This document shows positions 1 to 64,000 of a DNA stretch of 64,000 bases, piece after piece. The DNA is from Gemmatimonadaceae bacterium (lineage in GTDB: Bacteria > Gemmatimonadota > Gemmatimonadetes > Gemmatimonadales > Gemmatimonadaceae), in contig JBJMNO010000024.1 in NCBI GenBank assembly GCA_045804225.1, positions 132,815-196,814 on the forward strand. Reading direction: 5' to 3'. Both the position numbers and the translations under genes were made by a program. Numbering within the stretch: position 1 is the first letter of the stretch; every line of letters begins with the position of its first letter. The notes beneath the pieces are model-generated. The model did no database searches. It was not told the origin of the DNA and saw only the letters and a list, made by a program, of their open reading frames with translations.

Positions 1-405
1 CGTGCGCGTCAACGCCCGCGCCCGTTCCTCATTCGCGATCAATAGCCGGTGGTTGGCGTGTTGCAGGCTCACCCGTCGCCGATTCGTGAGACTCGTTAGG
101 TACACGATGATGAGCCCGTCCATCAGATAGAGCGACGCTTGCGTGAGTGTCTGCGAGCCGGAATACCCCTCGGGCAGCACGAACACCAGGGCGCCGAGTG
201 AGGCCGTGATCAGGAGCGCCAGGACAGCGGGGCCAGTACCCGCAAAGACGCTCGTCACGAGAATCGCGGCGAAGGCGAAGACGAGCGGCGCACCAGAGCC
301 CGTCCACGGCATCAACAGCATCTTCAGCGCAAATGCCGCCGCCACCGCGGCGATGCTGAACGCATAACGCGCCGCTGAGGTCTGGAAGAGCGTCTCGTCG
401 CGCAT
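1..405 (-). CDS. Sensor-protein N-terminal membrane domain (DUF4118-like); 5' part only, gene continues past the window start
   Basis: Not in the ORF track because there is no stop inside the window. My translation of the minus strand from the ATG at 405-403 reads MRDETLFQTSAARYAFSIAAVAAAFALKMLLMPWTGSGAPLVFAFAAILVTSVFAGTGPAVLALLITASLGALVFVLPEG...LTNRRRVSLQHANHRLLIANEERARALTRT. It shows hydrophobic helices followed by a coiled-coil-like linker, as in DUF4118 sensor kinases. I prefer it to the Arg-rich track ORF 29..451. Confidence 0.6.
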   Translation of the reverse strand, partial: MRDETLFQTSAARYAFSIAAVAAAFALKMLLMPWTGSGAPLVFAFAAILVTSVFAGTGPAVLALLITASLGALVFVLPEGYSGSQTLTQASLYLMDGLIIVYLTSLTNRRRVSLQHANHRLLIANEERARALTRT

Positions 406-608
406 GCGAGCGCCTAATCGCATAGGGCGCGGCGTGGGGAGGTGCCGGCAACCGAGTTCACAATGCGAAGCATGCAAAAACTCGGGCCAGCACGAAGGCT
501 CGCGACGCTGTCCGGTCGTACGCGCTTGGTCCAATGGACTGATGGTGAATTGGGCGGGGCGTGATTAGCCTTGCGGGGTATTCACTTCATATCGTATCAC
601 GAGGATCG

Positions 609-1394
609 ATGAACGAGCACGGCCACTTCGCTGTCGCCAACGGACTCAGGATCTATTACGAGACGCACGGACCGGACGACAAAGAGGTGCCGGTCGTGCT
701 GCTTCATGGGGGCGTGGGTGGCATCGAGATGTTCGGTCCGAATTTGCCCGCCCTGGCGCGGAATCGTCGTGTCATCGCAGTCGATCTGCCGAATCACGGA
801 CGCAGCGCCAACGTCGACGGCGTGCTCAGACACGCATCGATGGCGGACCCGATCGCCGCGCTGATCGAGCAGCTCGGCGTACAGCAGATCGATCTGATTG
901 GCTACTCGTTAGGTGGCGGCGTTGCGCTGCAGACGACGATTCGCCATCCGGAGCTCGTACGGACGCTCGTCATCGTGTCGAGTCCGTTCCGGCGCGATGC
1001 GTTTTATCCAGAGATCCTCGCCATCTTCGACCAGATGGGCGCGTCCTTCGGCACGATGATGAAGCAGTCGCCGATGGCGACGCTCTATCCGGAGCGGGAC
1101 TGGGAGCAACTGTTCGAGAAGATGGGCGACCTCCAGCGGCAAGACTTCGACTGGTCACGGGAGGTTGCGAAGATTCGCGCGCCGATGATGCTCATCTTCG
1201 CCGATGCCGACACCTACCGCACCGAGCATATCATCGATTTCTACAAGCTCATTGGCGGCGGCCAGCGAGACGCCGGCTTGGATGGCTCACGGCGCTCACC
1301 GAACCAGCTCGCGATCATTCCGGGGACGACGCACTACAATTTGCTCGATACGACGACGGTTGCCGACATGGTCGAGAAGTTCTTGCCTCGCTAG
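609..1394 (+). CDS. alpha/beta-fold hydrolase
   Basis: Track ORF 561..1394. ATG at 609 is preceded by GAGGA (601-605). Contains an HGGVGG motif and the nucleophile elbow GYSLGG; length is typical. Confidence 0.85.
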   Translation: MNEHGHFAVANGLRIYYETHGPDDKEVPVVLLHGGVGGIEMFGPNLPALARNRRVIAVDLPNHGRSANVDGVLRHASMADPIAALIEQLGVQQIDLIGYSLGGGVALQTTIRHPELVRTLVIVSSPFRRDAFYPEILAIFDQMGASFGTMMKQSPMATLYPERDWEQLFEKMGDLQRQDFDWSREVAKIRAPMMLIFADADTYRTEHIIDFYKLIGGGQRDAGLDGSRRSPNQLAIIPGTTHYNLLDTTTVADMVEKFLPR

Positions 1395-1495
1395 CCAACA
1401 TGGATGGGGCGCGGAAGGCGCGGCCCGTAGGCTTCGTCTGAGGCGCGCGGGATGGCGCGGGCAACCCACTTCCGCTGTCGCTTGCTTGCACGCGA

Positions 1496-2032
1496 TCACA
1501 GCCGGGATTCCAAGCCGCCCGCAGTTGACCGCACCGCGTACAGAAATCGCGCATAACCGATCTCCGCTGCATTCTTCGTCAACTCCACGTTGACCCAGGC
1601 GACGACATCGCCGAACGGCCGATCAGTGAACGGCCATCGTGTTCGCGCCTGCGACGCGAGGTCGGCGTCGGCGAGCTGTGCGAGATGCCCTCGCCACATG
1701 TCCTCCAGCGCCCCCATCCGCGAGCGGACGCCGTGAGCCGAGCCGGGCCAATCGATCTCCTCACGTGTGAGCGTGCCGTCACCAAACGAATGATCGATCA
1801 CCATCGACCACCAGAAGATCATGTGCCAGGTCAGCCAGGCGATGCTGGGCGGACCGAGACCGTATCCTTCATGCTCCGGCCACTCGGCGCGCCAGCGGCC
1901 ATCGGTCCCGCGCCGAACGTGCAATCCACGATCGGATGGACGCCAGAGGCATTCGTCGCTCGTTAAGCTGCCGAGGTGTATGTGCGCGAGTGCACACGCG
2001 GTGTCGAATTGCCGGATCAGGTAGTCGGACAC
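1496..2032 (-). CDS. DinB-family protein
   Basis: 178-aa ORF with a DinB-like four-helix pattern and conserved His positions (HIHLGS..., WLTWHMIFWW). Sits directly downstream of the permease gene. Confidence 0.7.
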   Translation of the reverse strand: MSDYLIRQFDTACALAHIHLGSLTSDECLWRPSDRGLHVRRGTDGRWRAEWPEHEGYGLGPPSIAWLTWHMIFWWSMVIDHSFGDGTLTREEIDWPGSAHGVRSRMGALEDMWRGHLAQLADADLASQARTRWPFTDRPFGDVVAWVNVELTKNAAEIGYARFLYAVRSTAGGLESRL

Positions 2033-2036
2033 TGGT

Positions 2037-4493
2037 TCAGGTTCGCAGCGCGCCTAAGGGGTCGATTCGGCTCGCCCGCGCCGCCGGCATCCAGACGGCG
2101 ACCAGGGCGATGAGGGCAAGCAGCAGCGGTACACCGATGAACACGAGCGGATCCCGCGCTTGCACGCCGAATAAGAAGTTGCTCATGTACTTCGCGAGCG
2201 CGTACGCTGCCGCGACGCCGATCACCACGCCGATACCCGCCAGTCGCATCCCCTGCAACACGACCATCCATCGCACCGCCGCCGGCTCGGCGCCGAGCGC
2301 CATGCGCACGCCAATTTCCCGCGTGCGTTGCTGTACCGCGTACGCCATCACGCCATAGATCCCGATCGACGCGAGCGCCAGAGCCGACAGCGCGAACACC
2401 GTCATCAGCAACGTGTTGAATCGCTCGCGCGAGGTAGAGCGGGCGACGATCTGGCTCATGGAACGAATGTCGGCAACGGGCAAACCCGTCGCCTGACGGA
2501 GCTGGGTTTGCGCTCCCGCGCTCAGCGAGAGCGGCGAGACACTCGTGCGAATCACCCAGACCATCGGGGCGATGCGCGTGTTCAGCGCGTTCACGGGATC
2601 AGGCACCTGAGCTTGCGGTACGAACATCTTGGGACTCGGGTCTTGATTGAGGCCGTCGTCCCGGCTGTCCGCCACGATGCCGATGATCTGGCGATCCGGC
2701 TCGGTTGCAAACTCCTTCATGCCACCGCGGCCGATCACGAGCCGCTCGTTGAGCGGATCACCTGTCTTCCAGAACTCCTTGGCCATCGCCTGATTGATGA
2801 TCACGACGGGCGGCGCGGCTTTGTCATCGAGATCGGTGAACGTACGGCCCCGTATCGCCGGAATCTTGAAGACCTCGAAGTAGCCCGGCGACACGGTGGT
2901 CCAGTCGCCGCCGCCATGGAACTGCCCTTGCTCGAGCGGCCGTCCGAGGATCTTGAAGGGCAGCCCGTAACCACCCTCGAGAGGGACACAGCACGCGGCA
3001 CTCGCGGCGACAACGCCCGGAAGCATTCGCAAACGCTCAACACCAGCACGGATCGCCTGTTCCACGGACGCTGCCGTCTGGAAGCGCGGGCCGGTGAACG
3101 ACATGCTCATCGTCAAGACGTTGGTGGCGTCGAAGCCCGGTGCCACCGCCTGGAGCGCCAGCGAGGTGCGAATGAGCAATCCCGATCCGATCACGAGCGT
3201 AAGCGCCAGCGCGATCTCGAGCACGACGAGTGCCGAGCGCACACGCGCTGTGCGCCCTCCACCGGACGAGCCGGTGCCGTCTCGCAATGTGCCACTGAGG
3301 TCTTCGCGCGACGCATGCAACGCGGGCATGGCCCCGAACAGCAACCCGGTTCCGATCGACACGACCGCGGTGAAGGCGAGTAATCGCCAGTCGAGCTGCA
3401 CCGCCGATCCGTGCTCGCCCACGCGCGGCAGCCCGGCCGTGTTGATCGACAACAGCGCCCGAATGCCGAACAAACCCAACACCAGTCCGAGCGCACCCCC
3501 GATGACGGCGAGCAGCACGCTTTCGGTGACGAGCTGTCGAATGATGCGGCCTCGCGCCGCGCCCATGGCCGCGCGAATAGCCATCTCACGTTTTCTCACG
3601 GTCGAGCGCACGAGGAGGAGATTCGCGACGTTGGCGCATGCGATCAGCAGCACCCCGCTAACGGCGGCGAGCAGCACGATCAGCAACGATTGCGAATTCC
3701 GGACGAAGATTTTGTGAATGGGCGCGACGCTGAAGCTCGCATCCTTTGGGATGCCATTTGGGATGCGCGCACGATACTCGTCGGCGGATTGACGGAGCCT
3801 CGCCTGCGCTTGCGCGAGCGTCACACCTGGCTCGAGACGTCCGGCGGCCCGGAAATAGTGCGCGCCGTCCATCGTGTTCGGGTCGATCTGAAAGTCGGTC
3901 CAGACTTGGGGTGGGTCGATGAACTCCGATGGATCGAAACCGCGGTCGAGCACTCCGATCACGACATACGGGTCGCCACTGAGCTGAATCGTCTTGCCGA
4001 TGATTGCCGGGTCTGATGCGAAGCGTCGCGTCCACCACCCGTAGGACAACACGGCGACGCGTGGACCATTCGGCCGGTCCTCATCCGCCGAGAACGTGCG
4101 TCCCAGCAGCGCGCGGGCACCCCACAAACGGAAGAAGGCCTCGCTCACGTTGCCGGAGTTGACCTGTTCCGGAATCTCGCCCCCGGTATAGTTGACGAGG
4201 ACATTCCGAAATGCGGATGCGTCTTGCACCACTCCGGTTTGCCGGCGCCAATGCGCGAATTCGGCCGGTGACGCCCCCGGCCCCGATCCGTTCGGCGACG
4301 TGTTCATGAACATCACGATCCGATCGGGTGCGGGGTAAGGAAATGGGCGCAGGAGGATGGCATTGACCACCGAGAAGACGGCCGTCGTGGCGCCGATGCC
4401 GAGGGCGAGTGCCGCCAGGGCGGCGAAGGTGAACGCACGCTGCTGGCGTAAAGTGCGCAGCGAATATTTGAGGTCCTGGAGAAATCGCTCCAT
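2037..4493 (-). CDS. ADOP-family ABC transporter permease (MacB/FtsX-like, duplicated FtsX domains)
   Basis: Track ORF 2037..4520. The likely start is MERFLQDLKYSLRTLRQQRAFTFAALAALALGIGA (ATG 4493), the typical ADOP N-terminus. It has a large periplasmic domain and two FtsX 4-TM blocks. Paralog of 61022..63709. Confidence 0.9.
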   Translation of the reverse strand: MERFLQDLKYSLRTLRQQRAFTFAALAALALGIGATTAVFSVVNAILLRPFPYPAPDRIVMFMNTSPNGSGPGASPAEFAHWRRQTGVVQDASAFRNVLVNYTGGEIPEQVNSGNVSEAFFRLWGARALLGRTFSADEDRPNGPRVAVLSYGWWTRRFASDPAIIGKTIQLSGDPYVVIGVLDRGFDPSEFIDPPQVWTDFQIDPNTMDGAHYFRAAGRLEPGVTLAQAQARLRQSADEYRARIPNGIPKDASFSVAPIHKIFVRNSQSLLIVLLAAVSGVLLIACANVANLLLVRSTVRKREMAIRAAMGAARGRIIRQLVTESVLLAVIGGALGLVLGLFGIRALLSINTAGLPRVGEHGSAVQLDWRLLAFTAVVSIGTGLLFGAMPALHASREDLSGTLRDGTGSSGGGRTARVRSALVVLEIALALTLVIGSGLLIRTSLALQAVAPGFDATNVLTMSMSFTGPRFQTAASVEQAIRAGVERLRMLPGVVAASAACCVPLEGGYGLPFKILGRPLEQGQFHGGGDWTTVSPGYFEVFKIPAIRGRTFTDLDDKAAPPVVIINQAMAKEFWKTGDPLNERLVIGRGGMKEFATEPDRQIIGIVADSRDDGLNQDPSPKMFVPQAQVPDPVNALNTRIAPMVWVIRTSVSPLSLSAGAQTQLRQATGLPVADIRSMSQIVARSTSRERFNTLLMTVFALSALALASIGIYGVMAYAVQQRTREIGVRMALGAEPAAVRWMVVLQGMRLAGIGVVIGVAAAYALAKYMSNFLFGVQARDPLVFIGVPLLLALIALVAVWMPAARASRIDPLGALRT

Positions 4494-4665
4494 GCGGAGA
4501 CCCTCGCGTTGATGTACCATTGCCCACGCGGCTCGCGCCTAACGAATACGAGCACTCGATTGCGTGAAAATACGTTCGGAGCCGGCGGCGCGGTGTAAAG
4601 TTTCGGCCAGGTTCGACGGCCGGCCAACTTCCTGCGCCTTCGTCCAATCCCTTAGTCCCTCTTCC

Positions 4666-5385
4666 ATGCCCGAACGTTTCGACGTCTCCAATCGCGGCCT
4701 CACCGAGCTTCCCGCGGAGATTCGCGCGATGGTCGAGCTGCGCGAGCTGTACATCTATGACAACCAGCTCGCGACACTGCCGGACTGGATCGGCGAGCTT
4801 ACCGAGCTTCGCGTCTTGGACGCGAATCGCAATCGCTTCGCGTCACTGCCCGATTCGCTCGGCGATTTGAGCAGTCTCTACTACCTCTATGTATCCGATC
4901 AGCAACGATTGGGCGCGCTGCCGCAAACCATTGGCAAGCTCGGATCGCTGGCGTATCTCAATGCGAGTCACGACGCGCTGACCGAGCTGCCGAAGACCAT
5001 TGGCGAACTGACGGCGCTCGTCGAGCTCCGGCTCGACGACAATGCGATCGCCGAGCTGCCTCCGGGTGTTCGCAATCTCAGCAAGCTCCGCGAGTTGCAT
5101 CTCACCAGCAACCAGCTGCGCGCGCTCCCTGATTGGATTGGCGACGTCCGGAGCTTGAGGCGGCTCGGTCTTCGGAACAACAAGCTTCGCGAGCTGCCGG
5201 AATCGTTAGGTGCGCTGAGCGAGCTGCGCGACCTCGACCTACGCGGCAACGAGCTGCGCGTGCTACCGGACGTCATTGGCAGGCTTCCATCGCTGGAACG
5301 ACTGGATCTGCGGTGGAATCCACTCGGTGCGCCGCCGGCGTGGATGGGCGCGCTCGAGGCGCGGGGATGCACGGTGTGGCGTTAG
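4666..5385 (+). CDS. Leucine-rich repeat protein (about 10 tandem 23-aa LRRs), no signal peptide seen
   Basis: Internal ATG at 4666 (MPERFDVSNRGLTELPAEI). Repeated LxxLxxLxLxxNxLxxLPxxIGxL units run to the C-terminus. The TAG stop lies inside a CGTTAGGC motif. Confidence 0.8.
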   Translation: MPERFDVSNRGLTELPAEIRAMVELRELYIYDNQLATLPDWIGELTELRVLDANRNRFASLPDSLGDLSSLYYLYVSDQQRLGALPQTIGKLGSLAYLNASHDALTELPKTIGELTALVELRLDDNAIAELPPGVRNLSKLRELHLTSNQLRALPDWIGDVRSLRRLGLRNNKLRELPESLGALSELRDLDLRGNELRVLPDVIGRLPSLERLDLRWNPLGAPPAWMGALEARGCTVWR

Positions 5386-5482
5386 GCCGTCGCCAAGGCT
5401 TATCGGGATGGATAAGTCTGCTTGCCGTAATTTTTCCCCGCGCGTACGTTCGGCGAACTCGAACCGATCTCGTGGAGGGCTC

Positions 5483-5656
5483 ATGAAAGAGCTACGGTGC
5501 AGCGATGTAGGGTTCGCCTGTGATGCAGTCGTGCGGGCGAACACCGAGGAAGAAGTGCTCCGACAAGGCGCGGAGCACGCACGGAAAGCACATGGCATCG
5601 AGAACTTCGATGAGGCGACGGTAAAAAAGATCAAATCCCAGATCCGGAGTACCTGA
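5483..5656 (+). CDS. DUF1059 small protein
   Basis: MKELRCSDVGFACDAVVRANTEEEVLRQGAEHARKAHGIENFDEATVKKIKSQIRST. GGAGGG lies 3-8 nt upstream of the ATG. The longer track ORF 5276..5656 has an Arg-rich, non-protein-like N-terminus. Confidence 0.75.
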   Translation: MKELRCSDVGFACDAVVRANTEEEVLRQGAEHARKAHGIENFDEATVKKIKSQIRST

Positions 5657-5715
5657 GGGGAAGGCGAAGAGAAATAGGCGCGGGGTGCCCCTCGTTGCGG
5701 GCTGCACCCCGCACG

Positions 5716-6102
5716 CTATTCGGCGCGAGCGGTGTGGGCTTTCGTACTGGGCTTCGCCGCTCGCTCGCGGATGCGAGACCGCACGAGCTTTTCCACGAGC
5801 GTCGAAGGCAGGGGATGTGCTGGGTCGAAGCGAATGGTGCCTTTGCTCGTGCCATAATCGGCGAGGGCCGCTGCGTGCTCGGCGATCGGGGCGGCGCCCG
5901 GATAGAACGCGCAGTGTTTGCTCGCGGCGCCGAACCAAACCATGATCTTTCCGTCGAGACGAAACGCCGGCAGCTGGTAGCTGATGCACTCTTCCGCCGC
6001 CGGCGCGGCGCGCTTGATTGCAACACGCAGCCTCTCCAGCGCCGCACGCTTGTCCTTCGTTAGGCGCCCGAGATAGTCATCGATCGATGACGGCGTGGGC
6101 AT
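5716..6102 (-). CDS. DUF1801 (YdhG-like) domain protein
   Basis: MPTPSSIDDYLGRLTKDKRAALERLRVAIKRAAPAAEECISYQLPAFRLDGKIMVWFGA... is the typical DUF1801 layout. Start chosen at the internal ATG 6102. Confidence 0.7.
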   Translation of the reverse strand: MPTPSSIDDYLGRLTKDKRAALERLRVAIKRAAPAAEECISYQLPAFRLDGKIMVWFGAASKHCAFYPGAAPIAEHAAALADYGTSKGTIRFDPAHPLPSTLVEKLVRSRIRERAAKPSTKAHTARAE

Positions 6103-6427
6103 CTTCGTCGCGCCTCGGGTTGTGCGCATCAGGCTCCTACGGTTAGCTGGACGAGGTCTGGTCTTGCTGAGACTGCCGGCCACACGGCCGGTAGAGAAAG
6201 AGTGCCGCGACGGACGCCGGCAGGCGAACGGCGAGACAGACTGAGAAACGCTCCAGCGCCCCGGGTCATTGGGGTAGCCGAAGTGCCCCTGATAGATGGC
6301 AACTTCCAGCGCCGGCTCATCATCGTCGTAACGGTCTTGGGAAAACGACTGGACGAATGGGTCGATTTGCGTTCACTTATGTCGCGTTCTCGTTTGCTCA
6401 TTGCAACCCTTTCCCGACACTCCGACC

Positions 6428-7426
6428 ATGCACGGCCAATTCGTTTGGTACGAGCTCATGACCCCCGACACCGAAGCGGCGAAGCGTTTCTACGCGCCGA
6501 TCACCGGGTGGGGGACGCAGCAATTCGACAAGGATTACGCGATGTGGACGACCGCGGGCGGACCGATAGCCGGAGTGTACGCTCTTGGCGATGATATGCG
6601 CCATGCCGGCGTGCCGCCACACTGGATGCCGTACATCGAATCGAACAACGTGGACGAGACGGCGCGCTTGGCGAGCACGATCGGCGGGACGGTGATGGTA
6701 CCGCCTCGGGACATCCCGAACGTCGGCCGTTTCGCGCTGATCCGCGATCCGCAGGGTGCGGTGTTCGGCACGTACAAAGCGAACGGCCCATCGCAGAGCT
6801 GGGATGGCACGCCTGTGCTGAGCCGCTTCTCCTGGCACGAGCTGATGACCACGGACCAAAAGAAGGCCCTCGATTTCTACCGGAAGCTGTTTGGCTGGGA
6901 GACCACTGGCGAGATGGACATGGGCGGCGGGAATACATACTCCATGTTCGGCAAGGGACAGCCGTTCGGAGGTATCTTCAATCGTCATGGGGACATGGCG
7001 AACATGCCCCCGTTCTGGCTCGTGTACATCTACGTGAAGGACGTAAAGAAGGCTGTTGACATCGCAACCAAGAACGGCGCATTCGTTCAGCGTCCGCCAA
7101 TGGAGGTTCCGGGTGGCGGTACGATCGCCATCCTCGGCGACCCGCAGGGGGCGGCGTTTGCGCTCCATTCGTCTCAGACGTCGTCGCGGCCAGCCGCGAA
7201 GCAATCCAGTGCAGCGAAAAAGCGAGGCGCCGCGAAGAAGAGTGGTGCGGCCAAGAAGATCAGCACGGGGAAGAAGCGAACCGCAGGTAAAAAGAGAGCT
7301 ACCGCAAAGAAGAGTAGCGCCGCGAAGAAGCGGCCCGTCGCCAAGAAGCGCACGAACGCGCGAAAAGCAACCAAGAAACGATCCGCGACCAAGAAACGGT
7401 CCGCGGCTAAGAAACGCCGTCGTTAG
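6428..7426 (+). CDS. VOC (glyoxalase/bleomycin-resistance fold) protein, two VOC repeats, fused to a ~80-aa Lys/Ala-rich histone-H1-like tail
   Basis: MHGQFVWYELMT... and a second FSWHELMT... repeat. The C-terminal tail reads AAKKRGAAKKSGAAKK...KKRSAAKKRRR (about 7180-7423). The track start at 6401 is TTG; ATG 6428 is more plausible. Confidence 0.8.
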   Translation: MHGQFVWYELMTPDTEAAKRFYAPITGWGTQQFDKDYAMWTTAGGPIAGVYALGDDMRHAGVPPHWMPYIESNNVDETARLASTIGGTVMVPPRDIPNVGRFALIRDPQGAVFGTYKANGPSQSWDGTPVLSRFSWHELMTTDQKKALDFYRKLFGWETTGEMDMGGGNTYSMFGKGQPFGGIFNRHGDMANMPPFWLVYIYVKDVKKAVDIATKNGAFVQRPPMEVPGGGTIAILGDPQGAAFALHSSQTSSRPAAKQSSAAKKRGAAKKSGAAKKISTGKKRTAGKKRATAKKSSAAKKRPVAKKRTNARKATKKRSATKKRSAAKKRRR

Positions 7427-7438
7427 GGAGGAGAGACG

Positions 7439-7834
7439 ATGAAGTACATGCTCGTGATCTATGTCGACAACGCGATGATCCAGGCGCTTCCGCCAGGCGA
7501 GTTCGACTCCATGATGCGCGATTGCCTCGGCCACGCCGCCGAGCTCCAGCGTGAAGGAACGCTCATCGAGTCGCAGATGCTGGAAGACGCGCCGAAGGCC
7601 AAGACGCTGCGCGTGCGCAACGGACGCCTCGCGGTGACCGATGGACCGTTCGCCGAAGCGAAGGAAGTGCTCGGGGGGTTCAACATCATCGAAGCGGACA
7701 ACATCGACGAGGCGACGCGCATTGCCGAGAGTTTCCCGTGGTCGCGCGTGGGCTCCGTGGAGGTGCGTCCGGTGCGCGACATCGGCGGCGTGCGCAATCG
7801 GGTGTTCGCGGGGGTCACCGAGGAGGCGAGCTAG
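7439..7834 (+). CDS. YciI-family (DGPF domain) protein
   Basis: MKYMLVIY...DGPFAEAKEVLGGFNIIEADNIDEATRIA is the canonical YCII-related pattern. GGAGGAG RBS at 7427-7433. Confidence 0.85.
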   Translation: MKYMLVIYVDNAMIQALPPGEFDSMMRDCLGHAAELQREGTLIESQMLEDAPKAKTLRVRNGRLAVTDGPFAEAKEVLGGFNIIEADNIDEATRIAESFPWSRVGSVEVRPVRDIGGVRNRVFAGVTEEAS

Positions 7835-7853
7835 TCGCCTCCTCGGCTTGTGC

Positions 7854-8399
7854 CTAACGCCGCGAGGCGGTTTTGGCGGTGCGTTCGACAACGCCTGTGG
7901 AGTCGATATGGAAGACGACCGTTCCATATAGGCACTCCAGTTCCTTCGCGCCCGAGCCGGGAACGGTGACCCATATGCAGTTGTTCTTGTCGAAATACAA
8001 TTCTCCAACGCCCGTGGAATCGTGCCTCGAGTATGAGAGCTCTCCTGTGCCGACTCCAGTGGAGTCGAGGACATACTCCTGATTTCCGACGGTGCATGTC
8101 TCCATCGGAGCATGTCCGGACTGGGCCCTGAGCATTGTGCAAGGCGCCGCGCCGATGACCACGAGCTTCGGTCCGGGCTTGAGCCGCAATTCGCCTACAC
8201 CCGTCGAGTCCGCGCGGAGGAGGAGGCTATTCCCAACGTGGCACATCATTCCCTGTGACTGATGACCGGCCACTGGAGCGAGCACGCAACTCTTCTTTCC
8301 AAGCTTGATTGGCGCGCGTTGCGCAGATGCCGGTTCAGCGAGTGAACCAAGAACGAGAAAGAGCAACACTCCGCTCTGCCGTAACGAGCTACGCCACAT
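7854..8399 (-). CDS. Secreted Cys-containing protein with four DSTGVGEL-type repeats (hypothetical)
   Basis: Signal-like start MWRSSLRQSGVLLFLVLGSLAEPASAQ (ATG 8399). Repeats are ADSTGVGEL, LDSTGVGTGEL, HDSTGVGEL and IDSTGVVE. Confidence 0.55.
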   Translation of the reverse strand: MWRSSLRQSGVLLFLVLGSLAEPASAQRAPIKLGKKSCVLAPVAGHQSQGMMCHVGNSLLLRADSTGVGELRLKPGPKLVVIGAAPCTMLRAQSGHAPMETCTVGNQEYVLDSTGVGTGELSYSRHDSTGVGELYFDKNNCIWVTVPGSGAKELECLYGTVVFHIDSTGVVERTAKTASRR

Positions 8400-8456
8400 A
8401 ACCGCCTCCGTGCGTTGCTGGTTTATCCTGCAGGCCAACGGGAAGATCGCCGACGT

Positions 8457-11297
8457 TTAAGCTGCTCCGAGTCGTGCGAGCGCCTGCCGCGCTTCAGCGA
8501 CGAAGGGCACGAGATCCCGATCGGGCTGAGTGAATGCGTCAAGGAAAGCGCGCCAATGTTTCACCGCCTCGTCACGCCTGCCCAACGTGGAATACCATTG
8601 CGCCAGTCGCCGATGGGCGAACGGCAGCACGAGGCCGCGCAGCGCGTACTCCTGGGCGGGCATGCGTTGCGGCGTGATTGCCAGCTCGAGAAAGGCAGCG
8701 GCCGAGTCGGCGCGGCCACGTCTCGCGTACGCCTCGGCGGCGAGCCAGCGCATCGAGAGGCTACCCACCCGGTCGAGCAGCGCGCTGTCGTTCTCTCCGG
8801 TCGCCGCGACGGGCGCAATCTTGTCCGTCGCCGACGTCCATCGACCTGCACGCGTGTCGATCCACGCATCGATGAGGCGTGGCCCGTTGCCAAGACGGCG
8901 CAGATCCTCCGCCGACGCCGCGTTCACGCGCGAAAGCAGGGCACGTGCGCGAACGGTGTCGTTGGCGATCGCCGCACCGAGCGCCGCGGTCGCGCGCCCG
9001 GCGATGCTGGTATCGGAGGCGAGCTCGTTAGGCAGCGGTGGCACGGCGCGGCCGCTCGCGGCAGCCAGCAGCAGACGGTCGCGGTAGTACCATCGCTTCG
9101 CGTCCGGCGTCGCTCCGGCGGCCGCCCGGGCAAAGATGCTGTCGGCCGCGCTCACGGCACCGCGAACTGCCTTGCTGCTCGCCGACGTAGCCGTTGCCTG
9201 AACGCGCAACAACCCCGGTGACGATGGAGCGCTCGCCGCGGCGGCGCTAACGCTGTCCGCGTCTCCCCACGCGTCCGTCGCGGCGTCGAGCATCAGGCGG
9301 ATTTCCGTCGCGAAGGGCCCAGAGAGATCGCCCATCGTTTGCCGGGCTTCGGCGAACTGCCCGAGCGTGATCTGCGTCGCCGCCTTGTTCATCACCTGGA
9401 TCTGCGCGCGCTTGGGACCGAACGGATGCGCAGCGACCGCACGGTCGAACGACTCGAGCGCATCCTCGTACCTGCCTAACGCCATCAGATACGAACCGCG
9501 ATTGTTGTATGCCGCCCAGGACCGCGGCGACTCCGCGAGGAACAGGTCATAGGCGTTGATTGCCGCCGGCAGATCGTAGTTGAGCGTGTACGCGACGTCC
9601 GCGTCGAGCCGATAGCGCTGCAGGTCGGCCAATCGCGTTTCGAGTTTCTTGGCCCGGCCGAAAGCCCAGCGCGCCGAGTCCAGCGTTCGGTCGTTGAGGT
9701 AATTCCAACCCATCGAGAGCCACGCGGACGCGAAACCCGTGTCGAGGGCGATCGCCTCACGCAGCAACCGATTGCTTCCGCGCCCGTCGCCTCGTGTTTG
9801 GAGGCGGAGACCTTCTACATATAGCCGAAAGGCGGCAAATGAGGGTGTCGCCGCCTGATAGAGCGGTACTGTCGCCTCGATCGATGCGCGGCGCTCGCCC
9901 AGTCCTGACCGTACCTCTCGCGCCAAGCGCTGCACGGTGGTCACGAGACTGCTGTCATGTGCGGCGCCGGCAACCGACACGATGTCCGCACCGTCGTCCG
10001 CGTCGATGACGTGAAGGACGATTGAGTAATTGCTGCTTCCCAGGTGCGTGATGCTTCCCACGAGCACGGCCCGTACCGCACTGCGGTAGGCGAGCTCGCG
10101 CGCCAGCTGCGGTCCAACGGTGGTCGTATCCGGAAGTCCGGCGAGACGCATCGTGGTGTTCAACTGCGAGCGAGGCAGCGTGCTCACGAACCGCGACTGA
10201 TTGAGCTCGGCGGTCGTAAGCTCACGGACGGCGGTGGCGAGCTGTGGGTCGTCATTCGGTCCGTCGAAGTCAGCGACGAGAATCCAGTCGCGCTCGCGAA
10301 ATCGCGTGGAGACGGATGACCGACGCTCCAACGCGACGTCGGCGGCGATCGCAACGACGATCGCCACGGCGGCGACCGCCATCCACCGGCGTCCCTTCGT
10401 TCGTCCGAGCCAGCCAAAAGAACGTTGCCTAACGGGCAGCTCCCCGGACGAATCCAACTCCAGCGAGGTACCTTGTAGTGCGCGCGCCATCTCTCCGGCG
10501 GTGCGGTAGCGGTCGGCCGGCTCGAGCGCCACCGATTTCGCGAGAATCGCGCTGAGCGCGGGCGATACGGTGGGCCGATAGACGCGAACGTCGCGCGGCG
10601 CGTGCACGAACCGCTGGGCAATCACCGACCCGATGGTCGCGCCAACGAACGCGGGCACACCGGCAAGCATCTCGTAGAGCACGCAGCCTAACGAGAAAAC
10701 GTCACTGCGGCCGTCATAGTCGCGATCGCCGCTTGCCTGTTCGGGGCTCATGTATGCTGGCGTCCCACGGACGATGCCGCTCGTCGTCGACGTTTCGCCG
10801 AGGGCACGTTCGAAGACGCGGGCGATACCAAAATCCGTGAGACAAGGCTGGCCGCCGGTGAAGAGAATGTTCTCCGGCTTCACGTCGCGGTGGATGAGGC
10901 CATGCTGATGCGCATGATCGAGCGCATCGGCAATCGTGCGCGCAATGGATATCGCGTCTGCGATGGCGAGCTGCTTCTCGCTATTCAGCTTCTCGCGCAA
11001 CGTGCCGCCATCCAAATACGGCAGCACGAGGTAGAAGCGATTCTCGTACTCGCCTTCGTCGATGACGCCGACGATGTGCGGATGCTGCAAGGCGGCGGTG
11101 CTGCGAATTTCGCGCAGGAAGTGACGAGCGGCGGTGGTCTCGCTGAGCTCCTGGCGCAGGATCTTGATCGCGACGTATTGGCCGCGTTCGGTATCGCGCG
11201 CGAGATACACCGTCGCCGTTGCGCCGCGACCGAGCTCACGCTCGATGACATAGCGACGTGCAAACTGTCCCGTAAGGACGTCAGCCGGACTGCGCAC
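8457..11297 (-). CDS. Ser/Thr protein kinase with one TM segment and a large C-terminal TPR-like domain
   Basis: Hanks kinase motifs GRGATATVYLA, HRDVKPENIL, DFG, SPEQ and SLGCVLYEML. A TM helix (WMAVAAVAIVVAIAADVAL) is followed by about 600 aa of TPR-like helical repeats. Confidence 0.9.
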   Translation of the reverse strand: MRSPADVLTGQFARRYVIERELGRGATATVYLARDTERGQYVAIKILRQELSETTAARHFLREIRSTAALQHPHIVGVIDEGEYENRFYLVLPYLDGGTLREKLNSEKQLAIADAISIARTIADALDHAHQHGLIHRDVKPENILFTGGQPCLTDFGIARVFERALGETSTTSGIVRGTPAYMSPEQASGDRDYDGRSDVFSLGCVLYEMLAGVPAFVGATIGSVIAQRFVHAPRDVRVYRPTVSPALSAILAKSVALEPADRYRTAGEMARALQGTSLELDSSGELPVRQRSFGWLGRTKGRRWMAVAAVAIVVAIAADVALERRSSVSTRFRERDWILVADFDGPNDDPQLATAVRELTTAELNQSRFVSTLPRSQLNTTMRLAGLPDTTTVGPQLARELAYRSAVRAVLVGSITHLGSSNYSIVLHVIDADDGADIVSVAGAAHDSSLVTTVQRLAREVRSGLGERRASIEATVPLYQAATPSFAAFRLYVEGLRLQTRGDGRGSNRLLREAIALDTGFASAWLSMGWNYLNDRTLDSARWAFGRAKKLETRLADLQRYRLDADVAYTLNYDLPAAINAYDLFLAESPRSWAAYNNRGSYLMALGRYEDALESFDRAVAAHPFGPKRAQIQVMNKAATQITLGQFAEARQTMGDLSGPFATEIRLMLDAATDAWGDADSVSAAAASAPSSPGLLRVQATATSASSKAVRGAVSAADSIFARAAAGATPDAKRWYYRDRLLLAAASGRAVPPLPNELASDTSIAGRATAALGAAIANDTVRARALLSRVNAASAEDLRRLGNGPRLIDAWIDTRAGRWTSATDKIAPVAATGENDSALLDRVGSLSMRWLAAEAYARRGRADSAAAFLELAITPQRMPAQEYALRGLVLPFAHRRLAQWYSTLGRRDEAVKHWRAFLDAFTQPDRDLVPFVAEARQALARLGAA

Positions 11298-11362
11298 GCG
11301 CGCCCCCAGAAGATGCGCTGAGGGCTAACATAGGACTGGCGTCGGGCAACCGCCAGAGAAAG

Positions 11363-11474
11363 TGGTGCGTGGTGCGTGGGCGAGATAAGACTTCGCGCGG
11401 CGCGCGGCGCGCGCCACGCGCCACGCGCCACGCGCCACGCGCCACGCGCCACGCGCCACTCTACCCTCAACCCG
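11363..11474. repeat. Tandem heptamers: (GTGGTGC)x2 at 11363-11380, then (GCGCCAC)x7 plus TCTACCC at 11411-11474
   Basis: Read directly. On the minus strand it follows the hydrolase stop (11478-11480) as GGGTTGA GGGTAGA (GTGGCGC)x7. The two blocks are mutually complementary. Confidence 0.9.
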
Positions 11475-11477
11475 CTT

Positions 11478-12713
11478 TCAGCGCGGGGTCGCCTGGGTGA
11501 CGTTAGGTCTCTCGCAGCCGTTCGAATCGTCGAGGCAGCTGTCCACGACGCGAGCGACGGCCGACGCCCAGGTCTGGCCCGACGCGTCGAGACCGGCGTT
11601 CGAGAGCACGACGATCGAGAGGCCATTCTCCAGCAGCCGCACGACACTGCTCTGGCCGACGCGCACGTCATAGCCGGAGTGCCAGACTTCGCGACGTCGA
11701 TCGCCCTGCATATAGATGCGGTCGCCAAACGAGTAGTACACGTCGTTGCCGCCCTCGCGGCGAACCAGCACGTGACCACGCCCCAGCTCCTGCGCCGACC
11801 GTTGGGAGAGGATCTTCCCGGCGCGAAGAGCACGCGCCCACTTCAGGAGGTCGCCGGCGGTGCCGACGAGACCCGTCGCGCCGCGATCCGCCCAGTCTAC
11901 CGGTGTACTTCCACCGCTGCATGGAGGCGGCACGGCCGGCGCATTCGCCGACGGCGCGACCGTTACGCGCGCCGAGAGCCGGCCGCAGAAGCCAGTATGC
12001 GTGAGACCGGCGGGAATGAGCAGCGTCCGCTCGACGAACGCTTCGAAAGGCACTCCAGCGACAGTCTCCACGACCGCGGCCAGCAGCGTGTAGTCCTCGT
12101 CCTCGTAGTGGTAGGTCTCGCCTGGCTGGCCACGAAGCGGCTCGGAAAGGATCGCGCGAACCGCCGCCTCCCGATCAGTCACGCCCTCCGCCGAGCCGGA
12201 TGGTGCGACACCCGACGTGTGCGTGAGCAGTTGCTCAACGGTGATCGCCCGCGCGTCGCGCGGCAGCCGACGGAAGAAATGGTAGAGGGAATCGCTGACG
12301 GAGAGCTTACCCTGGTCCACCAGCTTCATGATCGCGGCGGCGGTGAATTGCTTGGTCGTTGATGCGAGCCAGAAGGCGCTCTCGGTCGTTAGGCGCCGGC
12401 CTCCCGCCGGCAGGTACGCGCGATTCAGCAGTACCTTGTTCCCGCGCTCCACCAGCACGACGCCGGAGAATTTCGCGGAGTCGGCGAGATGTCGCAGCCA
12501 CTTGTCGAGCGCCTTTTCATCCCACGTCCTGTCATCCTGAGGAGCGAAGCGACGAAGGATCTGCTGTTGCTCCGGGCTCGCGCCGCGGCCGAACAGCAGA
12601 TCCTTCGCTTCGCTCAGGATGACAGGGCGGGCTTCGCTCAGGATGACAGGACGGGCATCGCTCAGGATGACAACTGAGGCGGCAACCGCCAACGCGCGGA
12701 TGTGGGGAATCAT
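11478..12713 (-). CDS. Serine hydrolase (beta-lactamase/PBP4-like family); the 5' region is traversed by REP repeats
   Basis: S-x-x-K motif (ASTTKQFTAAAI) and a typical class-C-like fold sequence. The N-terminal 60 aa (..VILSDARPVILSEARPVILSEAKDLLF..) are encoded by the REP locus 12531-12671. Confidence 0.75.
   Translation of the reverse strand: MIPHIRALAVAASVVILSDARPVILSEARPVILSEAKDLLFGRGASPEQQQILRRFAPQDDRTWDEKALDKWLRHLADSAKFSGVVLVERGNKVLLNRAYLPAGGRRLTTESAFWLASTTKQFTAAAIMKLVDQGKLSVSDSLYHFFRRLPRDARAITVEQLLTHTSGVAPSGSAEGVTDREAAVRAILSEPLRGQPGETYHYEDEDYTLLAAVVETVAGVPFEAFVERTLLIPAGLTHTGFCGRLSARVTVAPSANAPAVPPPCSGGSTPVDWADRGATGLVGTAGDLLKWARALRAGKILSQRSAQELGRGHVLVRREGGNDVYYSFGDRIYMQGDRRREVWHSGYDVRVGQSSVVRLLENGLSIVVLSNAGLDASGQTWASAVARVVDSCLDDSNGCERPNVTQATPR
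12531..12671. repeat. REP/MITE-like locus: inverted arms 12531-12568 and 12592-12623, plus two extra 24-nt tandem units (12624-12671)
   Basis: The arms are GTCATCCTGAGGAGCGAAGCGACGAAGGATCTGCTGTT and AACAGCAGATCCTTCGCTTCGCTCAGGATGAC. They are followed by ..CTTCGCTCAGGATGAC and ..ATCGCTCAGGATGAC. Confidence 0.85.
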
Positions 12714-12733
12714 TCTTATGTACTAACGCCAAC

Positions 12734-15298
12734 TCACCGATTCAGCCAGTACGCCACCTTGATCAGGAACGTATTGTCCGGATGGAGTCGGAACAGATCG
12801 CGATAGTCCGTTAGCCACGACTGACCTGTGTTGTACGTGTTCTCGTCGTCGCCGCGACCGTGGGTCCACACCAGATACACCGTCGAGCCCGGGCGATACT
12901 CCCACCGCACGACCATGTTGCTGCGCAGCGACACCGATTTGAACGCGGTGTCGGTGCCGGCCGGCGCTGTGAAGGGACGAAACCGATCGTCGTAGCCGGC
13001 GGCGTTAGGCGTCGCACTCGTCTCGCGGATGTTCGTGTAAACACCCTTCGCCACGAACGGCTGGCCGTAAAACTCGAGCGTCAGATCCCGCGTCATCGCG
13101 TAGCTGAGCTGCGTGCTGAGGGAGATTTGCGTTTGGTCCAGGTGAGCGAATGTGTAATGGGTGGCACTCGCGGCGTCCGTGAAGTTGCCGAACCACTGTG
13201 TGTTGTCCTGACCCCAAAACACATTGCTCCCGAGTTGCGCCTGCAGCCGCGTGGAGAAGCGGAAGTTCATGTATGGGCTCAGCGACGTGCCATGCGTTCG
13301 GCCACCATCGCTGAAGTTGAGATTCGCCCACATGCCCGCCGAGATAGGCTTGCGACTGTCGGTGTTGACGCCGCCCCACGGATAGAACGCCGCCGACTGC
13401 CGTACCACCGGACCGCCACGTGTGCAACGATCGCAGTAGCTCGGCGTCAGACGCGCGAAGGTGCTGCCAAGATGCACGTCCCAGTTGTTCAAGAGCCCCA
13501 TATGACCGTTGAAGTTGAACGCATTGTCGAGCCGGGTGCCCGACGTGTTCCACTGCTCCCAGTGGTTGCCGTTCACCTGCGCCCAACGATAGATGCCATG
13601 TGCATTCTGGAAGCTGAGCGCGGCCCAGGTGCTCCAGTCCATGATGTCGGCGCGTCGCAGATAGCCGAGGTCGTTGACCTCGAATCCTGGTGACTGTCGG
13701 AGAATGCTCGACTCGAATCGCGTGAAGCCGCCACCGTACTTGCCGAACTTGAGCTGCTCGGCGTGGCCACCGAGCGAGGTACGCGTTGGATCTTCCGTGA
13801 TTTTGTCGCCGGGCTGCTGGAAGTAATGAACAGCGGAGCGCTGCGTGCTGTCGATAGCCTCGGGTGAGCCCATAACCTGAGAGACTGCTAATTGCCCCGA
13901 GAGCTCGTACTCGCTGTGATAGAAGCGGTTGCGGAATGTCGCGCCGCCGGTGTACGCGCTGCTGTGGATGTAAGGCGACGTCCACTCGTCGAGCGCCCGA
14001 TTCACCGCCGTGCCGATGATGCTGATGCCCGCCTCGCCGCCACGCAGATCCTGTTGCGCACGCACGACCGCGTAGTTGGTCCTCGGCTCGACAGTTCGAC
14101 TAGAGAGTCCATCGACGCGTGGCGTTGCCGCGTCGAGCACGCCGAAGGAGAGGCCGTTGCCCGTGCGTCCGGTGAGCTTGGTGGCCGCGGCGATTGGAGT
14201 CGCCGTGGGCGTGCTCGCGTCTCCATAGTAGTCGCGCAGCATCGGCGATCGTCCAATGCGGCGCGAATAGAAGAGACCTTCATTCGTGCTGCAGTCCACG
14301 ACGATGTAGCAGTTGAGCTGAAACTGATACAGCCCCGTTCCCTCGACGAAGAACGGTCGCTTTTCGGCGTAAAATGTCTCGAAGGCCGAGAGGTTGAGCA
14401 CCGCCGGATCCGCTTCGACCTGACCGAAATCGGGATTGACCGTGGCGTCGAGTGTGACGTTAGGCGTGAGGCCGAACTTGACGTCGGCGCCTGCCGAGAA
14501 ATCCTGACCACGTGCGAAGCCGGAGGCGCGCGTGCGCTCGACGTTCTTCGTCACGGCATATGGTGTCACCTCGAGGCGTTGCGCCGTGGAGATACCGCTG
14601 ATGCCGTCGAGCTTACCGAGCTGTGACGCGAGACCATTGCGCTCCGGCGAATACAGGGGCCACGAATCGCGCTCGACGAGCCGCTCGATGTCGCGCCAGA
14701 CACCAAAACCGAAAGTGTGGCGCTCCGATTTCCCATATCGCAGCTGCGAGAGAGGAATGCGAAACTCGGCCGTCCATCCTAACGAGTCAACCGTGGTCGC
14801 GACATCCCACACACCATTCCAGGAATCATCTTCTTGGGCGTCGTTGCTGATGGAGTAGTCGCGCTTTACGCCATCGGGGTTGACGGCGAACTCGTAGCCG
14901 GAGCGTCTGTCGCCGTACGAGTCGATGAGGATCTTGATCTGGTCCGACGGGCCACGGACGTCGCGTCGCGACAGCGCGTGCATGATGCTGTCGGGATGCG
15001 GATCGTACATCCGCACGAAGACGTAGAGATTGTGCTCGTCGTACGAGGTCTGGAACTCCGTGCGGAAAGATGGATCGACGTTGACGTGGGGCGCGAATTG
15101 CCGGAAGTCGCTGATCTTCGGTGCATCGCGCCAGATCGGATCGTTATTTCGACCGTCGACCACCGGCGCCTGACGCGTACGTACCGCTATGGCAGTGAGT
15201 GGTACGGACGGCCCGCGCGGCACGGGTGTACCCGAGGCAAGAACCTTTTGTGGCGGCAGCGTGAGGCCGCCGCCGAGAACGAGCAATGAGAGAAACAT
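12734..15298 (-). CDS. DUF5916 / carbohydrate-binding-family-9-like outer-membrane protein
   Basis: 854 aa with a signal peptide. The N-terminal CBM9-like region reads DGRNNDPIWRDAPKISDF...YDEHNLYVFVRMYD...YEFAVNPDGVKRD, followed by a long beta-rich C-terminal part ending ...KVAYWLNR. Confidence 0.8.
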   Translation of the reverse strand: MFLSLLVLGGGLTLPPQKVLASGTPVPRGPSVPLTAIAVRTRQAPVVDGRNNDPIWRDAPKISDFRQFAPHVNVDPSFRTEFQTSYDEHNLYVFVRMYDPHPDSIMHALSRRDVRGPSDQIKILIDSYGDRRSGYEFAVNPDGVKRDYSISNDAQEDDSWNGVWDVATTVDSLGWTAEFRIPLSQLRYGKSERHTFGFGVWRDIERLVERDSWPLYSPERNGLASQLGKLDGISGISTAQRLEVTPYAVTKNVERTRASGFARGQDFSAGADVKFGLTPNVTLDATVNPDFGQVEADPAVLNLSAFETFYAEKRPFFVEGTGLYQFQLNCYIVVDCSTNEGLFYSRRIGRSPMLRDYYGDASTPTATPIAAATKLTGRTGNGLSFGVLDAATPRVDGLSSRTVEPRTNYAVVRAQQDLRGGEAGISIIGTAVNRALDEWTSPYIHSSAYTGGATFRNRFYHSEYELSGQLAVSQVMGSPEAIDSTQRSAVHYFQQPGDKITEDPTRTSLGGHAEQLKFGKYGGGFTRFESSILRQSPGFEVNDLGYLRRADIMDWSTWAALSFQNAHGIYRWAQVNGNHWEQWNTSGTRLDNAFNFNGHMGLLNNWDVHLGSTFARLTPSYCDRCTRGGPVVRQSAAFYPWGGVNTDSRKPISAGMWANLNFSDGGRTHGTSLSPYMNFRFSTRLQAQLGSNVFWGQDNTQWFGNFTDAASATHYTFAHLDQTQISLSTQLSYAMTRDLTLEFYGQPFVAKGVYTNIRETSATPNAAGYDDRFRPFTAPAGTDTAFKSVSLRSNMVVRWEYRPGSTVYLVWTHGRGDDENTYNTGQSWLTDYRDLFRLHPDNTFLIKVAYWLNR

Positions 15299-15430
15299 CG
15301 GAGAGTCCGTGCGGTTGCGATGACCTGCATAAGACAGCGGTATTGCCCCAAGGGTTGGGACGAACCGTTGTCCTCCGCGCGGGACAGTCCGGCGTGGTGG
15401 GTGGCGCGTGCTACGTGGTGCGTCGTCGAT

Positions 15431-16159
15431 TCAAGACTGAACGGTATCGCTCGATCCGGCCGCGTTCGCTGGTCGGGCGGGCAGGAAGCGGTAGCCCAAT
15501 GCGGGCCCGAGGTCTTGAGCGTATGCTAACTGCGCGACGAGCAAGGCGAAGGGCTCGATCCACCGGCTCACCCGCAGTGGTCCCGCATCCACGGGAGTGA
15601 AGCCGGCGTCCGTGGCCAGCGAGGCCGCGCGATCTTTTGCGTGCACGTCGTCACCGCAGATGACCACCTGCGGCTGCTCGACGCCGATCGCCGCGAAGCC
15701 GCCGCTGTCGCGTCTCGCCAGCCGAGCCATCTGTTCCTCGTGCTCGCGGATGAGCTCCGACGGAATCGTATTGAACGCCGCCACCACTTGCGCCGACGGC
15801 AGTCGCTGCGCGAGCGTCTCCGCGCCGGATGTTTCGTGGCCGATCGCGAGATCGGAATCATCGGCACGCATTGGCAGCGTACAAGTGATGACGACCTTGT
15901 TCGCGAACGCTCCCGCGCCGCCAGCAGCCGCGAGCGCCTCGTCGAGCTGGTGCCAAGGAATACTGACGAGCACGACTTCGGCGTCGCGCACTGCGTCGTT
16001 AGGCGCGGCCGCACGTGCCTTATTGTCCGCGTCCCGCGCCAACCCCTCGAGCTTCGCGGTATCGCGTGAATAGCTGAAGGTCACGACATGACCGGCGCGA
16101 GCCCACGCCGCGCCGAGGGCGCTTCCCATCAGCCCCGAACCGAGAATGCCAATGCGCAA
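15431..16159 (-). CDS. NADP-dependent oxidoreductase (F420-dependent NADP reductase/ProC-like Rossmann protein)
   Basis: MRIGILGSGLMGSALGAAWARAGHVVTFSYSR carries a GxGxxG dinucleotide fold. 242 aa. Confidence 0.7.
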   Translation of the reverse strand: MRIGILGSGLMGSALGAAWARAGHVVTFSYSRDTAKLEGLARDADNKARAAAPNDAVRDAEVVLVSIPWHQLDEALAAAGGAGAFANKVVITCTLPMRADDSDLAIGHETSGAETLAQRLPSAQVVAAFNTIPSELIREHEEQMARLARRDSGGFAAIGVEQPQVVICGDDVHAKDRAASLATDAGFTPVDAGPLRVSRWIEPFALLVAQLAYAQDLGPALGYRFLPARPANAAGSSDTVQS

Positions 16160-16216
16160 TGCTGCCTCGTAAAGATTCTTTCTGAACCTAGCGGAAGCGG
16201 CCCGCCCACGCGCGTG

Positions 16217-16690
16217 CTACCAGAGTGGGGGAGCCGTAGGGCTGGAAGGCGGTTGAAAGAGCGCTTTCGGATAGGCCACCTGGAGCTTGGGGACCTCGTT
16301 AGGCGCGAAGTAGCGGAAGGCGAGCGCTTCTCCGTCGAGGGGCGCGAGCTTTCCGCCAACGATCTCGCAGTCGAGCACGACGACGGTGTATTCGGCGCAG
16401 TCGCCATTCTCGTACCGCATGCGAAAGCCGGTGCCGCCGAACACCCCAGCAACGCGCGTCGCGCGCACCTCGAGGCCGGTCTCTTCGTGGACCTCGCGAA
16501 CGACGGCTTCCGCGGGCGTCTCGCCAGGATCGATCCCGCCGGCGGGCAGCCCCCACGCGCCGTTATCAGCGCGGCGAATGAAGAGCACGCGGTGTTGTGG
16601 GTCGCGAACGATGGCGGCAACGCCGGGAAGCAACAGCAAGTCGGATCCGACGCGCTCGCGCAGCCGGCGCATGTAGTCAGAAACGGTCAC
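16217..16690 (-). CDS. NUDIX hydrolase
   Basis: Nudix box [23 protein letters not shown]. Confidence 0.85.
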
Positions 16691-16754
16691 TTATCGCTCG
16701 GGCAAGCTCAGTTCCAAATCGCCGCCCGTCGGCGGATTTCGGGAACGATGGTCG

Positions 16755-16806
16755 AACAGCAGATCCTTCGTCGCTGTGCTCCTCAGGATGACAGGTGAGT
16801 GTCATC
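16755..16806. repeat. REP-family arm (AACAGCAGATCCTTCGTCGCTGTGCTCCTCAGGATGAC) with a short GATGACA/TGTCATC hairpin
   Basis: Read directly. Lies in the intergenic gap between the NUDIX and M28 genes. Confidence 0.8.
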
Positions 16807-18543
16807 TCATTGCTGACAGGAGCCGTGGGGGTCGGGCTTCGCGTGATCGACCACGACACGATGGTCGAGATTCGCCACGTGCACCGCGGCATCCTCGATG
16901 AACGACGCGATGCGCGACATGTGATCGTAGTCGATGTACTCCGGCTCGTCCGTCACCTGGTGATAGTCGGAGTGCAGGCCCGTCGTGAAGAACACGACCG
17001 GAATGCCATAGCGCGCATACGCGTAGTGATCGCTCCGGCAGTAGATGTTTTCCGGATGACCGTTCGCGTCGAACGAGTAGTCGAACGAGAGGCTATGCTT
17101 GCCCTCGGTGTTCACGCGCTCGAGCAGATCGCCCAACTCGGTCGAAAGACGCCGCGAGCCGACGAGCATCAACAAGTTGGAACTTCCGTGAAATGATTTG
17201 CCGGTCTTGTCGGTGACGGCTTGGTCCCACGCGTCGCCGCGGCCGACCATGTCCATGTTGAGTTGCGCGACAATCGAGTCGCGTGGCACAGTCGGATGAT
17301 CAGTGAAATACAGCGAACCGAGAAGACCCTTCTCCTCGCCGACGTGAAACACGAACAGCATCGACCGCTTTGGCGCCGGCCGAAGCGACGCTATACGCTC
17401 GGCGATCTCGAGCACTGTCACCGTTCCGCTTCCGTCGTCGTCCGCGCCGTTGTAGATCGAATCGACGCGTGTCTCGCCCGGATGCGCGGTTCGCCACGCA
17501 GCAAGCTCCTTGTTCACTTCGGTCTGCTGCGCCGGCGTCGCCGTTGCTCCCTGCTGCTCGGCGCCGCCTGGCCTAACGATATGGTTGTAGATGCGAATCG
17601 AGTCGTGGTCCACCGGCGTGTGATTCAAGCCGATGTGATCGGTATGCGCGCCGATGGCGACGTATTCGTCGCGCAACTTCGGATCGCTTCCCGGCAGAAT
17701 CGCGACGACGTTGCGCGCGGGAGCGGGCGTCGGCTCGTTTCGGACATGGATCTCGATGCCGACAGGCTTTCCGCCCGCCCCAACGGCAAGAGTGCCTAAC
17801 GGCGCGGCGAAGAGTTGTGCCGCCGCGCTGTCGGAGAGAAAGATCATGGAGCCGAGCGGGCCGGCCGCCGCGCCTGGCTGGTCGAGGTACTGTTGTGGCT
17901 GGGTGAAGAACGGAAGAAATTGCGCGGGCCCGATGACCATGATTCCGGCGCTTTTCGAGGCGACCTGACCCAACGCCACCAGACCGCCCTGCATGTTCGT
18001 CGGCGAAAGGCGAGCGACGACGACCTTCCCTTTGAGCGAGTCCAGCGGAACAAAGCTCGAGTCGCCGAGCACACCGCCATAGACGATCTGTTGATCGTGC
18101 ATGACAATGTCGGCGGACGACGTTGATCCCCACTCCTTTCCGAACGGAAGCCGTGCGTCGCCTGCCGTGATGACGGAATTTGGATCGACCGTACGGATCT
18201 TGAATGGCAGCACCTGGAAGTAGGTGCCGCTATCGCCGGCGGGCTCGAGGCCCATGCGCTTCAACTCGTTCGCGATGTATGTCGTCCCCTTCACATTCCC
18301 GAGAGCTCCGGCTTCGCGTCCTTGCATCGAGTCGTCCGCGAAGATGTAGAGACGGGTCATCAAGTCGGCGGCGGAGATCGCGGCGCTCGTAGGTCGTGGC
18401 TGATGCGTGCGCGGAAGTCGCGTCGCCGGCAGCGGTACCACCGTGGCCGGTTGCTCGGTGGATGCCTGAGCCAGTAGAGAGGCTGGTGCGAGCAGAGCGA
18501 AAACGAGCGCCCGAAGTGCGACGCGAGCTGGATTGAGTTGCAT
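16807..18543 (-). CDS. M28-family metallopeptidase (with PA-like insert), secreted
   Basis: Track ORF 16807..18675. The probable start MQLNPARVALRALVFALLAPASLLAQ (ATG 18543) gives a signal peptide. Contains GADDDGSG and HVGEEKGLLGS metal-ligand motifs. Confidence 0.85.
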   Translation of the reverse strand: MQLNPARVALRALVFALLAPASLLAQASTEQPATVVPLPATRLPRTHQPRPTSAAISAADLMTRLYIFADDSMQGREAGALGNVKGTTYIANELKRMGLEPAGDSGTYFQVLPFKIRTVDPNSVITAGDARLPFGKEWGSTSSADIVMHDQQIVYGGVLGDSSFVPLDSLKGKVVVARLSPTNMQGGLVALGQVASKSAGIMVIGPAQFLPFFTQPQQYLDQPGAAAGPLGSMIFLSDSAAAQLFAAPLGTLAVGAGGKPVGIEIHVRNEPTPAPARNVVAILPGSDPKLRDEYVAIGAHTDHIGLNHTPVDHDSIRIYNHIVRPGGAEQQGATATPAQQTEVNKELAAWRTAHPGETRVDSIYNGADDDGSGTVTVLEIAERIASLRPAPKRSMLFVFHVGEEKGLLGSLYFTDHPTVPRDSIVAQLNMDMVGRGDAWDQAVTDKTGKSFHGSSNLLMLVGSRRLSTELGDLLERVNTEGKHSLSFDYSFDANGHPENIYCRSDHYAYARYGIPVVFFTTGLHSDYHQVTDEPEYIDYDHMSRIASFIEDAAVHVANLDHRVVVDHAKPDPHGSCQQ

Positions 18544-18675
18544 GATGCAGAGCATACGATGAGGATGCACGGTGAATCTCCGCTGACACTCGGAACGTTG
18601 AAGTCTATCTACTTCCCGCACGCGATCTGAGCGATCCGGGGACGGTTCAGGCGAGGCGCGCTGAATGGTATCCAC

Positions 18676-19074
18676 TCACTCACGCGATAGGTCGGTCCCC
18701 TGAGGAGGCGTGTCCTGAAGCCACCGTCCTGACCCCGTTACCTCGATCTCGTCGATGAAGATTTGCTCACACTGAAACTCGATCTGCTCCACGTACCAGG
18801 CATCGATCCATACTCGCCAGTCCGATCCTACACGTTCCAATTCGATGACGGACAGCTCGAGAACATCGCCCGGTTCCGGCTCACACTCGCTGTCTTGTTT
18901 CCAGGTGAAGTCGCGGACGCCAGTGAACTCCACCGCGTACGTTGCGTCCCGGCCATTCTCCGTCGATCGCGCGGTGAAGCGGATGTGACCAGAGTCCGCG
19001 CCGAAGAACGCGTCGATGGGCACGATCGCGCAATACAGTCGCTCGCAAAATTGGCGCGCCGAAGTCTGTTCCAT
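18676..19074 (-). CDS. Hypothetical small acidic protein
   Basis: 132-aa ORF with protein-like composition and no recognisable family. Lies immediately downstream of the ankyrin gene on the same strand. Confidence 0.4.
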   Translation of the reverse strand: MEQTSARQFCERLYCAIVPIDAFFGADSGHIRFTARSTENGRDATYAVEFTGVRDFTWKQDSECEPEPGDVLELSVIELERVGSDWRVWIDAWYVEQIEFQCEQIFIDEIEVTGSGRWLQDTPPQGTDLSRE

Positions 19075-19089
19075 CGAGCCAAGATACCC

Positions 19090-19776
19090 TCAGAAGGAGG
19101 ATTGGATCTGCCCAACGCGTTCCGCGTCCCTGCCGTCCGGCCGCGCACCGTGTTCCATGAGCAGATGTATAATCTTCCGCTGCTCCTCGGCGGAGGCGGT
19201 GCTGCCGCTGCCGGTGCGCCCGGTGTTGTGGACGGCCAAATGCAGCGGCGTGGAACCACTCCCATTCTTGCGCCGCGGATCGGCGCCGTGGGCGAGGAGA
19301 ACGCGAACCGCCGCGGTACAGCGCGTGCGAACCGCCTTGTGCAGCGGCGTCACTCCACTGTTGTCTACCGCATTTGGGTCGGCGCCCGCGTTCAGTAACA
19401 AGGTAACGACAGCTGCCTGCGACTTCGGCGCCCATGTCGTTGAACCAGGCTGTCCAACGGACGCGTAATGTAGCGGTTGCGCGCCGCGGCGATTGTTTGC
19501 GCTCACGTTCGCACCATTGGCGATGAGCTTCTTCGCCATCTCTGTTCGGTACGCCGCCGCCGCGACGTGAAGCGCCGTGTCGCCCACGTAGATGTGATGT
19601 CCGATCTCCTCGACGAAATACGGTGTCGACGAGCTGCGGGTCGCTCCAACGCGCGATGCTTCCGACGCGAGCTCTGGAAACTCCGCGAGCAAGTGCGACG
19701 CGCGTGTGGTGTCACCGGTGGCGATGGCGCGGAGGAGACTCCAGAGCTCCGTCTTTCTTACCTCTCGAGAATTCAT
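19090..19776 (-). CDS. Ankyrin-repeat protein
   Basis: Repeated GDTALHVAA.., RGAQPLHYA.., GVTPLHKAV...LLAHGADP and GSTPLHLAV motifs. Confidence 0.8.
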   Translation of the reverse strand: MNSREVRKTELWSLLRAIATGDTTRASHLLAEFPELASEASRVGATRSSSTPYFVEEIGHHIYVGDTALHVAAAAYRTEMAKKLIANGANVSANNRRGAQPLHYASVGQPGSTTWAPKSQAAVVTLLLNAGADPNAVDNSGVTPLHKAVRTRCTAAVRVLLAHGADPRRKNGSGSTPLHLAVHNTGRTGSGSTASAEEQRKIIHLLMEHGARPDGRDAERVGQIQSSF

Positions 19777-19967
19777 GCTAGTGGTCTGAGGCGTCGCGGC
19801 GAGATGGCAGCCATCAGTTCGGGCTCATTCAAGGTGGCGAAACAGGCATTGCACCCGATAGAGCACGGAGGTGATTGAGAAGAGCAGAGGTGGTCTCAAC
19901 CGGTCGATGCAACACTTTCTGCATCCATTGCTGAATCGCAGATAACGCGGATAGCAGCGACCAAAGC

Positions 19968-20023
19968 AACAGCAGATCCTTCACAGCGCCAGTCCTCGAG
20001 AGAAGCGAATTGCTCAGCATGAC
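19968..20023. repeat. Degenerate REP-family arm
   Basis: AACAGCAGATCCTTCACAGCG...GCTCAGCATGAC, with an internal insertion. Confidence 0.55.
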
Positions 20024-20189
20024 CGGTGGGCTGTAGCTCGGCGGTGTGCAGGTCCCAGAACAGCGTCCGGGCTCGTGGCGAAGGGAGCGCGATCGGCCGA
20101 GGGACAGATCCGTGCAATCCGACAGATCCGTGAAATCCGTATTCTCCTGGTTGTGTCGCTCTTCTCTCAGCTCCGAAAAGCAGAGGTGG

Positions 20190-20232
20190 CAATCGGTCGA
20201 TGCAACACTTCGGGTGTTGCGTCGACCGATTG
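20190..20232. other. Near-perfect 19-20 bp hairpin capped by a TTCG tetraloop
   Basis: CAATCGGTCGATGCAACAC-TTCG-GGTGTTGCGTCGACCGATTG, with one T/C (G-U type) mismatch. Confidence 0.8.
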
Positions 20233-20240
20233 AACTCACC

Positions 20241-20265
20241 GATCCTTCGCTTCGCTCAGGATGAC
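20241..20265. repeat. Partial REP-family arm (GATCCTTCGCTTCGCTCAGGATGAC)
   Basis: Read directly. Confidence 0.8.
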
Positions 20266-20310
20266 ATTGGGGGGTCAAGGGTGACATTGGGCCCCAGGGT
20301 GATACTCGGG

Positions 20311-20359
20311 CCAAAACGAAGATCACCATGCACAGGCTTCTGGCCCACGCATGGTGATC
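20311..20359 (-). terminator. Putative intrinsic terminator of the SusC/SusD operon
   Basis: 11-bp stem GATCACCATGC (20321-20331) pairs with GCATGGTGATC (20349-20359), followed on the minus strand by TTCGTTTTGG (20311-20320). It lies just after the post-stop heptamer array. Confidence 0.5.
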
Positions 20360-20360
20360 A

Positions 20361-20419
20361 CCCACAACCCACAACCCACAACCCACAACCCTCTACCCTC
20401 TACCCTCTACCCTCTACCC
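20361..20419 (-). repeat. Tandem heptamers (CCCACAA)x4 (CCCTCTA)x4 CCC, equal to minus-strand (GGGTAGA)x4 (GGGTTGT)x4 GGG
   Basis: Read directly. Starts 3 nt after the SusD stop. Gives nine G3 tracts with 4-nt loops. Confidence 0.9.
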
Positions 20420-20422
20420 AGT

Positions 20423-21874
20423 TCAGCTACCAATCGCGCACGGCACCGTGAGGCGTCGTGCGTCACACTCGGCAGAGGGGATGAGCATATTCGGATGAAC
20501 CACGTCGCCCGCCCGGTCCAGCGGCAGCGTCGCCAATCGCCCGTACCGGCGCGCGTCGATCCACCGCGTGCCCTGCGTCCACATCAGCGAATAGGTGCGG
20601 TTGTAGAGCAGCTCGTCGACGAACGCAGCATCAGGGCTCGCGGCAGTGAGCGTCGTGGGCGCGAGACCGCCGGCGTTCACCCGCACGAGATTGATGTCGT
20701 TGATGGCTCCCGCCTTGTTGGCGGTGTTCCAACGAATCTCGGCGCGGAGCAGCAGCAGCTCCTCGTTCGTGATCCATGGAACGTCGGCTCCCGGATCGGC
20801 AGCGAGCGTCTCCGGGTCGTTGTACATCACCGGCTTGTACGTCCCGGTCAGGTTGTTCAGTGTTCGCGGTGTCGGCGCCAACGCGACCTTCGTGGTGAGC
20901 CGAAGATCGGGCTCGCCGTTTGGACGCAGCTGCGCGCCGGAGATGATCGAGGGGTGCACCCAATACGTGTTGGACTCCAGTACATCCGATACCGGGTTCG
21001 AAAGCTCGTTAGGTGCGCCGGTGTAGCCGAAGTAGACCCCCAGCTTCAGCGACGCCGGAAGCCCAGCCTCGGTGATGAATGATTGGTTGATCGCCGTCGA
21101 GGCCTGTCCCCAGCACGCCGCGCAGTTCACGAACGTTGCGCGATGCACGAGGAGCTTCGCCGCGAGCGCGCGATTGAACTGCGCGAACGTAGCGGGGGTG
21201 GTGAACCCCGTGTAACCGGGAACGAACGAGAATGGGAAGCTGCTGCCGCCAGCCAGAAGATCGGCGTAGCCCTGGTCGAAGAGTGCGGATGCCGCGGCCA
21301 TCGCGTCCGTCATCGACACGAGCGGCGCAGGCGGATCGGTGAGAGGCCGATCGACGTCGATCGGAATGCCCGTCGGCCCGCTCCGAATTGCAAGAATGTG
21401 CAAATGCCACGCTTTGATCGTCTCCGCGAATCCAAGCGCTGCCTTCTTCTCTTGCGCGGTCAGCGCGCTCGCGTTGGTCAGGGCGGCCACGTAGACGTTG
21501 ATCGTTCGGATCGCCTGGTACTGGCCGCTCCAAATGCCGCCGGCCCGTCCACCCGGATCCTGCGGTCCACGGATCTCCTCTCCCGTCTCGCGTGGATCGT
21601 TGCCGAGCAGATTCCAGCCCTCGCGGCCGTAGATGCCCCACTGCTGGATGATCGACGGAAGGTCGTTGAAGGCCTGCGTCTGAATGCCAACCGCCGCACG
21701 CGAAAGCACGTCCCGCGATGGCGACGAGCTCAGTGTTTCGGCGGTTGGTGAGTTGAGATTTTGCACATCGAAATTGTTGCACGCCGCGATCAGGACACCG
21801 GCGGCGGCGAGAAGTGTCAACACACGGCGCCTTCGCGGCATCACCGTGCGGATCTGTCGAGTCGTCGTCGTCAT
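20423..21874 (-). CDS. SusD/RagB-family outer-membrane lipoprotein
   Basis: Track ORF 20423..22003. The start MTTTTRQIRTVMPRRRRVLTLLAAAGVLIAACNNF (lipobox) at 21874 overlaps the SusC stop as TGATG. The sequence is RagB/SusD-like throughout. Confidence 0.85.
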   Translation of the reverse strand: MTTTTRQIRTVMPRRRRVLTLLAAAGVLIAACNNFDVQNLNSPTAETLSSSPSRDVLSRAAVGIQTQAFNDLPSIIQQWGIYGREGWNLLGNDPRETGEEIRGPQDPGGRAGGIWSGQYQAIRTINVYVAALTNASALTAQEKKAALGFAETIKAWHLHILAIRSGPTGIPIDVDRPLTDPPAPLVSMTDAMAAASALFDQGYADLLAGGSSFPFSFVPGYTGFTTPATFAQFNRALAAKLLVHRATFVNCAACWGQASTAINQSFITEAGLPASLKLGVYFGYTGAPNELSNPVSDVLESNTYWVHPSIISGAQLRPNGEPDLRLTTKVALAPTPRTLNNLTGTYKPVMYNDPETLAADPGADVPWITNEELLLLRAEIRWNTANKAGAINDINLVRVNAGGLAPTTLTAASPDAAFVDELLYNRTYSLMWTQGTRWIDARRYGRLATLPLDRAGDVVHPNMLIPSAECDARRLTVPCAIGS

Positions 21875-24819
21875 CAGAACCCCACCGAGAAGTCGAAGAA
21901 GAAGCTGCGGCTCGGCGGATACGGAGCCACATCGAGATTGTTGCGGATGGCGGCAGAGCCGACGTTCGCTACTTCGGGATCGAGCCCGGAGTATTTCTGC
22001 CACGTGAGCAGGTTCCGGCCGCTCACGCCAACGCTGATGTTGCGCGCACCGAGACCGGCGCGGTTCACCCAGGATTGGGGAAGGGTCGCGCGAAGGCTCA
22101 CCTCACGAACCTTCAAGAACGAGGCGTCCTCGATGTACGGCGTCATCACGCCGCCATTGTAACCCTTCATTCGATACTGCCATGCGGGCGAGCCGTAGTC
22201 GGCCGAGAGCCCGGCGTCGTCGTAGAGAAACTGCGTGAGGTTGATGATGTCGCCGCCGTGCTGGTAATCGAGCACGACGTTGAGCCCGAACGGCCCGTAC
22301 GTGAGGTCGTTCACGAGGCCCATCCGGTAGTCGGGAGCCGAATTGCCGATCTGGACGTCGGTGGTGGTGCGGTTGCCGCTCGCATCGAATGCGCGCCCGA
22401 CAATCTGGGTCAGCGGCTTACCCTCCTGAATGAACGTCACGCCCAAACCACCGAATCCGGAGAGGGGCGGACGGAACGGAGGTAGACCGGCAAGGTCTTT
22501 CACCTCGCTCGTGTACCGAGTGTACGTCGTTCGGACGAGCCATACGGTGTTCGCGCGCTGCACCGGCGTGATGCCGAGCGACGCCTCGATCCCGCGGTTC
22601 TCGATCCGTCCGCCGTTGAACACCTGGCTGGTGAAACCGGTGGATGGTGCCGGCACGCGCTGCAGCAGCAGGTTGGTCGTGTTGCGGTCGAAGCCGGTGA
22701 GCTCCCAGGTGAGTCGGCTGTGCAACGCGATGCCGTCGATGCCGACCTCTATCTCTTTCACCCGCTCCGGCTCGACACCTGAGAAGCCGGCGTCTGTCGC
22801 GACGGTGAATCCGGACACACTACCGAGTTGCGGCGTGCCGAGCTGGGTGAACTTCTGGCCGAAGATGGGGAGATTGCCTGTCTCGCCGTAGGCGATGCGC
22901 GGCTTGAGCTCACTGCCCGAGCCGAGCAGGCCGAGGATGCGATAGGAGGCGGAGATCTTCGGGAAGATGTTGTACTTCGCGACGTCACCGTCCACGCTGC
23001 TTCGCTCGGCGCGCAGACCGGCTTGCACGAGCAGCAACTCGTTGAGCAGTCGAATTTCCTCCTGCCCATAGAAGGCGAAGGTGCGCTCCTGCGTGAGGTT
23101 CTGCGTTCCCGTGGTGTTGGTTCCCTGGCCGACGAACCGCTCTCCAGGAATCAGGTTCGTCGTCTCGATGCGGCTCGTGGCGAGCTGGCGATCTTCATAC
23201 TGAAGACCGGCCGACGTATTGAGGGACCAGCCGCGGCTGTGAAAGATGTGCACCGCGTTGGCGTTCCAGTTGTAGTACTTGCTGTCGCCGTCGTTGTCGA
23301 TCGCCGCACCTGGCAGGGTTACCGGCTGCTCGAAGAACAGCTCGTTAGGCGCCCACAGCTGATTGTTCTGATGGAAGATGTCGAGTCCTCCCGCGGCGAC
23401 GAAGCGGAGCGACTGCGTCGTGGTGTTGAGCGCGTTGTAATCCATGGTCATGCCGCCGGTGAAGCGGTTCGTGACTTCATGGTTCTTCGCGAGATCGTCC
23501 GTCTGCAGCTGATTGGCGTGGATTCCCCAGTCGGGCGCAACGTAATTGCCGGTGGCATCACGCTGGCGCAGGTCGACGAAGCTGGGAGTGTACGCGAAGG
23601 CGTAGCCACCGCAGGCGAAGTTGTTACAGTTGTTGTTCCAGCCGCGATCGTTGGCGGCGCGGTTGAAGACGCTCGACACGTGCACACCGATCTTCGCGCC
23701 GAGGTCCTGATCGATGTTGGCGCGGAGCCCCTGGCGATCGAAGCCCGTGTTTCGCTCGATGCCGCCGTCGTGCTTGTTGGTGACGCCGAGGAAATAGCGC
23801 GTCCGGTCCGTGCCGCCTGTTACGTCGGCAACGGTCTCGTAGGAGAGGTTGCTGGGCGTGTATGCCTGATCGTAGTGGTTGAAGTACGGGTTCGGATTGT
23901 TGTCGAACCAATGCGCGATCCCCTGGCCGTACTTGGCTACTGCGTCGGTCTCGGTGAAGTGCCGGCTCTCGAGCGTCCTGGATGGCCGGAATTGGCCGAG
24001 CCGCTGCTGCAGCCGCACGCTGCTTTGGCCGGCCTGTCCGCGCCGCGTCGTGATGATGACGACGCCGTTCGCGGCCTTCGAGCCGTAGATCGAGGAAGCC
24101 GCCGCGCCCTTGAGGATCTCGATGTTCTCGATGTCGTTGGGGTTGATGTCGGCGACGCGGTTCACGGCATCGTCCTCGGCGGTCGCGAACGCGGCGGCCG
24201 AGATATCGCCGCGGCCGCTCGCGACACTGGCGTTGGAGTAGATCACGCCGTCCACCACGTAGAGCGGATCGTACGCGCCCAGGATGGTGTTGTTGCCGCG
24301 GATCTGCATCTGGATGCCGCCTCCGGGTGCACCGGAGTTCGACTGCAGGTTCACGCCGCTGATCTTGCCGACGAGTGCGTTCTCGATGGTGGGAGCTGCG
24401 ACTTGGGTGAGCTCTTCACCGGAGACGCGCGCGACGGCCGTTGTCGCACTCCGGACGTCGACGGTCGTCGCCTGGCCAGTGACAACGACGCTCTCGAGCA
24501 GAAGCGGATCCTTGTCGAGAGCGAAGTCGGCCGTGTTCACGCTCGCGTCGACGGGCCGTGAAACGCGCTTGTAGCCGAGTGCGCGGACGAGGAGGGTGAT
24601 GTTGCCATTCGGTGCCGCGAGCCGGAACTGGCCATTGGCGCCAGCGCGAGCGGTTGCCGCGGTACCGGGGACAGAGACGGTCGCACCCGGCAGCGGCTCG
24701 GCGGTGCCCGCGATGGTGACGGTGCCGGTGATGATACGTGATTGAGCGCGACTGACAGCTGGGAGCAGCACGAGGAGCGCTGCCGCAGTGACTGCCAGAC
24801 GCGAGAGGGGTCGTCGCAC
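21874..24819 (-). CDS. SusC/RagA-type TonB-dependent receptor
   Basis: 981 aa with a signal peptide and an N-terminal carboxypeptidase-regulatory-like domain (ITGTVT..AEPLPGATVSV). The plug region reads DPLYVVDGV, and the C-terminal beta-barrel ends ...FFFDFSVGF. Confidence 0.9.
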   Translation of the reverse strand: MRRPLSRLAVTAAALLVLLPAVSRAQSRIITGTVTIAGTAEPLPGATVSVPGTAATARAGANGQFRLAAPNGNITLLVRALGYKRVSRPVDASVNTADFALDKDPLLLESVVVTGQATTVDVRSATTAVARVSGEELTQVAAPTIENALVGKISGVNLQSNSGAPGGGIQMQIRGNNTILGAYDPLYVVDGVIYSNASVASGRGDISAAAFATAEDDAVNRVADINPNDIENIEILKGAAASSIYGSKAANGVVIITTRRGQAGQSSVRLQQRLGQFRPSRTLESRHFTETDAVAKYGQGIAHWFDNNPNPYFNHYDQAYTPSNLSYETVADVTGGTDRTRYFLGVTNKHDGGIERNTGFDRQGLRANIDQDLGAKIGVHVSSVFNRAANDRGWNNNCNNFACGGYAFAYTPSFVDLRQRDATGNYVAPDWGIHANQLQTDDLAKNHEVTNRFTGGMTMDYNALNTTTQSLRFVAAGGLDIFHQNNQLWAPNELFFEQPVTLPGAAIDNDGDSKYYNWNANAVHIFHSRGWSLNTSAGLQYEDRQLATSRIETTNLIPGERFVGQGTNTTGTQNLTQERTFAFYGQEEIRLLNELLLVQAGLRAERSSVDGDVAKYNIFPKISASYRILGLLGSGSELKPRIAYGETGNLPIFGQKFTQLGTPQLGSVSGFTVATDAGFSGVEPERVKEIEVGIDGIALHSRLTWELTGFDRNTTNLLLQRVPAPSTGFTSQVFNGGRIENRGIEASLGITPVQRANTVWLVRTTYTRYTSEVKDLAGLPPFRPPLSGFGGLGVTFIQEGKPLTQIVGRAFDASGNRTTTDVQIGNSAPDYRMGLVNDLTYGPFGLNVVLDYQHGGDIINLTQFLYDDAGLSADYGSPAWQYRMKGYNGGVMTPYIEDASFLKVREVSLRATLPQSWVNRAGLGARNISVGVSGRNLLTWQKYSGLDPEVANVGSAAIRNNLDVAPYPPSRSFFFDFSVGF

Positions 24820-25134
24820 GAGGCCTCCCTACGCGAAAGGGCTATGAAGAATGATCAAAAGGACAGAGCGAGAATCCACCGTGGGCACGCCGATGTCAAG
24901 GACAGTTGCGGAGAGGGACGAACCGTGATATTCGGCGTTGCGGTCGCCGCTCTTGGCCGGCTGGGGTCGTTAGGCGACTCTTGTGCGAGTGTTGTCCGAG
25001 TGAATTACCCGTCTCGAACTTCGACACACGATACGCTGGTACGCGGTCTTGTATCGCAGGAGCTCAGAACGTGTCGTTCGATTGAAAGCTGTTTCCCGGG
25101 ATCGCGAGCACCTCTTTCTGGGCCAAAACGCGTT

Positions 25135-25978
25135 CCGCTGGAACGAAAGTCCGTTCCGCCGCAAGAGACTTCGCACCGCGAAAGCTCGAATCCGTTCCGC
25201 GACAACGCATACTCTTCCGCGAGCAGTAGAAGCTCGTGCGGCAATTCGAAAGTCGATCCGCTGAAATGCACGCGCGAACCCGAAGGAGCGTGGCACGCGC
25301 CGCTCACTCGCGCGCGCTTTCCTCCGGAACTCGGCTCCAATCCGCCGCTTTAAACGCGCTCCGCTGGAACTGAAGCTCTGTCCGCCGCACCGCGTAGCGC
25401 GCCGCCGGATTGAAAGTTCGTCCGGCGGATGAAATGTCTGGCCGCGAGATCTGGATCGGTGCCGCGGGATCGCGCACGCCAACCGCAACATCGCACACGT
25501 CGCTCGCTACAATGCGCCGTTGACCCGCGCAACGCGCACAGTGACCGAAGGTTCTGAAGTGCGATCCATCGGAACGCGCAGTCGCTCTTCGAGATTCAAA
25601 GCGACGCCGCGACAACGCAGACACGCATCGCTCGATCGTACAGCCGCATGGCGAGCACGCGCATGCGCGCCTTGAAAATTCGCACTCGCACCGCTGCGAC
25701 GCGCACGCTCACCGTTCATCGCGCACACGCACCGCGACGATAACAACGGCATCGCGACAACGCGCACGCGCATCGGCACTACGCGCAGTCGCACCCCCAC
25801 AATGCGAATGCACATGGCTGCGACGCGCAGGGGCATCATCCATTCGAACACGCGCACCGCCGACTTCTCACGCGCACCGCTCATTTCTTGCTCTGCACCG
25901 CTGATTCCTCACTTACACCGCCGATTCCTCACTTGCACCGCTAATTCCTCACTCGCCACCGCCCATTTCTCACCGGAG
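25135..25978. repeat. Degenerate tandem array with 20-21 nt period (about 18 phased units at 25135-25500, a degenerate middle, and 6 well-conserved units at 25851-25978)
   Basis: CCGC recurs at 25135, 25156, 25176, 25197, 25217, 25258, 25300, 25342, 25361, 25382, 25402, 25442, 25462 and 25483, and again at 25857, 25877, 25898, 25918, 25938 and 25959. The last units have the consensus CACCGCNGATTCCTCACTTR. No credible ORF. Confidence 0.7.
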
Positions 25979-26143
25979 AATGATGATGCTGACAACGAGC
26001 CTGCTGCTCGCGCGACCGCCTCACGCTGACCGACAGCTTGACCCCGATCAGCGCGGTCACTTTCGCACTTCTCGCTCGACCACGGCCACTGCGACGCGCA
26101 CGGTGGCCGCTCTTTGCCCCAGACCTTTTATATAGGATGGGTG

Positions 26144-26650
26144 CTATGGGAATTGCGCTGTGCGCGCCGCCGCCAGGAATTGAAGCAGCCCATCTGGTGA
26201 GGCGCTCTCCGTCATGAATTCCATCATGGTGTTCCCGCGCGGAAAGCCAGCGAACGCGAAGTAATGACCGCGAGGCGCGCGCCCGCTCCTCGAGTACTGT
26301 CCCGTGACGAGCAATGCGCGACGTCCCTGGAACTCGTCTTCGCATTGCTGGACGCCAATCGCGTCGGCACCGAGCCTGAGACTGTCAATCGGATGCGACC
26401 CATACTCGAGGCTCCAATCCAGATCCCCCCAAGCCGTGACAATCTTTCCGCAAGCCGTGTCAAAACAGTGAACTGCGACCTCTTTAGCTCCGGCCGGCAA
26501 GCGCATTCGGAAGCGGTAATCGGCAGGGGTGAAGTCGACCCACCCAGCCGTATCGACCTGCGATATCGCGCACGGCGCCGGAATCTTTGCGTCGGTCGAC
26601 TGGATCGCGCAGGCGAGTGCGAGAGTGAGTGCGGAAGGAGTAAGTCGCAT
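26144..26650 (-). CDS. Hypothetical lipoprotein
   Basis: MRLTPSALTLALACAIQS is lipobox-like. 168 aa, no recognisable family. Begins 3 nt after the AraC gene stop. Confidence 0.5.
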   Translation of the reverse strand: MRLTPSALTLALACAIQSTDAKIPAPCAISQVDTAGWVDFTPADYRFRMRLPAGAKEVAVHCFDTACGKIVTAWGDLDWSLEYGSHPIDSLRLGADAIGVQQCEDEFQGRRALLVTGQYSRSGRAPRGHYFAFAGFPRGNTMMEFMTESASPDGLLQFLAAARTAQFP

Positions 26651-26652
26651 CG

Positions 26653-27609
26653 TTACGAATTGTCCGACATCCCCAGTTCGCGGACTTCACGCGGCGACAC
26701 ACCGAAGCGGCGACGGAAGCTCCGATTGAAGTAGGATAAGTCGTTGAAGCCCACCTCGTATGCGACTTCGGCGATGCGTCGGCCGGCGAAGCGCGGGCTG
26801 AGCAACATCGAGCGCGCGCGCTTGAGCCGCTCCTCGCGCACGAACTCCGTCATGCTCATGCCTTCACTCTCGAACAACATGCCCACATACCGAGCGCTCA
26901 GCCTGTGCCGCGCTGCGACCTCGCCGAGCGAGAGGTCGTTCTCGAGACGTGCGAGGATGTCGGCCTTGATCGCGTGCAAGCGACCAGCTCGAACGCCCCG
27001 ACCATTCGCGATCTCCTCCGCCTCACGACCGGCGCCGACGGCCATCGCCGCCAGATCGTAGATGTGGGCGATGGCTAGCTGCGGAAGGCTTGCGGCGCCG
27101 ACGCCATCATTCGTCAGAGCAGCCCGTATGTAGCCGCGAAGTAACCGGAGTGGCAATGAGTGTTTCGGTATTCGCCGCGCGCAGTTGCGTTGCGGCTGTT
27201 CGAGCAAAGGAAGCAGCTTTCCCTGTGGAAAGTCGAGGGTGAGAACTCGACCGGTTTGCAGGGTCGTTAGGCTGCCAGGATCCGAGCCCGAGAGGGCGAT
27301 GGCGTCGCCTCGCTCGAGCACGAGCTCTCGGCCGAATTGCGTGGCGACCGCCGGGCCACCCAAGTTGAGCATCAACCTATCGCTTCCGTCCGCGAACTCG
27401 GACTTGAGCGGTGACCGCCGACCGTGCAACAACCCGAGCTCCGGGAATCTCACGAGCAGCGCGTCGATCCAGAGAGGCTCGTTAGGCCGCGGCTCCACGT
27501 GAATCTGGCCACGTCCGTGCATCTCGCGGAACATCTCGATACGGTCGCGCTCCGGCCAATCCGCGGTGCGGATTCTGACCAGACGCGCCAGAGCGCGCGG
27601 ATTCTCCAT
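26653..27609 (-). CDS. AraC-family transcriptional regulator
   Basis: The C-terminal double HTH reads LSLGEVAARHRLSARYVGMLFESEG...IAEVAYEVGFNDLSYFNRSFRRRFGVSP. Start chosen at MENPRALARL (ATG 27609). Confidence 0.85.
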   Translation of the reverse strand: MENPRALARLVRIRTADWPERDRIEMFREMHGRGQIHVEPRPNEPLWIDALLVRFPELGLLHGRRSPLKSEFADGSDRLMLNLGGPAVATQFGRELVLERGDAIALSGSDPGSLTTLQTGRVLTLDFPQGKLLPLLEQPQRNCARRIPKHSLPLRLLRGYIRAALTNDGVGAASLPQLAIAHIYDLAAMAVGAGREAEEIANGRGVRAGRLHAIKADILARLENDLSLGEVAARHRLSARYVGMLFESEGMSMTEFVREERLKRARSMLLSPRFAGRRIAEVAYEVGFNDLSYFNRSFRRRFGVSPREVRELGMSDNS

Positions 27610-27743
27610 GGAGCCAGCATCGCGCACGCGGAACCTCGCTATTCGCGTTGTCTCAACACTTCCGTTCAGTCCAAGAAACACTTCCTTTGCGTCCAAGACT
27701 GGCTCGATCCGTGAGCACACATTGCGGCGAAAACGGAGTCGCA

Positions 27744-28490
27744 ATGGCCACGATTGTCATCGAATCGCCAGTCATCCAACAGTCGCGCGGACGCACGGCC
27801 GAACATCTCTTCTTCGGAGGGATGTCGGGCCTGATCGCCCTGGTGGTCTTCATCGGCTTTGCCCGCACATACTACCTCGGGGGAATGTTCGGCGCAAAGC
27901 CGCTGGCGGCGCCTGTCGTGCACGTGCACGGGGCGGTGTTCACCTGCTGGATCGTGTTGCTCGTGGTGCAGGCCTCACTGGTCGGCATCGGCCATACCAG
28001 CATCCATCGACAGCTCGGCCTCATTGGGCTGGGCCTGGCGCCGCTCATGGTAGTTCTCGGTGTTCTCGTCGCGGACGAGATGCTCAAGCGAACGTCAGCC
28101 ATACCGGGCTTTGGCTCGCCACTGATCTTTGCCGTCGCGCTGAGCGAGATCGCGGGATTCGCCGTCCCGATTTTCTTCGCATTTCGCATGCGCCGGCGCT
28201 CAGCCATTCACAAGCGGCTGATCCTGATCGGCACGATAGCGATGACGACGGCGGGCTTTGGACGGTGGCCGATTGCGTTTCTTCTCCACAAGCCCCTTCC
28301 GGCGATGCTCGCCGCGTTCACCCTGTTAGCGATGATGATCGCATTCGATCTGCTGTCGACGCGCCGATTGCATCGGGCGACGCTGTTAGGCAGCGCGTGG
28401 GTGGTGTTCATCGAGCTCGGTGGCTTTGCGCTTGGCCACACGACGGCTTGGCGTACATTCGCGGAGCATGTCCGGTTCTTAGGAACCTGA
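27744..28490 (+). CDS. Integral membrane protein (about 6-7 TM), hypothetical
   Basis: MATIVIESPV... follows GGAG at 27735-27738. Contains multiple hydrophobic helices. Divergent from the AraC gene. Confidence 0.6.
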   Translation: MATIVIESPVIQQSRGRTAEHLFFGGMSGLIALVVFIGFARTYYLGGMFGAKPLAAPVVHVHGAVFTCWIVLLVVQASLVGIGHTSIHRQLGLIGLGLAPLMVVLGVLVADEMLKRTSAIPGFGSPLIFAVALSEIAGFAVPIFFAFRMRRRSAIHKRLILIGTIAMTTAGFGRWPIAFLLHKPLPAMLAAFTLLAMMIAFDLLSTRRLHRATLLGSAWVVFIELGGFALGHTTAWRTFAEHVRFLGT

Positions 28491-28512
28491 ATCGCCGAAG
28501 CGCTGACGACCT

Positions 28513-28872
28513 TCAATCCTTGTTAGTGACTGCCTCGGACGCACTAGATTCGGCATATACCCAGCCACGACGGCCGGAGGCAAAGCGCGCTTCGATCCGG
28601 TTATACCCCGCCGGCTCGTACGCATCGGCCATCGCCAATTCATCGTCCGTCACCTCGAGGACAGAACCCGAAGTGCGATGCTCGTCTCGGCCGGTGTGTT
28701 GCACGATCATGTGCGTGGATCCGTTCGCGGTGGCGAACTCCGTATCACTGATCTCGATGAGTCGACGCCTGAAGCCAAGGAGCTCGTCGGGGCTACCCGT
28801 CAACTCGCGACCGAACACCCGCAGCTGGACCGCTGGATCACGGAGAGTACCATACGAAAATAGAAGCGGCAT
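28513..28872 (-). CDS. Gamma-glutamylcyclotransferase-like (AIG2/GGACT family) protein
   Basis: MPLLFSYGTLRDPAVQLRVFGR is the canonical YGTL motif. 119 aa. Confidence 0.8.
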   Translation of the reverse strand: MPLLFSYGTLRDPAVQLRVFGRELTGSPDELLGFRRRLIEISDTEFATANGSTHMIVQHTGRDEHRTSGSVLEVTDDELAMADAYEPAGYNRIEARFASGRRGWVYAESSASEAVTNKD

Positions 28873-28908
28873 GCGAGTGATCTCGACCTCCGTTGTCGCC
28901 CTACTGAC

Positions 28909-29595
28909 TTACGCGGCGCCAAGCGCGACTGACACCACCGATCCATCCGCTACCACGAACACCCGGTCACCATCCTCCAGCTCGATATCACCGAGGCCAG
29001 TAAAGTCGCCAAAGGCCGGCAGCACCGCCATCGTCGGACGGATCCAGAAGCAGGGCAGGCGCTCGTACTGACGTCCCGGTCCACGCAGACGCACGGCCGG
29101 ATGAACATGGCCCGTAAGCACGAACGAGCCGTCCAACGTCCGTGGGTGATGAGCGTATGCGAATGGCTCCTCGAGCATCGGCGCATCCACGCACGCGATG
29201 CCTAACGACTCAGGCGGGTCGCCGGCGCTCCGGTCGTGGTTCCCACGCACCAGGATTGCCTCGAGCTGCGGGCGGGATGCGCGCCACTCGGTGACGAGTC
29301 GTAGGGTCTCAGGCGAACGGCCCTCCCTCGCGTGCAGGAGGTCGCCGAGGAAGATCAGGCGCGTCGCACCCATGCGTGCGACGGCGCCATCGAGACGAGC
29401 CAACGCACTGGTTGTGGTACCGGGCGGCACGAAGATCCCGCCGGCGCGAAAGGTTGCTGCTTTGCCGAAGTGCGCGTCGGCGACGAAGAGTGTCGTCGCG
29501 GCTGGCCAATACAGCGCGTGCTCGGCCATGAGGATCACCTGCTCGCCCGCTAATCCGAGCGCGGCGTCGCGCGAGGCGGTCGTCATTTCGGTCAT
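28909..29595 (-). CDS. pdeM: Ligase-associated DNA damage response metallophosphoesterase PdeM
   Basis: LFVADAHFGKAATFRAGGIFVPPGTT...LIFLGDLLHA...VRGNHD...GHVHP. Start chosen at MTEMTTASRD (ATG 29595); the track ORF extends to 29646. Confidence 0.8.
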   Translation of the reverse strand: MTEMTTASRDAALGLAGEQVILMAEHALYWPAATTLFVADAHFGKAATFRAGGIFVPPGTTTSALARLDGAVARMGATRLIFLGDLLHAREGRSPETLRLVTEWRASRPQLEAILVRGNHDRSAGDPPESLGIACVDAPMLEEPFAYAHHPRTLDGSFVLTGHVHPAVRLRGPGRQYERLPCFWIRPTMAVLPAFGDFTGLGDIELEDGDRVFVVADGSVVSVALGAA

Positions 29596-29664
29596 TCCAT
29601 CAAAGCTAACCGCCGATTTGGAAGGTCGGGTAAACCCTCGACCCACTCGCCGGGACTAAGTCGC

Positions 29665-30726
29665 ATGCGATCCTCCCATCGATTTTCGCTCGGTGCGCTG
29701 TGCGCGATGTTGCTCTCCGCCATCTCGATCACGCGCGCCCGGGCCCAGGACGCTCCGTCCGCAACCGCGCCGATCTCCCGGGACGAGCTTGTACGACGCC
29801 TGACGAAGTACCTAGATAGTCTGTCCGCAATCGACCAGTTCTCCGGCCTCGTCGTCGTCGCGCCAACCGGCGGCGGCACGCCGATCTTTCAACGCGCGTA
29901 CGGCCTGGCCGACCGTGCGACGCGCCGTACCAACAATCTCGAGACGGCATTCAACCTCGGCTCGATCAATAAAGTCTTCACGGCGACGGCTATTCGACAG
30001 TTGGCGGCAGCGGGCAAGATCGACCTGGACTCCACGCTTGCGCAATATTTGCCGGATTATCCGAATCAGGCCGTCGCGAGGCGCATAACGATTCGCCAGC
30101 TGCTCCAGATGCGCTCCGGTATCGGCGGCGACATCTTCGGCACGCCGGCCAACGGCGATCGACACAGCATTCGCACGAACGGCGACTATCTACCGCTGTT
30201 CGTGAACGAGGCGTTGCTCTTTGACCCCGGCACCCAGCAGCAGTACTCGAACGCCGGCTTCGTGGTGCTTGGTCTCGTCATCGAGCGCGTGTCGGGCGAG
30301 CGGTATTACGATTATGTGAGGCGCCACGTCTACGAGCCGGCGGGGATGACGCGAACGGCGCATTACGCGGTGGATTCACTCCCGCCCAATACCGCGATTG
30401 GTTACACGCGCGGCGGCGACAACGCGCTGCCTAACGCCACGCTCCGCGCGAATACGGCCATGCTGCCAGGCCGCGGCAGCGCCGCCGGCGGCGGCTATTC
30501 CACGGCAGATGACCTGCTGCGCTTTCTCGGCGCGATTCGTGCCAATCGTATACCGGGTGCGCCGCCGAGCGGCCTCGGCGTCGCCGGTGGCGCGCCGGGG
30601 CTGAACGCCATTCTCGAGGGCGATCTGCCGGGGGGCTACGATGTCGTCGTGTTCGCCAATCTCGACCCTCCCGCAGCGATGAGCGTGGGACGCACGATCC
30701 GGACGTGGTTAGGCGCGCGCGACTGA
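29665..30726 (+). CDS. Serine hydrolase (beta-lactamase family), secreted
   Basis: Signal peptide and the S-x-x-K motif GSINKVFTATAI. Has a Y-x-N-like YSNAG motif. Confidence 0.85.
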   Translation: MRSSHRFSLGALCAMLLSAISITRARAQDAPSATAPISRDELVRRLTKYLDSLSAIDQFSGLVVVAPTGGGTPIFQRAYGLADRATRRTNNLETAFNLGSINKVFTATAIRQLAAAGKIDLDSTLAQYLPDYPNQAVARRITIRQLLQMRSGIGGDIFGTPANGDRHSIRTNGDYLPLFVNEALLFDPGTQQQYSNAGFVVLGLVIERVSGERYYDYVRRHVYEPAGMTRTAHYAVDSLPPNTAIGYTRGGDNALPNATLRANTAMLPGRGSAAGGGYSTADDLLRFLGAIRANRIPGAPPSGLGVAGGAPGLNAILEGDLPGGYDVVVFANLDPPAAMSVGRTIRTWLGARD

Positions 30727-30728
30727 GC

Positions 30729-33176
30729 TCAGCCTGCCGCCTTTTCGAGCGCGGCCTGCATGCGCTTGATACGGTCGGACAGCGTCTCCGACGAGACACG
30801 CTCGCGCGTGCGATCGACGAGCAGCGGGAACGCGAGCGGCGTCACCCGTTTCGGCTCGCGAATGACGACTTCCGCCTTCGTTAGGCGCTCGAGTGTGCGG
30901 CCGAGTCGGGACGACTCGAGCTGGCGCTCCAGCACTTCGCGATGCGCCTGGCTGAGCAGAAGATTCCCGGGGTCGTATTGTCGAAAGACGTCGAAAAAGA
31001 GGCCCGACGACGCCTGGAGCTGGCGCGCGGTTTTGCCTGACCGCGGGAGGCCAGGGAAGACGAGTCCCGCGACACGCGCGATCTCACGGAACTGTCGCTT
31101 CGCCATCTCCGTCGCGTTGAGCGACGCAGGGACGTCGTCGAGTAGTGCGTGGGGTGAGAGGAGATCGTTCGCGAGCGCTTCCTCGAGCGGCGCTGGCCGT
31201 ACCGAGAGGAGCTCGAAACCCCAGTCGTTCGCGGACATCGTGAAGGTGATCGGGAGCACGCGCGCGATGCGATACGCCATCAGCGCAGCGAGTCCTTCGT
31301 GAACGAGACGTCCCTCCAACGGGAACCAGAAGAGGTGATAGCCCTCGCGCGTCTTCACCCGCTCGATGAGCAGCTCGTTAGGCGAGGGGATACGCGACCA
31401 GCGCGCCTGCACCTTGAAAAGCGGTGCGAGCGCCTCCATCTCGGGGCCGCGCAGCTCGCCGCGCGCGGCTTCGCCGAGTCGCTCGCGAAGCATGGCGGCG
31501 AGGGAGTCGGACATCGGAAGGCGGCTTCCCTGCCAGCGGGGAATCGCGCCCTTCACGTTAGGCGCTCGACGAACCCACGCCCGCATGTCGCGAACACGCA
31601 CGAACTCGAGCGGAGTACCGGCGAAGACGAACCGGTCGCCGGGCTTGAGTCGGGCGATGAACGATTCCTCGACGGATCCGAGCGCGCCGCCGCGGAGATA
31701 TTGGACGGCGATGTGTCCGTCGCTGACGATCGTTCCGATCGACTGCCGATGGCGCCGCGCGAGGAAGCTGCTCTCAACGATCCAGAGTCCGTCGCGCACG
31801 ACGACGCGCGCGTATTCAGGGTACGCATGCAGTGCCTCGCCGCCGCTCGACACGAAGTCGAGCACCCATTGCCATTCGTCATCCCGCAGATCGGCATACG
31901 CGTTCGTGCGCTTCACCTCGGACTTCAGCTCGTCAGGAACGAAGCCGCCACCTAACGCGACGGTAACGACGTGCTGCGCGAGGACGTCGAGCGGACGCGT
32001 CACCGGCAGGCGCGACTCGATCGAGCCGGAGGCGATGCCGTCGCGCGCCGCGGCGACCTCGATGAGCTCGAGCGCGTTCGTCGGCACACAGGTGACGCGA
32101 CTCGTCGCACCAGGACGATGCCCGCTGCGTCCGGCGCGCTGGAGCAGCCGCGCTATTCCCTTCGGGCTGCCAACCTGCAAGACGCGATCGACGGGCGAGA
32201 AGTCCACGCCGAGGTCGAGGCTCGACGTCGCGACCACGCAGCGCAGCCGTCCCGTGCGCAAACCCTCCTCGACCCAGTCGCGCTTCCTGCGATCGAGGGA
32301 GCCGTGGTGCAGCGCGATCGTACCCGCCCACTCAGGACGTGCGCCAAGTATTGCTTGATACCAGATCTCGGTTTGCGAGCGGGTATTCGTGAAGACGATC
32401 GCGCTCTGACCTTCCTCGATCGCACCGATGACCTGCGGCAGCATCTGGGTGCCGAGGTGTCCGGCCCATGGAAAGCGTTCGATGACGGGTGGAATCAGCG
32501 CGTCGACGATGATCTCCTTGGGCTCGACCCCGCGCACGACGGGTCCATCCGGCTCGTGTCCGTTAGGCAGCGACACGCCCAACAGCGCCCGCTTGGCGAC
32601 GTCGATGTTGCCGATGGTGGCCGAGAGCCCCCAGGTGCGCACCTTGGGCTGAAGCGCGCGGAGACGGCTGAGGGCGAGCTCCACCTGCACGCCGCGCTTA
32701 GTGCCCATCAGCTCATGCCATTCGTCGACGACGATGAGTCGCAGATCGGCAAAGAGGTCGGCGACGTCGTCGCGTGTGAGAAAGAGCGTCAAGCTCTCCG
32801 GCGTCGTCACCAACGCCTCGGGCAATCGCCGCTGCTGTCGCGCGCGCTGGGCGGGTGACGTGTCGCCGGTGCGCGTCTCCACGCGCCAGCGCACGCCTAA
32901 CGCGTCGAGCGGCACGCCGAGTGATTCTGCCGTATCCGCGGCGAGAGCGCGCAGCGGTGTAATCCAGACGACGCGCACACCGCCCGCTTTCATCCTCGCG
33001 TTAGGCTCGACAAGCGCTTCGAGCACGGGGCCGAGCCACGCAGCGAGCGTCTTACCCGTGCCGGTGGCGGCGTGAACGAGGCCGCTCTCCCCATTCAAGT
33101 AGGCTTGCCACACCTCGCGCTGAAAGGCAAATGGCTTCCAGCCGCGCGACGCGAACCATTCCTCCACGCGCTCCAT
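30729..33176 (-). CDS. Ligase-associated DNA damage response DEXH-box helicase (Lhr-core type)
   Basis: Helicase motifs are ATGTGKT, DEWH, SAT and QRAGRSGHRPG. The long C-terminal domain is typical of the Lhr-like family. Start chosen at MERVEEWFASRGWKPFAFQ (ATG 33176). Confidence 0.9.
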   Translation of the reverse strand: MERVEEWFASRGWKPFAFQREVWQAYLNGESGLVHAATGTGKTLAAWLGPVLEALVEPNARMKAGGVRVVWITPLRALAADTAESLGVPLDALGVRWRVETRTGDTSPAQRARQQRRLPEALVTTPESLTLFLTRDDVADLFADLRLIVVDEWHELMGTKRGVQVELALSRLRALQPKVRTWGLSATIGNIDVAKRALLGVSLPNGHEPDGPVVRGVEPKEIIVDALIPPVIERFPWAGHLGTQMLPQVIGAIEEGQSAIVFTNTRSQTEIWYQAILGARPEWAGTIALHHGSLDRRKRDWVEEGLRTGRLRCVVATSSLDLGVDFSPVDRVLQVGSPKGIARLLQRAGRSGHRPGATSRVTCVPTNALELIEVAAARDGIASGSIESRLPVTRPLDVLAQHVVTVALGGGFVPDELKSEVKRTNAYADLRDDEWQWVLDFVSSGGEALHAYPEYARVVVRDGLWIVESSFLARRHRQSIGTIVSDGHIAVQYLRGGALGSVEESFIARLKPGDRFVFAGTPLEFVRVRDMRAWVRRAPNVKGAIPRWQGSRLPMSDSLAAMLRERLGEAARGELRGPEMEALAPLFKVQARWSRIPSPNELLIERVKTREGYHLFWFPLEGRLVHEGLAALMAYRIARVLPITFTMSANDWGFELLSVRPAPLEEALANDLLSPHALLDDVPASLNATEMAKRQFREIARVAGLVFPGLPRSGKTARQLQASSGLFFDVFRQYDPGNLLLSQAHREVLERQLESSRLGRTLERLTKAEVVIREPKRVTPLAFPLLVDRTRERVSSETLSDRIKRMQAALEKAAG

Positions 33177-33275
33177 CGACGAACCCTGGTGAGTGCGTGG
33201 AGAAGTCTCTCGCATGAGGAGGTCGGACGACATCCATAGAATGTCGCGCCCGACGCGCCGGCTTCCAACTGCCAG

Positions 33276-33566
33276 CTATTGCTCCAAGGCGCGGTTCCGC
33301 GCCCGAATCCACAACAGCAGCAGCACACTTGGCGGCAGGAGCACGATGAGCACGAAGGCGAGCAGCAGCTGCGGCACGATCTCGCCCCAATTGACATGCA
33401 TTTGCGCCGACGTCGCCCCAAACCGGAAGCCCATGTCCGCGAACATGCGGGCCGTGCTCTTGGCCTCGGCGATGAAATACAGAATCAGCGTCGTGCCGGT
33501 GCATACGACCCACGTCACGATCAACGTGATGATCGGGCCGCGCCTCCATTGGCTCAGCCAGCGCAT
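33276..33566 (-). CDS. Small membrane protein (2 TM), hypothetical
   Basis: 96 aa with two clear hydrophobic helices. Confidence 0.5.
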   Translation of the reverse strand: MRWLSQWRRGPIITLIVTWVVCTGTTLILYFIAEAKSTARMFADMGFRFGATSAQMHVNWGEIVPQLLLAFVLIVLLPPSVLLLLWIRARNRALEQ

Positions 33567-33572
33567 CGCCGA

Positions 33573-34922
33573 CTAGCGCGACGTCCGCGCCGTGGCGCCG
33601 AGGACCTCGAGAGCCTTCTCGATGGCTCCGTCCCGGCCACTGGCGACATCGCTCGGCGGAAAGACCGGCACGACGATCATCGGTGGAATACCTGGCCCGT
33701 CGTAGCTCTTGCCATTGGTGACGAAGCGTTCGTTAGGCAAACCGAAGCGCCAGCCGTTCGGCAGGTGGCGGCCGAGGACGTCGGAGAAGACACCCTGAGT
33801 GTTCTGACCGATTCGAACCACCGCCGGCTGACGGTTCATGAGCGCCTGCGTGAACGTCTCGGCAGCGCTCACGCTGTGCGTGCTGGTGAGATGCACGACG
33901 GGACCTCGGAATCCTGGTCGGTTGCTCACGCGCACCCAGCTCACCTGACCTGGTGTCCAGCGACTCGGGTCCTTTGGGTCGAGACGCGCCTGCTTCTCAT
34001 ATGCGATGTAATCCTTCGCCGTTAGGCGACTGGCGATCGCCAAGCCATACGGATCCGCGCCACCGCCATTGATGCGGACGTCGGTGACGAATCCTCTCCA
34101 GCTCGCGGAGCCGGCGAAGATGGTATCGAGCGCTGCTTCGAGCGCGACGAGTCCGTCGTCGAAGGAGCCGTTAGGCGTGTAGGTGCTGAAGCCGCGAATG
34201 CGCAGGTAGCCGATGTCGGGGCGGAGCATCCCGAACTCGAGGCGTCCGTTGCAGAACGTGTGCAGCGGCCCGATGAGATAACGCTGAACGGTCGCGTACG
34301 CGCTGTCCCATTGCTCCCGGGGAACGCGATCGGGGCTCGGCCGGAAGCCAGAGAAGCGCAGGTTGGGATCCGACGCGCCAATGTAGGTGTGCGCATCGTG
34401 GAGCGGCTCGATCATGCCACGCAACACGGCGAAGAGCGTCGGGTCGCTCGTCGTGTCGGATACGTTCGGGCGATTGCCGGCGACGATCGAAGCCCAATCG
34501 GCGTGTTTGATATCGAAGAAGCCGTACTGCTCGGCCCACGTCGTCGCGAAGACGTCGAAGTTGGACACCGGGGTGTTCGGCGTTGGACGTTCGCAGGCGC
34601 TGGGACGCGCCGCACGACGCAGGATGACGTCGGATGCCGCGCCATTTATGTGAAAGCGCAGACCGTTGGGCGATTGATCGCGCAGCAGCAGTACCGTGAC
34701 CGGGGCAGTTGTGAATCGATAGGCAGCAACTGCGCCTGTCGGCGCTGGCACGGCCGCGGCGGTGAACGACGGAATACAGGAAATGCTCGTGACTTCGTAG
34801 GCGCGGAGGGTGTCGGCGTTGGTGTCGAAGAAGAGTCCGTAACCCTCGGACGTCCAGAGGCCACCTTGCGCACCGGCGACGTGTGCGATCGCCAGAAGTA
34901 CTGTGAGGATTGCTAGTCGCAT
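33573..34922 (-). CDS. S41-family (tail-specific-protease-like) peptidase, secreted
   Basis: Signal peptide. Contains DVRINGGGADPYGLAIASRL and TSTHSVSAAETFTQAL, which are S41-like Ser/Lys-region motifs. Confidence 0.75.
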   Translation of the reverse strand: MRLAILTVLLAIAHVAGAQGGLWTSEGYGLFFDTNADTLRAYEVTSISCIPSFTAAAVPAPTGAVAAYRFTTAPVTVLLLRDQSPNGLRFHINGAASDVILRRAARPSACERPTPNTPVSNFDVFATTWAEQYGFFDIKHADWASIVAGNRPNVSDTTSDPTLFAVLRGMIEPLHDAHTYIGASDPNLRFSGFRPSPDRVPREQWDSAYATVQRYLIGPLHTFCNGRLEFGMLRPDIGYLRIRGFSTYTPNGSFDDGLVALEAALDTIFAGSASWRGFVTDVRINGGGADPYGLAIASRLTAKDYIAYEKQARLDPKDPSRWTPGQVSWVRVSNRPGFRGPVVHLTSTHSVSAAETFTQALMNRQPAVVRIGQNTQGVFSDVLGRHLPNGWRFGLPNERFVTNGKSYDGPGIPPMIVVPVFPPSDVASGRDGAIEKALEVLGATARTSR

Positions 34923-34949
34923 GAAGCCTCAGCTCCTTGTGAGGACCAG

Positions 34950-35027
34950 AAAGCAGATCCTTCGCTGCGCTCAGTATGACATTCGGTTGTCGGTTGTCAT
35001 CCTGAGCGCGACGAAGGATCTGCTGTT
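34950..35027. repeat. REP-family inverted pair forming a ~30-bp hairpin
   Basis: AAAGCAGATCCTTCGCTGCGCTCAGTATGAC - 15-nt loop - GTCATCCTGAGCGCGACGAAGGATCTGCTGTT. Lies between the GNAT stop and the S41 peptidase start. Confidence 0.85.
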
Positions 35028-35563
35028 CCAACTTCCTTATAGAAGAAGACGGTGTCACACCACGACCCGTCGGGATTGAGCGCGAAGTTCGGTACTTCAC
35101 CAACGCGACGCCAGCCGAGGGAGGTGTAGAGCTTCTCGGCCGCAGATCCTTTGCAGGTGTCGAGCAGGAGAAGAGTGAAGCTCTGCTCGCGCGCGTGCTC
35201 CTCGACCGCTCGCATGAGCGCGCGCGCGACGCCGCGGCCGCGGGCGCGGCGATGCACGATCAGCTTCGCGACGTCCGCGCGATGCGGCTGGTTCGGCGCC
35301 CAGGCGGGCTGCAATTGAACCGTGCCGAGGATACCCTCCGCGTCGCGAGCGGCCAGAATCACCGTCCGCGACGTCGCGCCCCCGAGGACTTGTCGCCACC
35401 ACGCGGCTGCCTGCTCACTCGTTAGGTCCGACATGAAGCTGACGCCGGCGCCGCTGTGCACCGCGTCCATCAGCACATCTGTGAGTCCGCGCACGACGTC
35501 ATCGGTGGCGGCTTGGACCCGCTCGATCGTGATGGTCGAGAAATTGGTCGTCGACTTGGGCAC
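34997..35563 (-). CDS. GNAT-family N-acetyltransferase
   Basis: Acetyl-CoA motif HRRARGRGVARALMRAVEEHA. The last ~9 aa (TADPSSRSG) are encoded by the REP hairpin 34950-35027. Confidence 0.8.
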   Translation of the reverse strand: MPKSTTNFSTITIERVQAATDDVVRGLTDVLMDAVHSGAGVSFMSDLTSEQAAAWWRQVLGGATSRTVILAARDAEGILGTVQLQPAWAPNQPHRADVAKLIVHRRARGRGVARALMRAVEEHAREQSFTLLLLDTCKGSAAEKLYTSLGWRRVGEVPNFALNPDGSWCDTVFFYKEVGTADPSSRSG

Positions 35564-35689
35564 GGCTCTGTTATGTGACGGTCCCGGTTGACCGTCAAGC
35601 TACTCACGGGCAGTTTGTCGCGGGTTGTCGACATTGGGCCGGTTCGTTCGACGTCTCAATAGAAGCCACTCACAAAGGAGATTCCAGCC

Positions 35690-36085
35690 ATGCAAGCAGC
35701 AGCCTTGACCAGCCGCCCCGTCGCGTCCGTGTCGTGGACGGGACGTATCCTCACCGGTGTCGTCATCGCCTTCATGGTGTTCGACGCCATCCTTCACATC
35801 CTGAAGCCGGCGCCGGTGGTCGATGCCTTCACGCAGCTTGGTTACCCGCTGCGGCTCGCGGTGGGACTGGGCGTGATCGAGCTCATTTGCACTTTGCTCT
35901 ATGCAATTCCGCGCACGTCGTTCGCCGGAGCTCTTCTTCTCACGGGCTACCTCGGCGGGGCCATCGCGACGCAGCTCCGTATCGACGCGGGCTGGTTCCC
36001 GACACTCTTTCCGATCATCATCGGCGCGCTGCTCTGGGGCGGTCTCGCCCTGCGTGACTCGCGCGTCCGCGGACTGCTTGGCTAG
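35690..36085 (+). CDS. DoxX-like family membrane protein
   Basis: 131 aa with 4 TM helices. AAGGAG RBS at 35674-35679. Confidence 0.75.
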   Translation: MQAAALTSRPVASVSWTGRILTGVVIAFMVFDAILHILKPAPVVDAFTQLGYPLRLAVGLGVIELICTLLYAIPRTSFAGALLLTGYLGGAIATQLRIDAGWFPTLFPIIIGALLWGGLALRDSRVRGLLG

Positions 36086-36366
36086 ACCTCAGGTGAGCGC
36101 GAGCGCCCGCGGGTCGTGCCGCGCGGCCAATAGCTGAACTCCGGCTCGAAGCAGGCCCCGTCCAGATCGGCGATGCGATCGCGCACGAAAATTTGAGCAT
36201 CCGCTATCGCCGCGTTGTAGATCGAAGGGCCGATCTCTTTGACGATGAAATCGAGGAGGAGCTTGGCCTGCAGCTCGCCGAGCTCCTCTTCGCGTTGCTC
36301 CTTGAAGTAGCGTTTGATCGACGCGACGGCACGTTCAGTAGTCTCTGGACTGAGCTCGATGGCCAT
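36082..36366 (-). CDS. DUF2164 protein
   Basis: MAIELSPETTERAVASIKRYFKEQREEELGELQAKLLLDFIVKEIGPSIYNAAIADA is the typical DUF2164 sequence. Confidence 0.7.
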   Translation of the reverse strand: MAIELSPETTERAVASIKRYFKEQREEELGELQAKLLLDFIVKEIGPSIYNAAIADAQIFVRDRIADLDGACFEPEFSYWPRGTTRGRSRSPEV

Positions 36367-36372
36367 CGTCGC

Positions 36373-36858
36373 TCAGCGCAGTGTGGTCGTGACGCCAGCG
36401 GGTGGCGTGGCGAGCTTCGGCGAGTCGTGCACGATTTGTCCGCCAAGGTAGGCCGTGCGGACGATGACACTGAGCGCCCATACCGTGATGACGGCGACGA
36501 CGGTGCGCAGCCAGACTGGCGGAAGCGCGGCGACCTCACGTCGCAGCATCCGCCACCAGGTGTACGCGCTCGCCGCGCCCATGAGAAGAATGGAGAAGAG
36601 CGCGAAGCCGGCGGCCTGGTCGTGCTCTTCGACCATGGAGCGGACAACATACCATGTAGTGCTCACCGCATGCGCGGCGCGATCACCGGTGAAGAACGCT
36701 GGGTAGACGCTGAGGCCGGCGAGCGTCAGCGTTGCGAGGGCGTACAGAAAGAAGGCGCGTCGCCTAACGATGAGGGCGAGCAGGAGAACGGCGGTTCCAA
36801 CCACCGTGAGCACGATCGGGAAGTGATTGATCAGCGTGTGGACGTAGGGCCAGTTCAC
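36373..36858 (-). CDS. Membrane protein (4 TM, DUF2231-like)
   Basis: MNWPYVHTLINHFPIVLTVVG..., with hydrophobic helices throughout. Confidence 0.55.
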   Translation of the reverse strand: MNWPYVHTLINHFPIVLTVVGTAVLLLALIVRRRAFFLYALATLTLAGLSVYPAFFTGDRAAHAVSTTWYVVRSMVEEHDQAAGFALFSILLMGAASAYTWWRMLRREVAALPPVWLRTVVAVITVWALSVIVRTAYLGGQIVHDSPKLATPPAGVTTTLR

Positions 36859-36899
36859 GGGCGTCGGCGTGAAGGAGAAGTGTGGTTTGCGCTACCCAA

Positions 36900-37559
36900 T
36901 CATATTGCATCCGATTCGCGCGCGCGCGAGGCGATCCACCGCCGCAGCTCGTGCAAGTCGGTGACACGAACGGCGACGTCAGTTGCCGCCACGACCCCCG
37001 GCCTTACGGTCTGCACATACTCCAGCCCCAGTCGCCTCGCCGCGGCGAGCTCGGATTCGACATTGTCACCGACGACGAGCGTCTCAGCCGGCTCGAGCAA
37101 GGCATGGGAGATGAGATCGGCGAAGATCCGTTCTTTCCCGCGTCGATCTGGCTCGTCGATGGCGTCGACAATCACTTCTTCGAAGTATGCGGCGATGCCT
37201 AACGAGCGAACCTTGCTCTCTTGCAGACGCCGGAAGCCGGAGGTGACGAGGAAGCGTCGTTCCCCGAGATAGGGAAGGAGGTCGAGATCGCCGTAGCCAC
37301 GCATCGGCCCGCGGACTTCGATCCTCCGGAACGCATCCCACCCAGTGTCGCGCATCTCCGATGTGAAGCCGTGTCGCGTGGCCACCCAGTCGAAAGCGTT
37401 AAACCAGCAATCGCGGAAAGCGGCGTCGAGCGCATCGGATGAAAGGGTGCCCCGATTTGCTGCGCGTATGGCAGCAAAGGCCGGCTCGAGAAGCTGCTGG
37501 CCAGGTTCGTCGGCGGCGGCGAGGCAGTTGTCGAGATCGAAGATGATGGTGCGTGTCAC
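36900..37559 (-). CDS. HAD-superfamily hydrolase
   Basis: Motif I is IIFDLDNCL; the late motif is VVGDNVESELAAA. GTG 37559 is chosen so the gene does not overlap the SRPBCC gene; the track ORF extends to 37634. Confidence 0.75.
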   Translation of the reverse strand: MTRTIIFDLDNCLAAADEPGQQLLEPAFAAIRAANRGTLSSDALDAAFRDCWFNAFDWVATRHGFTSEMRDTGWDAFRRIEVRGPMRGYGDLDLLPYLGERRFLVTSGFRRLQESKVRSLGIAAYFEEVIVDAIDEPDRRGKERIFADLISHALLEPAETLVVGDNVESELAAARRLGLEYVQTVRPGVVAATDVAVRVTDLHELRRWIASRARESDAI

Positions 37560-37563
37560 CGAT

Positions 37564-37995
37564 TCACGACCGTCCCTCCGCGCGCTGTTTGAGACCGGCC
37601 GAGAATCGCTCGATCTCGGGTTGACGATCGCCAACGGATTTGAGGATCATCGCCGACAGCGGGCCGCTCATCTGCAAATGCATACGGAACTCGGTGCCCG
37701 TCGCAACTGGCTTGAGTGTGAAGGTTCGCCGACCGACGAACAATCCGAATGGCAGGCCGCCTACCCACTCCATGCGACGCGGCGGGTCGAGTGCGACTAT
37801 TCGTTGCCCGACTCGGCGAACGGCACCGTCGCCAAGGCGAACATGGACTCGGATCTTCGCGTTAGGCGCGATGACGCCATCGATGCCGACGATCTCGGGG
37901 TTCCACTCGCCGTACGCGGCGCCATTCGTCAACACATCCCACACCCGCTCGGGCGACGCAGCGATGGTCGCGACTGTCAGATATTCTTTCATCAC
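37564..37995 (-). CDS. SRPBCC-family (polyketide cyclase/START-like) protein
   Basis: 143 aa. VWDVLTNGAAYGEWNP... is the typical SRPBCC pattern. Confidence 0.75.
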   Translation of the reverse strand: MMKEYLTVATIAASPERVWDVLTNGAAYGEWNPEIVGIDGVIAPNAKIRVHVRLGDGAVRRVGQRIVALDPPRRMEWVGGLPFGLFVGRRTFTLKPVATGTEFRMHLQMSGPLSAMILKSVGDRQPEIERFSAGLKQRAEGRS

Positions 37996-38239
37996 GGTGC
38001 GAGAGTGTCTCCTTTCTTAATTACCGTCGAAAGCTTGGCTCGAGAGTGGGCATCGACTGCCTGAAGGTCGGCGAGAAACTGCACAAAACTTCGCTGATAG
38101 AAGAGCGACAAGAGCAAGGGGGATACGGATTTTACGAATCTTGCGAATTTGACAGATCGTTCCCTGGGCGTGGGTCCGTGCGCTCGAGCTCGGACGATTG
38201 CTTTCGAAACGGCCTCGGGAAGCTTCTCACGCAGACGAG

Positions 38240-38271
38240 AACAGCAGATCCTTCGCGTCGCTCAGGATGAC
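38240..38271. repeat. REP-family arm
   Basis: AACAGCAGATCCTTCGCGTCGCTCAGGATGAC, 14 nt from the stop of the membrane protein gene 38285..38878. Confidence 0.85.
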
Positions 38272-38284
38272 ACTTGGGCCTCTA

Positions 38285-38878
38285 CTAACGAGCTGCCGGG
38301 GCTTTCATAAGGCAGATGCGGCGAATGGCGGTCGTGGTGACGGCTAACGGCAGGATGAACGACAGCAGCCCGTAGACTCGCCCCATGGTGTATGAGTCGA
38401 AGAGCGGTCGAAACTGGAAGCGCAGGTTCACGATCACAAGCGACAGCCACACGAGGCCGAGGACCAAAGGCATCCAACGCCGCATCGCCGAGGTTGCCGT
38501 GTCGGCTGATGGGAAACCGAGCATCACCATCGCGTACAATGGCGCGGCGAGAATGCTCCAGAAAAGCAATGCCGTGTCCCACTCCGTGAAGAAGTCGCGG
38601 GTGAGAATCATCGGCGTTCCCCAAAAACCCAGTAGGATGAGCCAGAGCGCGATGAATCCCGCGCGCCGAGCGAAAGCGAGCAGCACAAATGCCGCCGCGA
38701 AGCAGATTGCTCCGGGAATCCCAAGGAAGGGGAGGATGTGAATGAGCCCGTCCACATTTCGGGAGACAGATAGTACGATCGCGAAGGTGACGATCACGCA
38801 CGCAGCGTAGACTGCCGCCAAGCGCACGGCGGCGGCAAAGATTCGCTTCGAGAATCGGTATTGGAGCGCGGTCACCAT
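38285..38878 (-). CDS. Integral membrane protein, hypothetical
   Basis: 197 aa with 5-6 hydrophobic helices and no recognisable family. Confidence 0.55.
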   Translation of the reverse strand: MVTALQYRFSKRIFAAAVRLAAVYAACVIVTFAIVLSVSRNVDGLIHILPFLGIPGAICFAAAFVLLAFARRAGFIALWLILLGFWGTPMILTRDFFTEWDTALLFWSILAAPLYAMVMLGFPSADTATSAMRRWMPLVLGLVWLSLVIVNLRFQFRPLFDSYTMGRVYGLLSFILPLAVTTTAIRRICLMKAPAAR

Positions 38879-39101
38879 GCCCTCCGCGAGTACAAGGAGC
38901 CGTTAGACCCGAGCACCATCATATGTGCGTCGCGGATCGTGGGAGATCAACACCGTTCATCGCCGAGATGAGAGATCCCGGACTGGGGGAGCCGAGCAAG
39001 TGACGCTGGAATGACGCTCCTCGATCATACTGCGGGAGCCAAACTCAGGCGGGCCAAATGGCATGTGTTGACAACGTAGCGGCGTCACGGGATAGTCCGG
39101 C

Positions 39102-40583
39102 ATGCTCTGTCTCGACCATTGGATCGCGGGTCGGCGCGATCACGGCTCATCCGACCGCGCGGGCACCGTTTTTAATCCCGCCACAGGTGAAGCCGGCGCG
39201 GAAGTGCCATTCGCGACGGCCGGGGACGTCGATCGGGCGGTGGCCGCGGCGCGCCACGCGTTCGACAGCTGGAGCCGCACGGGTCTCACGAAACGGGCGA
39301 CGATCCTTTTCTCGTTCCGCGAGCTCGTTAGGCAGAACGCCGACGAGCTGGCGCGCCTCATCGTGCGGGAGCATGGGAAGGTGCTGGCCGACGCGCGCGG
39401 AGAGGTGCAGCGCGGGCTGGAAGTCGTGGAGTTCGCGTGCGGCATCCCGCAACTCCTCAAAGGCGAGTTCTCGGAGAACGTCAGCACGGGTGTGGATAGC
39501 TACTCGCTGCGTCAGCCGTTAGGCGTCGTCGCCGGGATCACGCCCTTCAATTTCCCAGTGATGGTGCCGATGTGGATGTTCCCGATCGCGGTTGCGGCCG
39601 GGAACACGTTCGTGCTCAAGCCGTCGGAGCGCGACCCGTCGCCGTCGCTGATGATCGCACAGCTCTGGAAAGAGGCGGGCTTGCCGGACGGAGTGTTCAA
39701 TGTCGTGCACGGAGATCGCGTTGCCGTCGAGCGACTGCTCGAGCACCCGGACGTAGCGGCTGTGAGCTTCGTGGGCTCGACGCCCGTCGCGCGCTATATC
39801 TATGAGACGGGCACGCGCCATGGGAAACGCGTGCAGGCGTTAGGCGGGGCGAAGAATCACATGGTCGTGCTGCCCGACGCAGACCTCGAGCTCGCCGCCG
39901 ACTCGGCGGTCAACGCTGCCTTTGGATCAGCTGGCCAGCGGTGCATGGCGATCTCGGTGCTCGTCGCGGTCGGCGACGCGGCAGATCGCGTGGTGCCGCT
40001 CATTCGCGAGCGCATGCGGGCGATCCATGTCGGCGACGGCATGCAGCCAGGGAACGACATGGGCCCGCTCGTCACGCGTCAGCATCTGGATCGCGTTAGG
40101 CGCTACGTGGACGAAGGGCTCGAGCAGGGTGCGACGCTCGTGGCCGATGGACGCGACGTCGCGATCGAAGGCAACGGGTTTTTCCTCGGGCCTTGTCTCT
40201 TCGACCATGTGAAGCCCGAGATGTCGATCTACCGCGACGAGATCTTCGGACCGGTGCTGTCAGTGGTGCGCGCCGAGAGCTACGACGACGCCCTCGAGCT
40301 GGTGAACGCCAGCCCGTACGCGAACGGCGTCGCGCTCTTCACGAGCGACGGCGGCGCGGCGCGTAAATTTCAGAGTGAGATCCAGGTTGGCATGGTCGGC
40401 ATCAACGTGCCGATCCCGGTGCCGATGGCGTACTACTCCTTTGGCGGCTGGAAGGACTCACTCTTCGGCGACGCGCACGTCCATGGTATGGAAGGGGTCA
40501 AGTTCTACACGCGTGCGAAGGTGGTTACCGCGCGCTGGCCACAGCATGCGGCGAAGGGGAAGAATCTTGGCTTCCCGACTTGA
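39102..40583 (+). CDS. mmsA: CoA-acylating methylmalonate-semialdehyde dehydrogenase
   Basis: Aldehyde dehydrogenase motifs ITPFNFP, VQALGGAKNH, GQRCMA and EEIFGPV-like (DEIFGPVLS). Length and C-terminus are typical of MmsA. Confidence 0.9.
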   Translation: MLCLDHWIAGRRDHGSSDRAGTVFNPATGEAGAEVPFATAGDVDRAVAAARHAFDSWSRTGLTKRATILFSFRELVRQNADELARLIVREHGKVLADARGEVQRGLEVVEFACGIPQLLKGEFSENVSTGVDSYSLRQPLGVVAGITPFNFPVMVPMWMFPIAVAAGNTFVLKPSERDPSPSLMIAQLWKEAGLPDGVFNVVHGDRVAVERLLEHPDVAAVSFVGSTPVARYIYETGTRHGKRVQALGGAKNHMVVLPDADLELAADSAVNAAFGSAGQRCMAISVLVAVGDAADRVVPLIRERMRAIHVGDGMQPGNDMGPLVTRQHLDRVRRYVDEGLEQGATLVADGRDVAIEGNGFFLGPCLFDHVKPEMSIYRDEIFGPVLSVVRAESYDDALELVNASPYANGVALFTSDGGAARKFQSEIQVGMVGINVPIPVPMAYYSFGGWKDSLFGDAHVHGMEGVKFYTRAKVVTARWPQHAAKGKNLGFPT

Positions 40584-40625
40584 GCTGCAAAAAGGCTCCT
40601 TTGTTGTTGCCTAACGAGCATCGCA

Positions 40626-41363
40626 ATGCCACACAACACGGTACACATTCGCACCGCGGACGGCCTCTGTCCGACCCACACCTTCACGCCATCGACGGCT
40701 CACAATGAGTTGCCGGCTGTGCTCCTCTTCATGGACGGGCTTGGCATTCGCCCCGCGATGTTCGAGATCGGACAGCGGCTCGCCAATGGCGGCTACTACG
40801 TCGTCCTGCCCGATCTGTATTACCGCAGTGGATTCACGAAAGGCGCGAACCTCTTCGGCGATGAGGCGATTCGCGCGGAGTGGACGAAGACGGTCTTACC
40901 GACGGTGAGCATCGGCAACATCATGCGCGACGTTCCGTCACTGCTCGCGCATCTCGAGGCACAACCCAACGTGCGCTCCGAGCAGATCGGAACCACCGGC
41001 TACTGCCTGGGCGGTCGCATGTCATTCGCGGCCGCGGGGCTTTTCCCGGATCGGATCGCGGCAGCCGCGTCGTATCACGCGAGTAATCTCGCGACAGAGG
41101 CGCCCGACAGCCCGCATCGTCTCGCACCGCAGATGAAGGCTCAGGTCTATGTCGCCGGCGCGATCGAAGATGCCGGGTTCGATGACGCGCAGAAGCAACG
41201 TTTAGAGGACGCGCTCACCGCGGCGCATGTGGATCATGTCGTGGAGACGTACAACGCGCGGCACGGATTTGTGCCCACCGACACGCCGGTGCATGACCCG
41301 GTTGCGGCGGAGAAGCATTGGCGAACGCTCTTCGGGTTACTCGAGACAACGCTGAAAAGCTAA
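40626..41363 (+). CDS. Dienelactone hydrolase family protein
   Basis: Nucleophile motif GYCLGG. The typical DLH layout ends ...HGF... Confidence 0.85.
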   Translation: MPHNTVHIRTADGLCPTHTFTPSTAHNELPAVLLFMDGLGIRPAMFEIGQRLANGGYYVVLPDLYYRSGFTKGANLFGDEAIRAEWTKTVLPTVSIGNIMRDVPSLLAHLEAQPNVRSEQIGTTGYCLGGRMSFAAAGLFPDRIAAAASYHASNLATEAPDSPHRLAPQMKAQVYVAGAIEDAGFDDAQKQRLEDALTAAHVDHVVETYNARHGFVPTDTPVHDPVAAEKHWRTLFGLLETTLKS

Positions 41364-41372
41364 GCCGCCAGG

Positions 41373-41410
41373 AACAGCGCATCCTTCGTCGCTTCGCTCC
41401 TTAGGATGAC
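41373..41410. repeat. REP-family arm (diverged)
   Basis: AACAGCGCATCCTTCGTCGCTTCGCTCCTTAGGATGAC, just after the DLH gene stop. Confidence 0.75.
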
Positions 41411-41441
41411 AGAGGGATCACTGTCCAGCTGGTATTGCGCG

Positions 41442-42623
41442 ATGCATACTACAACCATGAGAACGTTACGAAGAGTCGTCACCTTCGCGGCGCTGACCAT
41501 CGCGTACGCCGCGCCGTCGATTGCGCGGGCGCAGTCACTGCCGAGTCGTCTCTCCGACGACGAGTTCTGGAAGCTGGTGACCGATCTCTCCGAGACGGGC
41601 GGCTACTTCCGATCGGAGAACTTCGTATCGAACGAAACGACCTTCCAGCACGTCATCCCGGAATTACAAAAGTCTCATCCCACCGGCGGCGTCTATCTTG
41701 GCGTCGGGCCGGACCAGAACTTCACGTACATCGTCACGCTCAAGCCGCGAATGGCGATCGTCACTGACATTCGCCGGCAGAACATGATCGAGCACTTGAT
41801 GTACAAGGCGGTGATCGAGCTCTCGCCGACGCGCGCCGATTTCCTTTCGCTGCTCTTCTCTCGGCCGCGGCCGTCCGCGCTCGCCGATACGACCGGCGCC
41901 GCGGCATTGATGCAGGCGTATCTCACCGCGCCGTCGGACAGCATTCTCTTCAGGAAGAACTTCGCGACGATCAAGGAGCAACTCGTCGGGCACCATCACT
42001 TCACGTTAGGCGCGGACGACCTGTCGTCGCTCGCGTATGTGTACGAAGCCTTCTTCGACGCCGGGCCGGAGCTGACGTATTCGTTCGCGGTGGGACGACA
42101 GGGTCGCGCCGGATACTTTGGCCGGCGAATGCCCAGCTATTCCGACCTGATGGCAGAGACGGACGCGTCAGGCGCGCATCGCAGCTATCTCGCCAGCGAA
42201 GAGAACTACCGCGTTCTGCGCGACCTGGAGATGAACAATCTGCTCGTCCCCATTGTCGGCGACTTTGCCGGTGAAAAGGCGTTGCGCGCGGTTGGCACTT
42301 ATCTCAAGGCGCACAACGCGACGGTGACGGCGTTCTACACGTCGAACGTGGAGCAATATCTCTTTCAGCAAGCGGACGACTGGAAGCACTTCTTCGGCAA
42401 CGTCGCAACACTCCCGCTCGACTCGAAGAGCACGTTCATCCGCGCGGTCTTCAATTACATGGGCTTCCGGGATCCCGTGTCGGGCGCGCCGGGGCCGCGC
42501 TCGACGACCATGCTCTCGCCCATTCTCGACGTGATCAAGGCCGTGGACGAGGGGAAGATCCAGACGTACTACGACGTCATCCAGCTCTCGACTGCTCCGG
42601 TGCCGGCGCCGGCACAGCGTTAG
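41442..42623 (+). CDS. Secreted conserved hypothetical protein
   Basis: Signal peptide MHTTTMRTLRRVVTFAALTIAYAAPSIARAQ. 390 aa of globular sequence. The TAG stop lies inside CGTTAGGC. Confidence 0.6.
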   Translation: MHTTTMRTLRRVVTFAALTIAYAAPSIARAQSLPSRLSDDEFWKLVTDLSETGGYFRSENFVSNETTFQHVIPELQKSHPTGGVYLGVGPDQNFTYIVTLKPRMAIVTDIRRQNMIEHLMYKAVIELSPTRADFLSLLFSRPRPSALADTTGAAALMQAYLTAPSDSILFRKNFATIKEQLVGHHHFTLGADDLSSLAYVYEAFFDAGPELTYSFAVGRQGRAGYFGRRMPSYSDLMAETDASGAHRSYLASEENYRVLRDLEMNNLLVPIVGDFAGEKALRAVGTYLKAHNATVTAFYTSNVEQYLFQQADDWKHFFGNVATLPLDSKSTFIRAVFNYMGFRDPVSGAPGPRSTTMLSPILDVIKAVDEGKIQTYYDVIQLSTAPVPAPAQR

Positions 42624-43125
42624 GCATCGCGGCGCTGTGCTTCGCCGCGGCGCGGGGCCGGCGGAGTCGCACGATGAGGTAAATGACGACGGCGACGTTG
42701 ATGGCGAACGTCGCGAAGCGAATGGGCGTCGGGCGGTGCGCGATCTCCCAGATTTCGAACGGAATCAGCGAGCCGGTCGCGATGACGGTGAGATATTCCG
42801 CCCAGCGTCGCTCGCGCCAGAGTCCCACACCTTCCGTCGCGAACAAGGCCGCATAGAAGAGGGCGACCAGTCCGAGCGCGGCAATCTTCGAACGACTCAA
42901 GCCGGTAACGAAGGCGATGACTTGCGGGACGAGTCGCTGTCCCGACGTAAAGGCGAGGTCCGTTCCCCACTCTCGCGCCTGCTCAGCGATACCATGCTGC
43001 ATGAGCCCGAACGCGCCGAGCGCGGCGAGAATGAAGAGTATCGCTTTGAGAAACTTGAAGATCGAGATCGCGAGGAGGAACCGATCGTGGGGTTTTCGGG
43101 GCTCGTCTGTGTCAGTCGGCATCAT
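42577..43125 (-). CDS. DUF2127 membrane protein
   Basis: LLAISIFKFLKAILFILAALGAF...LFATEGVGLWRERRWAEYLTVIATGSLIPFEIWEI is the typical DUF2127 sequence. Overlaps the convergent gene by 47 nt. Confidence 0.75.
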   Translation of the reverse strand: MMPTDTDEPRKPHDRFLLAISIFKFLKAILFILAALGAFGLMQHGIAEQAREWGTDLAFTSGQRLVPQVIAFVTGLSRSKIAALGLVALFYAALFATEGVGLWRERRWAEYLTVIATGSLIPFEIWEIAHRPTPIRFATFAINVAVVIYLIVRLRRPRAAAKHSAAMPNAVPAPAPEQSRAG

Positions 43126-43135
43126 GCTACGTCTT

Positions 43136-43395
43136 GTCATCCTGAGGAGCGAAGCGACGAAGGGTCGTTTCCGATTCGCTGTGTAGGCTACGATCGCATC
43201 CAGGCGGGTGAAAACCTAATCACGGATTATCCGGATGACCGGGATGTCTGCTGTGAGAGGAGACCTGTCCGCGCATGAAAAGATTCGGGTAATTCGGGAA
43301 TCCGTGATTGGGTTTTGGCTGCTTCCATGCCAGCGTAGCCTACACGGCAAGGAAACAAAACAGCAGATCCTTCGTCGCTCCGCCTCTCCGGGTGA
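43136..43395. repeat. ~260-bp nested imperfect palindrome bounded by inverted REP arms (MITE-like)
   Basis: Outer arms are 43136-43170 and 43358-43395. Inner pairs are GTGTAGGCTACG (43181-43192) with CGTAGCCTACAC (43334-43345), and GAAAACCTAATCACGGATT (43210-43228) with AATCCGTGATTGGGTTTTG (43299-43317). Confidence 0.75.
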
Positions 43396-43436
43396 CAAGA
43401 GAGAGGATCCGCTCCTCACGATGACATATTGGGACG

Positions 43437-44216
43437 ATGGCCTCACGAATAGCCCTAACGCGACCCATTAGCGCGAGTTTCGTGCAATGCGAGCTGACCT
43501 ACCTCGAGCGCACGCCAATCGATCTGGATGAGGCGCGCCGGCAGCATGCGTCGTACGAGGCGTTGCTTGGCTCGCTGGGATGGGAGATTGTCCGGCTGCC
43601 GGTGCTCGACGACCAGCCCGACGCGGTGTTCGTGGAGGACGCGGCCATTGCGTTGGAAGAATTGGCGGTGGTCGCGCCGATGGGTGCGGCGAGTAGGACG
43701 GGTGAAACGCAGAGCGTGGCCGAGGCTTTGGCGCGCTATCGTCCCGTGTTGGCTCTCGAAGCCCCGGCGACGCTCGACGGCGGCGACGTGCTGTGCATTG
43801 GCCGGCGCGTGTTCGTTGGCTTGTCTCGTCGCACCAACGCCGAAGCGGTGGAGCAGCTGGGTCGGCTGCTCGCGCCGTACGAATATCAAGTGACGGGCGT
43901 CACCGTACACGGCGCCCTGCATCTCAAGTCCGCATGCACGTACGTCGGCGACGAGACATTGCTCGCGAACACCGACTGGGTCGACACCAAGCCGTTCTCG
44001 CGATTGGACATCCTTCGCGTGGACGATGCCGAAGAGTGGGGCGCGAGTGTGCTCTTCACCGGCGCCGAGATCGTAATGCCCACGGGGTTTCCACGCACGG
44101 CGTCAATGCTGGATGGTCGAGCGTATCCGGTGCACCAGGTCGAGCTCACGGAGATTCGTAAGGCGGAAGGCGGCCCGACCTGCCTGAGCATCCTGCTCAA
44201 CGCCGACACGCGGTGA
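43437..44216 (+). CDS. Dimethylarginine dimethylaminohydrolase-like (amidinotransferase superfamily) enzyme
   Basis: 259 aa. Contains DAVFVEDAAIAL and LHLKSACTYV, with the C-terminal catalytic Cys in GGPTCLSIL. Confidence 0.8.
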   Translation: MASRIALTRPISASFVQCELTYLERTPIDLDEARRQHASYEALLGSLGWEIVRLPVLDDQPDAVFVEDAAIALEELAVVAPMGAASRTGETQSVAEALARYRPVLALEAPATLDGGDVLCIGRRVFVGLSRRTNAEAVEQLGRLLAPYEYQVTGVTVHGALHLKSACTYVGDETLLANTDWVDTKPFSRLDILRVDDAEEWGASVLFTGAEIVMPTGFPRTASMLDGRAYPVHQVELTEIRKAEGGPTCLSILLNADTR

Positions 44217-44301
44217 CCCGATACGCGCTGCCACGGTCTGCTCTCTCGTCAGTGGCGCAATGCAGCGTTGCCTGACGTCACCCAGCAGATCGAGGCTCCG
44301 T

Positions 44302-44841
44302 ATGATTCGCGCTTTCTCGCACCGGTCGTTGTTCTTGACGCTCGCCATCGTGCTCGCGCCCTTCGCGGTGCAGGCGCAGGCAACAGGCGGCGTCACCTGC
44401 AAAGACGGCACGACGTCCGCGGCAACCGGCCGTGGCGCGTGCTCGGGTCATGGCGGCGTCGACAAGTCGAAAGCCGCCAAGTCCGACGCGAAGGTCGCCA
44501 AGGCCGACGCGAAAGCGAGCAGCAAGGCAGCGAAAGCCGACGTCAAGGCCGACGCGAAGAACACGAAGGCTGAAGTGAAGGCCGACACCAAGTCCACCCC
44601 GAAGTCCGCGACGAAATCGACGAAGGCTGCCGAGAAGGTGACGAGCAAGACGGTGTCGTCTGATGTGCGAGAGACGGGGAAGGCCGCGAACGCAACCGCG
44701 GCGCCGACGCGAACGACGGCCGTTAATACCGATCCGACCGACGCGACGGCCAAGTGCAAGGATGGCACGTACTCGCACGCGGCGACGCATCGCGGTGCCT
44801 GCTCGCGCCACGGCGGTGTGGCGCAGTGGCTCAAGTCGTAG
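44302..44841 (+). CDS. Secreted protein with two DUF3761 domains joined by a Lys/Ala/Asp-rich linker
   Basis: Signal peptide MIRAFSHRSLFLTLAIVLAPFAVQAQ. The two domains are CKDGTTSAATGRGACSGHGGV and CKDGTYSHAATHRGACSRHGGV. Confidence 0.75.
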   Translation: MIRAFSHRSLFLTLAIVLAPFAVQAQATGGVTCKDGTTSAATGRGACSGHGGVDKSKAAKSDAKVAKADAKASSKAAKADVKADAKNTKAEVKADTKSTPKSATKSTKAAEKVTSKTVSSDVRETGKAANATAAPTRTTAVNTDPTDATAKCKDGTYSHAATHRGACSRHGGVAQWLKS

Positions 44842-44890
44842 AGGGTAGAGGGTAGAGGGTAGAGAGTGGCGCGTGGCGCGTGGGTAGAAT
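44838..44890 (+). repeat. Tandem heptamers (GTAGAGG)x3 GTAGAGA (GTGGCGC)x2 GTGGGTAGA
   Basis: Read directly. Includes the TAG stop (44839-44841) of the DUF3761 gene. Confidence 0.9.
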
Positions 44891-45270
44891 GCGCGGAGTG
44901 ATGCAGAACGCGCAGAAAGAAGAGCGTCAAACTCTTGAGGCTTGTCGCGGTGTCGAGGGAACGCCTGTCCGCTGATACCACTGACACGGCGCTGACACCA
45001 CTGACGGGTTCCATGTGCGAGCTTCGCTCCTCTCGCCAAATCACCTTGTGAATTTGTGAATGCCTCGGGAAGCTTCTTGAAGCCCGAGGCATTTGAACAA
45101 AAGGTTATTTGCTCACGTGGTCCATGGAGCCGTCGATGCTGAGGAGCACGTCAGTGGTCTCAACGGCAGGGTCAGCGGCGTCAGCGTCCTCGGGCCATCT
45201 GGAATTCGACGAAAAGCTTTCGACGAAAGACTCTCGGTGAACGCTCGTATCTCTCCGAGCTCTGCGCTTC

Positions 45271-45331
45271 CGCCCCGCGCCCCGCCACACGCCACACGCC
45301 ACGCGCCACTCTCTACCCTCTACCCTCTACC
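45271..45331 (-). repeat. Inverted copy of the same composite: minus-strand (GGTAGAG)x3 (GTGGCGY)x4 GGGGCGCGGGGCGG
   Basis: Read directly. Starts right after the stop (45333-45335) of the GNAT-like gene. Confidence 0.9.
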
Positions 45332-45332
45332 G

Positions 45333-46028
45333 TTAGGTAACGTGCAGATCTACGCCGAACGGCGCGAGATCTAGCTTCCGCATCACGGCTTGTGATGCCG
45401 TGTTCTGCCACGACGTGCTGTACAGCGGCAGCCGGCCCTCGGCGTACACCGCCGTCGCCCAGGCTTGGACGACCAGCCGCCCATATCCACGATTGCGGTA
45501 CGACGTCACCGTCTCGACGGCGGCTTCGTCTGCTTCGTTCGTGCGGCGGCCGCTGCAACAGAGCGTCACCACTCTGCCATCGACTTCGAGGGCGAGCATT
45601 GGTTGGCAACGACTCACGTCAGGTAACCACGGCTCGAGCAGCGCGCGGAGGACCTCGGCGTTCGCGGTGGTGACGGCGATCGTGCGCGCGGACGTGGGCG
45701 GCCGCTCCGGAATGCAATACGCGGGACCGAACCAGGTCTTCTCGACTGGTGCGGTGCGAGAGAGCAGATGCTGGTATGGCAGCGGGTCGGCCAGCAGATC
45801 GATCGACGTCGCGCGCGCCGTTTGATCCTCCAACGCCATACGGAGCGCGCGTCGCGTTGCCGAGTCCACGTCATGACGAAAGCGACAAATCACGCCGTCG
45901 CGGGTTCGGCCCAAGAAGAAACGGGGCGCGGGAGCGCCGTTAGGCTCGTTCACCCGCAGGAGATCGTGGTTCACGTCGTGCGTGAACAACGCCTCGACGT
46001 GCAACTGCATCAGCTCGACATCTCTCAT
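45333..46028 (-). CDS. GNAT-like acetyltransferase-fold protein (hypothetical)
   Basis: The C-terminal region YRNRGYGRLVVQAWATAV resembles the GNAT acetyl-CoA motif. 231 aa. Confidence 0.55.
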   Translation of the reverse strand: MRDVELMQLHVEALFTHDVNHDLLRVNEPNGAPAPRFFLGRTRDGVICRFRHDVDSATRRALRMALEDQTARATSIDLLADPLPYQHLLSRTAPVEKTWFGPAYCIPERPPTSARTIAVTTANAEVLRALLEPWLPDVSRCQPMLALEVDGRVVTLCCSGRRTNEADEAAVETVTSYRNRGYGRLVVQAWATAVYAEGRLPLYSTSWQNTASQAVMRKLDLAPFGVDLHVT

Positions 46029-46900
46029 CGACGATCGGCGGCTTCGCTCGTCGGCGGTTCAGTCCCAATGCGGAGAAACGCCAGTCCGAACGCCGCGCGG
46101 CCCGTGGGCATTTGCAGATCGAGCGCCCCCGTGCGCATCTCGGCATAACACGAGGCCAATGTCGGCGCGTCGCTTCGTCTGTCCGCTGTGCGTTCCGTCA
46201 AATCAGGCACCAAGCTGAGGAAGACGCACCCGAGCGCCAGCACGACGAGCTGTCGCAACGCGGCGAAGGTCGCGCGCGCCGCATCGTCGAGTGGCGATTG
46301 CTCCTGCATCTGGAGCAGTGCGTGTGCGGCGTCGGCGCCGAGGTCGAGAAAGCTGACGAATGCGGCGAGGTCGTAGTAGGGGTGGTTGAGCCCGGCCACC
46401 TCCCAATCGACCAGCCAAGTTCGCGTCCCGTCCCACAGAACATTACTCGGATTCACGTCGTTGTGGCTTACGACGCGCCGCGAATCGCACCCCACCACGG
46501 CCGCGATCGCATCGAGCCTATCGCCAATATCGCCAGCCCATGCTGGAAATCCTGGGCGGCCGCGCTGGTCTTCCCACATGAGCCGCGCGTATTCGATTCC
46601 ATCCCGCTCGCCAACGTCGGTGGGATCGATCTCGTGTGTCGCACGCAGCTGCCTAACGACATCCGCAATGGCGTTGCCGCGCACCGATGGATCGCTCAAC
46701 ACCGCGGGAAGTGGTGCGCCACTCACTCGTTTCGAGATGACGGCAGCATGCACGTCGTCGACGTGAACGATTGCCGGCGCCACGCCACGCTCCACCGCTC
46801 GCCGCCAGATCAGCAGCTGTTGCGCCCAGAAGGCCTTGGGCGCTCGTGCACCTTGCACCCGGAGGATGTACTCGCCGCGCGAGCTGGTGACCCCGTACAC
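46025..46900 (-). CDS. Aminoglycoside/choline-kinase-type phosphotransferase (APH family); N-terminus uncertain
   Basis: Catalytic loop SHNDVNPSNVLWDG and the motif LVDWEVAG. Homology appears to continue upstream of the GTG at 46900 (see findings). Confidence 0.75.
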   Translation of the reverse strand: MYGVTSSRGEYILRVQGARAPKAFWAQQLLIWRRAVERGVAPAIVHVDDVHAAVISKRVSGAPLPAVLSDPSVRGNAIADVVRQLRATHEIDPTDVGERDGIEYARLMWEDQRGRPGFPAWAGDIGDRLDAIAAVVGCDSRRVVSHNDVNPSNVLWDGTRTWLVDWEVAGLNHPYYDLAAFVSFLDLGADAAHALLQMQEQSPLDDAARATFAALRQLVVLALGCVFLSLVPDLTERTADRRSDAPTLASCYAEMRTGALDLQMPTGRAAFGLAFLRIGTEPPTSEAADRR

Positions 46901-47230
46901 GCCCGCCCCCGAGAGACCGATGCGGATGGGCGCGACCGCGGTGACGTCTCCGAGAATGGATTCAGGAAGGAGATGACGAACCGCTTCCGTCGCATCGCCC
47001 TCGTGTTCGTTAGGCAGCCGTGCCTCCCGCGATGATCCTCGACGAGGGCGATGTCAGCGACAGCGCCCTTGCGGCTTCCACGTCGACTCCATCGTCGTCG
47101 GCTTCTGGCGCGCGTCGTGAAGAATGAGCACGAGGGAGCGTCGAATGCCAGTTCCAGTGGCGGTCAATTCCATTGGCGGTCCGCCAGGAACGATCACGGG
47201 GGCGTCTCGCGGAGCGGCAGTGGTGCCTGG

Positions 47231-48280
47231 TCATGACGTTGACCGCAGTCTTTTCTCCGCATCGCGCACACTATCCGGCATCAGCAAGGAATCCGCAATT
47301 GCTGCGATCTCCTCGGCCGCTTTCCACGCCTGCTCGAGCAGCGCTAGCTCGCCACCCAACGCCTGACGCTCGGACTCTTCGTGGGCGGCCATCTCGAGCG
47401 CGAGTCGGTGTGACGGCTCCAATCGAGCGAGAAAGCCGCGCGGTCCCTCGGCGACGTACTCCACTCGACCGCCCGGCGCGTCTCGATAGCCCATGCGCGT
47501 TGTTCCCTCCCACTCGCGCGCTTCGGCGGCGAAGAGCGCTTCGGCACTGCCATGTTGCTCGAGGAGCGCTAGCGCATCACGCGTGAGGCGGGCGTTAGCG
47601 CCGTTCCAATTCATCGCAGGCAAGAGAAGCCCGGCGATCGGGACGCGCTCGGCACCTCGCACGATGATCATTCGTTCCCCCTCGCCCAACTCGAGCACCC
47701 AATCGCGCGAGCCGAACTCCCACGCGAGTCGCGCGCTGCTGAGCGCGCCGCGCTTTACGGGGAGCGAAGGGCCTTCGGCCTGGGGGATGAGCGCGATGAT
47801 ATCGCCAACTTTGCCGCCAGCCCGCCGGGCGCCCAATAGCATCAAGCCCCAGAGCGCGGCGACCGGTGCGCCGAACGCGATGCCGCCCCCGGCAAGGCCG
47901 CCACCGAGGACAAGCCCTGGGCCCGCGTGAATCAGCGCGGTGCGGCGCCGACGGCCGAATTGGTCGCCATAACGCCACGCCGCCATCTCGGGCCGCAACG
48001 GTTCGCCGACGCGCACGAGCTCGAGGCCTTCGGTGAGTCGGGCGAGCCCGATCTGTCCGGTGGATGCCCGCAATCGGGCGGCGCGAAAGAGTCGCTCGCA
48101 GGTCTCGAGCGCCTCCCAGCGTTCCTCGAGCGGCGTGAGGTTCCAGCGCTCGCAGCGCCGGCAAACGACCCACAGCCGCCCGCGCGCCGCGTCGAAAGCG
48201 AGACGCCGGCCCATGGGAAATGCCTCGACGACTTCATTGCTGCCGAGTGCCCCGTGACAGAAGATGCAGGTTGAGTACAT
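47231..48280 (-). CDS. Hypothetical protein with N-terminal CxxC...CxxC zinc-ribbon-like motif and central Gly-rich TM segment
   Basis: MYSTCIFCHG...VVCRRCERWNL (ATG 48280). The upstream track extension is Arg/Cys-rich and unlikely to be real. Confidence 0.55.
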   Translation of the reverse strand: MYSTCIFCHGALGSNEVVEAFPMGRRLAFDAARGRLWVVCRRCERWNLTPLEERWEALETCERLFRAARLRASTGQIGLARLTEGLELVRVGEPLRPEMAAWRYGDQFGRRRRTALIHAGPGLVLGGGLAGGGIAFGAPVAALWGLMLLGARRAGGKVGDIIALIPQAEGPSLPVKRGALSSARLAWEFGSRDWVLELGEGERMIIVRGAERVPIAGLLLPAMNWNGANARLTRDALALLEQHGSAEALFAAEAREWEGTTRMGYRDAPGGRVEYVAEGPRGFLARLEPSHRLALEMAAHEESERQALGGELALLEQAWKAAEEIAAIADSLLMPDSVRDAEKRLRSTS

Positions 48281-48306
48281 GCTAATACAACACGCGCGAG
48301 ACCCGT

Positions 48307-48678
48307 TCAGCGTTGGGGATCGGCATGCGAACCGACATAGGCCAGCGCGCCGATGATGCCTCCGGCAAGCGCTCCAAGCCCAGCACCGGCGCCGATTACC
48401 CACCCTCCTGGAATGAAGCCATCTTCTGAATGGGAGACGTCCACCGCGGCGAGGATACCGCCGGCTACGGCGCCTGTCAGCGCGCCGACTGCCGTCCAGA
48501 TCCAGATGCGTCCCTCGTCGTCATCCGCGAAGGATTGTGGGACGAGGGGTCTTCCGCTGGCGTATGGTGTCGTCGGCATGTCGGCTCGTGTCTGCACGAC
48601 GCCGGCAGGTTGCAGTCGTTGCGCTGCGAGCGGCGCGGCGCTAGCGGCTAGAGCGAGTATGAATAACAGATATCGCAT
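48307..48678 (-). CDS. Small secreted/membrane protein with glycine-zipper segments
   Basis: Signal peptide MRYLLFILALAASAAPLAAQ, followed by GALTGAVAGGILAA and GAGAGLGALAGGIIGA. Confidence 0.55.
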   Translation of the reverse strand: MRYLLFILALAASAAPLAAQRLQPAGVVQTRADMPTTPYASGRPLVPQSFADDDEGRIWIWTAVGALTGAVAGGILAAVDVSHSEDGFIPGGWVIGAGAGLGALAGGIIGALAYVGSHADPQR

Positions 48679-48719
48679 TGTCCTCTCGCTGGTAACGGTC
48701 CCTTCGAACCAGGTCCTGC

Positions 48720-48802
48720 AACAGCAGATCCATCGCTTCGCTCAGGATGACCTTTAGTCAGTTGTCATCCTGAGGAGCCACAGCGACAAAGGATCTGCTG
48801 TT
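48720..48802. repeat. REP-family inverted pair forming a hairpin
   Basis: AACAGCAGATCCATCGCTTCGCTCAGGATGAC - 12-nt loop - GTCATCCTGAGGAGCCACAGCGACAAAGGATCTGCTGTT, downstream of the oxidoreductase stop. Confidence 0.85.
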
Positions 48803-48822
48803 TCCCTTATATCGTCCTGGTT

Positions 48823-51099
48823 TCAGCGTGCGCTCCGTGCTACAGTCACGACGATCGCTTTCGACGCTGGGGTGTTACTGCCGGTGGCGACATGATCGTG
48901 AGGCACGAGTACGTTGGCTTCCGGGAAATACGCGGCGGCACAACCACGGGGGACGTCATAGGGTACCACACGAAAGCGGCGTGCGTGACGCTCCGTGCCC
49001 GCGTGATGGCTCGTGATGTCAACCGCCACCTCCGCAGTCAAGCCGCGCTCTCGCATGTCCTCTGGATGCATGAACACAACGCGACGACCGTTGTGCACGC
49101 CGCGATAGCGGTCGTTAGGCGCGTAGACTGTCGTATTGAACTGGTCGTGGGCGCGGACCGTCGTCAGCATGAGCTGTCCCGGCGCGAGCGTCAACATCGG
49201 GAGCGGGTGAACGGTGAAGCGCGCCTTCCCCGTCTCGGTGAGGAATTGGCGCTCGCGCGCGGCGTTCGGCAGATGGAACCCACCCGGCACGCGCGCGCGT
49301 TGGTTGTAGCTCTCGAAGATGGGGATGACGCGCTCGATTGCGTCGCGAATACGATCGTAGTCGCCAACGAGGTCCTCCCACGGCACGGTGCTGCGGGTGC
49401 CCAAGGTGGCGCGGGCGAGACGCGCCACGATTTGCGGCTCGCTCAGCAGCTCCGCTGACGCCGGCTCCAACACACCGCGCGACGCCTGCACGATAGCCAT
49501 CGAGTTCTCGGTCGTCACGAACTGCGGACCAGTCGCCTGTACGTCCTGCTCGGAGCGGCCCAGGCAGGGCAGGATCAGCGCTTGCTCACCGGTAACGAGA
49601 TGCGCGCGATTGGGCTTGATGGACACGTGAACCGTGAGCCGGCAATTGCGCAGGGCGCGGGCGACGTACTCGGTATCCGGCGTCGCTTGCAGGAAATTGC
49701 CACCTAACGCGAAGAATACTTTCGCCGAGCCGGCGTGCATGGCGCGAATCGCGGCGACGGTGTCGAGGCCATGATGGAGTGGCGGGGAGAAGTTGAACGC
49801 CGCGCCCAGACGTTCGAGGAATTCTGGGCGCGGCCGCTCCCAGATGCCCACCGTGCGGTCGCCCTGCACGTTGCTGTGACCCCGCACCGGACAGAGGCCA
49901 GCGCCCGGCTTTCCAATCTGGCCACGCAGCAAATGCAGGTTCACGATCTCCTGAATGTTCCCCACCGCGTTGACATGCTGCGTGAGACCCATTCCCCAGC
50001 AGGTGATCGTTCGATCCGATTGAGCGAAGACTTCGGCCGCACGGAGGATCTCGTCCTTCGCAACGCCGCTGGCGGCGACGATCGCCTCCCAACTGGTTTC
50101 GCGTAGCGCACTCGCATACGCCTCGAAGCCGTCGGTGTATTCGCGAATGAACTCACGATCGAGCGCCGAGTGATTCTCGATCAGTGCTTTGCCAATGCCT
50201 TGAAAGAGCGCGACGTCGCCGCCAACGCGGACGCGCAACAAGAAACCGGCGATCTCGGTGCCCCTGCCTAACAAGCCGAGCACTTCTTGTGGCTGTTTGA
50301 AGCGTCGGAGGCCCGTCTCGGCGAGCGGATTGATCCCGACAATCGCTGCGCCGTTGCGCTTGGCCTTTTGCAGGGTGGACAGCATGCGCGGGTGGTTGGT
50401 CCCCGGATTCTGTCCCGCGATGAAGATCGCTTGCGCCTGGTGGAAGTCCTCGAGGGTGACCGTTCCTTTGCCCACGCCAACGGTCTCCATCAACGCGGTG
50501 CCGCTCGACTCGTGGCACATGTTCGAGCAATCCGGGAGGTTGTTCGTTCCGTACTGCCTAACGAACAGCTGATACAGGAACGCCGCCTCGTTGGAAGTCC
50601 GGCCGGAGGTATAAAAGACGGCTTCGTCGGGCGAGGCCAGCGCGTTGAGCTCCGTCGCGATCAGCGCAACGGCATCCTCCCAGGAGGTCGGCGCGTAGTG
50701 TGTCGCACCGCGCCGCAGGATCATGGGAGTCGTTAGGCGCCCGAGCTCGCCCAGGGTGTGGTCCGACAGCTCCGCCAGCTCGGCGACGCTACGCTGGGCG
50801 AACACCGCCGGCGTCGCCCGACGCGTTGTTGCTTCCCACGCGGTCGCCTTCGCGCCATTCTCGCAAAACTCCGCCACGTGCCGCCCGCCATCGGGATCCG
50901 GCCATGCGCACGACTGGCAATCGTATCCATCCTTCTGGTTGATGGACGTCAACGTCTTGAGCGAGCGGCGCACCCCCATCTCGTCGTACGCGTGCTTGAA
51001 GCTGGCAATCACGCCGCCGAGTCCAGCCGCCGCGGCCGCTGGAGGCGAGATCTCGATCGCGGCGAGATCTTCGTCGGGAGAAAGATGCTCGTTTGTCAT
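48823..51099 (-). CDS. FdhF/YdeP-family molybdopterin oxidoreductase
   Basis: 758 aa. Has the N-terminal Cys cluster region (DGYDCQSCAWPD...CENGAK) and MGLTQH, typical YdeP-like motifs. Confidence 0.9.
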   Translation of the reverse strand: MTNEHLSPDEDLAAIEISPPAAAAAGLGGVIASFKHAYDEMGVRRSLKTLTSINQKDGYDCQSCAWPDPDGGRHVAEFCENGAKATAWEATTRRATPAVFAQRSVAELAELSDHTLGELGRLTTPMILRRGATHYAPTSWEDAVALIATELNALASPDEAVFYTSGRTSNEAAFLYQLFVRQYGTNNLPDCSNMCHESSGTALMETVGVGKGTVTLEDFHQAQAIFIAGQNPGTNHPRMLSTLQKAKRNGAAIVGINPLAETGLRRFKQPQEVLGLLGRGTEIAGFLLRVRVGGDVALFQGIGKALIENHSALDREFIREYTDGFEAYASALRETSWEAIVAASGVAKDEILRAAEVFAQSDRTITCWGMGLTQHVNAVGNIQEIVNLHLLRGQIGKPGAGLCPVRGHSNVQGDRTVGIWERPRPEFLERLGAAFNFSPPLHHGLDTVAAIRAMHAGSAKVFFALGGNFLQATPDTEYVARALRNCRLTVHVSIKPNRAHLVTGEQALILPCLGRSEQDVQATGPQFVTTENSMAIVQASRGVLEPASAELLSEPQIVARLARATLGTRSTVPWEDLVGDYDRIRDAIERVIPIFESYNQRARVPGGFHLPNAARERQFLTETGKARFTVHPLPMLTLAPGQLMLTTVRAHDQFNTTVYAPNDRYRGVHNGRRVVFMHPEDMRERGLTAEVAVDITSHHAGTERHARRFRVVPYDVPRGCAAAYFPEANVLVPHDHVATGSNTPASKAIVVTVARSAR

Positions 51100-51244
51100 T
51101 CTGAGGAGCGGAGCGACGAAGGTTCTGTTGATCCTCGCTCCATTCGCGTCGGCAGGTTCGGCTCACTTGGAAAAGCAGATCCTTCGCTGCGCTCAGGATG
51201 ACGGGCGAGTCGCTCAGGATGACGGGCGAGTCGCTCCGGGTGAC
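51095..51244. repeat. REP/MITE-like locus: inverted arms 51095-51130 and 51171-51202, plus two extra 21-nt tandem units (51203-51244)
   Basis: The arms are GTCATTCTGAGGAGCGGAGCGACGAAGGTTCTGTTG and AAAAGCAGATCCTTCGCTGCGCTCAGGATGAC. They are followed by GGGCGAGTCGCTCAGGATGAC and GGGCGAGTCGCTCCGGGTGAC. Confidence 0.85.
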
Positions 51245-52064
51245 AGGCAAGGATCCGCTCGCCGCCGGAGTAGACGTTGAAGCGGTGGGGCCGAACGAAA
51301 CCCGCCAGTGTCATGCCAAGCTCGCGCGCCAGCTCCACGGCGAGACTCGACGGCGCACCGATGGCGGCCATGATCGGAACGCCAGCCATCGCCGCCTTCT
51401 GCACGAGCTCGAAGCTCACGCGGCCACTGACGATGAGTATGCGCTCACTGGCGGGCAGATTGCCGGCGAGCCACTCGCAGCCGATGACTTTGTCGAGCGC
51501 GTTGTGGCGGCCAACGTCCTCGCTGATCACTCTGATGCCGCCGCCGAGGTCGAAGAGCGCCGAAGCGTGGATTCCGCCCGTCGCATCGAAGGCCAACTGG
51601 GCGCGGCGCAGTAGCGCGGGGAGCGTGCGAATCAGCTCGGCGTTCACTCGGGGAGAGATGGCGTCGAGAGGGAAGGTGGACGCGGTACGAAGGGCGGCGA
51701 GCGACGTCTTGCCGCACATCCCGCAGCTCGACGTTGTGTACGAGTGCCTCTCGAGGCGCGAGAGATCGACCGATGTCCCTGATGTGAGCACCACCCGAAT
51801 CGAGCCAGAGCGGCACGACCGGATGTCCGCGATCTGATTGCGATCGCGCAGGATGCCCTCCGTAAAGAGGAACCCTGCCGCGAGCTCCGCGTCGCTTCCG
51901 GGCGTTCGCATCGTGATCGCGACGGTCGTCACGCGCACGCGATCCTCGCCGGTCCACTCGATGCGAATCTCGAGCGGCTCCTCCACCGCCAGCATGTCGA
52001 GCGCGAAGCGGCTCTCGGCGCGTTCGCTTCGCGTGACCTCAATTTCTCTTGTAGCCCCGACCAT
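51096..52064 (-). CDS. fdhD: Formate dehydrogenase accessory sulfurtransferase FdhD; the ORF is extended about 50 aa by REP repeats
   Basis: Contains SSCGMCGK and the typical FdhD sequence up to ...RFNVYSGGERI. The tail LACHPERLARHPERLARHPERSEGS... is encoded by REP locus 51095-51244. Confidence 0.85.
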   Translation of the reverse strand: MVGATREIEVTRSERAESRFALDMLAVEEPLEIRIEWTGEDRVRVTTVAITMRTPGSDAELAAGFLFTEGILRDRNQIADIRSCRSGSIRVVLTSGTSVDLSRLERHSYTTSSCGMCGKTSLAALRTASTFPLDAISPRVNAELIRTLPALLRRAQLAFDATGGIHASALFDLGGGIRVISEDVGRHNALDKVIGCEWLAGNLPASERILIVSGRVSFELVQKAAMAGVPIMAAIGAPSSLAVELARELGMTLAGFVRPHRFNVYSGGERILACHPERLARHPERLARHPERSEGSAFPSEPNLPTRMERGSTEPSSLRSSE

Positions 52065-52176
52065 CAGCGCTCCCTTGTCCGGAGTTTGCCGCGCTCATTG
52101 GACGTTGGTCGATGGATAGTTGACCCGCGGCGCAAGATTCGCAAAGGTGCAAACGAGCTTCTCGTAAGGATCAACT

Positions 52177-54222
52177 GTGACTGCTGCTGCCGTCTCCGTG
52201 ACGCCGACCGCGTCCACGCAACTCACTCACAAGCAGATTCTCGTCGTCTTCAGTGGTCTCGTGCTTGGCATGCTCCTCGCCGCGCTCGATTCCACTATCG
52301 TGTCCACGGCGCTCCCAACCATCGTGGGCGAGCTCGGCGGTCTCGCGCGGCTGTCGTGGGTGGTCACCGCCTACCTGCTGGCGCAGACCATCGTTACCCC
52401 ACTGTATGGAAAGCTCGGCGACCTCTACGGGCGCAAGGGCATCCTGCAGAGCGCGATCGTGCTCTTCCTCATCGGCTCGGCGCTTTGTGGAATGAGCCGG
52501 AACCTGACCCAACTGATCGGCTTCCGGGCCATTCAAGGCCTGGGCGGCGGAGGCCTGACGGTGACGACGCAAGCAGTCGTCGGCGACATCGTGACGCCAC
52601 GCGAGCGCGGCCGCTATCAAGGCATCTTCGGCGCCGTGTTCGGCCTCTCGAGCATCGCCGGGCCACTGCTCGGCGGCTACTTCACGACGCACCTCAGCTG
52701 GCGCTGGATCTTCTACATCAATCTGCCGTTAGGCATCGTCGCTCTGGTGGTGATCGCGGCCACGCTGCCGTCGATGGCGGAGCGGCGACATCCGTCAATC
52801 GACTACGCCGGCGCCGCGCTCCTCGCGATCGCTCTCAGCGCGATCGTGTTCGTCTCCGACGTGCACGGACAATCGCGGCCCTTCACGTCGCCGTCCATGC
52901 TCGCTCTGATCGCGACGGCGATCGTCTCGCTCATTGCCTTCATCGTGGTGGAGCGCCGAGCGAGGGAGCCGGTGCTGCCGCTGCGGTTGTTCGCGAATCG
53001 AAGCTTTGCGGTGACGTCGGCGGTCGGACTGATCGTGGGCTTCGCGCTCTTCGGTTCGGTGACGTACCTGCCACTCTTTCTCCAAGTGGTGAAGGGCGCG
53101 ACTCCCACGGCGTCCGGACTGGAGATGCTGCCGATGATGGGTGGAATGCTCATCACCTCGATTCTCTCCGGACAAATCATCAGCCGCACGGGCCGATACA
53201 AGTTCTTTCCGATTCTCGGAACGTTCGTGATGGCGCTCGGGCTGTATCTGCTGTCACGCATGAACGTGTTGACGACAACGTTCAGCGCGTCCATCACGAT
53301 GTTGATCCTCGGGCTCGGACTGGGGATGGTGATGCAAGTGCTGGTGATCGCCGTGCAGAACGCAGTGGATTACGCCGATCTCGGGGTCGCGACGTCCGGC
53401 GCAACTCTGTTTCGACTCGTCGGTGGCTCGTTAGGTACGGCCGTGCTCGGGGCAATCTTCGCCACACGCCTCGCCCAGACGCTTGCCCAGGTGCTGCCGG
53501 GTAGCGCGCGCGTTTCGGGACATGGCGCGTTGAATCCGGAGACACTCAACCAGCTTTCGCCGGCGTTACGCGACATGTACGTGAAAGCGTTCACGACGTC
53601 GTTGAGCACCGTATTCGTCGTCGCGACCGCCATCGCACTTTTCGGTTTTCTCCTCACCTGGCTGATTCCGGAGACACCGCTCCGACAGACCGTCGCCGCC
53701 GCGAGCGGCAGCCATGGAGTGGGCGAGGTCGGCGAGGCGTTTGCGATGCCCGCTGATTCTGGTTCCGAGAACTATGTGCTGCGCGGACTCTCGGCGCTCG
53801 CGGACCGCGACGTCCAGCGCCAGCACATCCAATCGATCGTCCAACGGGCCGGAGTCGATCTCACGCCGCTCGCGGCGTCGCTGCTCGTTCGTTTGGAGAT
53901 GCAGCCGCATGCGACGCCGGACATGTTAGGCAGAGCGAGGAATGCGAGCCCGGACGAGGTGCGCGCGGCGATCGGCGAGCTGCGCGACCGCGGCCTGATC
54001 GTCGAAGACGCGGGCGACGGCGTAGGGAGTGGGTGGATGCTGACTCGCCCCGGATGCGAGACGCTCACGAAGCTCGTCACAGCTCGCCGCGCGCATCTCG
54101 CGGAGCTCTTCGCCGATTGGGGTCCGTCAAAGCGCGAAGAGATTGCGGCGCTCATGCGCCGTTTGGCGGATGAGCTAGTGCCAGATGTCCGAAATCAGGC
54201 CACGTCGGAATTCATTAAATAA
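52177..54222 (+). CDS. DHA2-type (EmrB/QacA, 14-TM) MFS efflux transporter with a C-terminal MarR-like winged-helix extension
   Basis: GTG start. MFS motifs are GKLGDLYGRK and INLPLG. The last ~180 aa (DLTPLAASLLVRLEM...LRDRGLIVED...MLTRPGCETL) look MarR-like. Confidence 0.85.
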   Translation: MTAAAVSVTPTASTQLTHKQILVVFSGLVLGMLLAALDSTIVSTALPTIVGELGGLARLSWVVTAYLLAQTIVTPLYGKLGDLYGRKGILQSAIVLFLIGSALCGMSRNLTQLIGFRAIQGLGGGGLTVTTQAVVGDIVTPRERGRYQGIFGAVFGLSSIAGPLLGGYFTTHLSWRWIFYINLPLGIVALVVIAATLPSMAERRHPSIDYAGAALLAIALSAIVFVSDVHGQSRPFTSPSMLALIATAIVSLIAFIVVERRAREPVLPLRLFANRSFAVTSAVGLIVGFALFGSVTYLPLFLQVVKGATPTASGLEMLPMMGGMLITSILSGQIISRTGRYKFFPILGTFVMALGLYLLSRMNVLTTTFSASITMLILGLGLGMVMQVLVIAVQNAVDYADLGVATSGATLFRLVGGSLGTAVLGAIFATRLAQTLAQVLPGSARVSGHGALNPETLNQLSPALRDMYVKAFTTSLSTVFVVATAIALFGFLLTWLIPETPLRQTVAAASGSHGVGEVGEAFAMPADSGSENYVLRGLSALADRDVQRQHIQSIVQRAGVDLTPLAASLLVRLEMQPHATPDMLGRARNASPDEVRAAIGELRDRGLIVEDAGDGVGSGWMLTRPGCETLTKLVTARRAHLAELFADWGPSKREEIAALMRRLADELVPDVRNQATSEFIK

Positions 54223-54424
54223 CTCTCATCATCGCTCGGCATGCTCGATGCCTTAGCAGGGGCGCGGGTGTGGTCCAAGTTAGTCTCACGCCCCACGAGA
54301 CGAACTCGCGCGATCTTTGGCGCGTGTCGCTCCGGTACAGTTGTCCACTCACGGCGTCCCTTGCCGGGGACAGGGCGGTCTTGATCGAGGATGTTGGGCA
54401 CGTTTCTTATTCTGGAGTGAACAG

Positions 54425-55117
54425 ATGAAAAATTCCCAATCGTTGACGGTCGCGATCATCACCTTGTCCGTCGCCCTCGCGTCGCCCGTGCGCGCGCAGA
54501 AGCAGGGGACTTGGAACTCGGCGCTCATTCAATCGGCGGTCGATCCCGCCGCGTTAGGCACGGCGCAGCGCGGGTTTCTCGAGTATTCGATCTACGGGCG
54601 TGACATCGATTGGGTCGCGAGCGCTGGTGTCGCACTCGCGGGTGGCGCGCTCCGCGCGAGCTACGGTACTGGTTTCGACCGCCATCTTTACGGATTGGGA
54701 TATGCGCGAACGCTCGCGCAGAAAGATGTCGCACCGCTGGTCGGTCTCGCGGCAGGAATGGACCTCAGCGCAGCGTACCTGGATAACAAGTTCGCGCCGT
54801 ACTCCGCACGCGGGGCGCGGGTGTCGGTGCCCTTCTCCGTTCGGCTCGGCTGGCCGTCGTGGTTGTCGGCGACGCCATACGTCGCGCCGTATGCGGAGGC
54901 TGGCCGCGACTTCTTGACTCACGGCTGCGACGCGATAGGGCGGTGCACGTCGCCCGTGACCGCGAACATCGGTGCGACGCACGCGCTGGGCATGGGTGCC
55001 GGAGTCCAAGTCACTGCCTGGCGTCTAGGACTCGAGCTGGGGACGCGTGACTTGTTGAGCCAGAAAAAGCTCTGGACGGGCGATCAGGTCACGCTGTCGT
55101 TGCGATGGCGATTCTAA
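54425..55117 (+). CDS. Putative small outer-membrane beta-barrel protein
   Basis: Signal peptide MKNSQSLTVAIITLSVALASPVRAQ. Shows an alternating beta pattern, with a C-terminus of ...LSLRWRF ending in a terminal aromatic residue. Confidence 0.55.
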   Translation: MKNSQSLTVAIITLSVALASPVRAQKQGTWNSALIQSAVDPAALGTAQRGFLEYSIYGRDIDWVASAGVALAGGALRASYGTGFDRHLYGLGYARTLAQKDVAPLVGLAAGMDLSAAYLDNKFAPYSARGARVSVPFSVRLGWPSWLSATPYVAPYAEAGRDFLTHGCDAIGRCTSPVTANIGATHALGMGAGVQVTAWRLGLELGTRDLLSQKKLWTGDQVTLSLRWRF

Positions 55118-55276
55118 CGTAACGATCCTTCCTCCTGAGGAGCCCTGCGCGGGAGGCTGGGGGTCTACCTTTAACTGGCCTCCTCGCGCGCAGCCTAGTA
55201 TTCTTCCGGCCGGCGGCCACACCAGAGCGCGCTCGTAGTTCCCACCTCAGTCCTCCGGCCCCCGGAGATCCCACGC

Positions 55277-58200
55277 ATGCTTCCTCGTTTTGTCAGACGC
55301 GGTGCGCTCCTGACAGCGCTCGCGCTCGCTTACGCTTCCACTCCATCGGTGCTTCGCGCCCAAGCCGCTACCGGCACGGTGCGCGGACGTGTCACCGAAG
55401 GGTCAGGCGGACGCGGCATTCCTGAAGTCCAGGTCACGGTCACGGGCACGCGCATTGGCGCGCTCACGAACGCGAATGGTGACTTCACCCTGGTCGCGGT
55501 GCCGGTGGGCGCGCGCCCGCTCGAGGCGCGCCGCATCGGCTACCAGCCGGTGACGCGCACGATCACCGTGACTGCCGGCGACAACGACGCGGGCGCCATC
55601 GCGCTCAACGTGAGCGCCGTGAACCTCAATGAGGTCGTGGTCACCGGCACCGGGACGGCAACCGAGAAGAGGGCGATCGGCACCAGCATCGCCACCGTCG
55701 ACTCAGCTTTGATTAGCCGAGCGGAAGCGGTGACGGTCGATCAGGCGATGCAGGGGAAGATTCCCGGCGCGCAGATCACGCAGAACTCCGGCAATCCGGG
55801 GGAGGCGGTATCTCGGTTCGTCTGCGAGGAACGAACTCGTTCATCTCGGGCTCCGACCCGCTCTACATCGTTGACGGCGTGATCATCGACAACGGCTCGG
55901 CGCAGCTGGCGGACCTCGGTATTCGCTCGAATCCGCAGAACCGCCTCGCCGATATCAACCCCGACGACATCGAGCACATCGAGGTGACGCGTGGGGCCGC
56001 CGCGGCCGCACTCTATGGCTCGCGCGCGAACAACGGCGTCGTGCAGATCTTCACGAAGCGCGGCACGATCGGGAAGGCGCACTACACCGCGTCGACGCGA
56101 TTCTCGGAGAGCGAGCTGCGCGAGCAGCAGGCATTCAACTTCTATCCCTACAACGAGGCGGGACTTCCCGTCAATCGCTACAACTATCAGGACCAGATCT
56201 TCCATCGCGCGCCGGCGAATGAGCAGAACCTCACGGTCGAAGGCGGCAACGATCAGACTCGCTACTACATCAGCGGCAACTTCGCCAACGAAAACGGCAT
56301 CATGCGGTCGACGTCGTCGCGCCGCTCGGGTGCGCGCATCAACCTGCAGCAGCAACTCGCGTCGAAGCTACTCGGCAACGTCAGCGCGAACTACATCACG
56401 ACGCATAACGAGATGCAGGCGTTCGGCGAGCAGAACGACTACGGCATCATGGGCTCGCTCTTCTTCGCGCCGACGAGCGTCGACTTCCGGCCGGTGAACG
56501 GCATCTATCCCTTGCCGCCGGCGTTAGGTACGAATCCGCTGCTGGCGATCGACAAGATTCGCAATCCGCAGCAGATCGATCGCTTCATCGGCTCCACCAA
56601 GCTCACGTGGACGCCGCTCAGCAACGTCCTCCTCGACTACACGCTCGGTCTCGACAACACCGGATTCGAGCAGCGGCAGTTCGTGCCGCGCAACGCGGTG
56701 CTCGGCACGGCGCCCCTCGCGACGGGACGCTCGCAGTCGGTATTCCAGGCTTCGCGCGTCATCAATCAGGACGGCGTCGGCAGCTACACATGGAACCCGA
56801 TCGGGCCGTTCGATCTGCGCACGACCGCTGGTGCGAACTACACGTCGCAGCGCATTCGCGTGACGAGTGCGACCGCCAACGGCCTCGCGCCGGTCGGCGA
56901 TCTGGTGAGCGCGGGCTCGATCTTCGCCGCGGCGCAGACTGACGTCGAGCTGCGCACGCTCGGCTTCTACGGCCAACAGGAAGTGGCGTGGCGGAACAAG
57001 CTGTTCCTGACGGGTGGTGTGCGGTATGACGCATCGTCTACCTTCGCGCCATCCGAACGCTGGCAGGCATTCCCGAAGCTCTCGGCGTCCTACGTCGTGG
57101 TGGACAACAAGTCGGGCGCGCTCAACAACCTGCGACTGCGTTCCGCGTTAGGCTGGGCAGGCAGCCAGCCGAGTATTACGAACGCGTATTCGCAGTTCAT
57201 CGCGTACACACAGCTGCCGTTCGCCGGCCGTCCCGGCTTCGTGAACGACATCACCTACGGCAACCCGAACCTCAAGAACGAGCGGGCGCGGGAATGGGAG
57301 GTCGGCACGGACGTTGGCTTCCTCGACGGTCGCGTCTCCACCGAAGCGACGTACTACAATCGGCTCGTTTCGGATCTGCTCTTCTTCAAGCCGCTGCCGA
57401 CGAGCACTGGCTTCTCGCGTCAGTTCGCGCCGATCGGATCGATGTCGAACAAGGGTTTCGAGCTGCTGTTGCGCACGCAGAACCTCGATCGCCCGAACGT
57501 CAACTGGTCGTCGACAGTTACGTACGCGCGCAACAAAAACCTCGTCGAGAGCCTGAGCATTCAGGACTTCCAGTCGGCTGGCGGCTACCCGAATCGCATT
57601 CGCGCGGGCTACCCGGCGGGCGTGTTCTACGGGTCGTACGCCGCGCGTGACTGTGTGACGGGCGCCCTCTTGCTCGACTCGTTAGGCCGCTACCGCCGGA
57701 GCAATCAGACGGTCGACATGGGTGCGACGCTCGCCCAGCGGGAGGCGCTGAGCCACGGCACCTGTAACGACTCGCTCAACAAGATCATCGGCGATCCGAA
57801 TCCCAAGTGGACCGGCTCCTTCTTGAATGAAGTGACGCTCGCGCGACGAGTTCGGTTGCGCGCGCTGCTCGATGGCGTGTTCGGCAACCAGATCATGAAT
57901 CTTTCGACCCGCGCGGAGAACGCGGGCATCGCGAGCAATTCGAAGTCGTACGAGCGCGAACTGCTTCCGTATGGCGATCCACGCAAGCTGCCGCCGGGCT
58001 TCAACGCGCGCACGCAGGGCATCTTCGAGTACTGGATCGAGGACGGCACCTTCGTGAAGCTGCGCGAGCTCGCGGCGAGCTATACGCTCGATGCGTCGGC
58101 GATTCGCCGCTATTTCCGAGACGGCGTCGATCTCACGCTGTCTGGCCGCAACCTGTACGTGTGGACGAAATACAGCGGTTACGATCCCGAGATCAATCTT

Positions 58201-58320
58201 TTCGGCACCAACGCCGGCGGTATCGGCTCGGTGCAGACGACGGCCGCGGACCGCGGCTTCGACTTCGGTGGATATCCAATCCCGCGCACGTGGTCGTTGA
58301 GCGCGCGGTTCACGTTCTAA
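55277..58320 (+). pseudogene. SusC/RagA-type TonB-dependent receptor interrupted by a frameshift at a G5 run (55798-55802)
   Basis: Track ORFs 55277..55882 and 55879..58320 are two frames of one receptor. Frame 1 reads ...ITQNSGNPG, and frame 2 continues GGGISVRLRGTNSFISGSDPLYIVDGVIID. This matches the intact paralog (NSGAPGGGIQMQIRG...DPLYVVDGV). Confidence 0.8.
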
Positions 58321-58330
58321 TAGCGGAGAC

Positions 58331-59707
58331 ATGCACATGCGCATGATGAAGTGTCGCGCGGTGATCGTCGCCGCGCTGTCGGCGGGCGCGCTCACCGCGT
58401 GCAAGCTCGACGTCCAGAATCCAAATCAGCCGACGCAGGATCAGGTGACGACCAGCGTTGACGGTGTGATCGCGCTCGCGACGGGAGTGCAGGGTCGCTT
58501 TGCGCAATCGTACGGCAACTTTGCCTACATGGCGGGACTCGTCACCGATGAATTCGCGTCGACGAGCGCGGCGCTGATCTCGATCAGCGACGCGGAGCAG
58601 GGGGCCGTTCCCAGCGGTACCGGCATCGACGAGAACGTCTTCAACTCGATATACCGCACGGTGCGCACGGCGGACGATCTCCTTGCCGGGTCGGTCGCGC
58701 TCGGCTCGCAGTTCGAGCCGGGTACGCGAAGCGGCATTCGGGCTCTGGCCTTTGCGCTCAAAGCGGAATCGTTAGGTGAAGCGATCCAGTCGTACCAGAA
58801 GATTCCGATCAACACGTACAACATCACGGCGCCGATATACGTCGGTCGCGCGGAGGCGTTGAAGTACATTCGCGCGCTGCTCGATTCGGCGGCGGCGGAG
58901 ATTGCCACGCCGCCGAGCACGTTCTTCAATGCGAACATCCTCACGCCCGGGGTGAGCTTACCGAACGTGATTCAGCTCTTCCGCGCGCGATATGCGCGGA
59001 TGGCCAACGACGATGCGACGGCGCTGGCGGCGTCGAATCTGGTCGCCCGCAGTGGTCCCACGGCATTGTCGCTGCTCAGCTTCCCGTCGCCGACGGTGAA
59101 CTTCTTCGCCAACGTCACCGGCGGCACCAACGGTATCGCGCCGCGCCGGCAGTACCGGACGTCGATGGCGGCACAGGATCAGCGCTGGCAATACTTCGTC
59201 ATCCCGTCGGCGACGCTCACCGGGCGCGTCGGCGCGCCGCTTGACCCCTGGTCGCGCTACGCGAATCCGCAGGCGCCGATGCCGGTGTACATGCCTGACG
59301 AGGCTCTCCTCATCAAGGCGGAAGCGCTAACCCATCAGAATCAGCTCGCCGAAGCCCAGGCCGTGCTCGACTCCGTACGTACGGATTGCACCGGCGGCCG
59401 TGGCATCGACGATCCCAAGGCATGTCTGCCAGCGTTAGGCACGCAGCTCACGCAGGCGCAGCTCATCACCGAGATCTACAACCAGCGGAAGTACGAGCTG
59501 TTCAGCACCGGTCTGCGTTGGGAAGACACGCGCCGCCTGGCGGCGATCCAAGGACCGGTGGCGGCACCAGCAGTGCCGACCTCGGGTCAGCGCTGCTGGC
59601 TGCCGTACGCGGTCGGCGATCGCAACGCCAACCCGAATGCCACGTTCACCGCGCTCCCCGATCCCACGGAGCCCACGTCGTTCCCCGCCAGCTGCCCGAC
59701 CACGTGA
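58331..59707 (+). CDS. SusD/RagB-family outer-membrane lipoprotein
   Basis: Lipobox AGALTAC. RagB/SusD-like helical sequence. Lies immediately downstream of the SusC-like gene. Confidence 0.85.
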   Translation: MHMRMMKCRAVIVAALSAGALTACKLDVQNPNQPTQDQVTTSVDGVIALATGVQGRFAQSYGNFAYMAGLVTDEFASTSAALISISDAEQGAVPSGTGIDENVFNSIYRTVRTADDLLAGSVALGSQFEPGTRSGIRALAFALKAESLGEAIQSYQKIPINTYNITAPIYVGRAEALKYIRALLDSAAAEIATPPSTFFNANILTPGVSLPNVIQLFRARYARMANDDATALAASNLVARSGPTALSLLSFPSPTVNFFANVTGGTNGIAPRRQYRTSMAAQDQRWQYFVIPSATLTGRVGAPLDPWSRYANPQAPMPVYMPDEALLIKAEALTHQNQLAEAQAVLDSVRTDCTGGRGIDDPKACLPALGTQLTQAQLITEIYNQRKYELFSTGLRWEDTRRLAAIQGPVAAPAVPTSGQRCWLPYAVGDRNANPNATFTALPDPTEPTSFPASCPTT

Positions 59708-59715
59708 CGTCGACC

Positions 59716-60525
59716 ATGACCACTTTACCTTCATACAACCGGATCGCGGTTAGGCGCGCGATTATCGCCGTCGCCGCCGGCGTCCTCTCGGCGACGACGC
59801 TCGCGTGCGGCACGAAGGAGGCTCCCACCGGCCTTCAGCCGTCGGGCACGACCGGACGCATCCGCTTCGTGAATCTCATCAACGATCCGGCGCGCAATCC
59901 CGTGAACGCGATTCTCGAGAAGGTGCCGTTCGGCGTCAACCTCGGCTACGCGGGAACGACGCCATCCAGTCTTCCGGCGCCGAACACCGCGAACTATTCG
60001 GCGGTCCTCACCGGCGATCGATCGCTCGTGTTGAAGAAGACGGCTGACACAACCGTCACGGTGGCGTCGTTTACACTGCCGATTGCCGCGAACGAAGACC
60101 GTACGGTGTACGCGACGGGCGGCGCGGGCGGCGGCACCGTGACCTCGTTCGTGACGAAAGACACGATGGGCGTCGCGATTCCCGCGGGACAAGCGCGAGT
60201 GCGCGTCGTCAACATGAGCCCCGCGGCGGGGGCTGTCGATGTATTCATCACCGCGCCTAACGCCGATCTCTCCACGGCAACGCCGGTCGCTAGCAATGTT
60301 GGCGCGCAGGCGGTATCGGCCTACGTCAACATCCCCGCACTCACGTCATTTCAGGTGAGGGCTGTGCCGGCGGGCACTGCTCCCGCGAATCGTTCGGCGG
60401 CGGTGCTGGTCTCCATCACCCCAACTACGGTAACTCTCGCCGCGGGCAGCGGTCGCACGATCGTCATCGCCGACCGGGCCGCCGGCGGAGGACCGCCAAC
60501 GGCGTTCGTGTTGACGGATCAGTAG
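59716..60525 (+). CDS. DUF4397-domain lipoprotein
   Basis: MTTLPSYNRIAVRRAIIAVAAGVLSATTLAC has a lipobox. Repeated IRFVNLI... and VRVVNMSPAAGAVDVFI blocks are typical of DUF4397. Confidence 0.75.
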   Translation: MTTLPSYNRIAVRRAIIAVAAGVLSATTLACGTKEAPTGLQPSGTTGRIRFVNLINDPARNPVNAILEKVPFGVNLGYAGTTPSSLPAPNTANYSAVLTGDRSLVLKKTADTTVTVASFTLPIAANEDRTVYATGGAGGGTVTSFVTKDTMGVAIPAGQARVRVVNMSPAAGAVDVFITAPNADLSTATPVASNVGAQAVSAYVNIPALTSFQVRAVPAGTAPANRSAAVLVSITPTTVTLAAGSGRTIVIADRAAGGGPPTAFVLTDQ

Positions 60526-60562
60526 GACGCGAGAGCGAACCAGAAAGCCAAAAGAGAGAACC

Positions 60563-60595
60563 AAAAAGAGCGAACCGGATGGTTCGCTCTTTTTG
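60563..60595 (+). terminator. Rho-independent terminator
   Basis: AAAA-AGAGCGAACC-GGAT-GGTTCGCTCT-TTTT, i.e. a 10-bp GC-rich stem with a 4-nt loop and a T run. Confidence 0.8.
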
Positions 60596-60682
60596 TACTT
60601 CGCCGCTTATTTCCCCCCCGAGTTGACATAGGCCTCCCTCGTCCGTATACCTATTTCACCAATGCCTCGAGCCTAATCCACC

Positions 60683-61012
60683 ATGGCTGGCTCCAACCTG
60701 TATACGGGGACGCTCGACCTACTCATCCTCAAGGCCGTGAGCTGGGGGCCTCGCCATGGCTATGCCATCGGCCGGTGGATTCGGGAGACGACTGACGACG
60801 TCCTCGTCGTGCAGGAAGGTGTGTTGTACCCCGCCCTCCATCGACTCGAGCGGCGCGGCCTGCTGGCCGAAGAGTGGCGGCGCAGTGAGACGGGGCGCGA
60901 TGCGAAATACTACACACTCACGACCGCAGGAAGGCGCGAGCTGCGCGCCGAGACGTCGCGGTGGGTCGAACATACCCGCGCCGTCAATCGCGCCCTCGCC
61001 ATCTCGACTTAG
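60683..61012 (+). CDS. PadR-family transcriptional regulator
   Basis: LDLLILKAVSWGPRHGYAIGRWIRE...EGVLYPALHRLERRGLL...YYTLTTAGR is the canonical PadR sequence. Confidence 0.9.
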   Translation: MAGSNLYTGTLDLLILKAVSWGPRHGYAIGRWIRETTDDVLVVQEGVLYPALHRLERRGLLAEEWRRSETGRDAKYYTLTTAGRRELRAETSRWVEHTRAVNRALAIST

Positions 61013-61021
61013 GAGGAGCTC

Positions 61022-63709
61022 GTGCCGCGCTCGTTCCGCTTCACGCATAGCCGTCGCGACGTCACCGACGAGATCGGGTTTCATCTCGAGATGCGAACCC
61101 GCGAATTCATCGAGCGCGGGATGTCTCCCGAAGACGCACGGCGCGCCGCCGCGGCCTCGTTCGGTGACGTGGCCGCGATCGAGGCCGAGTGCCGCCACGA
61201 GCGGACGCAGCGTGTGCGCACCGAGGCACGCCGCGATTGGCTGCAGGGGACGAGCCTCGATCTGAAGGTTGCGCTTCGCGGTCTCTGGCGCCGACCGGCG
61301 TTCACCGCTGCGGCCATCCTCACCCTTACGTTAGGCATCGGAGCCGCGGCCGCCGTCTTCGCCATCGTCTCGGGAGTGCTTCTCCGGCCGCTTCCGTATC
61401 GCGAACCGTCGCGATTGATGATGGTGTGGATGGAAGCGAACGACGTCCGCGGTTCGTCGAGCAAGTTGCCATTGTCGGCGCCGCTGTATCTCGACATGCG
61501 CCGCGACGTACCAGCGCTTTCGCTGAATGCCGCCTTTCGCACATGGTCGTACGCGTTGAGCGAAGGTGGAACTCCTGAGCAGCTCGCCGGCGTCAAAGCG
61601 AGACCCGCACTTTTCGCCACGCTCGGCGTCCGTCCCACCATTGGACGTGACTTTAGCGATGCGGACGCTCTTCCTGGCGCACCGCACGTCGCGATCATCA
61701 GCGACGGCCTCTGGCGACGTCGCTGGGCCGGTGATCCGTCTGTGGTGGGCAAGCTCGTGACGCTCAGCGGCGAGAGGTTCACGATCATTGGTGTCGCACC
61801 GAAGGACTTCGGGTTTCCTCGCGGCGCCGAGCTGCCAAGCGGTTTGCAGTTTCCACTGCGCACGGATATCTGGACGCCGCTCGCCTTCGACCAAGCCGAC
61901 CTGAAGAATCGCTGGACGCTCAACCTCGCTGCTGTCGCCCGACTTGGCAGCGGGGTGACCGAGGCTACAGCGGATGCGCAGCTTTCGGCGCTCGCGAAGC
62001 GCATCAACCAGGAATATCTCAAGGGTAAGGATCGTTTCCGCTTCCAGGCGGTCTCGCTCGCGGAACAAGCCGCTGCGCCCGTACGCCGCACCTTGCTCGT
62101 CCTCTTGGGCGCGGTGGCGCTCGTCCTTGTGATTGCCTGTGTGAACGTTGCCAACTTGCTCATCGCGCGGCTAGGCGGCCGTCGTCGCGAGCTCGCCGTA
62201 CGCACGGCGTTGGGAGCTGGTGGCGCGCGGCTCACGCGGCAGCTGGTCCTCGAGAACACACTGCTCGCCTCCCTCGGCGCTGTGGGCGGACTCGTGGTAG
62301 CGACGCTCGCGACGCGCGTCATGCTTGCACTCGTACCGGGGCAGCTCCCGCGAGCTGACGACGTTGCCATCGATTGGCGCGTTCTACTCGCCTGTGCCGT
62401 CTGCGCGCTCCTTGCAGGAATAGTCTTCGGCATCGCGGCCGCCGCGCACGCGCGTGGGGCGCCACTCGCTTCGGCGCTCTCGGGTGGCAGCGCCCGCGCG
62501 ACGGCCGGCGTGTCGCGAACTTCTGGACGACGCATGCTCGTCGGGGCGCAGATCGCGCTCTCGCTCGTGCTGCTCGTCGCCGCCGGTCTCCTGGCCGCGA
62601 GCTTCGTTAGGCTTCAGCACGTCGACGCTGGCTTCGTGCCCGACCACGCGGTCACCGCGCGCGTCGATTATCCGGTCGCGGGCCAATTCGACTTCGCCCG
62701 CGACGGCGCGACGTGGTCGGCCTTCTTCACTCAGCTCGTCGAGCGCGCGGGCCGGCTGCCTCACGTGACAGCCGCAGGCGCAGTGAGTGGATTGCCACTC
62801 GCGGGTGATCCGGAGTCGTCCGATTTTGAGGTGGAGGGCCGCCTCTCACCCGACCCCGGCCAACGCCCTAAGGCTGAATATGCCGTTGTCGCGGGCGATT
62901 ACTTTCGCGCGATGGGCATTCACACCGTCTCCGGCCGCACCTTCGCGAATACCGATCGCGCCGAAACGCCACGCGTCATCGTCATCAATCGCGAGCTGGC
63001 GCGGAAGTTTTTCCCGAGCGAGCAACCGATCGGTCGTCGGATCATTTGCGGCTGCGACTTCACGCCAGGGTCGCGCGAGATCGTCGGGATCGTCGAGAAT
63101 GTGCACGTGACGTCGCTCGAGGATCCAATCGTTCCCGCCGTGTACGTGCCCGAGACACAGATGACGTATCCCAGTCTCAGCCTCGTATTGCGAACGACGG
63201 GCGATCCGAGCGCCGTGTTACCGGCACTACGTGGCGAGCTCCACGCGCTCGCGCCGGACATCGCGCTTCAGCAAGCTCGCACGCTCACCGATGTCGCGGC
63301 GACCTCCCTCGCGCGGCAGCGATTCAATCTGGTGTTGATCGGCGCCTTTGCCACCGTCGCGCTCGCGCTGTCGATCGTCGGTCTCTACGGCATCATCGCC
63401 CTTGGCGTCGGCGAGCGCCGGCGCGAGCTCGGCGTTCGTCTCGCGTTAGGCGCGCGCCCCGCCAGCGTGCTCGCTCTTGTTCTTGGTGAGGGGCTACGCA
63501 TCGCCGCGGTAGGCATCGTAGTGGGAACGCTCGCCGCTGCTGCCGCCGCTCGATTGTTGCGCGGGATGTTGTATGAAGTCGGCGCCGCCGACCTGACGAT
63601 CTATATAGGTGCGGCCATGGTGGTCGGTGTCGTCGCCATGGCATCGACATGGATACCAGCACGTGCGGCGACTCGTGTCGATCCGGCCATTGCGCTCCGG
63701 TCGGATTAG
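61022..63709 (+). CDS. ADOP-family ABC transporter permease (MacB/FtsX-like)
   Basis: 895 aa, GTG start 10 nt after padR. Has the N-terminal PadR-associated helix, the LKVALRGLWRRPAFTAAAILTLTLGIGAA motif, and two FtsX domains. Confidence 0.9.
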   Translation: MPRSFRFTHSRRDVTDEIGFHLEMRTREFIERGMSPEDARRAAAASFGDVAAIEAECRHERTQRVRTEARRDWLQGTSLDLKVALRGLWRRPAFTAAAILTLTLGIGAAAAVFAIVSGVLLRPLPYREPSRLMMVWMEANDVRGSSSKLPLSAPLYLDMRRDVPALSLNAAFRTWSYALSEGGTPEQLAGVKARPALFATLGVRPTIGRDFSDADALPGAPHVAIISDGLWRRRWAGDPSVVGKLVTLSGERFTIIGVAPKDFGFPRGAELPSGLQFPLRTDIWTPLAFDQADLKNRWTLNLAAVARLGSGVTEATADAQLSALAKRINQEYLKGKDRFRFQAVSLAEQAAAPVRRTLLVLLGAVALVLVIACVNVANLLIARLGGRRRELAVRTALGAGGARLTRQLVLENTLLASLGAVGGLVVATLATRVMLALVPGQLPRADDVAIDWRVLLACAVCALLAGIVFGIAAAAHARGAPLASALSGGSARATAGVSRTSGRRMLVGAQIALSLVLLVAAGLLAASFVRLQHVDAGFVPDHAVTARVDYPVAGQFDFARDGATWSAFFTQLVERAGRLPHVTAAGAVSGLPLAGDPESSDFEVEGRLSPDPGQRPKAEYAVVAGDYFRAMGIHTVSGRTFANTDRAETPRVIVINRELARKFFPSEQPIGRRIICGCDFTPGSREIVGIVENVHVTSLEDPIVPAVYVPETQMTYPSLSLVLRTTGDPSAVLPALRGELHALAPDIALQQARTLTDVAATSLARQRFNLVLIGAFATVALALSIVGLYGIIALGVGERRRELGVRLALGARPASVLALVLGEGLRIAAVGIVVGTLAAAAAARLLRGMLYEVGAADLTIYIGAAMVVGVVAMASTWIPARAATRVDPAIALRSD

Positions 63710-63726
63710 AGGAGGACAAGTGCACG

Positions 63727-63757
63727 AAAAGAGCGCAAACTACGGTGCGCTCTTTTC
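63727..63757. terminator. Bidirectional intrinsic terminator between convergent genes
   Basis: AAAA-GAGCGCA-loop-TGCGCTC-TTTT, with an A-tract and a T-tract flanking the stem. Confidence 0.7.
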
Positions 63758-63783
63758 GGTTCGCTCTTCGTGTACTGAAAGAT

Positions 63784-64000
63784 CTATCGCTTGGCCACCC
63801 CAGCCACCGATCCTGCCATATACGGATTGCCGCCGAGTGCCGCCGAAATATCGGCGATGGCTTTTTGGGCACGAACACTATTGCCCGCCTCGTCGAGTGG
63901 GGGCGAGACGACGGCGACTCCCCACTTTCCTGGCGACACGGCGAGCAACCCGCCGCCGACACCGCTCTTGGCGGGCAGGCCTGTCATATAGAGCCACTTG
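63784..64000 (-). CDS. glsA: Glutaminase A, C-terminal part (gene continues beyond the window end)
   Basis: ...[44 protein letters not shown] is the conserved glutaminase C-terminus. The reading frame is open to the window edge. Confidence 0.75.

Follow-up and report, generated by a model that had tools for sequence, protein, structure and literature searches.

A 64,000-nucleotide stretch of DNA from a Gemmatimonadaceae MAG, here called the window, carries the core GTTAGG/CCTAAC 75 times (54+/21-), and 55 of these copies are the octamer CGTTAGGC, a word that opposes the base composition of the genome. The question raised by this locus is what the word does and how it is kept at such density. 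No published description of it was found in the literature, in agreement with the initial annotation, which regarded the motif as undescribed.

Results

All 54 plus-strand and 21 minus-strand core coordinates initially listed were reproduced exactly (Table 1), and the recount likewise returned 55 copies of CGTTAGGC (39+/16-) and 12 of the second form, CGTTAGGT (10+/2-). CGTTAGGC ties for top frequency among the 8-mers of the window, and the word occurs about once per 1,000 letters in motif-plus Gemmatimonadaceae DNA. Markov models predict 1.3 (order 1), 2.9 (order 3) or, with order 2 and the motif masked, 0.6 octamers in the window; in 300 synonymous-codon shuffles, which left all proteins and the codon pool of each gene unchanged, ~1.3 octamers were expected in coding DNA, where 49 are observed. 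The enrichment, previously estimated from composition, amounts to 50- to >180-fold, and there are 0.97 copies per kb of coding DNA and 1.5 copies per kb of non-coding DNA. The extended consensus is K-CGTTAGG-Y-R around the core CGTTAGGC, with a weak T/G 5' of the C and a purine 3' of the Y; the flanks share nothing else out to +/-40 nt, so the word, as the initial annotation stated, does not belong to a longer dispersed repeat. Of the variants inside the six-base core, those with a change at position 3, 5 or 7 are near background, and several with a change at position 4 or 6 show 3- to 8-fold enrichment; other one-mismatch enrichment lies mostly at end positions 1 and 8.

Table 1. Copies of the word in the window, with their genes and readings
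Form	Positions	Strand	Gene	Reading and comparison
CGTTAGGT	94..101	+	1-423(-)	antisense, TAC CTA ACG AGT = YLTS
CGTTAGGT	907..914	+	609-1394(+)	sense, TCG TTA GGT = SLG
CGTTAGGC	4537..4544	-	intergenic	
CGTTAGGT	5204..5211	+	4666-5385(+)	sense, TCG TTA GGT = SLG; relative L084 ...GGC
CGTTAGGC	5380..5387	+	4666-5385(+)	TAG stop
CGTTAGGC	6058..6065	+	5716-6129(-)	antisense, CGC CTA ACG = RLT
CGTTAGGG variant	7421..7428	+	6401-7426(+)	TAG stop
CGTTAGGC	7852..7859	-	intergenic in gene model	would end ORF 7854-8438(-)
CGTTAGGC	9026..9033	+	kinase 8457-11297(-)	antisense, CCT AAC = PN
CGTTAGGC	9474..9481	-	kinase 8457-11297(-)	sense, GCG TTA GGC = ALG
CGTTAGGC	10427..10434	-	kinase 8457-11297(-)	sense, GTT AGG = VR
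CGTTAGGC	10686..10693	-	kinase 8457-11297(-)	sense, TCG TTA GGC = SLG
CGTTAGGT	11501..11508	+	11478-12713(-)	antisense, CCT AAC = PN
CGTTAGGC	12387..12394	+	11478-12713(-)	antisense, CTA ACG = LT
CGTTAGGC	13003..13010	+	DUF5916 12734-15298(-)	antisense, CCT AAC = PN; non-synonymous, relatives PG/PD (alignment column 855)
CGTTAGGC	14458..14465	+	DUF5916 12734-15298(-)	antisense, ACG CCT AAC GTC = TPNV; word in 9 lineages, motif-minus CCG AAC
CGTTAGGA variant	14777..14784	-	DUF5916 12734-15298(-)	sense, TCG TTA GGA = SLG; word in 10 lineages, motif-minus CTC GGN
CGTTAGGC	15997..16004	+	15431-16159(-)	antisense, CCT AAC = PN
CGTTAGGC	16297..16304	+	NUDIX 16217-16690(-)	antisense, PN
CGTTAGGC	17571..17578	-	M28 peptidase 16807-18555(-)	sense, VR
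CGTTAGGC	17794..17801	-	M28 peptidase 16807-18555(-)	sense, CCG TTA GGC = PLG
CGTTAGGT	21007..21014	+	20423-21874(-)	antisense, PN
CGTTAGGC	23343..23350	+	TonB receptor 21874-24819(-)	antisense, PN
CGTTAGGC	24968..24975	+	intergenic	
CGTTAGGC	27265..27272	+	AraC 26653-27696(-)	antisense, LT
CGTTAGGC	27480..27487	+	AraC 26653-27696(-)	antisense, PN
TGTTAGGC variant	28384..28391	+	27711-28490(+)	sense, CTG TTA GGC = LLG
CGTTAGGC	29200..29207	-	28909-29646(-)	sense, SLG
CGTTAGGC	30429..30436	-	29665-30726(+)	antisense, PN
GGTTAGGC variant	30707..30714	+	29665-30726(+)	sense, TGG TTA GGC = WLG
CGTTAGGC	30879..30886	+	Lhr helicase 30729-33233(-)	antisense, LT
CGTTAGGC	31376..31383	+	Lhr 30729-33233(-)	antisense, PN
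CGTTAGGC	31556..31563	+	Lhr 30729-33233(-)	antisense, PN
CGTTAGGT	31950..31957	-	Lhr 30729-33233(-)	sense, ALG
CGTTAGGC	32561..32568	+	Lhr 30729-33233(-)	antisense, PN
CGTTAGGC	32895..32902	-	Lhr 30729-33233(-)	sense, ALG
CGTTAGGC	32999..33006	+	Lhr 30729-33233(-)	antisense, PN
CGTTAGGC	33731..33738	+	S41 peptidase 33573-34922(-)	antisense, PN
CGTTAGGC	34020..34027	+	S41 peptidase 33573-34922(-)	antisense, LT
CGTTAGGC	34169..34176	+	S41 peptidase 33573-34922(-)	antisense, PN
CGTTAGGT	35420..35427	+	GNAT 34997-35563(-)	antisense, LT
CGTTAGGC	36762..36769	-	36373-36858(-)	sense, VR
CGTTAGGC	37197..37204	-	36900-37559(-)	sense, SLG
CGTTAGGC	37860..37867	+	37564-37995(-)	antisense, PN
CGTTAGGC	39326..39333	+	MmsA 39102-40583(+)	sense, GTT AGG = VR; non-synonymous, since relatives have VE/IQ/VA
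CGTTAGGC	39517..39524	+	MmsA	CCG TTA GGC = PLG; six relatives CTC/CTG GGC
CGTTAGGC	39838..39845	+	MmsA	GCG TTA GGC = ALG; relatives CTC/CTG GGC
CGTTAGGC	40094..40101	+	MmsA	GTT AGG = VR; L001 GTG CGC; 96% relative L083 CGTGAGGC
CGTTAGGC	40609..40616	-	intergenic, MmsA to next gene	
CGTTAGGC	42004..42011	+	41406-42623(+)	sense, TLG
CGTTAGGC	42618..42625	+	41406-42623(+)	TAG stop; antisense PN in overlapping gene 42577-43140(-)
CGTTAGGG variant	43453..43460	-	intergenic	
CGTTAGGT	45331..45338	+	45333-46028(-)	TAA stop
CGTTAGGC	45938..45945	+	45333-46028(-)	antisense, PN
CGTTAGGC	46651..46658	-	46025-46900(-)	sense, VR
CGTTAGGC	47008..47015	+	intergenic	
CGTTAGGC	49113..49120	+	FdhF/YdeP 48823-51099(-)	antisense, PN
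CGTTAGGT	49702..49709	-	FdhF/YdeP 48823-51099(-)	sense, ALG
TGTTAGGC variant	50266..50273	-	FdhF/YdeP 48823-51099(-)	sense, LLG
CGTTAGGC	50556..50563	-	FdhF/YdeP 48823-51099(-)	sense, VR
CGTTAGGC	50731..50738	+	FdhF/YdeP 48823-51099(-)	antisense, LT
CGTTAGGC	52727..52734	+	MFS 52177-54222(+)	sense, PLG
CGTTAGGT	53429..53436	+	MFS 52177-54222(+)	sense, SLG
TGTTAGGC variant	53924..53931	+	MFS 52177-54222(+)	sense, MLG
CGTTAGGC	54552..54559	+	54425-55117(+)	sense, ALG
CGTTAGGT	56522..56529	+	TonB receptor	sense, ALG
CGTTAGGC	57146..57153	+	TonB receptor	sense, ALG
CGTTAGGC	57680..57687	+	TonB receptor	sense, SLG
CGTTAGGT	58770..58777	+	SusD-like 58331-59707(+)	sense, SLG
CGTTAGGC	59433..59440	+	SusD-like 58331-59707(+)	sense, ALG
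GGTTAGGC variant	59748..59755	+	59704-60525(+)	sense, VR
CGTTAGGC	60255..60262	-	59704-60525(+)	antisense, PN
CGTTAGGC	61329..61336	+	ADOP2 61022-63709(+)	sense, ACG TTA GGC ATC GGA = TLGIG; paralog ADOP1 GCC CTC GGC ATC GGC
CGTTAGGC	62605..62612	+	ADOP2 61022-63709(+)	sense, VR
CGTTAGGC	63444..63451	+	ADOP2 61022-63709(+)	sense, ALG

Within the window, 28 copies are read as Leu-Gly (NCG-TTA-GGY), the number originally estimated, 9 as Val-Arg (GTT-AGG), 21 as antisense Pro-Asn (CCT-AAC) and 8 as antisense Leu-Thr (CTA-ACG), and 9 are intergenic or at a gene edge; the sense:antisense split relative to genes is 37:29. The word is a DNA-level signal: it turns up in each of the four stop-free frames, on either strand and also between genes. 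Of the five stop codons attributed to it, four stand (5383-5385, 7424-7426, 42621-42623 and 45333-45335), whereas the fifth (7854-7856) belongs to an ORF unsupported by the gene model. The proposed use of rare codons is borne out, as 28 of the 54 TTA codons lie inside the motif, and the codon contrasts with the ADOP1 paralog and the MmsA orthologs at Leu-Gly sites were both recovered (Table 1). The initial annotation also held that codon choice is driven at the DNA level while the protein is kept; the former holds, but the latter does not always, since some copies are non-synonymous and change the encoded protein relative to relatives, and motif-plus lineages have twice the frequency of Pro-Asn dipeptides. 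The word occupies as many as 68% of x-Pro-Asn contexts. These observations support selection or drive that acts on the word as DNA and runs counter to codon usage.

The word is clade-specific to one group of uncultured soil Gemmatimonadaceae: motif-plus relatives contain 181 copies in 214 kb, whereas motif-minus sister lineages of equal GC, which serve as an empirical null, contain none in 217 kb. Copies lie at orthologous codons across lineages only ~70% identical in protein, and a given codon site can bear the word in as many as 10 lineages; motif-minus lineages encode the same residues with common codons (TCS CTC GGN versus TCG TTA GGN, and CCG AAC versus CCT AAC, in motif-plus lineages). 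When coordinates were compared by hand, without alignment, L168 (the 74% ADOP2-ortholog lineage) had copies at the same gene-start offset as those at 56522..56529 and 57146..57153, as did both L165 and L168 for 57680..57687. Against 95%-identical relatives, the motif has diverged by 1.0% and the sequence overall by 5.0% (P = 0.004), and motif divergence is five times below that of the flanks. Given this low divergence and the recurrence of the word at the same codons across lineages, each copy is maintained.

The reported excess of cores on the + strand was found in both the left (30:14) and right (24:7) parts of the window (binomial P = 1.8e-4), and it persists after normalisation to compatible amino-acid contexts, of which 45/111 (41%) are occupied on the + strand and 15/89 (17%) on the - strand (Fisher P = 3e-4). 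Occupancy is 38% (+) versus 11% (-) in +-strand genes and 43% versus 19% in --strand genes, which supports the view that polarity in the window lineage follows the DNA strand, independently of transcription direction. Four-fold-site GC skew in the window is positive in either gene set (+0.038 and +0.055), which accords with a leading-strand role for the motif-rich strand, a role that the + strand of the window probably has. As a general property, however, the polarity held only in part: other motif-plus lineages (L110, 21:27; L165, 13:15; L107, 9:10) lack the bias. Across loci, motif orientation does not follow the four-fold GC skew, and L168 has a + motif bias yet a negative skew.

The word is also carried by presumed viruses, at least two phage genomes with 1.1-3.3 copies per kb, a density host-like or higher, and we infer that these phages infect motif-plus hosts. 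The 44-kb phage contig IMGVR_UViG_3300019458_000055 holds 48 cores versus ~7.5 expected, encodes RecT, a replication initiator, TerL, portal and endolysin, and has every long ORF on one strand; its cores run 3+:8- to the left and 31+:6- to the right of a breakpoint at ~8.5 kb that was picked post hoc, and the switch adjoins the replication-initiator gene. Phage L205/L293, which encodes virion proteins and an endolysin, has 3.0-3.3 word copies per kb versus 0.17-0.46 copies expected per locus. Related phages hold 6 copies in total in 808 kb.

Discussion

The density of the word forces rare codons and amino-acid changes and thereby points to an undescribed, cis-acting 'self' signal that is read by a DNA-processing machine. 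Among the candidate classes initially raised, the KOPS type is rejected with a skew of 72% at best and ~45-50% in other lineages, and the HIP1 type fails on palindromy. The main rival is a DNA uptake sequence of the DUS/USS type, which agrees with how dense and clade-restricted the word is and with its proteome effect; this explanation nevertheless appears unlikely, because inverted-repeat or terminator pairs of the word are absent, the strand bias is poorly matched, and phage genomes carry the word at densities similar to or above those of hosts, with an orientation switch beside the replication-initiator gene in one of them. We favour, with a probability of roughly 40%, a Chi-like signal that a helicase-nuclease reads according to its orientation and that phages copy; this reading would fit the points on which an uptake sequence fails and has direct phage precedent.

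If the word is Chi-like, its reader would presumably be the clade's double-strand-break helicase-nuclease (AddAB/RecBCD/AdnAB type), which would read CGTTAGGC on single-stranded DNA and be switched from degradation to RecA loading. Because each copy would shorten the DNA lost from a free end, it would confer a small advantage, independent of position and coding status, that could outweigh preferences for codons and, where residues are variable, for amino acids. Favoured copies would face the oncoming enzyme, with 5'-CGTTAGGC-3' on the strand ending 3' at the break (at a collapsed fork, the leading strand), and the model would in this way produce a strand bias. Phages that depend on the same enzyme, or need to survive it, would copy the word. 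Against the Chi-like reading, it is hard to see how nuclease specificity evolves for an initially near-absent word; strand bias is lacking in L110, L165 and L107; and from locus to locus motif orientation and four-fold GC skew do not go together.

Chi is ~2.5 times as dense in precedent phages as in the host, and 20/23 Chi sites of LLS share one common orientation (PMC12315714; PMC3784561). High Chi density in lambdoid phages accompanies the absence of a Rec module and RecBCD inhibitor, unlike the 44-kb word-bearing phage, which has its own RecT-like recombinase. In E. coli, Chi occurs once per ~5 kb and exceeds expectation a few-fold (PMC8022716), whereas the enrichment of the word described here is far higher than that reported for any known Chi, and its x-Pro-Asn occupancy and the doubling of Pro-Asn far exceed reported Chi effects.

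Results

The window, which has a GC content of 63.7%, contains 75 GTTAGG cores, 54 of them on the + strand and 21 on the - strand, and these counts, together with the coordinates of all the cores, reproduce exactly those of the initial annotation. The octamer CGTTAGGC accounts for 55 copies (39+/16-) and CGTTAGGT for 12; the former is joint first among all 8-mers of the window by frequency. The density of the CGTTAGGC-type word is 1.05 per kb in the window and 0.4-2.4 per kb in motif-plus relatives, that is, related Gemmatimonadaceae lineages that carry the octamer. Markov models predict only 1.3 octamers (order 1), 2.9 (order 3) or 0.6 (order 2, with the copies masked) against the 55 observed. 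Gene calling gave 53 genes, which make up 87% of the window, and a null model in which synonymous codons were shuffled within each gene (300 rounds) yielded approximately 1.3 octamers in coding DNA compared with 49 observed; the enrichment claimed earlier is thus upheld under a codon-aware expectation.

The logo of the word reads K-C-G-T-T-A-G-G-Y-R, with positions -1 and +9 weakly preferred. Past this logo, no flank conservation was found out to +/-40 nt among 220 pooled copies; because the flanks are unrelated, the sequence is a bare word and no part of a longer dispersed repeat, as had been proposed. Spacing in the window is over-dispersed (0 pairs closer than 104 bp vs 8 expected, P = 2e-4; CV 0.81), and close pairs are present in the denser motif-plus lineages L110 and L107. 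A search for inverted-repeat or terminator pairs in the window found none, the minimum gap between copies being 104 bp. Among one-mismatch variants, enrichment is seen at the end positions 1 and 8 as well as at core positions 4 and 6, and levels close to background at core positions 3, 5 and 7. The variant CGCTAGGC is depleted (0 vs 6), and C-to-T or G-to-A neighbours are enriched or unchanged (TGTTAGGC, 10 vs 0; CGTTAGGT, 41 vs 1; CGTTAAGC, 4 vs 0).

On each strand, one frame of the word holds a stop codon (TAG, TAA), and all four other frames are used: in the window, 28 copies are read as NCG-TTA-GGY (Leu-Gly), 9 as GTT-AGG (Val-Arg) and, antisense, 21 as CCT-AAC (Pro-Asn) and 8 as CTA-ACG (Leu-Thr). 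Intergenic or gene-edge positions hold 9 of the 75 copies, in line with the 12.7% non-coding share of the window, and 28 of the 54 TTA codons of its genes fall within the word. The word supplies the stop codon of four well-supported genes; at least five had been claimed. Readings at the level of RNA or translation, such as bldA-like TTA regulation, were rejected because copies are antisense, occur in four frames and are also intergenic.

The initial annotation held that the protein sequence is kept while the codon choice is driven at the DNA level. This proved correct at conserved Leu-Gly sites: the Leu-Gly of MmsA is written CTC/CTG GGC in six relatives, and one ADOP paralog of the window (ADOP2) uses TTA GGC where the other (ADOP1) has CTC GGC. 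The claim did not extend to every copy, since some are non-synonymous; in MmsA, V-R stands where relatives have V-E, I-Q or V-A, and in DUF5916, P-N stands in place of P-G or P-D. At the proteome level, Pro-Asn dipeptides are doubled in motif-plus lineages (2.85 vs 1.43 per 1000; observed/expected 1.72 vs 0.85).

Relatives were gathered in a metagenome scan with the DUF5916 protein, which gave a graded series of identities. The word is present in all DUF5916 relatives at >=77% identity (0.4-2.4 per kb). At 62-72% identity, roughly one relative in two has it, at 0.4-2.1 per kb, and the rest lack it, as do all the more distant relatives. Pooled, motif-plus loci contain 181 octamers in 214 kb and motif-minus loci 0 in 217 kb at the same GC, and one identical word is used across lineages of 61-71% GC. 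Sampling by ADOP permease gave orthologous, motif-plus loci (L165-L168) and paralogous loci from motif-minus genomes (L169-L172). A contig scan with MmsA gave mostly distant homologs among the matches listed, and the closest Gemmatimonadaceae listed (79% identity) lacked the word. No substitute hyper-abundant "dialect" word was found in motif-minus relatives, whose loci of 10-20 kb are too short to reveal a Chi-sized enrichment of approximately 3-fold. In a single-gene tree, motif-plus lineages form adjacent clades with a few motif-minus lineages interleaved, and at this low resolution the word may have been gained once and then lost or gained several times.

Individual sites are maintained across lineages. 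Contigs from two other metagenomes (L081-L084) are 94-96% identical to the window and carry the same motif sites (21 shared, 2 window-only and 3 relative-only), and the sites recur in independent JGI, ENA and NCBI assemblies. In DUF5916, the word occupies identical codon columns in up to 10 lineages at approximately 66-85% protein identity (table). Compared with 95%-identical relatives, the word has diverged by 1.0%, the sequence as a whole by 5.0% and the 50 nt next to the word by 5.7-7.0% (Poisson P = 0.004), and at 76-80% DNA identity approximately 40-50% of sites are still common. Low divergence within the word and this share of common sites together mean that sites outlast neutral sequence by far and yet turn over. 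No dip in flank divergence of the kind expected from local homogenisation by recombination was detected within +/-600 bp of the copies, and conservation is confined to the word. The close contigs also differ from the window in gene content: L084 (94% identical) has at 1071-2773, corresponding to window 5386-5464, an extra amidohydrolase gene of approximately 1.7 kb with three motif copies, which is a recent indel between close strains, and the 96%-identical L082 lacks a 1.1-kb segment with a DUF3761 gene (44221-45321).

Positions of the TGTCATCCTGAGCGAAGCGAAGGATCTGCTGTT element in the window and sites of the word shared between lineages in DUF5916
Feature	Window positions	Protein motif	Motif-plus codons	Motif-minus codons
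TGTCATCCTGAGCGAAGCGAAGGATCTGCTGTT element	12531-12690			
TGTCATCCTGAGCGAAGCGAAGGATCTGCTGTT element	16756-16800			
TGTCATCCTGAGCGAAGCGAAGGATCTGCTGTT element	19969-19990			
TGTCATCCTGAGCGAAGCGAAGGATCTGCTGTT element	20256-20290			
TGTCATCCTGAGCGAAGCGAAGGATCTGCTGTT element	34953-35030			
TGTCATCCTGAGCGAAGCGAAGGATCTGCTGTT element	38241-38275			
TGTCATCCTGAGCGAAGCGAAGGATCTGCTGTT element	43136-43170			
TGTCATCCTGAGCGAAGCGAAGGATCTGCTGTT element	43360-43375			
TGTCATCCTGAGCGAAGCGAAGGATCTGCTGTT element	48721-48800			
TGTCATCCTGAGCGAAGCGAAGGATCTGCTGTT element	51175-51248			
DUF5916 shared site		DS-L-GW	TCG TTA GGN	CTC
DUF5916 shared site		TPNV	CCT AAC	CCG
DUF5916 shared site		IVRQ	GTT AGG	GTC CGN

Several other repeats are present in the window. 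A second, unrelated dispersed element of approximately 33 nt, TGTCATCCTGAGCGAAGCGAAGGATCTGCTGTT, looks REP/MITE-like (table); GTCATCCTGA or its complement occurs 13 times, partly in tandem or inverted pairs, and mostly in intergenic DNA or at gene edges. Heptamer arrays, (GTAGAGG)n and (CCACGCG)(CCCTCTA)n, lie at 44838-44864 and 45270-45330, inverted to each other, within and at the right edge of the DUF3761 segment, and further arrays, (ACCCACA/ACCCTCT)n and (CGCGCCA)7, are found at 20360-20420 and 11410-11459. Tandem repeats with a period of 20/41/61 bp (25749-25973; approximately six copies, 77-78% identity) lie inside a 1.8-kb stretch in which no gene was called (24.8-26.6 kb).

Occupancy, the share of amino-acid contexts able to hold the word synonymously that do hold it, is 45/111 on the + strand of the window and 15/89 on the - strand (Fisher P = 3e-4), and x-Pro-Asn-[VADEG] contexts are occupied in 21 of 33 cases. 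The + strand is preferred in genes coded on the + strand (38% vs 11% occupancy) and equally in sign in those coded on the - strand (43% vs 19%); as both gene sets favour the + strand, the bias follows the DNA strand and not transcription, which bears out the polarity described in the initial annotation. The orientation skew amounts to 72% in the window, compared with 44-67% for the other host loci. L085 mirrors the bias of the window but overlaps the same region; L168 is + biased (18:9), L090 stands at 9:2, and no strand bias is seen in L110 (21:27, at 2.1 per kb), L107 (9:10) or L165 (13:15). In the window, four-fold sites show a positive GC skew on the + strand for either gene set. Across loci, the sign of the skew agreed with motif orientation in the first set but failed to do so once L165 and L168 were added, the bias of L168 being opposite in sign to its four-fold skew; since the two do not track each other, we do not claim replication polarity for the host. 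In the TonB-receptor gene, several sites appear to be common to lineages in an unaligned hand comparison of offsets from the gene start, and orthologous loci are therefore not independent samples. The receptor itself (55277-58320) is split in the window: one ORF, 55277-55882, has the CarboxypepD_reg domain, and a second that overlaps it, 55879-58320, has the plug and barrel. In L165 and L168 the receptor is a single gene of 1012-1014 aa; the split reflects a frameshift, a pseudogene or a sequencing error.

When IMG/VR was scanned for a two-copy pattern, most hits were matches by chance or longer repeats of an unrelated kind (L177, L180 and L222), but true motif-rich phage DNA was also recovered. 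Among these repeats, L177 (IMGVR_UViG_3300038412_000035) contains at 190-5120 eight same-strand copies of the hairpin-like CGCCGTCCATCCGTTAGGCGGATGCCGATGAGGC, most of which end in CTGATGAG, a hammerhead-ribozyme-like core unrelated to the word. Two further viral loci, L193 (547-1690) and L262 (1634-3150), carry pairs of GCCTAAC...GTTAGGC/T, 10-115 bp apart (mostly 50-115), which recur every 200-400 bp and resemble an integron attC cassette array.

Two phages are rich in the word. L205 and its 99% relative L293, which code for virion structural proteins and an endolysin, have CGTTAGG 26 and 14 times, respectively (3.3 and 3.0 per kb; 0.46 and 0.17 copies expected), on both strands and in the same codon contexts as in bacteria; 78 distant relatives of this phage (808 kb) hold 6 copies altogether. 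The second, IMGVR_UViG_3300019458_000055, a contig of 44 kb pieced together from four loci that overlap, encodes a RecT-like annealing protein, terminase, portal protein, tail proteins, an endolysin, a DNA methyltransferase, a second, tRNA-methyltransferase-like protein and, at 10.4-11.5 kb, a replication initiator. It has 48 cores (34+:14-) against approximately 7.5 expected. Their orientation is 3+:8- up to approximately 8.5 kb and 31+:6- beyond, with a breakpoint that was picked after seeing the data; the switch adjoins the replication-initiator gene and is independent of transcription, every long ORF being on one strand. From the word alone we infer that the hosts of both phages are motif-plus bacteria. 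That phages copy the word suggests that it is important for DNA to survive inside the cell.

Discussion

The word beats codon preference, is specific to a clade, is orientation-sensitive in some genomes and is shared by phages, and these properties require an advantage at the DNA level for every copy. Its orientation sensitivity and its sharing by phages are best fitted, by analogy, by a Chi-like signal that would be read by a putative helicase-nuclease, a reading to which we assign a probability of roughly 0.4. As a close precedent, Chi is the commonest octamer of the coliphages LLS and P1, at approximately 2.5 times the density in the host, and 20 of the 23 Chi sites of the LLS phage lie in one orientation (PMC12315714; PMC3784561); in E. 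coli, there is one Chi per approximately 5 kb, a few-fold above expectation (PMC8022716). Against the Chi-like reading stand an enrichment without precedent, the opposition of the word to genome composition and the absence of polarity from some motif-plus lineages. No RecBCD/AddAB, competence, pilin, methyltransferase or Vsr genes were found in the window, in which Lhr helicase is the sole DNA-repair gene. Of the classes named in the initial annotation, the Chi type fits best and uptake sequences fit in part, whereas KOPS fails on skew and HIP1 on palindromy.

A surface DNA-uptake receptor of the competence machinery that prefers CGTTAGGC could also have spread the word by molecular drive, through more frequent import and recombination of the fragments bearing it and with no function inside the cell, and this explanation, which we consider unlikely, naturally accounts for the takeover by a word that opposes genome composition. 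It explains the extreme enrichment, the size of which, like the density of approximately 1 per kb, is similar to the familiar figures for USS and DUS; the presence or absence of one word within a single family and across lineages of differing GC; the effect on Pro-Asn; and the even spacing in the window. The halo of variants at positions 1, 4 and 8 and the depletion of CGCTAGGC also favour it. The proteome effect described for USS is a reading-frame bias, as cited in 10.1101/2025.10.24.684340, and that source places about half of DUES in terminators, whereas the word forms no inverted-repeat or terminator pairs in the window and its intergenic excess is mild. Uptake does not explain these missing pairs, nor a DNA-strand bias of 72%, nor the phage data: mobile elements are typically DUS-poor by the account in PMC7371117, yet phage structural genes carry the word at host-like or higher density, and one phage switches orientation beside its replication-initiator gene. 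Moreover, the over-dispersed spacing is not seen in L110 and L107, competence is unreported for this group, and our literature search found no paper joining 'Gemmatimonas' with 'DNA uptake sequence'. A strand bias independent of transcription, the same phage switch and a mean spacing of approximately 1 kb, over-dispersed in the window, would agree with another replication-polar signal that is no recombination hotspot. Such a signal could be a DNA-translocase guide of the KOPS/SRS type, a sequence imparting chromosome architecture, a site for a nucleoid protein or an extended site for priming on the lagging-strand template, and any phage relying on the replication functions of its host would require it too. 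Some DnaG primases prefer TTA/CTA starts, and the word contains TTA, but no octamer-specific bacterial primase is known. We regard such a signal as improbable: the skew is far under that of KOPS (72% at best, and about 50% in L110, L165 and L205), approximately 30-50% of copies are in the 'wrong' orientation, the density is well above that of any known translocase guide, and thousands of individually weak protein sites rarely override codon usage to this extent. A KOPS/SRS guide in particular was rejected, as skew in that class is well above 80%.

It is very improbable, in our judgement, that the word is maintained as in a HIP1-like system, with an orphan or phage-borne DNA methyltransferase to recognise it and a linked repair bias by which it is restored or created. 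The enrichment lies within the HIP1 range, given as 15- to 300-fold in PMC5861425, orthologous sites are conserved above neutral expectation, the word is present in all DNA replicating in the cell, phages included, and the 44-kb phage has a DNA methyltransferase together with the tRNA-methyltransferase-like protein. However, the word is no palindrome (CGTTAGGC reads GCCTAACG on the opposite strand), the neighbours that Vsr-type repair would deplete (TGTTAGGC, CGTTAGGT and CGTTAAGC) are enriched or unchanged, the window has neither a methyltransferase nor a Vsr gene, and strand bias and orientation switch are left without account. Hardly any credence is due to the view that the word has no dedicated function and is a by-product of composition or codon usage, a footprint of a dispersed repeat or mobile element, an integron attC site or an assembly artefact. 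The word does fit the integron core-site consensus GTTRRRY, and the viral scan yielded attC-type arrays of GCCTAAC...GTTAGGC pairs in L193 and L262; in the window, by contrast, the copies stand alone and form no pairs at 50-100 bp, so that the RYYYAAC/GTTRRRY pairs 50-150 bp apart that define attC are not found and the true arrays differ. A REP/MITE or other dispersed repeat was rejected because no similarity extends beyond the core out to +/-40 nt. Composition is contradicted by the codon-aware null (1.3 expected vs 49) and by relatives of equal GC without a copy in 217 kb, and an artefact by the same sites in JGI, ENA and NCBI assemblies. Dispersed repeats, attC sites, base composition and an artefact of assembly are all excluded. 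The probability left after these named candidates belongs to something as yet undescribed.

Full-text literature searches found no published description of the word, or of Gemmatimonas with uptake sequences or over-represented oligonucleotides, in agreement with the initial statement that no such motif had been described. Phenomena of this class are known. What is new is the word itself, its phylum, how strong the effect is and the way in which enrichment of the USS kind comes together with polarity of the Chi kind and copying by phages. To our knowledge, genome-wide words of proven or suspected function are few (Chi, KOPS, DUS/USS and HIP1) and come almost all from Proteobacteria, Firmicutes and cyanobacteria; the present word would be the first in Gemmatimonadota, a phylum that is abundant in soil but has hardly been cultured. 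It also ranks among the most extreme cases, as it prevails over codon usage at as many as two thirds of the sites compatible with it and alters protein composition. We tentatively suggest, as a possibility, that a sub-clade of Gemmatimonadaceae adopted a word nearly missing from all other DNA as a pass-signal, or self-tag, for a processive machine that degrades or imports DNA, under a pressure so strong that the word occupies 40-70% of compatible codon contexts, reshapes dipeptide usage and is copied by the phages of the clade. If true, the word would act either as a 'hyper-Chi', in which drive of the USS kind is joined to the polarity of Chi, or as the cis element of a tag-dependent defence nuclease of a novel sort. 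If the word matters for the survival of DNA in the cell, it would bear on how bacteria discriminate self from foreign DNA. Its all-or-none presence among sister lineages offers a clean comparative search for the reader protein and, in practice, the word is a putative marker of phage host range and marks the contigs of this clade in soil metagenomes.

Compared with known systems, the word resembles DUS of Neisseriaceae and USS of Pasteurellaceae in being a hyper-abundant word of approximately 8-10 nt, present at approximately 1 per kb in all frames and confined to one family-level clade, with a proteome effect, a halo of near variants and, in the window, spacing more even than chance. Unlike them, it lacks inverted-repeat or terminator pairs and an alternative dialect in sister lineages, shows a DNA-strand bias (in the window lineage), is abundant in phages, one with an orientation switch, and belongs to another phylum, in which competence is not known. 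The KOPS/SRS words of FtsK/SpoIIIE are likewise asymmetric octamers, whose orientation follows replichores; KOPS, which are rich in G, occur far less often than the word and with a much stronger skew (for the word, skew <=72% at approximately 1 per kb). HIP1 of cyanobacteria (GCGATCGC), the function of which is still debated, shares with the word its length of eight, a similar enrichment, occurrence in genes against codon choice and conservation at orthologous positions beyond neutral expectation, but it is a palindrome with two methyltransferases and is phylum-wide, whereas the word is asymmetric, polar in places and limited to a sub-clade of one family. Like Chi, the word is short and asymmetric, is over-represented both within and outside coding DNA, prefers, in the window lineage, one DNA strand whatever the gene direction, and differs between bacterial groups; certain phages, with hosts inferred, copy it above host density, and with a strong orientation preference. 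The density range of AddAB-type Chi words includes approximately 1 per kb. Unlike Chi, which is enriched a few-fold, the word is enriched 50- to more than 180-fold, runs against base composition, forcing rare codons (TTA, CTA, AGG and CCT) and amino-acid changes, and lacks strand bias in some motif-plus lineages, and its reader enzyme is hypothetical.

Follow-up and report, generated by a model that had tools for sequence, protein, structure and literature searches.

The window, by which we mean the whole 64,000-nt stretch of DNA that was analyzed (G+C 63.7%), contains a SusC/SusD pair and, further upstream on the same strand as SusC, a gene for an AraC-family regulator (Table 1). Orthologues of the SusC protein at 92–55% identity all come from Gemmatimonadota MAGs, and the organism belongs to the Gemmatimonadaceae. 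The gap between the GTG start of SusC and the stop codon of a 168-aa ORF (24820–26143) measures 1,324 nt and contains a long tandem array. Laid out by dynamic programming, this array fills 25130–25975 with ~41 consecutive head-to-tail units of 19–22 nt each (mean 20.6) that keep a single phase throughout.

Table 1. Features at and around the SusC/SusD locus. Coordinates are those of the window unless another locus is named.
Feature	Position	Strand	Remarks
SusC-like TonB-dependent receptor	21874..24819	-	GTG start at 24819; CarbopepD_reg + Plug
SusD-like gene	20423-22003		after SusC
Short SusC leader	24820..24870	-	GGGAGG Shine-Dalgarno 6 nt before GTG start
Putative SusC promoter	24871..24899	-	TTGACA 24899-24894, 17-nt spacer, GATTCT 24876-24871
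Non-repeat spacer, promoter to array	24906..25129	.	88.3% identical to L139; absent from all other relatives
Whole tandem array	25130..25975	.	+ strand consensus gcAcgCGCaCCGCggaAaCG; phased core CCGC (GCGG on - strand)
Sub-array A	25130..25498	.	18 units, consensus CGnTCCGCnGGAtCG.A
Sub-array B	25499..25851	.	17 degenerate units, CGCGCAC/CGACAACGC-rich, period 21
Sub-array C	25852..25975	.	6 units CACCGCNGATTCCTCACTT, non-core identity 68%
Distal array flank	25976..26100	.	90.2% identical to L139, abutting AraC stop there
Window-specific segment	26101..26650	-	absent from L139; carries 168-aa ORF 26144-26650
AraC-family regulator	26653..27609	-	AraC_binding_2 + HTH_18; syntenic with array only in window and L139
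Candidate AraC operator	27655-27698
Candidate operator in relatives	L139 ~735-780; L141 ~4445-4480; L142 ~4050-4085; L143 ~3215-3250
CGCTCAGGATGAC(A) copies	12611, 12635, 12659, 20253, 38259, 48739, 51190, 51211	+
CGCTCAGGATGAC(A) copy	34998	-
CGCTCAGGATGAC(A) tandem copies	12607-12672, 51190-51248; L048 9363-9441, L049 17429-17522
Heptamer microsatellites	11410-11459, 20360-20420, 44838-44864, 45270-45309		(CGCGCCA)7, (ACCCACA/ACCCTCT)8.7, (GTAGAGG)3.9

The gene coordinates of the original prediction (the SusC start at 24819, the 168-aa stop at 26144 and AraC) stand. The designation of the 168-aa ORF as a lipoprotein is weak, however: the N-terminus is lipobox-like (LALAC motif), but the coding signal, judged from the GC frame, is weak and the ORF is missing in L139, a contig of the sister lineage described below. 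The ORF has no Pfam match and no relative in the metagenome contigs; a search for contigs that encode the same protein found no record of it. The segment that carries it is an extra insertion, because the L139 sequence passes straight from the AraC stop to the match of window position ~26100. A second ORF, on the + strand at 25980–26135, follows a GGAGA Shine-Dalgarno-like sequence. We rejected it as a gene, as its GC3 is ~65% compared with 80–90% in real genes.

The periodic array is genuine. Autocorrelation of 24820–26143 peaks at lags 21, 61, 41 and 20 (z = 7.2, 6.2, 5.2 and 4.1 against block shuffles), which bears out the 20–21 nt periodicity predicted for the gap, and the same peaks are found in each of three sub-segments. 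The two top scores for lags 20, 41 and 61 in the 64-kb window (0.123 and 0.121; mean 0.022, sd 0.016) both fall in the array region and lie more than 6 SD over the window mean. The CCGC positions are phase-coherent within the array (R = 0.77 at P = 20.6), and CCGC ranks at the top of all 4-mers for phase with a Rayleigh Z of 18.8 at P = 20.6, compared with a mean of 7.0 and a maximum of 14.0 in 30 shuffles. Additionally, the rigid-period information of the array is 3.23 bits versus 1.50 ± 0.14 in shuffles. Cutting the array rigidly every 20.62 nt ignores CCGC and so avoids anchoring bias; when the pieces were aligned with MAFFT, four core columns reached 83–88% and the remaining columns 32–71%. 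TRF reports only 25849–25973 (period 20, 6.2 copies) and 25749–25806 (period 21), together ~9 units, because the array is unusually degenerate.

The individual units had been predicted with good accuracy. Eighteen CCGC positions were listed between 25135 and 25483, where CCGC is exact at 14 and the other four are variants that had been named as such; the six positions listed between 25857 and 25959 are all exact. These two groups had been described as separated by a degenerate middle. The units themselves hold up, but the break does not, as the phase runs continuously through all ~41 units.

The array can be divided into three sub-arrays, A, B and C. The CCGC core is present in 83–88% of the array units, and non-core identity among the units is 0.32 overall (0.27 for random sequence). 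Sub-array A contains a 41-nt (two-unit) higher-order repeat, with 25126–25163 and 25352–25389 being 82% identical, and sub-array C contains a 61-nt (three-unit) higher-order repeat. The units of A and C have a non-core identity of 0.24, and therefore have only the core and the unit length in common. Sub-array B is the most degenerate of the three, with the core retained in 71–76% of units. Alternating purine/pyrimidine runs are abundant in B, and the array is their densest place in the window. A stretch in the distal flank (26086–26117) still resembles a B-type unit.

The + strand of the array is C- and A-rich, with a G-C skew reaching -0.29, and the - strand is correspondingly G/U-rich. Non-core divergence between the window and L139 is also strand-asymmetric, affecting 9% of A, 12% of C, 23% of G and 20% of T on the + strand. 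This asymmetry, along with the excess of C over G, may reflect a mutation bias linked to transcription or replication.

Between the array and SusC lies a putative promoter that is shared with other species. In an alignment of the SusC upstream region from the window and nine Gemmatimonadaceae relatives, CTTGAC and GATTCT are invariant in 10 of 10 sequences and the full TTGACA occurs in eight of ten, followed by a GGAGG Shine-Dalgarno sequence and the start codon. Sequence conservation ends just upstream of the -35 element. The alignment thereby identifies a conserved TTGACA-N17-GATTCT element as the likely SusC promoter of this clade. The array is located 230–1075 nt upstream of it. Because this conserved, putative sigma-70-type promoter intervenes between the array and SusC, the array would be outside the SusC leader.

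Outside the immediate lineage, the array is absent from the loci we surveyed. We found no comparable 20–21-nt array upstream of SusC in 58 genome and 80 metagenome loci, 53 and 77 of which, respectively, include the SusC 5' end. Periodicity and CCGC-phase scans of these 138 SusC loci (1.29 Mb) revealed no second array of this kind, and in a CCGC/GCGG phase scan of 1.36 Mb the window array came first by a wide margin. Neither the rest of the window nor the ~1.3 Mb of related DNA has a stronger 20–21 nt periodicity. A protein search whose query was a shadow ORF of sub-array A, standing in for a search by DNA homology, retrieved a single 'hypothetical protein', P0001 (191 aa; JGI/ENA annotation), encoded on L139 (2456–3031) and L140 (839–1414). 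Being a shadow ORF inside the array, P0001 is an annotation artefact. The gene order on L139 and L140 is membrane protein, AraC, array, SusC. The full array was found elsewhere only in this sister lineage, and otherwise in partial contigs from soil-metagenome runs that come from three studies. The array in L139 is phased in the same way (GCGG Rayleigh Z = 17.2, P = 20.55; null maximum 8.5), and units found only in L139 also bear in-phase GCGG.

The arrangement of neighboring genes differs in L143, where the order is AraC, a 97-aa ORF, an ankyrin-repeat gene, the SusC promoter and SusC. The ankyrin-repeat gene is found beyond SusD in the window (19090–19776) and between AraC and SusC in L143 (4623–5249), which points to a local rearrangement of the SusC/SusD cassette relative to its neighbors. 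Since L143 holds the 97-aa ORF and the ankyrin-repeat gene at the site that is occupied by the array in the window, the array lies at a rearrangement junction. Two candidate insertion signatures at this junction were rejected. An 18-nt direct repeat (24941–24958 and 26101–26118, 16/18 matching) has its distal copy in the window-specific segment, and one arm of an 11-nt inverted pair, I10, lies inside the ancestral promoter spacer. Both are probably chance matches.

Two of the surveyed loci contain repeats of other kinds. L137, a low-G+C locus with a distant SusC homologue, has 21-nt tandem blocks at 914–1000 and 1195–1275 (GTTTGGAAnnnnAAATGTCAA and AGTTGGAAACNCGAAGAACAA) that are unrelated to the window array and are located 1.6–2 kb upstream of the gene. 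L014 carries (GGGAAAC)n and (GGAGAAC/GGCGAAC)n heptamer arrays at 8917–9209, upstream of the promoter of its SusC orthologue, and next to them an inverted, C-rich counterpart made of CCGTCCC/CAGTCGC repeats. L014 has another type of repeat in the equivalent position.

Comparison of the window with L139 indicates how rapidly the array changes. The SusC genes are 96.6% identical at all sites and 92.7% at third codon positions, the AraC genes 95.8% and 89.7%, and the SusC promoter and leader 95.3%. The non-repeat flanks of the array are 88.3% and 90.2% identical, and aligned positions of the array itself 85.2%. As this last value is lower than those of third codon positions and of the flanks, there is no overall purifying selection on the array. 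Indels of at least 17 nt between the two arrays measure 20, 40 and 41 nt, corresponding to whole units, with one 17-nt exception that falls in the poorly aligned 25309–25325; there are many further gaps of 1–7 nt. In the soil runs X3, X4 and X5, 111 nt at 25800–25912 are swapped for 132 nt, and the soil runs also hold a strain that is ~88% identical at 25437–25673. The array is single-copy, as its metagenome word depth is about the same as that of the flanks. As a whole, it behaves like neutral or hypermutable DNA with turnover of whole units.

On balance, we lean toward reading the array as a decaying minisatellite, specific to this lineage, that sits at a rearrangement junction upstream of the SusC promoter and is not part of the transcript. 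A decayed minisatellite was one of four roles offered in the original prediction, and it is the one best supported by the tandem anatomy, the unit-sized indels and the fast divergence. A short C-rich seed of ~20–21 nt may have been amplified head-to-tail, by replication slippage or by in-register unequal recombination, in the non-coding DNA at the junction between the AraC block and the SusC-SusD block in one soil Gemmatimonadaceae lineage. Whole units and blocks of two to three units would later have been gained and lost, with point substitutions accumulating at a rate that equals or exceeds the local neutral one. Sub-array C would then be the youngest re-expansion and B the oldest part. The in-phase tandem structure and the 41- and 61-nt higher-order repeats are as block duplication predicts, and many other intergenic tandem repeats occur in this genome and in its relatives. 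Slippage or unequal exchange is a plausible origin, and the array would have no sequence-specific function, serving at most as spacer DNA.

A minisatellite origin still needs a non-selective account of the core, because uniform decay cannot produce a core retained at ~85% within units that are otherwise near-random. We infer that new units may be born by homology-dependent, in-register exchange from units that bear the core. Jeffreys-type minisatellites of eukaryotes likewise consist of diverged units with a short GC-rich core, which is attributed to the recombination that makes the arrays and not to any role in the cell. The array resembles them in its diverged units and its GC-rich core; however, they belong to another domain of life and arise by another mechanism, and the analogy extends only to non-selective core retention. 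Loci of the mycobacterial MIRU-VNTR type are intergenic, with head-to-tail units of tens of bp, alleles that differ by whole units and fast turnover. The array shares all of these characteristics at its one locus. Unlike the usual VNTR it is long (~41 units) and very degenerate, and has a 4-nt core in strict phase. As a minisatellite it would be an ordinary bacterial one, though long and well-phased.

A rather unlikely alternative is that CCGC/GCGG is recognized by a DNA-binding protein, be it a regulator, a nucleoid-associated protein or a polymerizing ParR-like factor, which would assemble into a filament or scaffold on the upstream side of the SusC promoter. The protein would bind once per two helical turns, always to the same face of the DNA, perhaps touching a second patch ~8 bp away, at many redundant sites that are each weakly selected. 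A spacing of 20.6 bp does correspond to two turns and a single phase is held over 41 units, the core is much better conserved than the rest of the unit, and units specific to L139 retain in-phase cores. When the window is compared with L139, mismatches affect 6.5% of positions in exact cores and 15.8% of non-core positions, a ~2.4-fold slower rate for the core (Fisher p = 0.017), and unit offsets +8 to +10 are as slow as the core. It is because the core is both better kept and slower than the rest of the unit that we give a protein-binding array some weight.

However, several observations fit poorly with protein loading. The heterogeneity of substitution across unit positions between the window and L139 is marginal (chi-square p ~0.05), and CCGC is only slightly more stable than the other GC-only 4-mers of the array (8.9% versus 10.7–12.5% mismatch). 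Five of 23 exact cores (22%) differ between the window and L139, lineages that are ~96% identical, and in a third strain variant 5 of 25 substitutions fall in core positions, as expected (19%). In addition, the array overall evolves faster than synonymous sites, other species that share the conserved SusC promoter have no array, and the operator candidate of the neighboring AraC is unrelated to the units. The fuller claim, that ~40 weak, rapidly turning-over CCGC sites upstream of a promoter for polysaccharide uptake (SusC/SusD) load a candidate DNA-binding or nucleoid protein as an iteron- or centromere-like chromosomal scaffold in Gemmatimonadota, strikes us as doubtful.

Repeats placed two helical turns apart are familiar from iterons and from type II partition centromeres (the 20-bp repeats of pSK41 parC; the 19–22-bp repeats of F, P1, R6K and RK2), in which 3–14 nearly identical copies lie beside rep or par genes on replicons. 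The array also consists of direct repeats about two turns apart, so that sites would face one side of the helix. It differs from these systems in its ~41 highly diverged units and its chromosomal context, and we found no Rep or Par gene among the Pfam-scanned neighbors (AraC, TBDR, peptidases, kinase, helicase). If protein loading were true, the locus would be a rare case of a long, two-turn-phased array that loads protein on a chromosome, next to a nutrient-uptake operon, and would offer a tractable system for studying the retention of short cores in decaying tandem arrays.

The adjacent AraC-family regulator had been suggested as a protein that might bind the array. Two observations leave this link unsupported: a conserved operator candidate that does not resemble the units, and AraC orthologues that lack the array. 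The AraC gene and a gene for a 247-aa membrane protein have a divergent promoter between them, in which we identified a direct repeat, two copies of TCTTGGAC-N5-GGAAGTG spaced 22 nt apart. Its TTGGAC-N5-GGAAGT parts are conserved in four other lineages, whose AraC proteins are 78–96% identical, and it is a good candidate for the operator of this AraC. The array shows no enrichment of the motif TCTTGGAC-N5-GGAAGTGTT. Downstream of AraC orthologues at 78–83% identity (L141, L142, L143 and one further contig), the array is absent. Tandem half-sites of the AraC/XylS family, of the araI1-I2 type, usually have a 21-bp spacing, and the array, with direct repeats ~21 bp apart and an AraC gene adjacent, is similar in these respects. 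Unlike such operators, however, its units are unrelated to the two-copy candidate of that geometry at 27655–27698.

Readings of the array as leader RNA, as a mobile element or as a pseudogene are unlikely. It is highly improbable that the array is a transcribed element, either a long 5' leader of SusC, as originally suggested in structured form, or a separate non-coding RNA or sponge that carries repeated protein-binding motifs. We found no intrinsic terminator after AraC or the 168-aa ORF, so that read-through on the - strand is conceivable, and the strand composition is skewed toward a G/U-rich - strand. However, the conserved, putative sigma-70-type promoter is positioned downstream of the array, and minimum-free-energy folds are no better than those of shuffled sequences on both strands (z = +0.9 and +1.6); these two results argue against the structured leader. 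Rfam searches at E <= 10 gave only chance-level matches, no RNA run was found to contain the sequence, and GGA is not enriched on either strand (10 versus ~13 expected on the + strand, 19 versus ~20 on the - strand).

We consider it equally improbable that the array is a minisatellite borne by a mobile element and inserted upstream of SusC in the manner of a MITE. The model for this is BrickBuilt, a MITE-minisatellite of Porphyromonas gingivalis that consists of 23-nt tandem repeats, is always intergenic, reaches 19 copies per genome, and has leader and tail subunits as well as ends formed by inverted repeats (PMC4596501). The array has 20–21-nt tandem units without spacers, is intergenic and lies close to a promoter, as BrickBuilt elements do, and it is present or absent as a block between lineages at a variable junction. 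BrickBuilt is the closest published analogue, but the array lacks the features that define it: the 64-kb window has a single copy and 1.3 Mb of related loci have none, the metagenome depth equals that of the flanks, there are no leader, tail or inverted-repeat ends, and the units are far more diverged. We found no convincing terminal inverted repeats, the sole end-to-end pair being I10. Searches with the unit pattern against viral contigs and with the array against plasmids by blastn gave no match.

The least probable of these readings, to which we assign almost no weight, is that the array is what is left of a protein-coding gene that contained internal repeats and has since degraded. Long Arg-rich ORFs are present on both strands, and P0001 is annotated as a 'hypothetical protein' in a JGI metagenome. 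However, the GC-frame plot is flat over 24900–26100, whereas SusC reaches 0.85–0.93 at third positions. Eight shadow ORFs have no Pfam match at E <= 1 apart from one at chance level (E = 0.18, 12.6 bits with a cut-off of 27), in the stretch of one ORF that runs antisense to the start of SusC. For the 173-aa shadow ORF, the database search retrieved no relative other than this same array in L139/L140. The flat GC-frame plot and the lack of significant Pfam matches agree with the original description of the gap as non-coding. The period is likewise real but not that of a codon repeat, as had been noted, since neither of the higher-order periods, 41 and 61 nt, is divisible by 3. A CRISPR array, which has repeats of at least 23 nt and unique spacers of similar length, was rejected because the conserved part here is 4–9 nt within a 20.6-nt period.

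A decaying minisatellite at this position, as we favor, has some practical consequences. Annotators should be aware that the array has been labeled a 'hypothetical protein' in a public metagenome, and the array could serve as a VNTR marker for strain typing in this uncultured soil Gemmatimonadaceae lineage. A literature search on tandem repeats in Gemmatimonadetes found no relevant report.

The window contains other repeats as well. A dispersed family with the core CGCTCAGGATGAC(A) is present in nine copies in the 64 kb, sometimes as 21–24-nt tandem copies, and also occurs in distant Gemmatimonadota loci. Heptamer microsatellites are found at four positions. One of them, (ACCCACA/ACCCTCT)8.7, is situated immediately 3' of SusD, and the SusC/SusD pair therefore has repeat-rich non-coding DNA on either side. 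The region 19777–20422 looks non-coding too.
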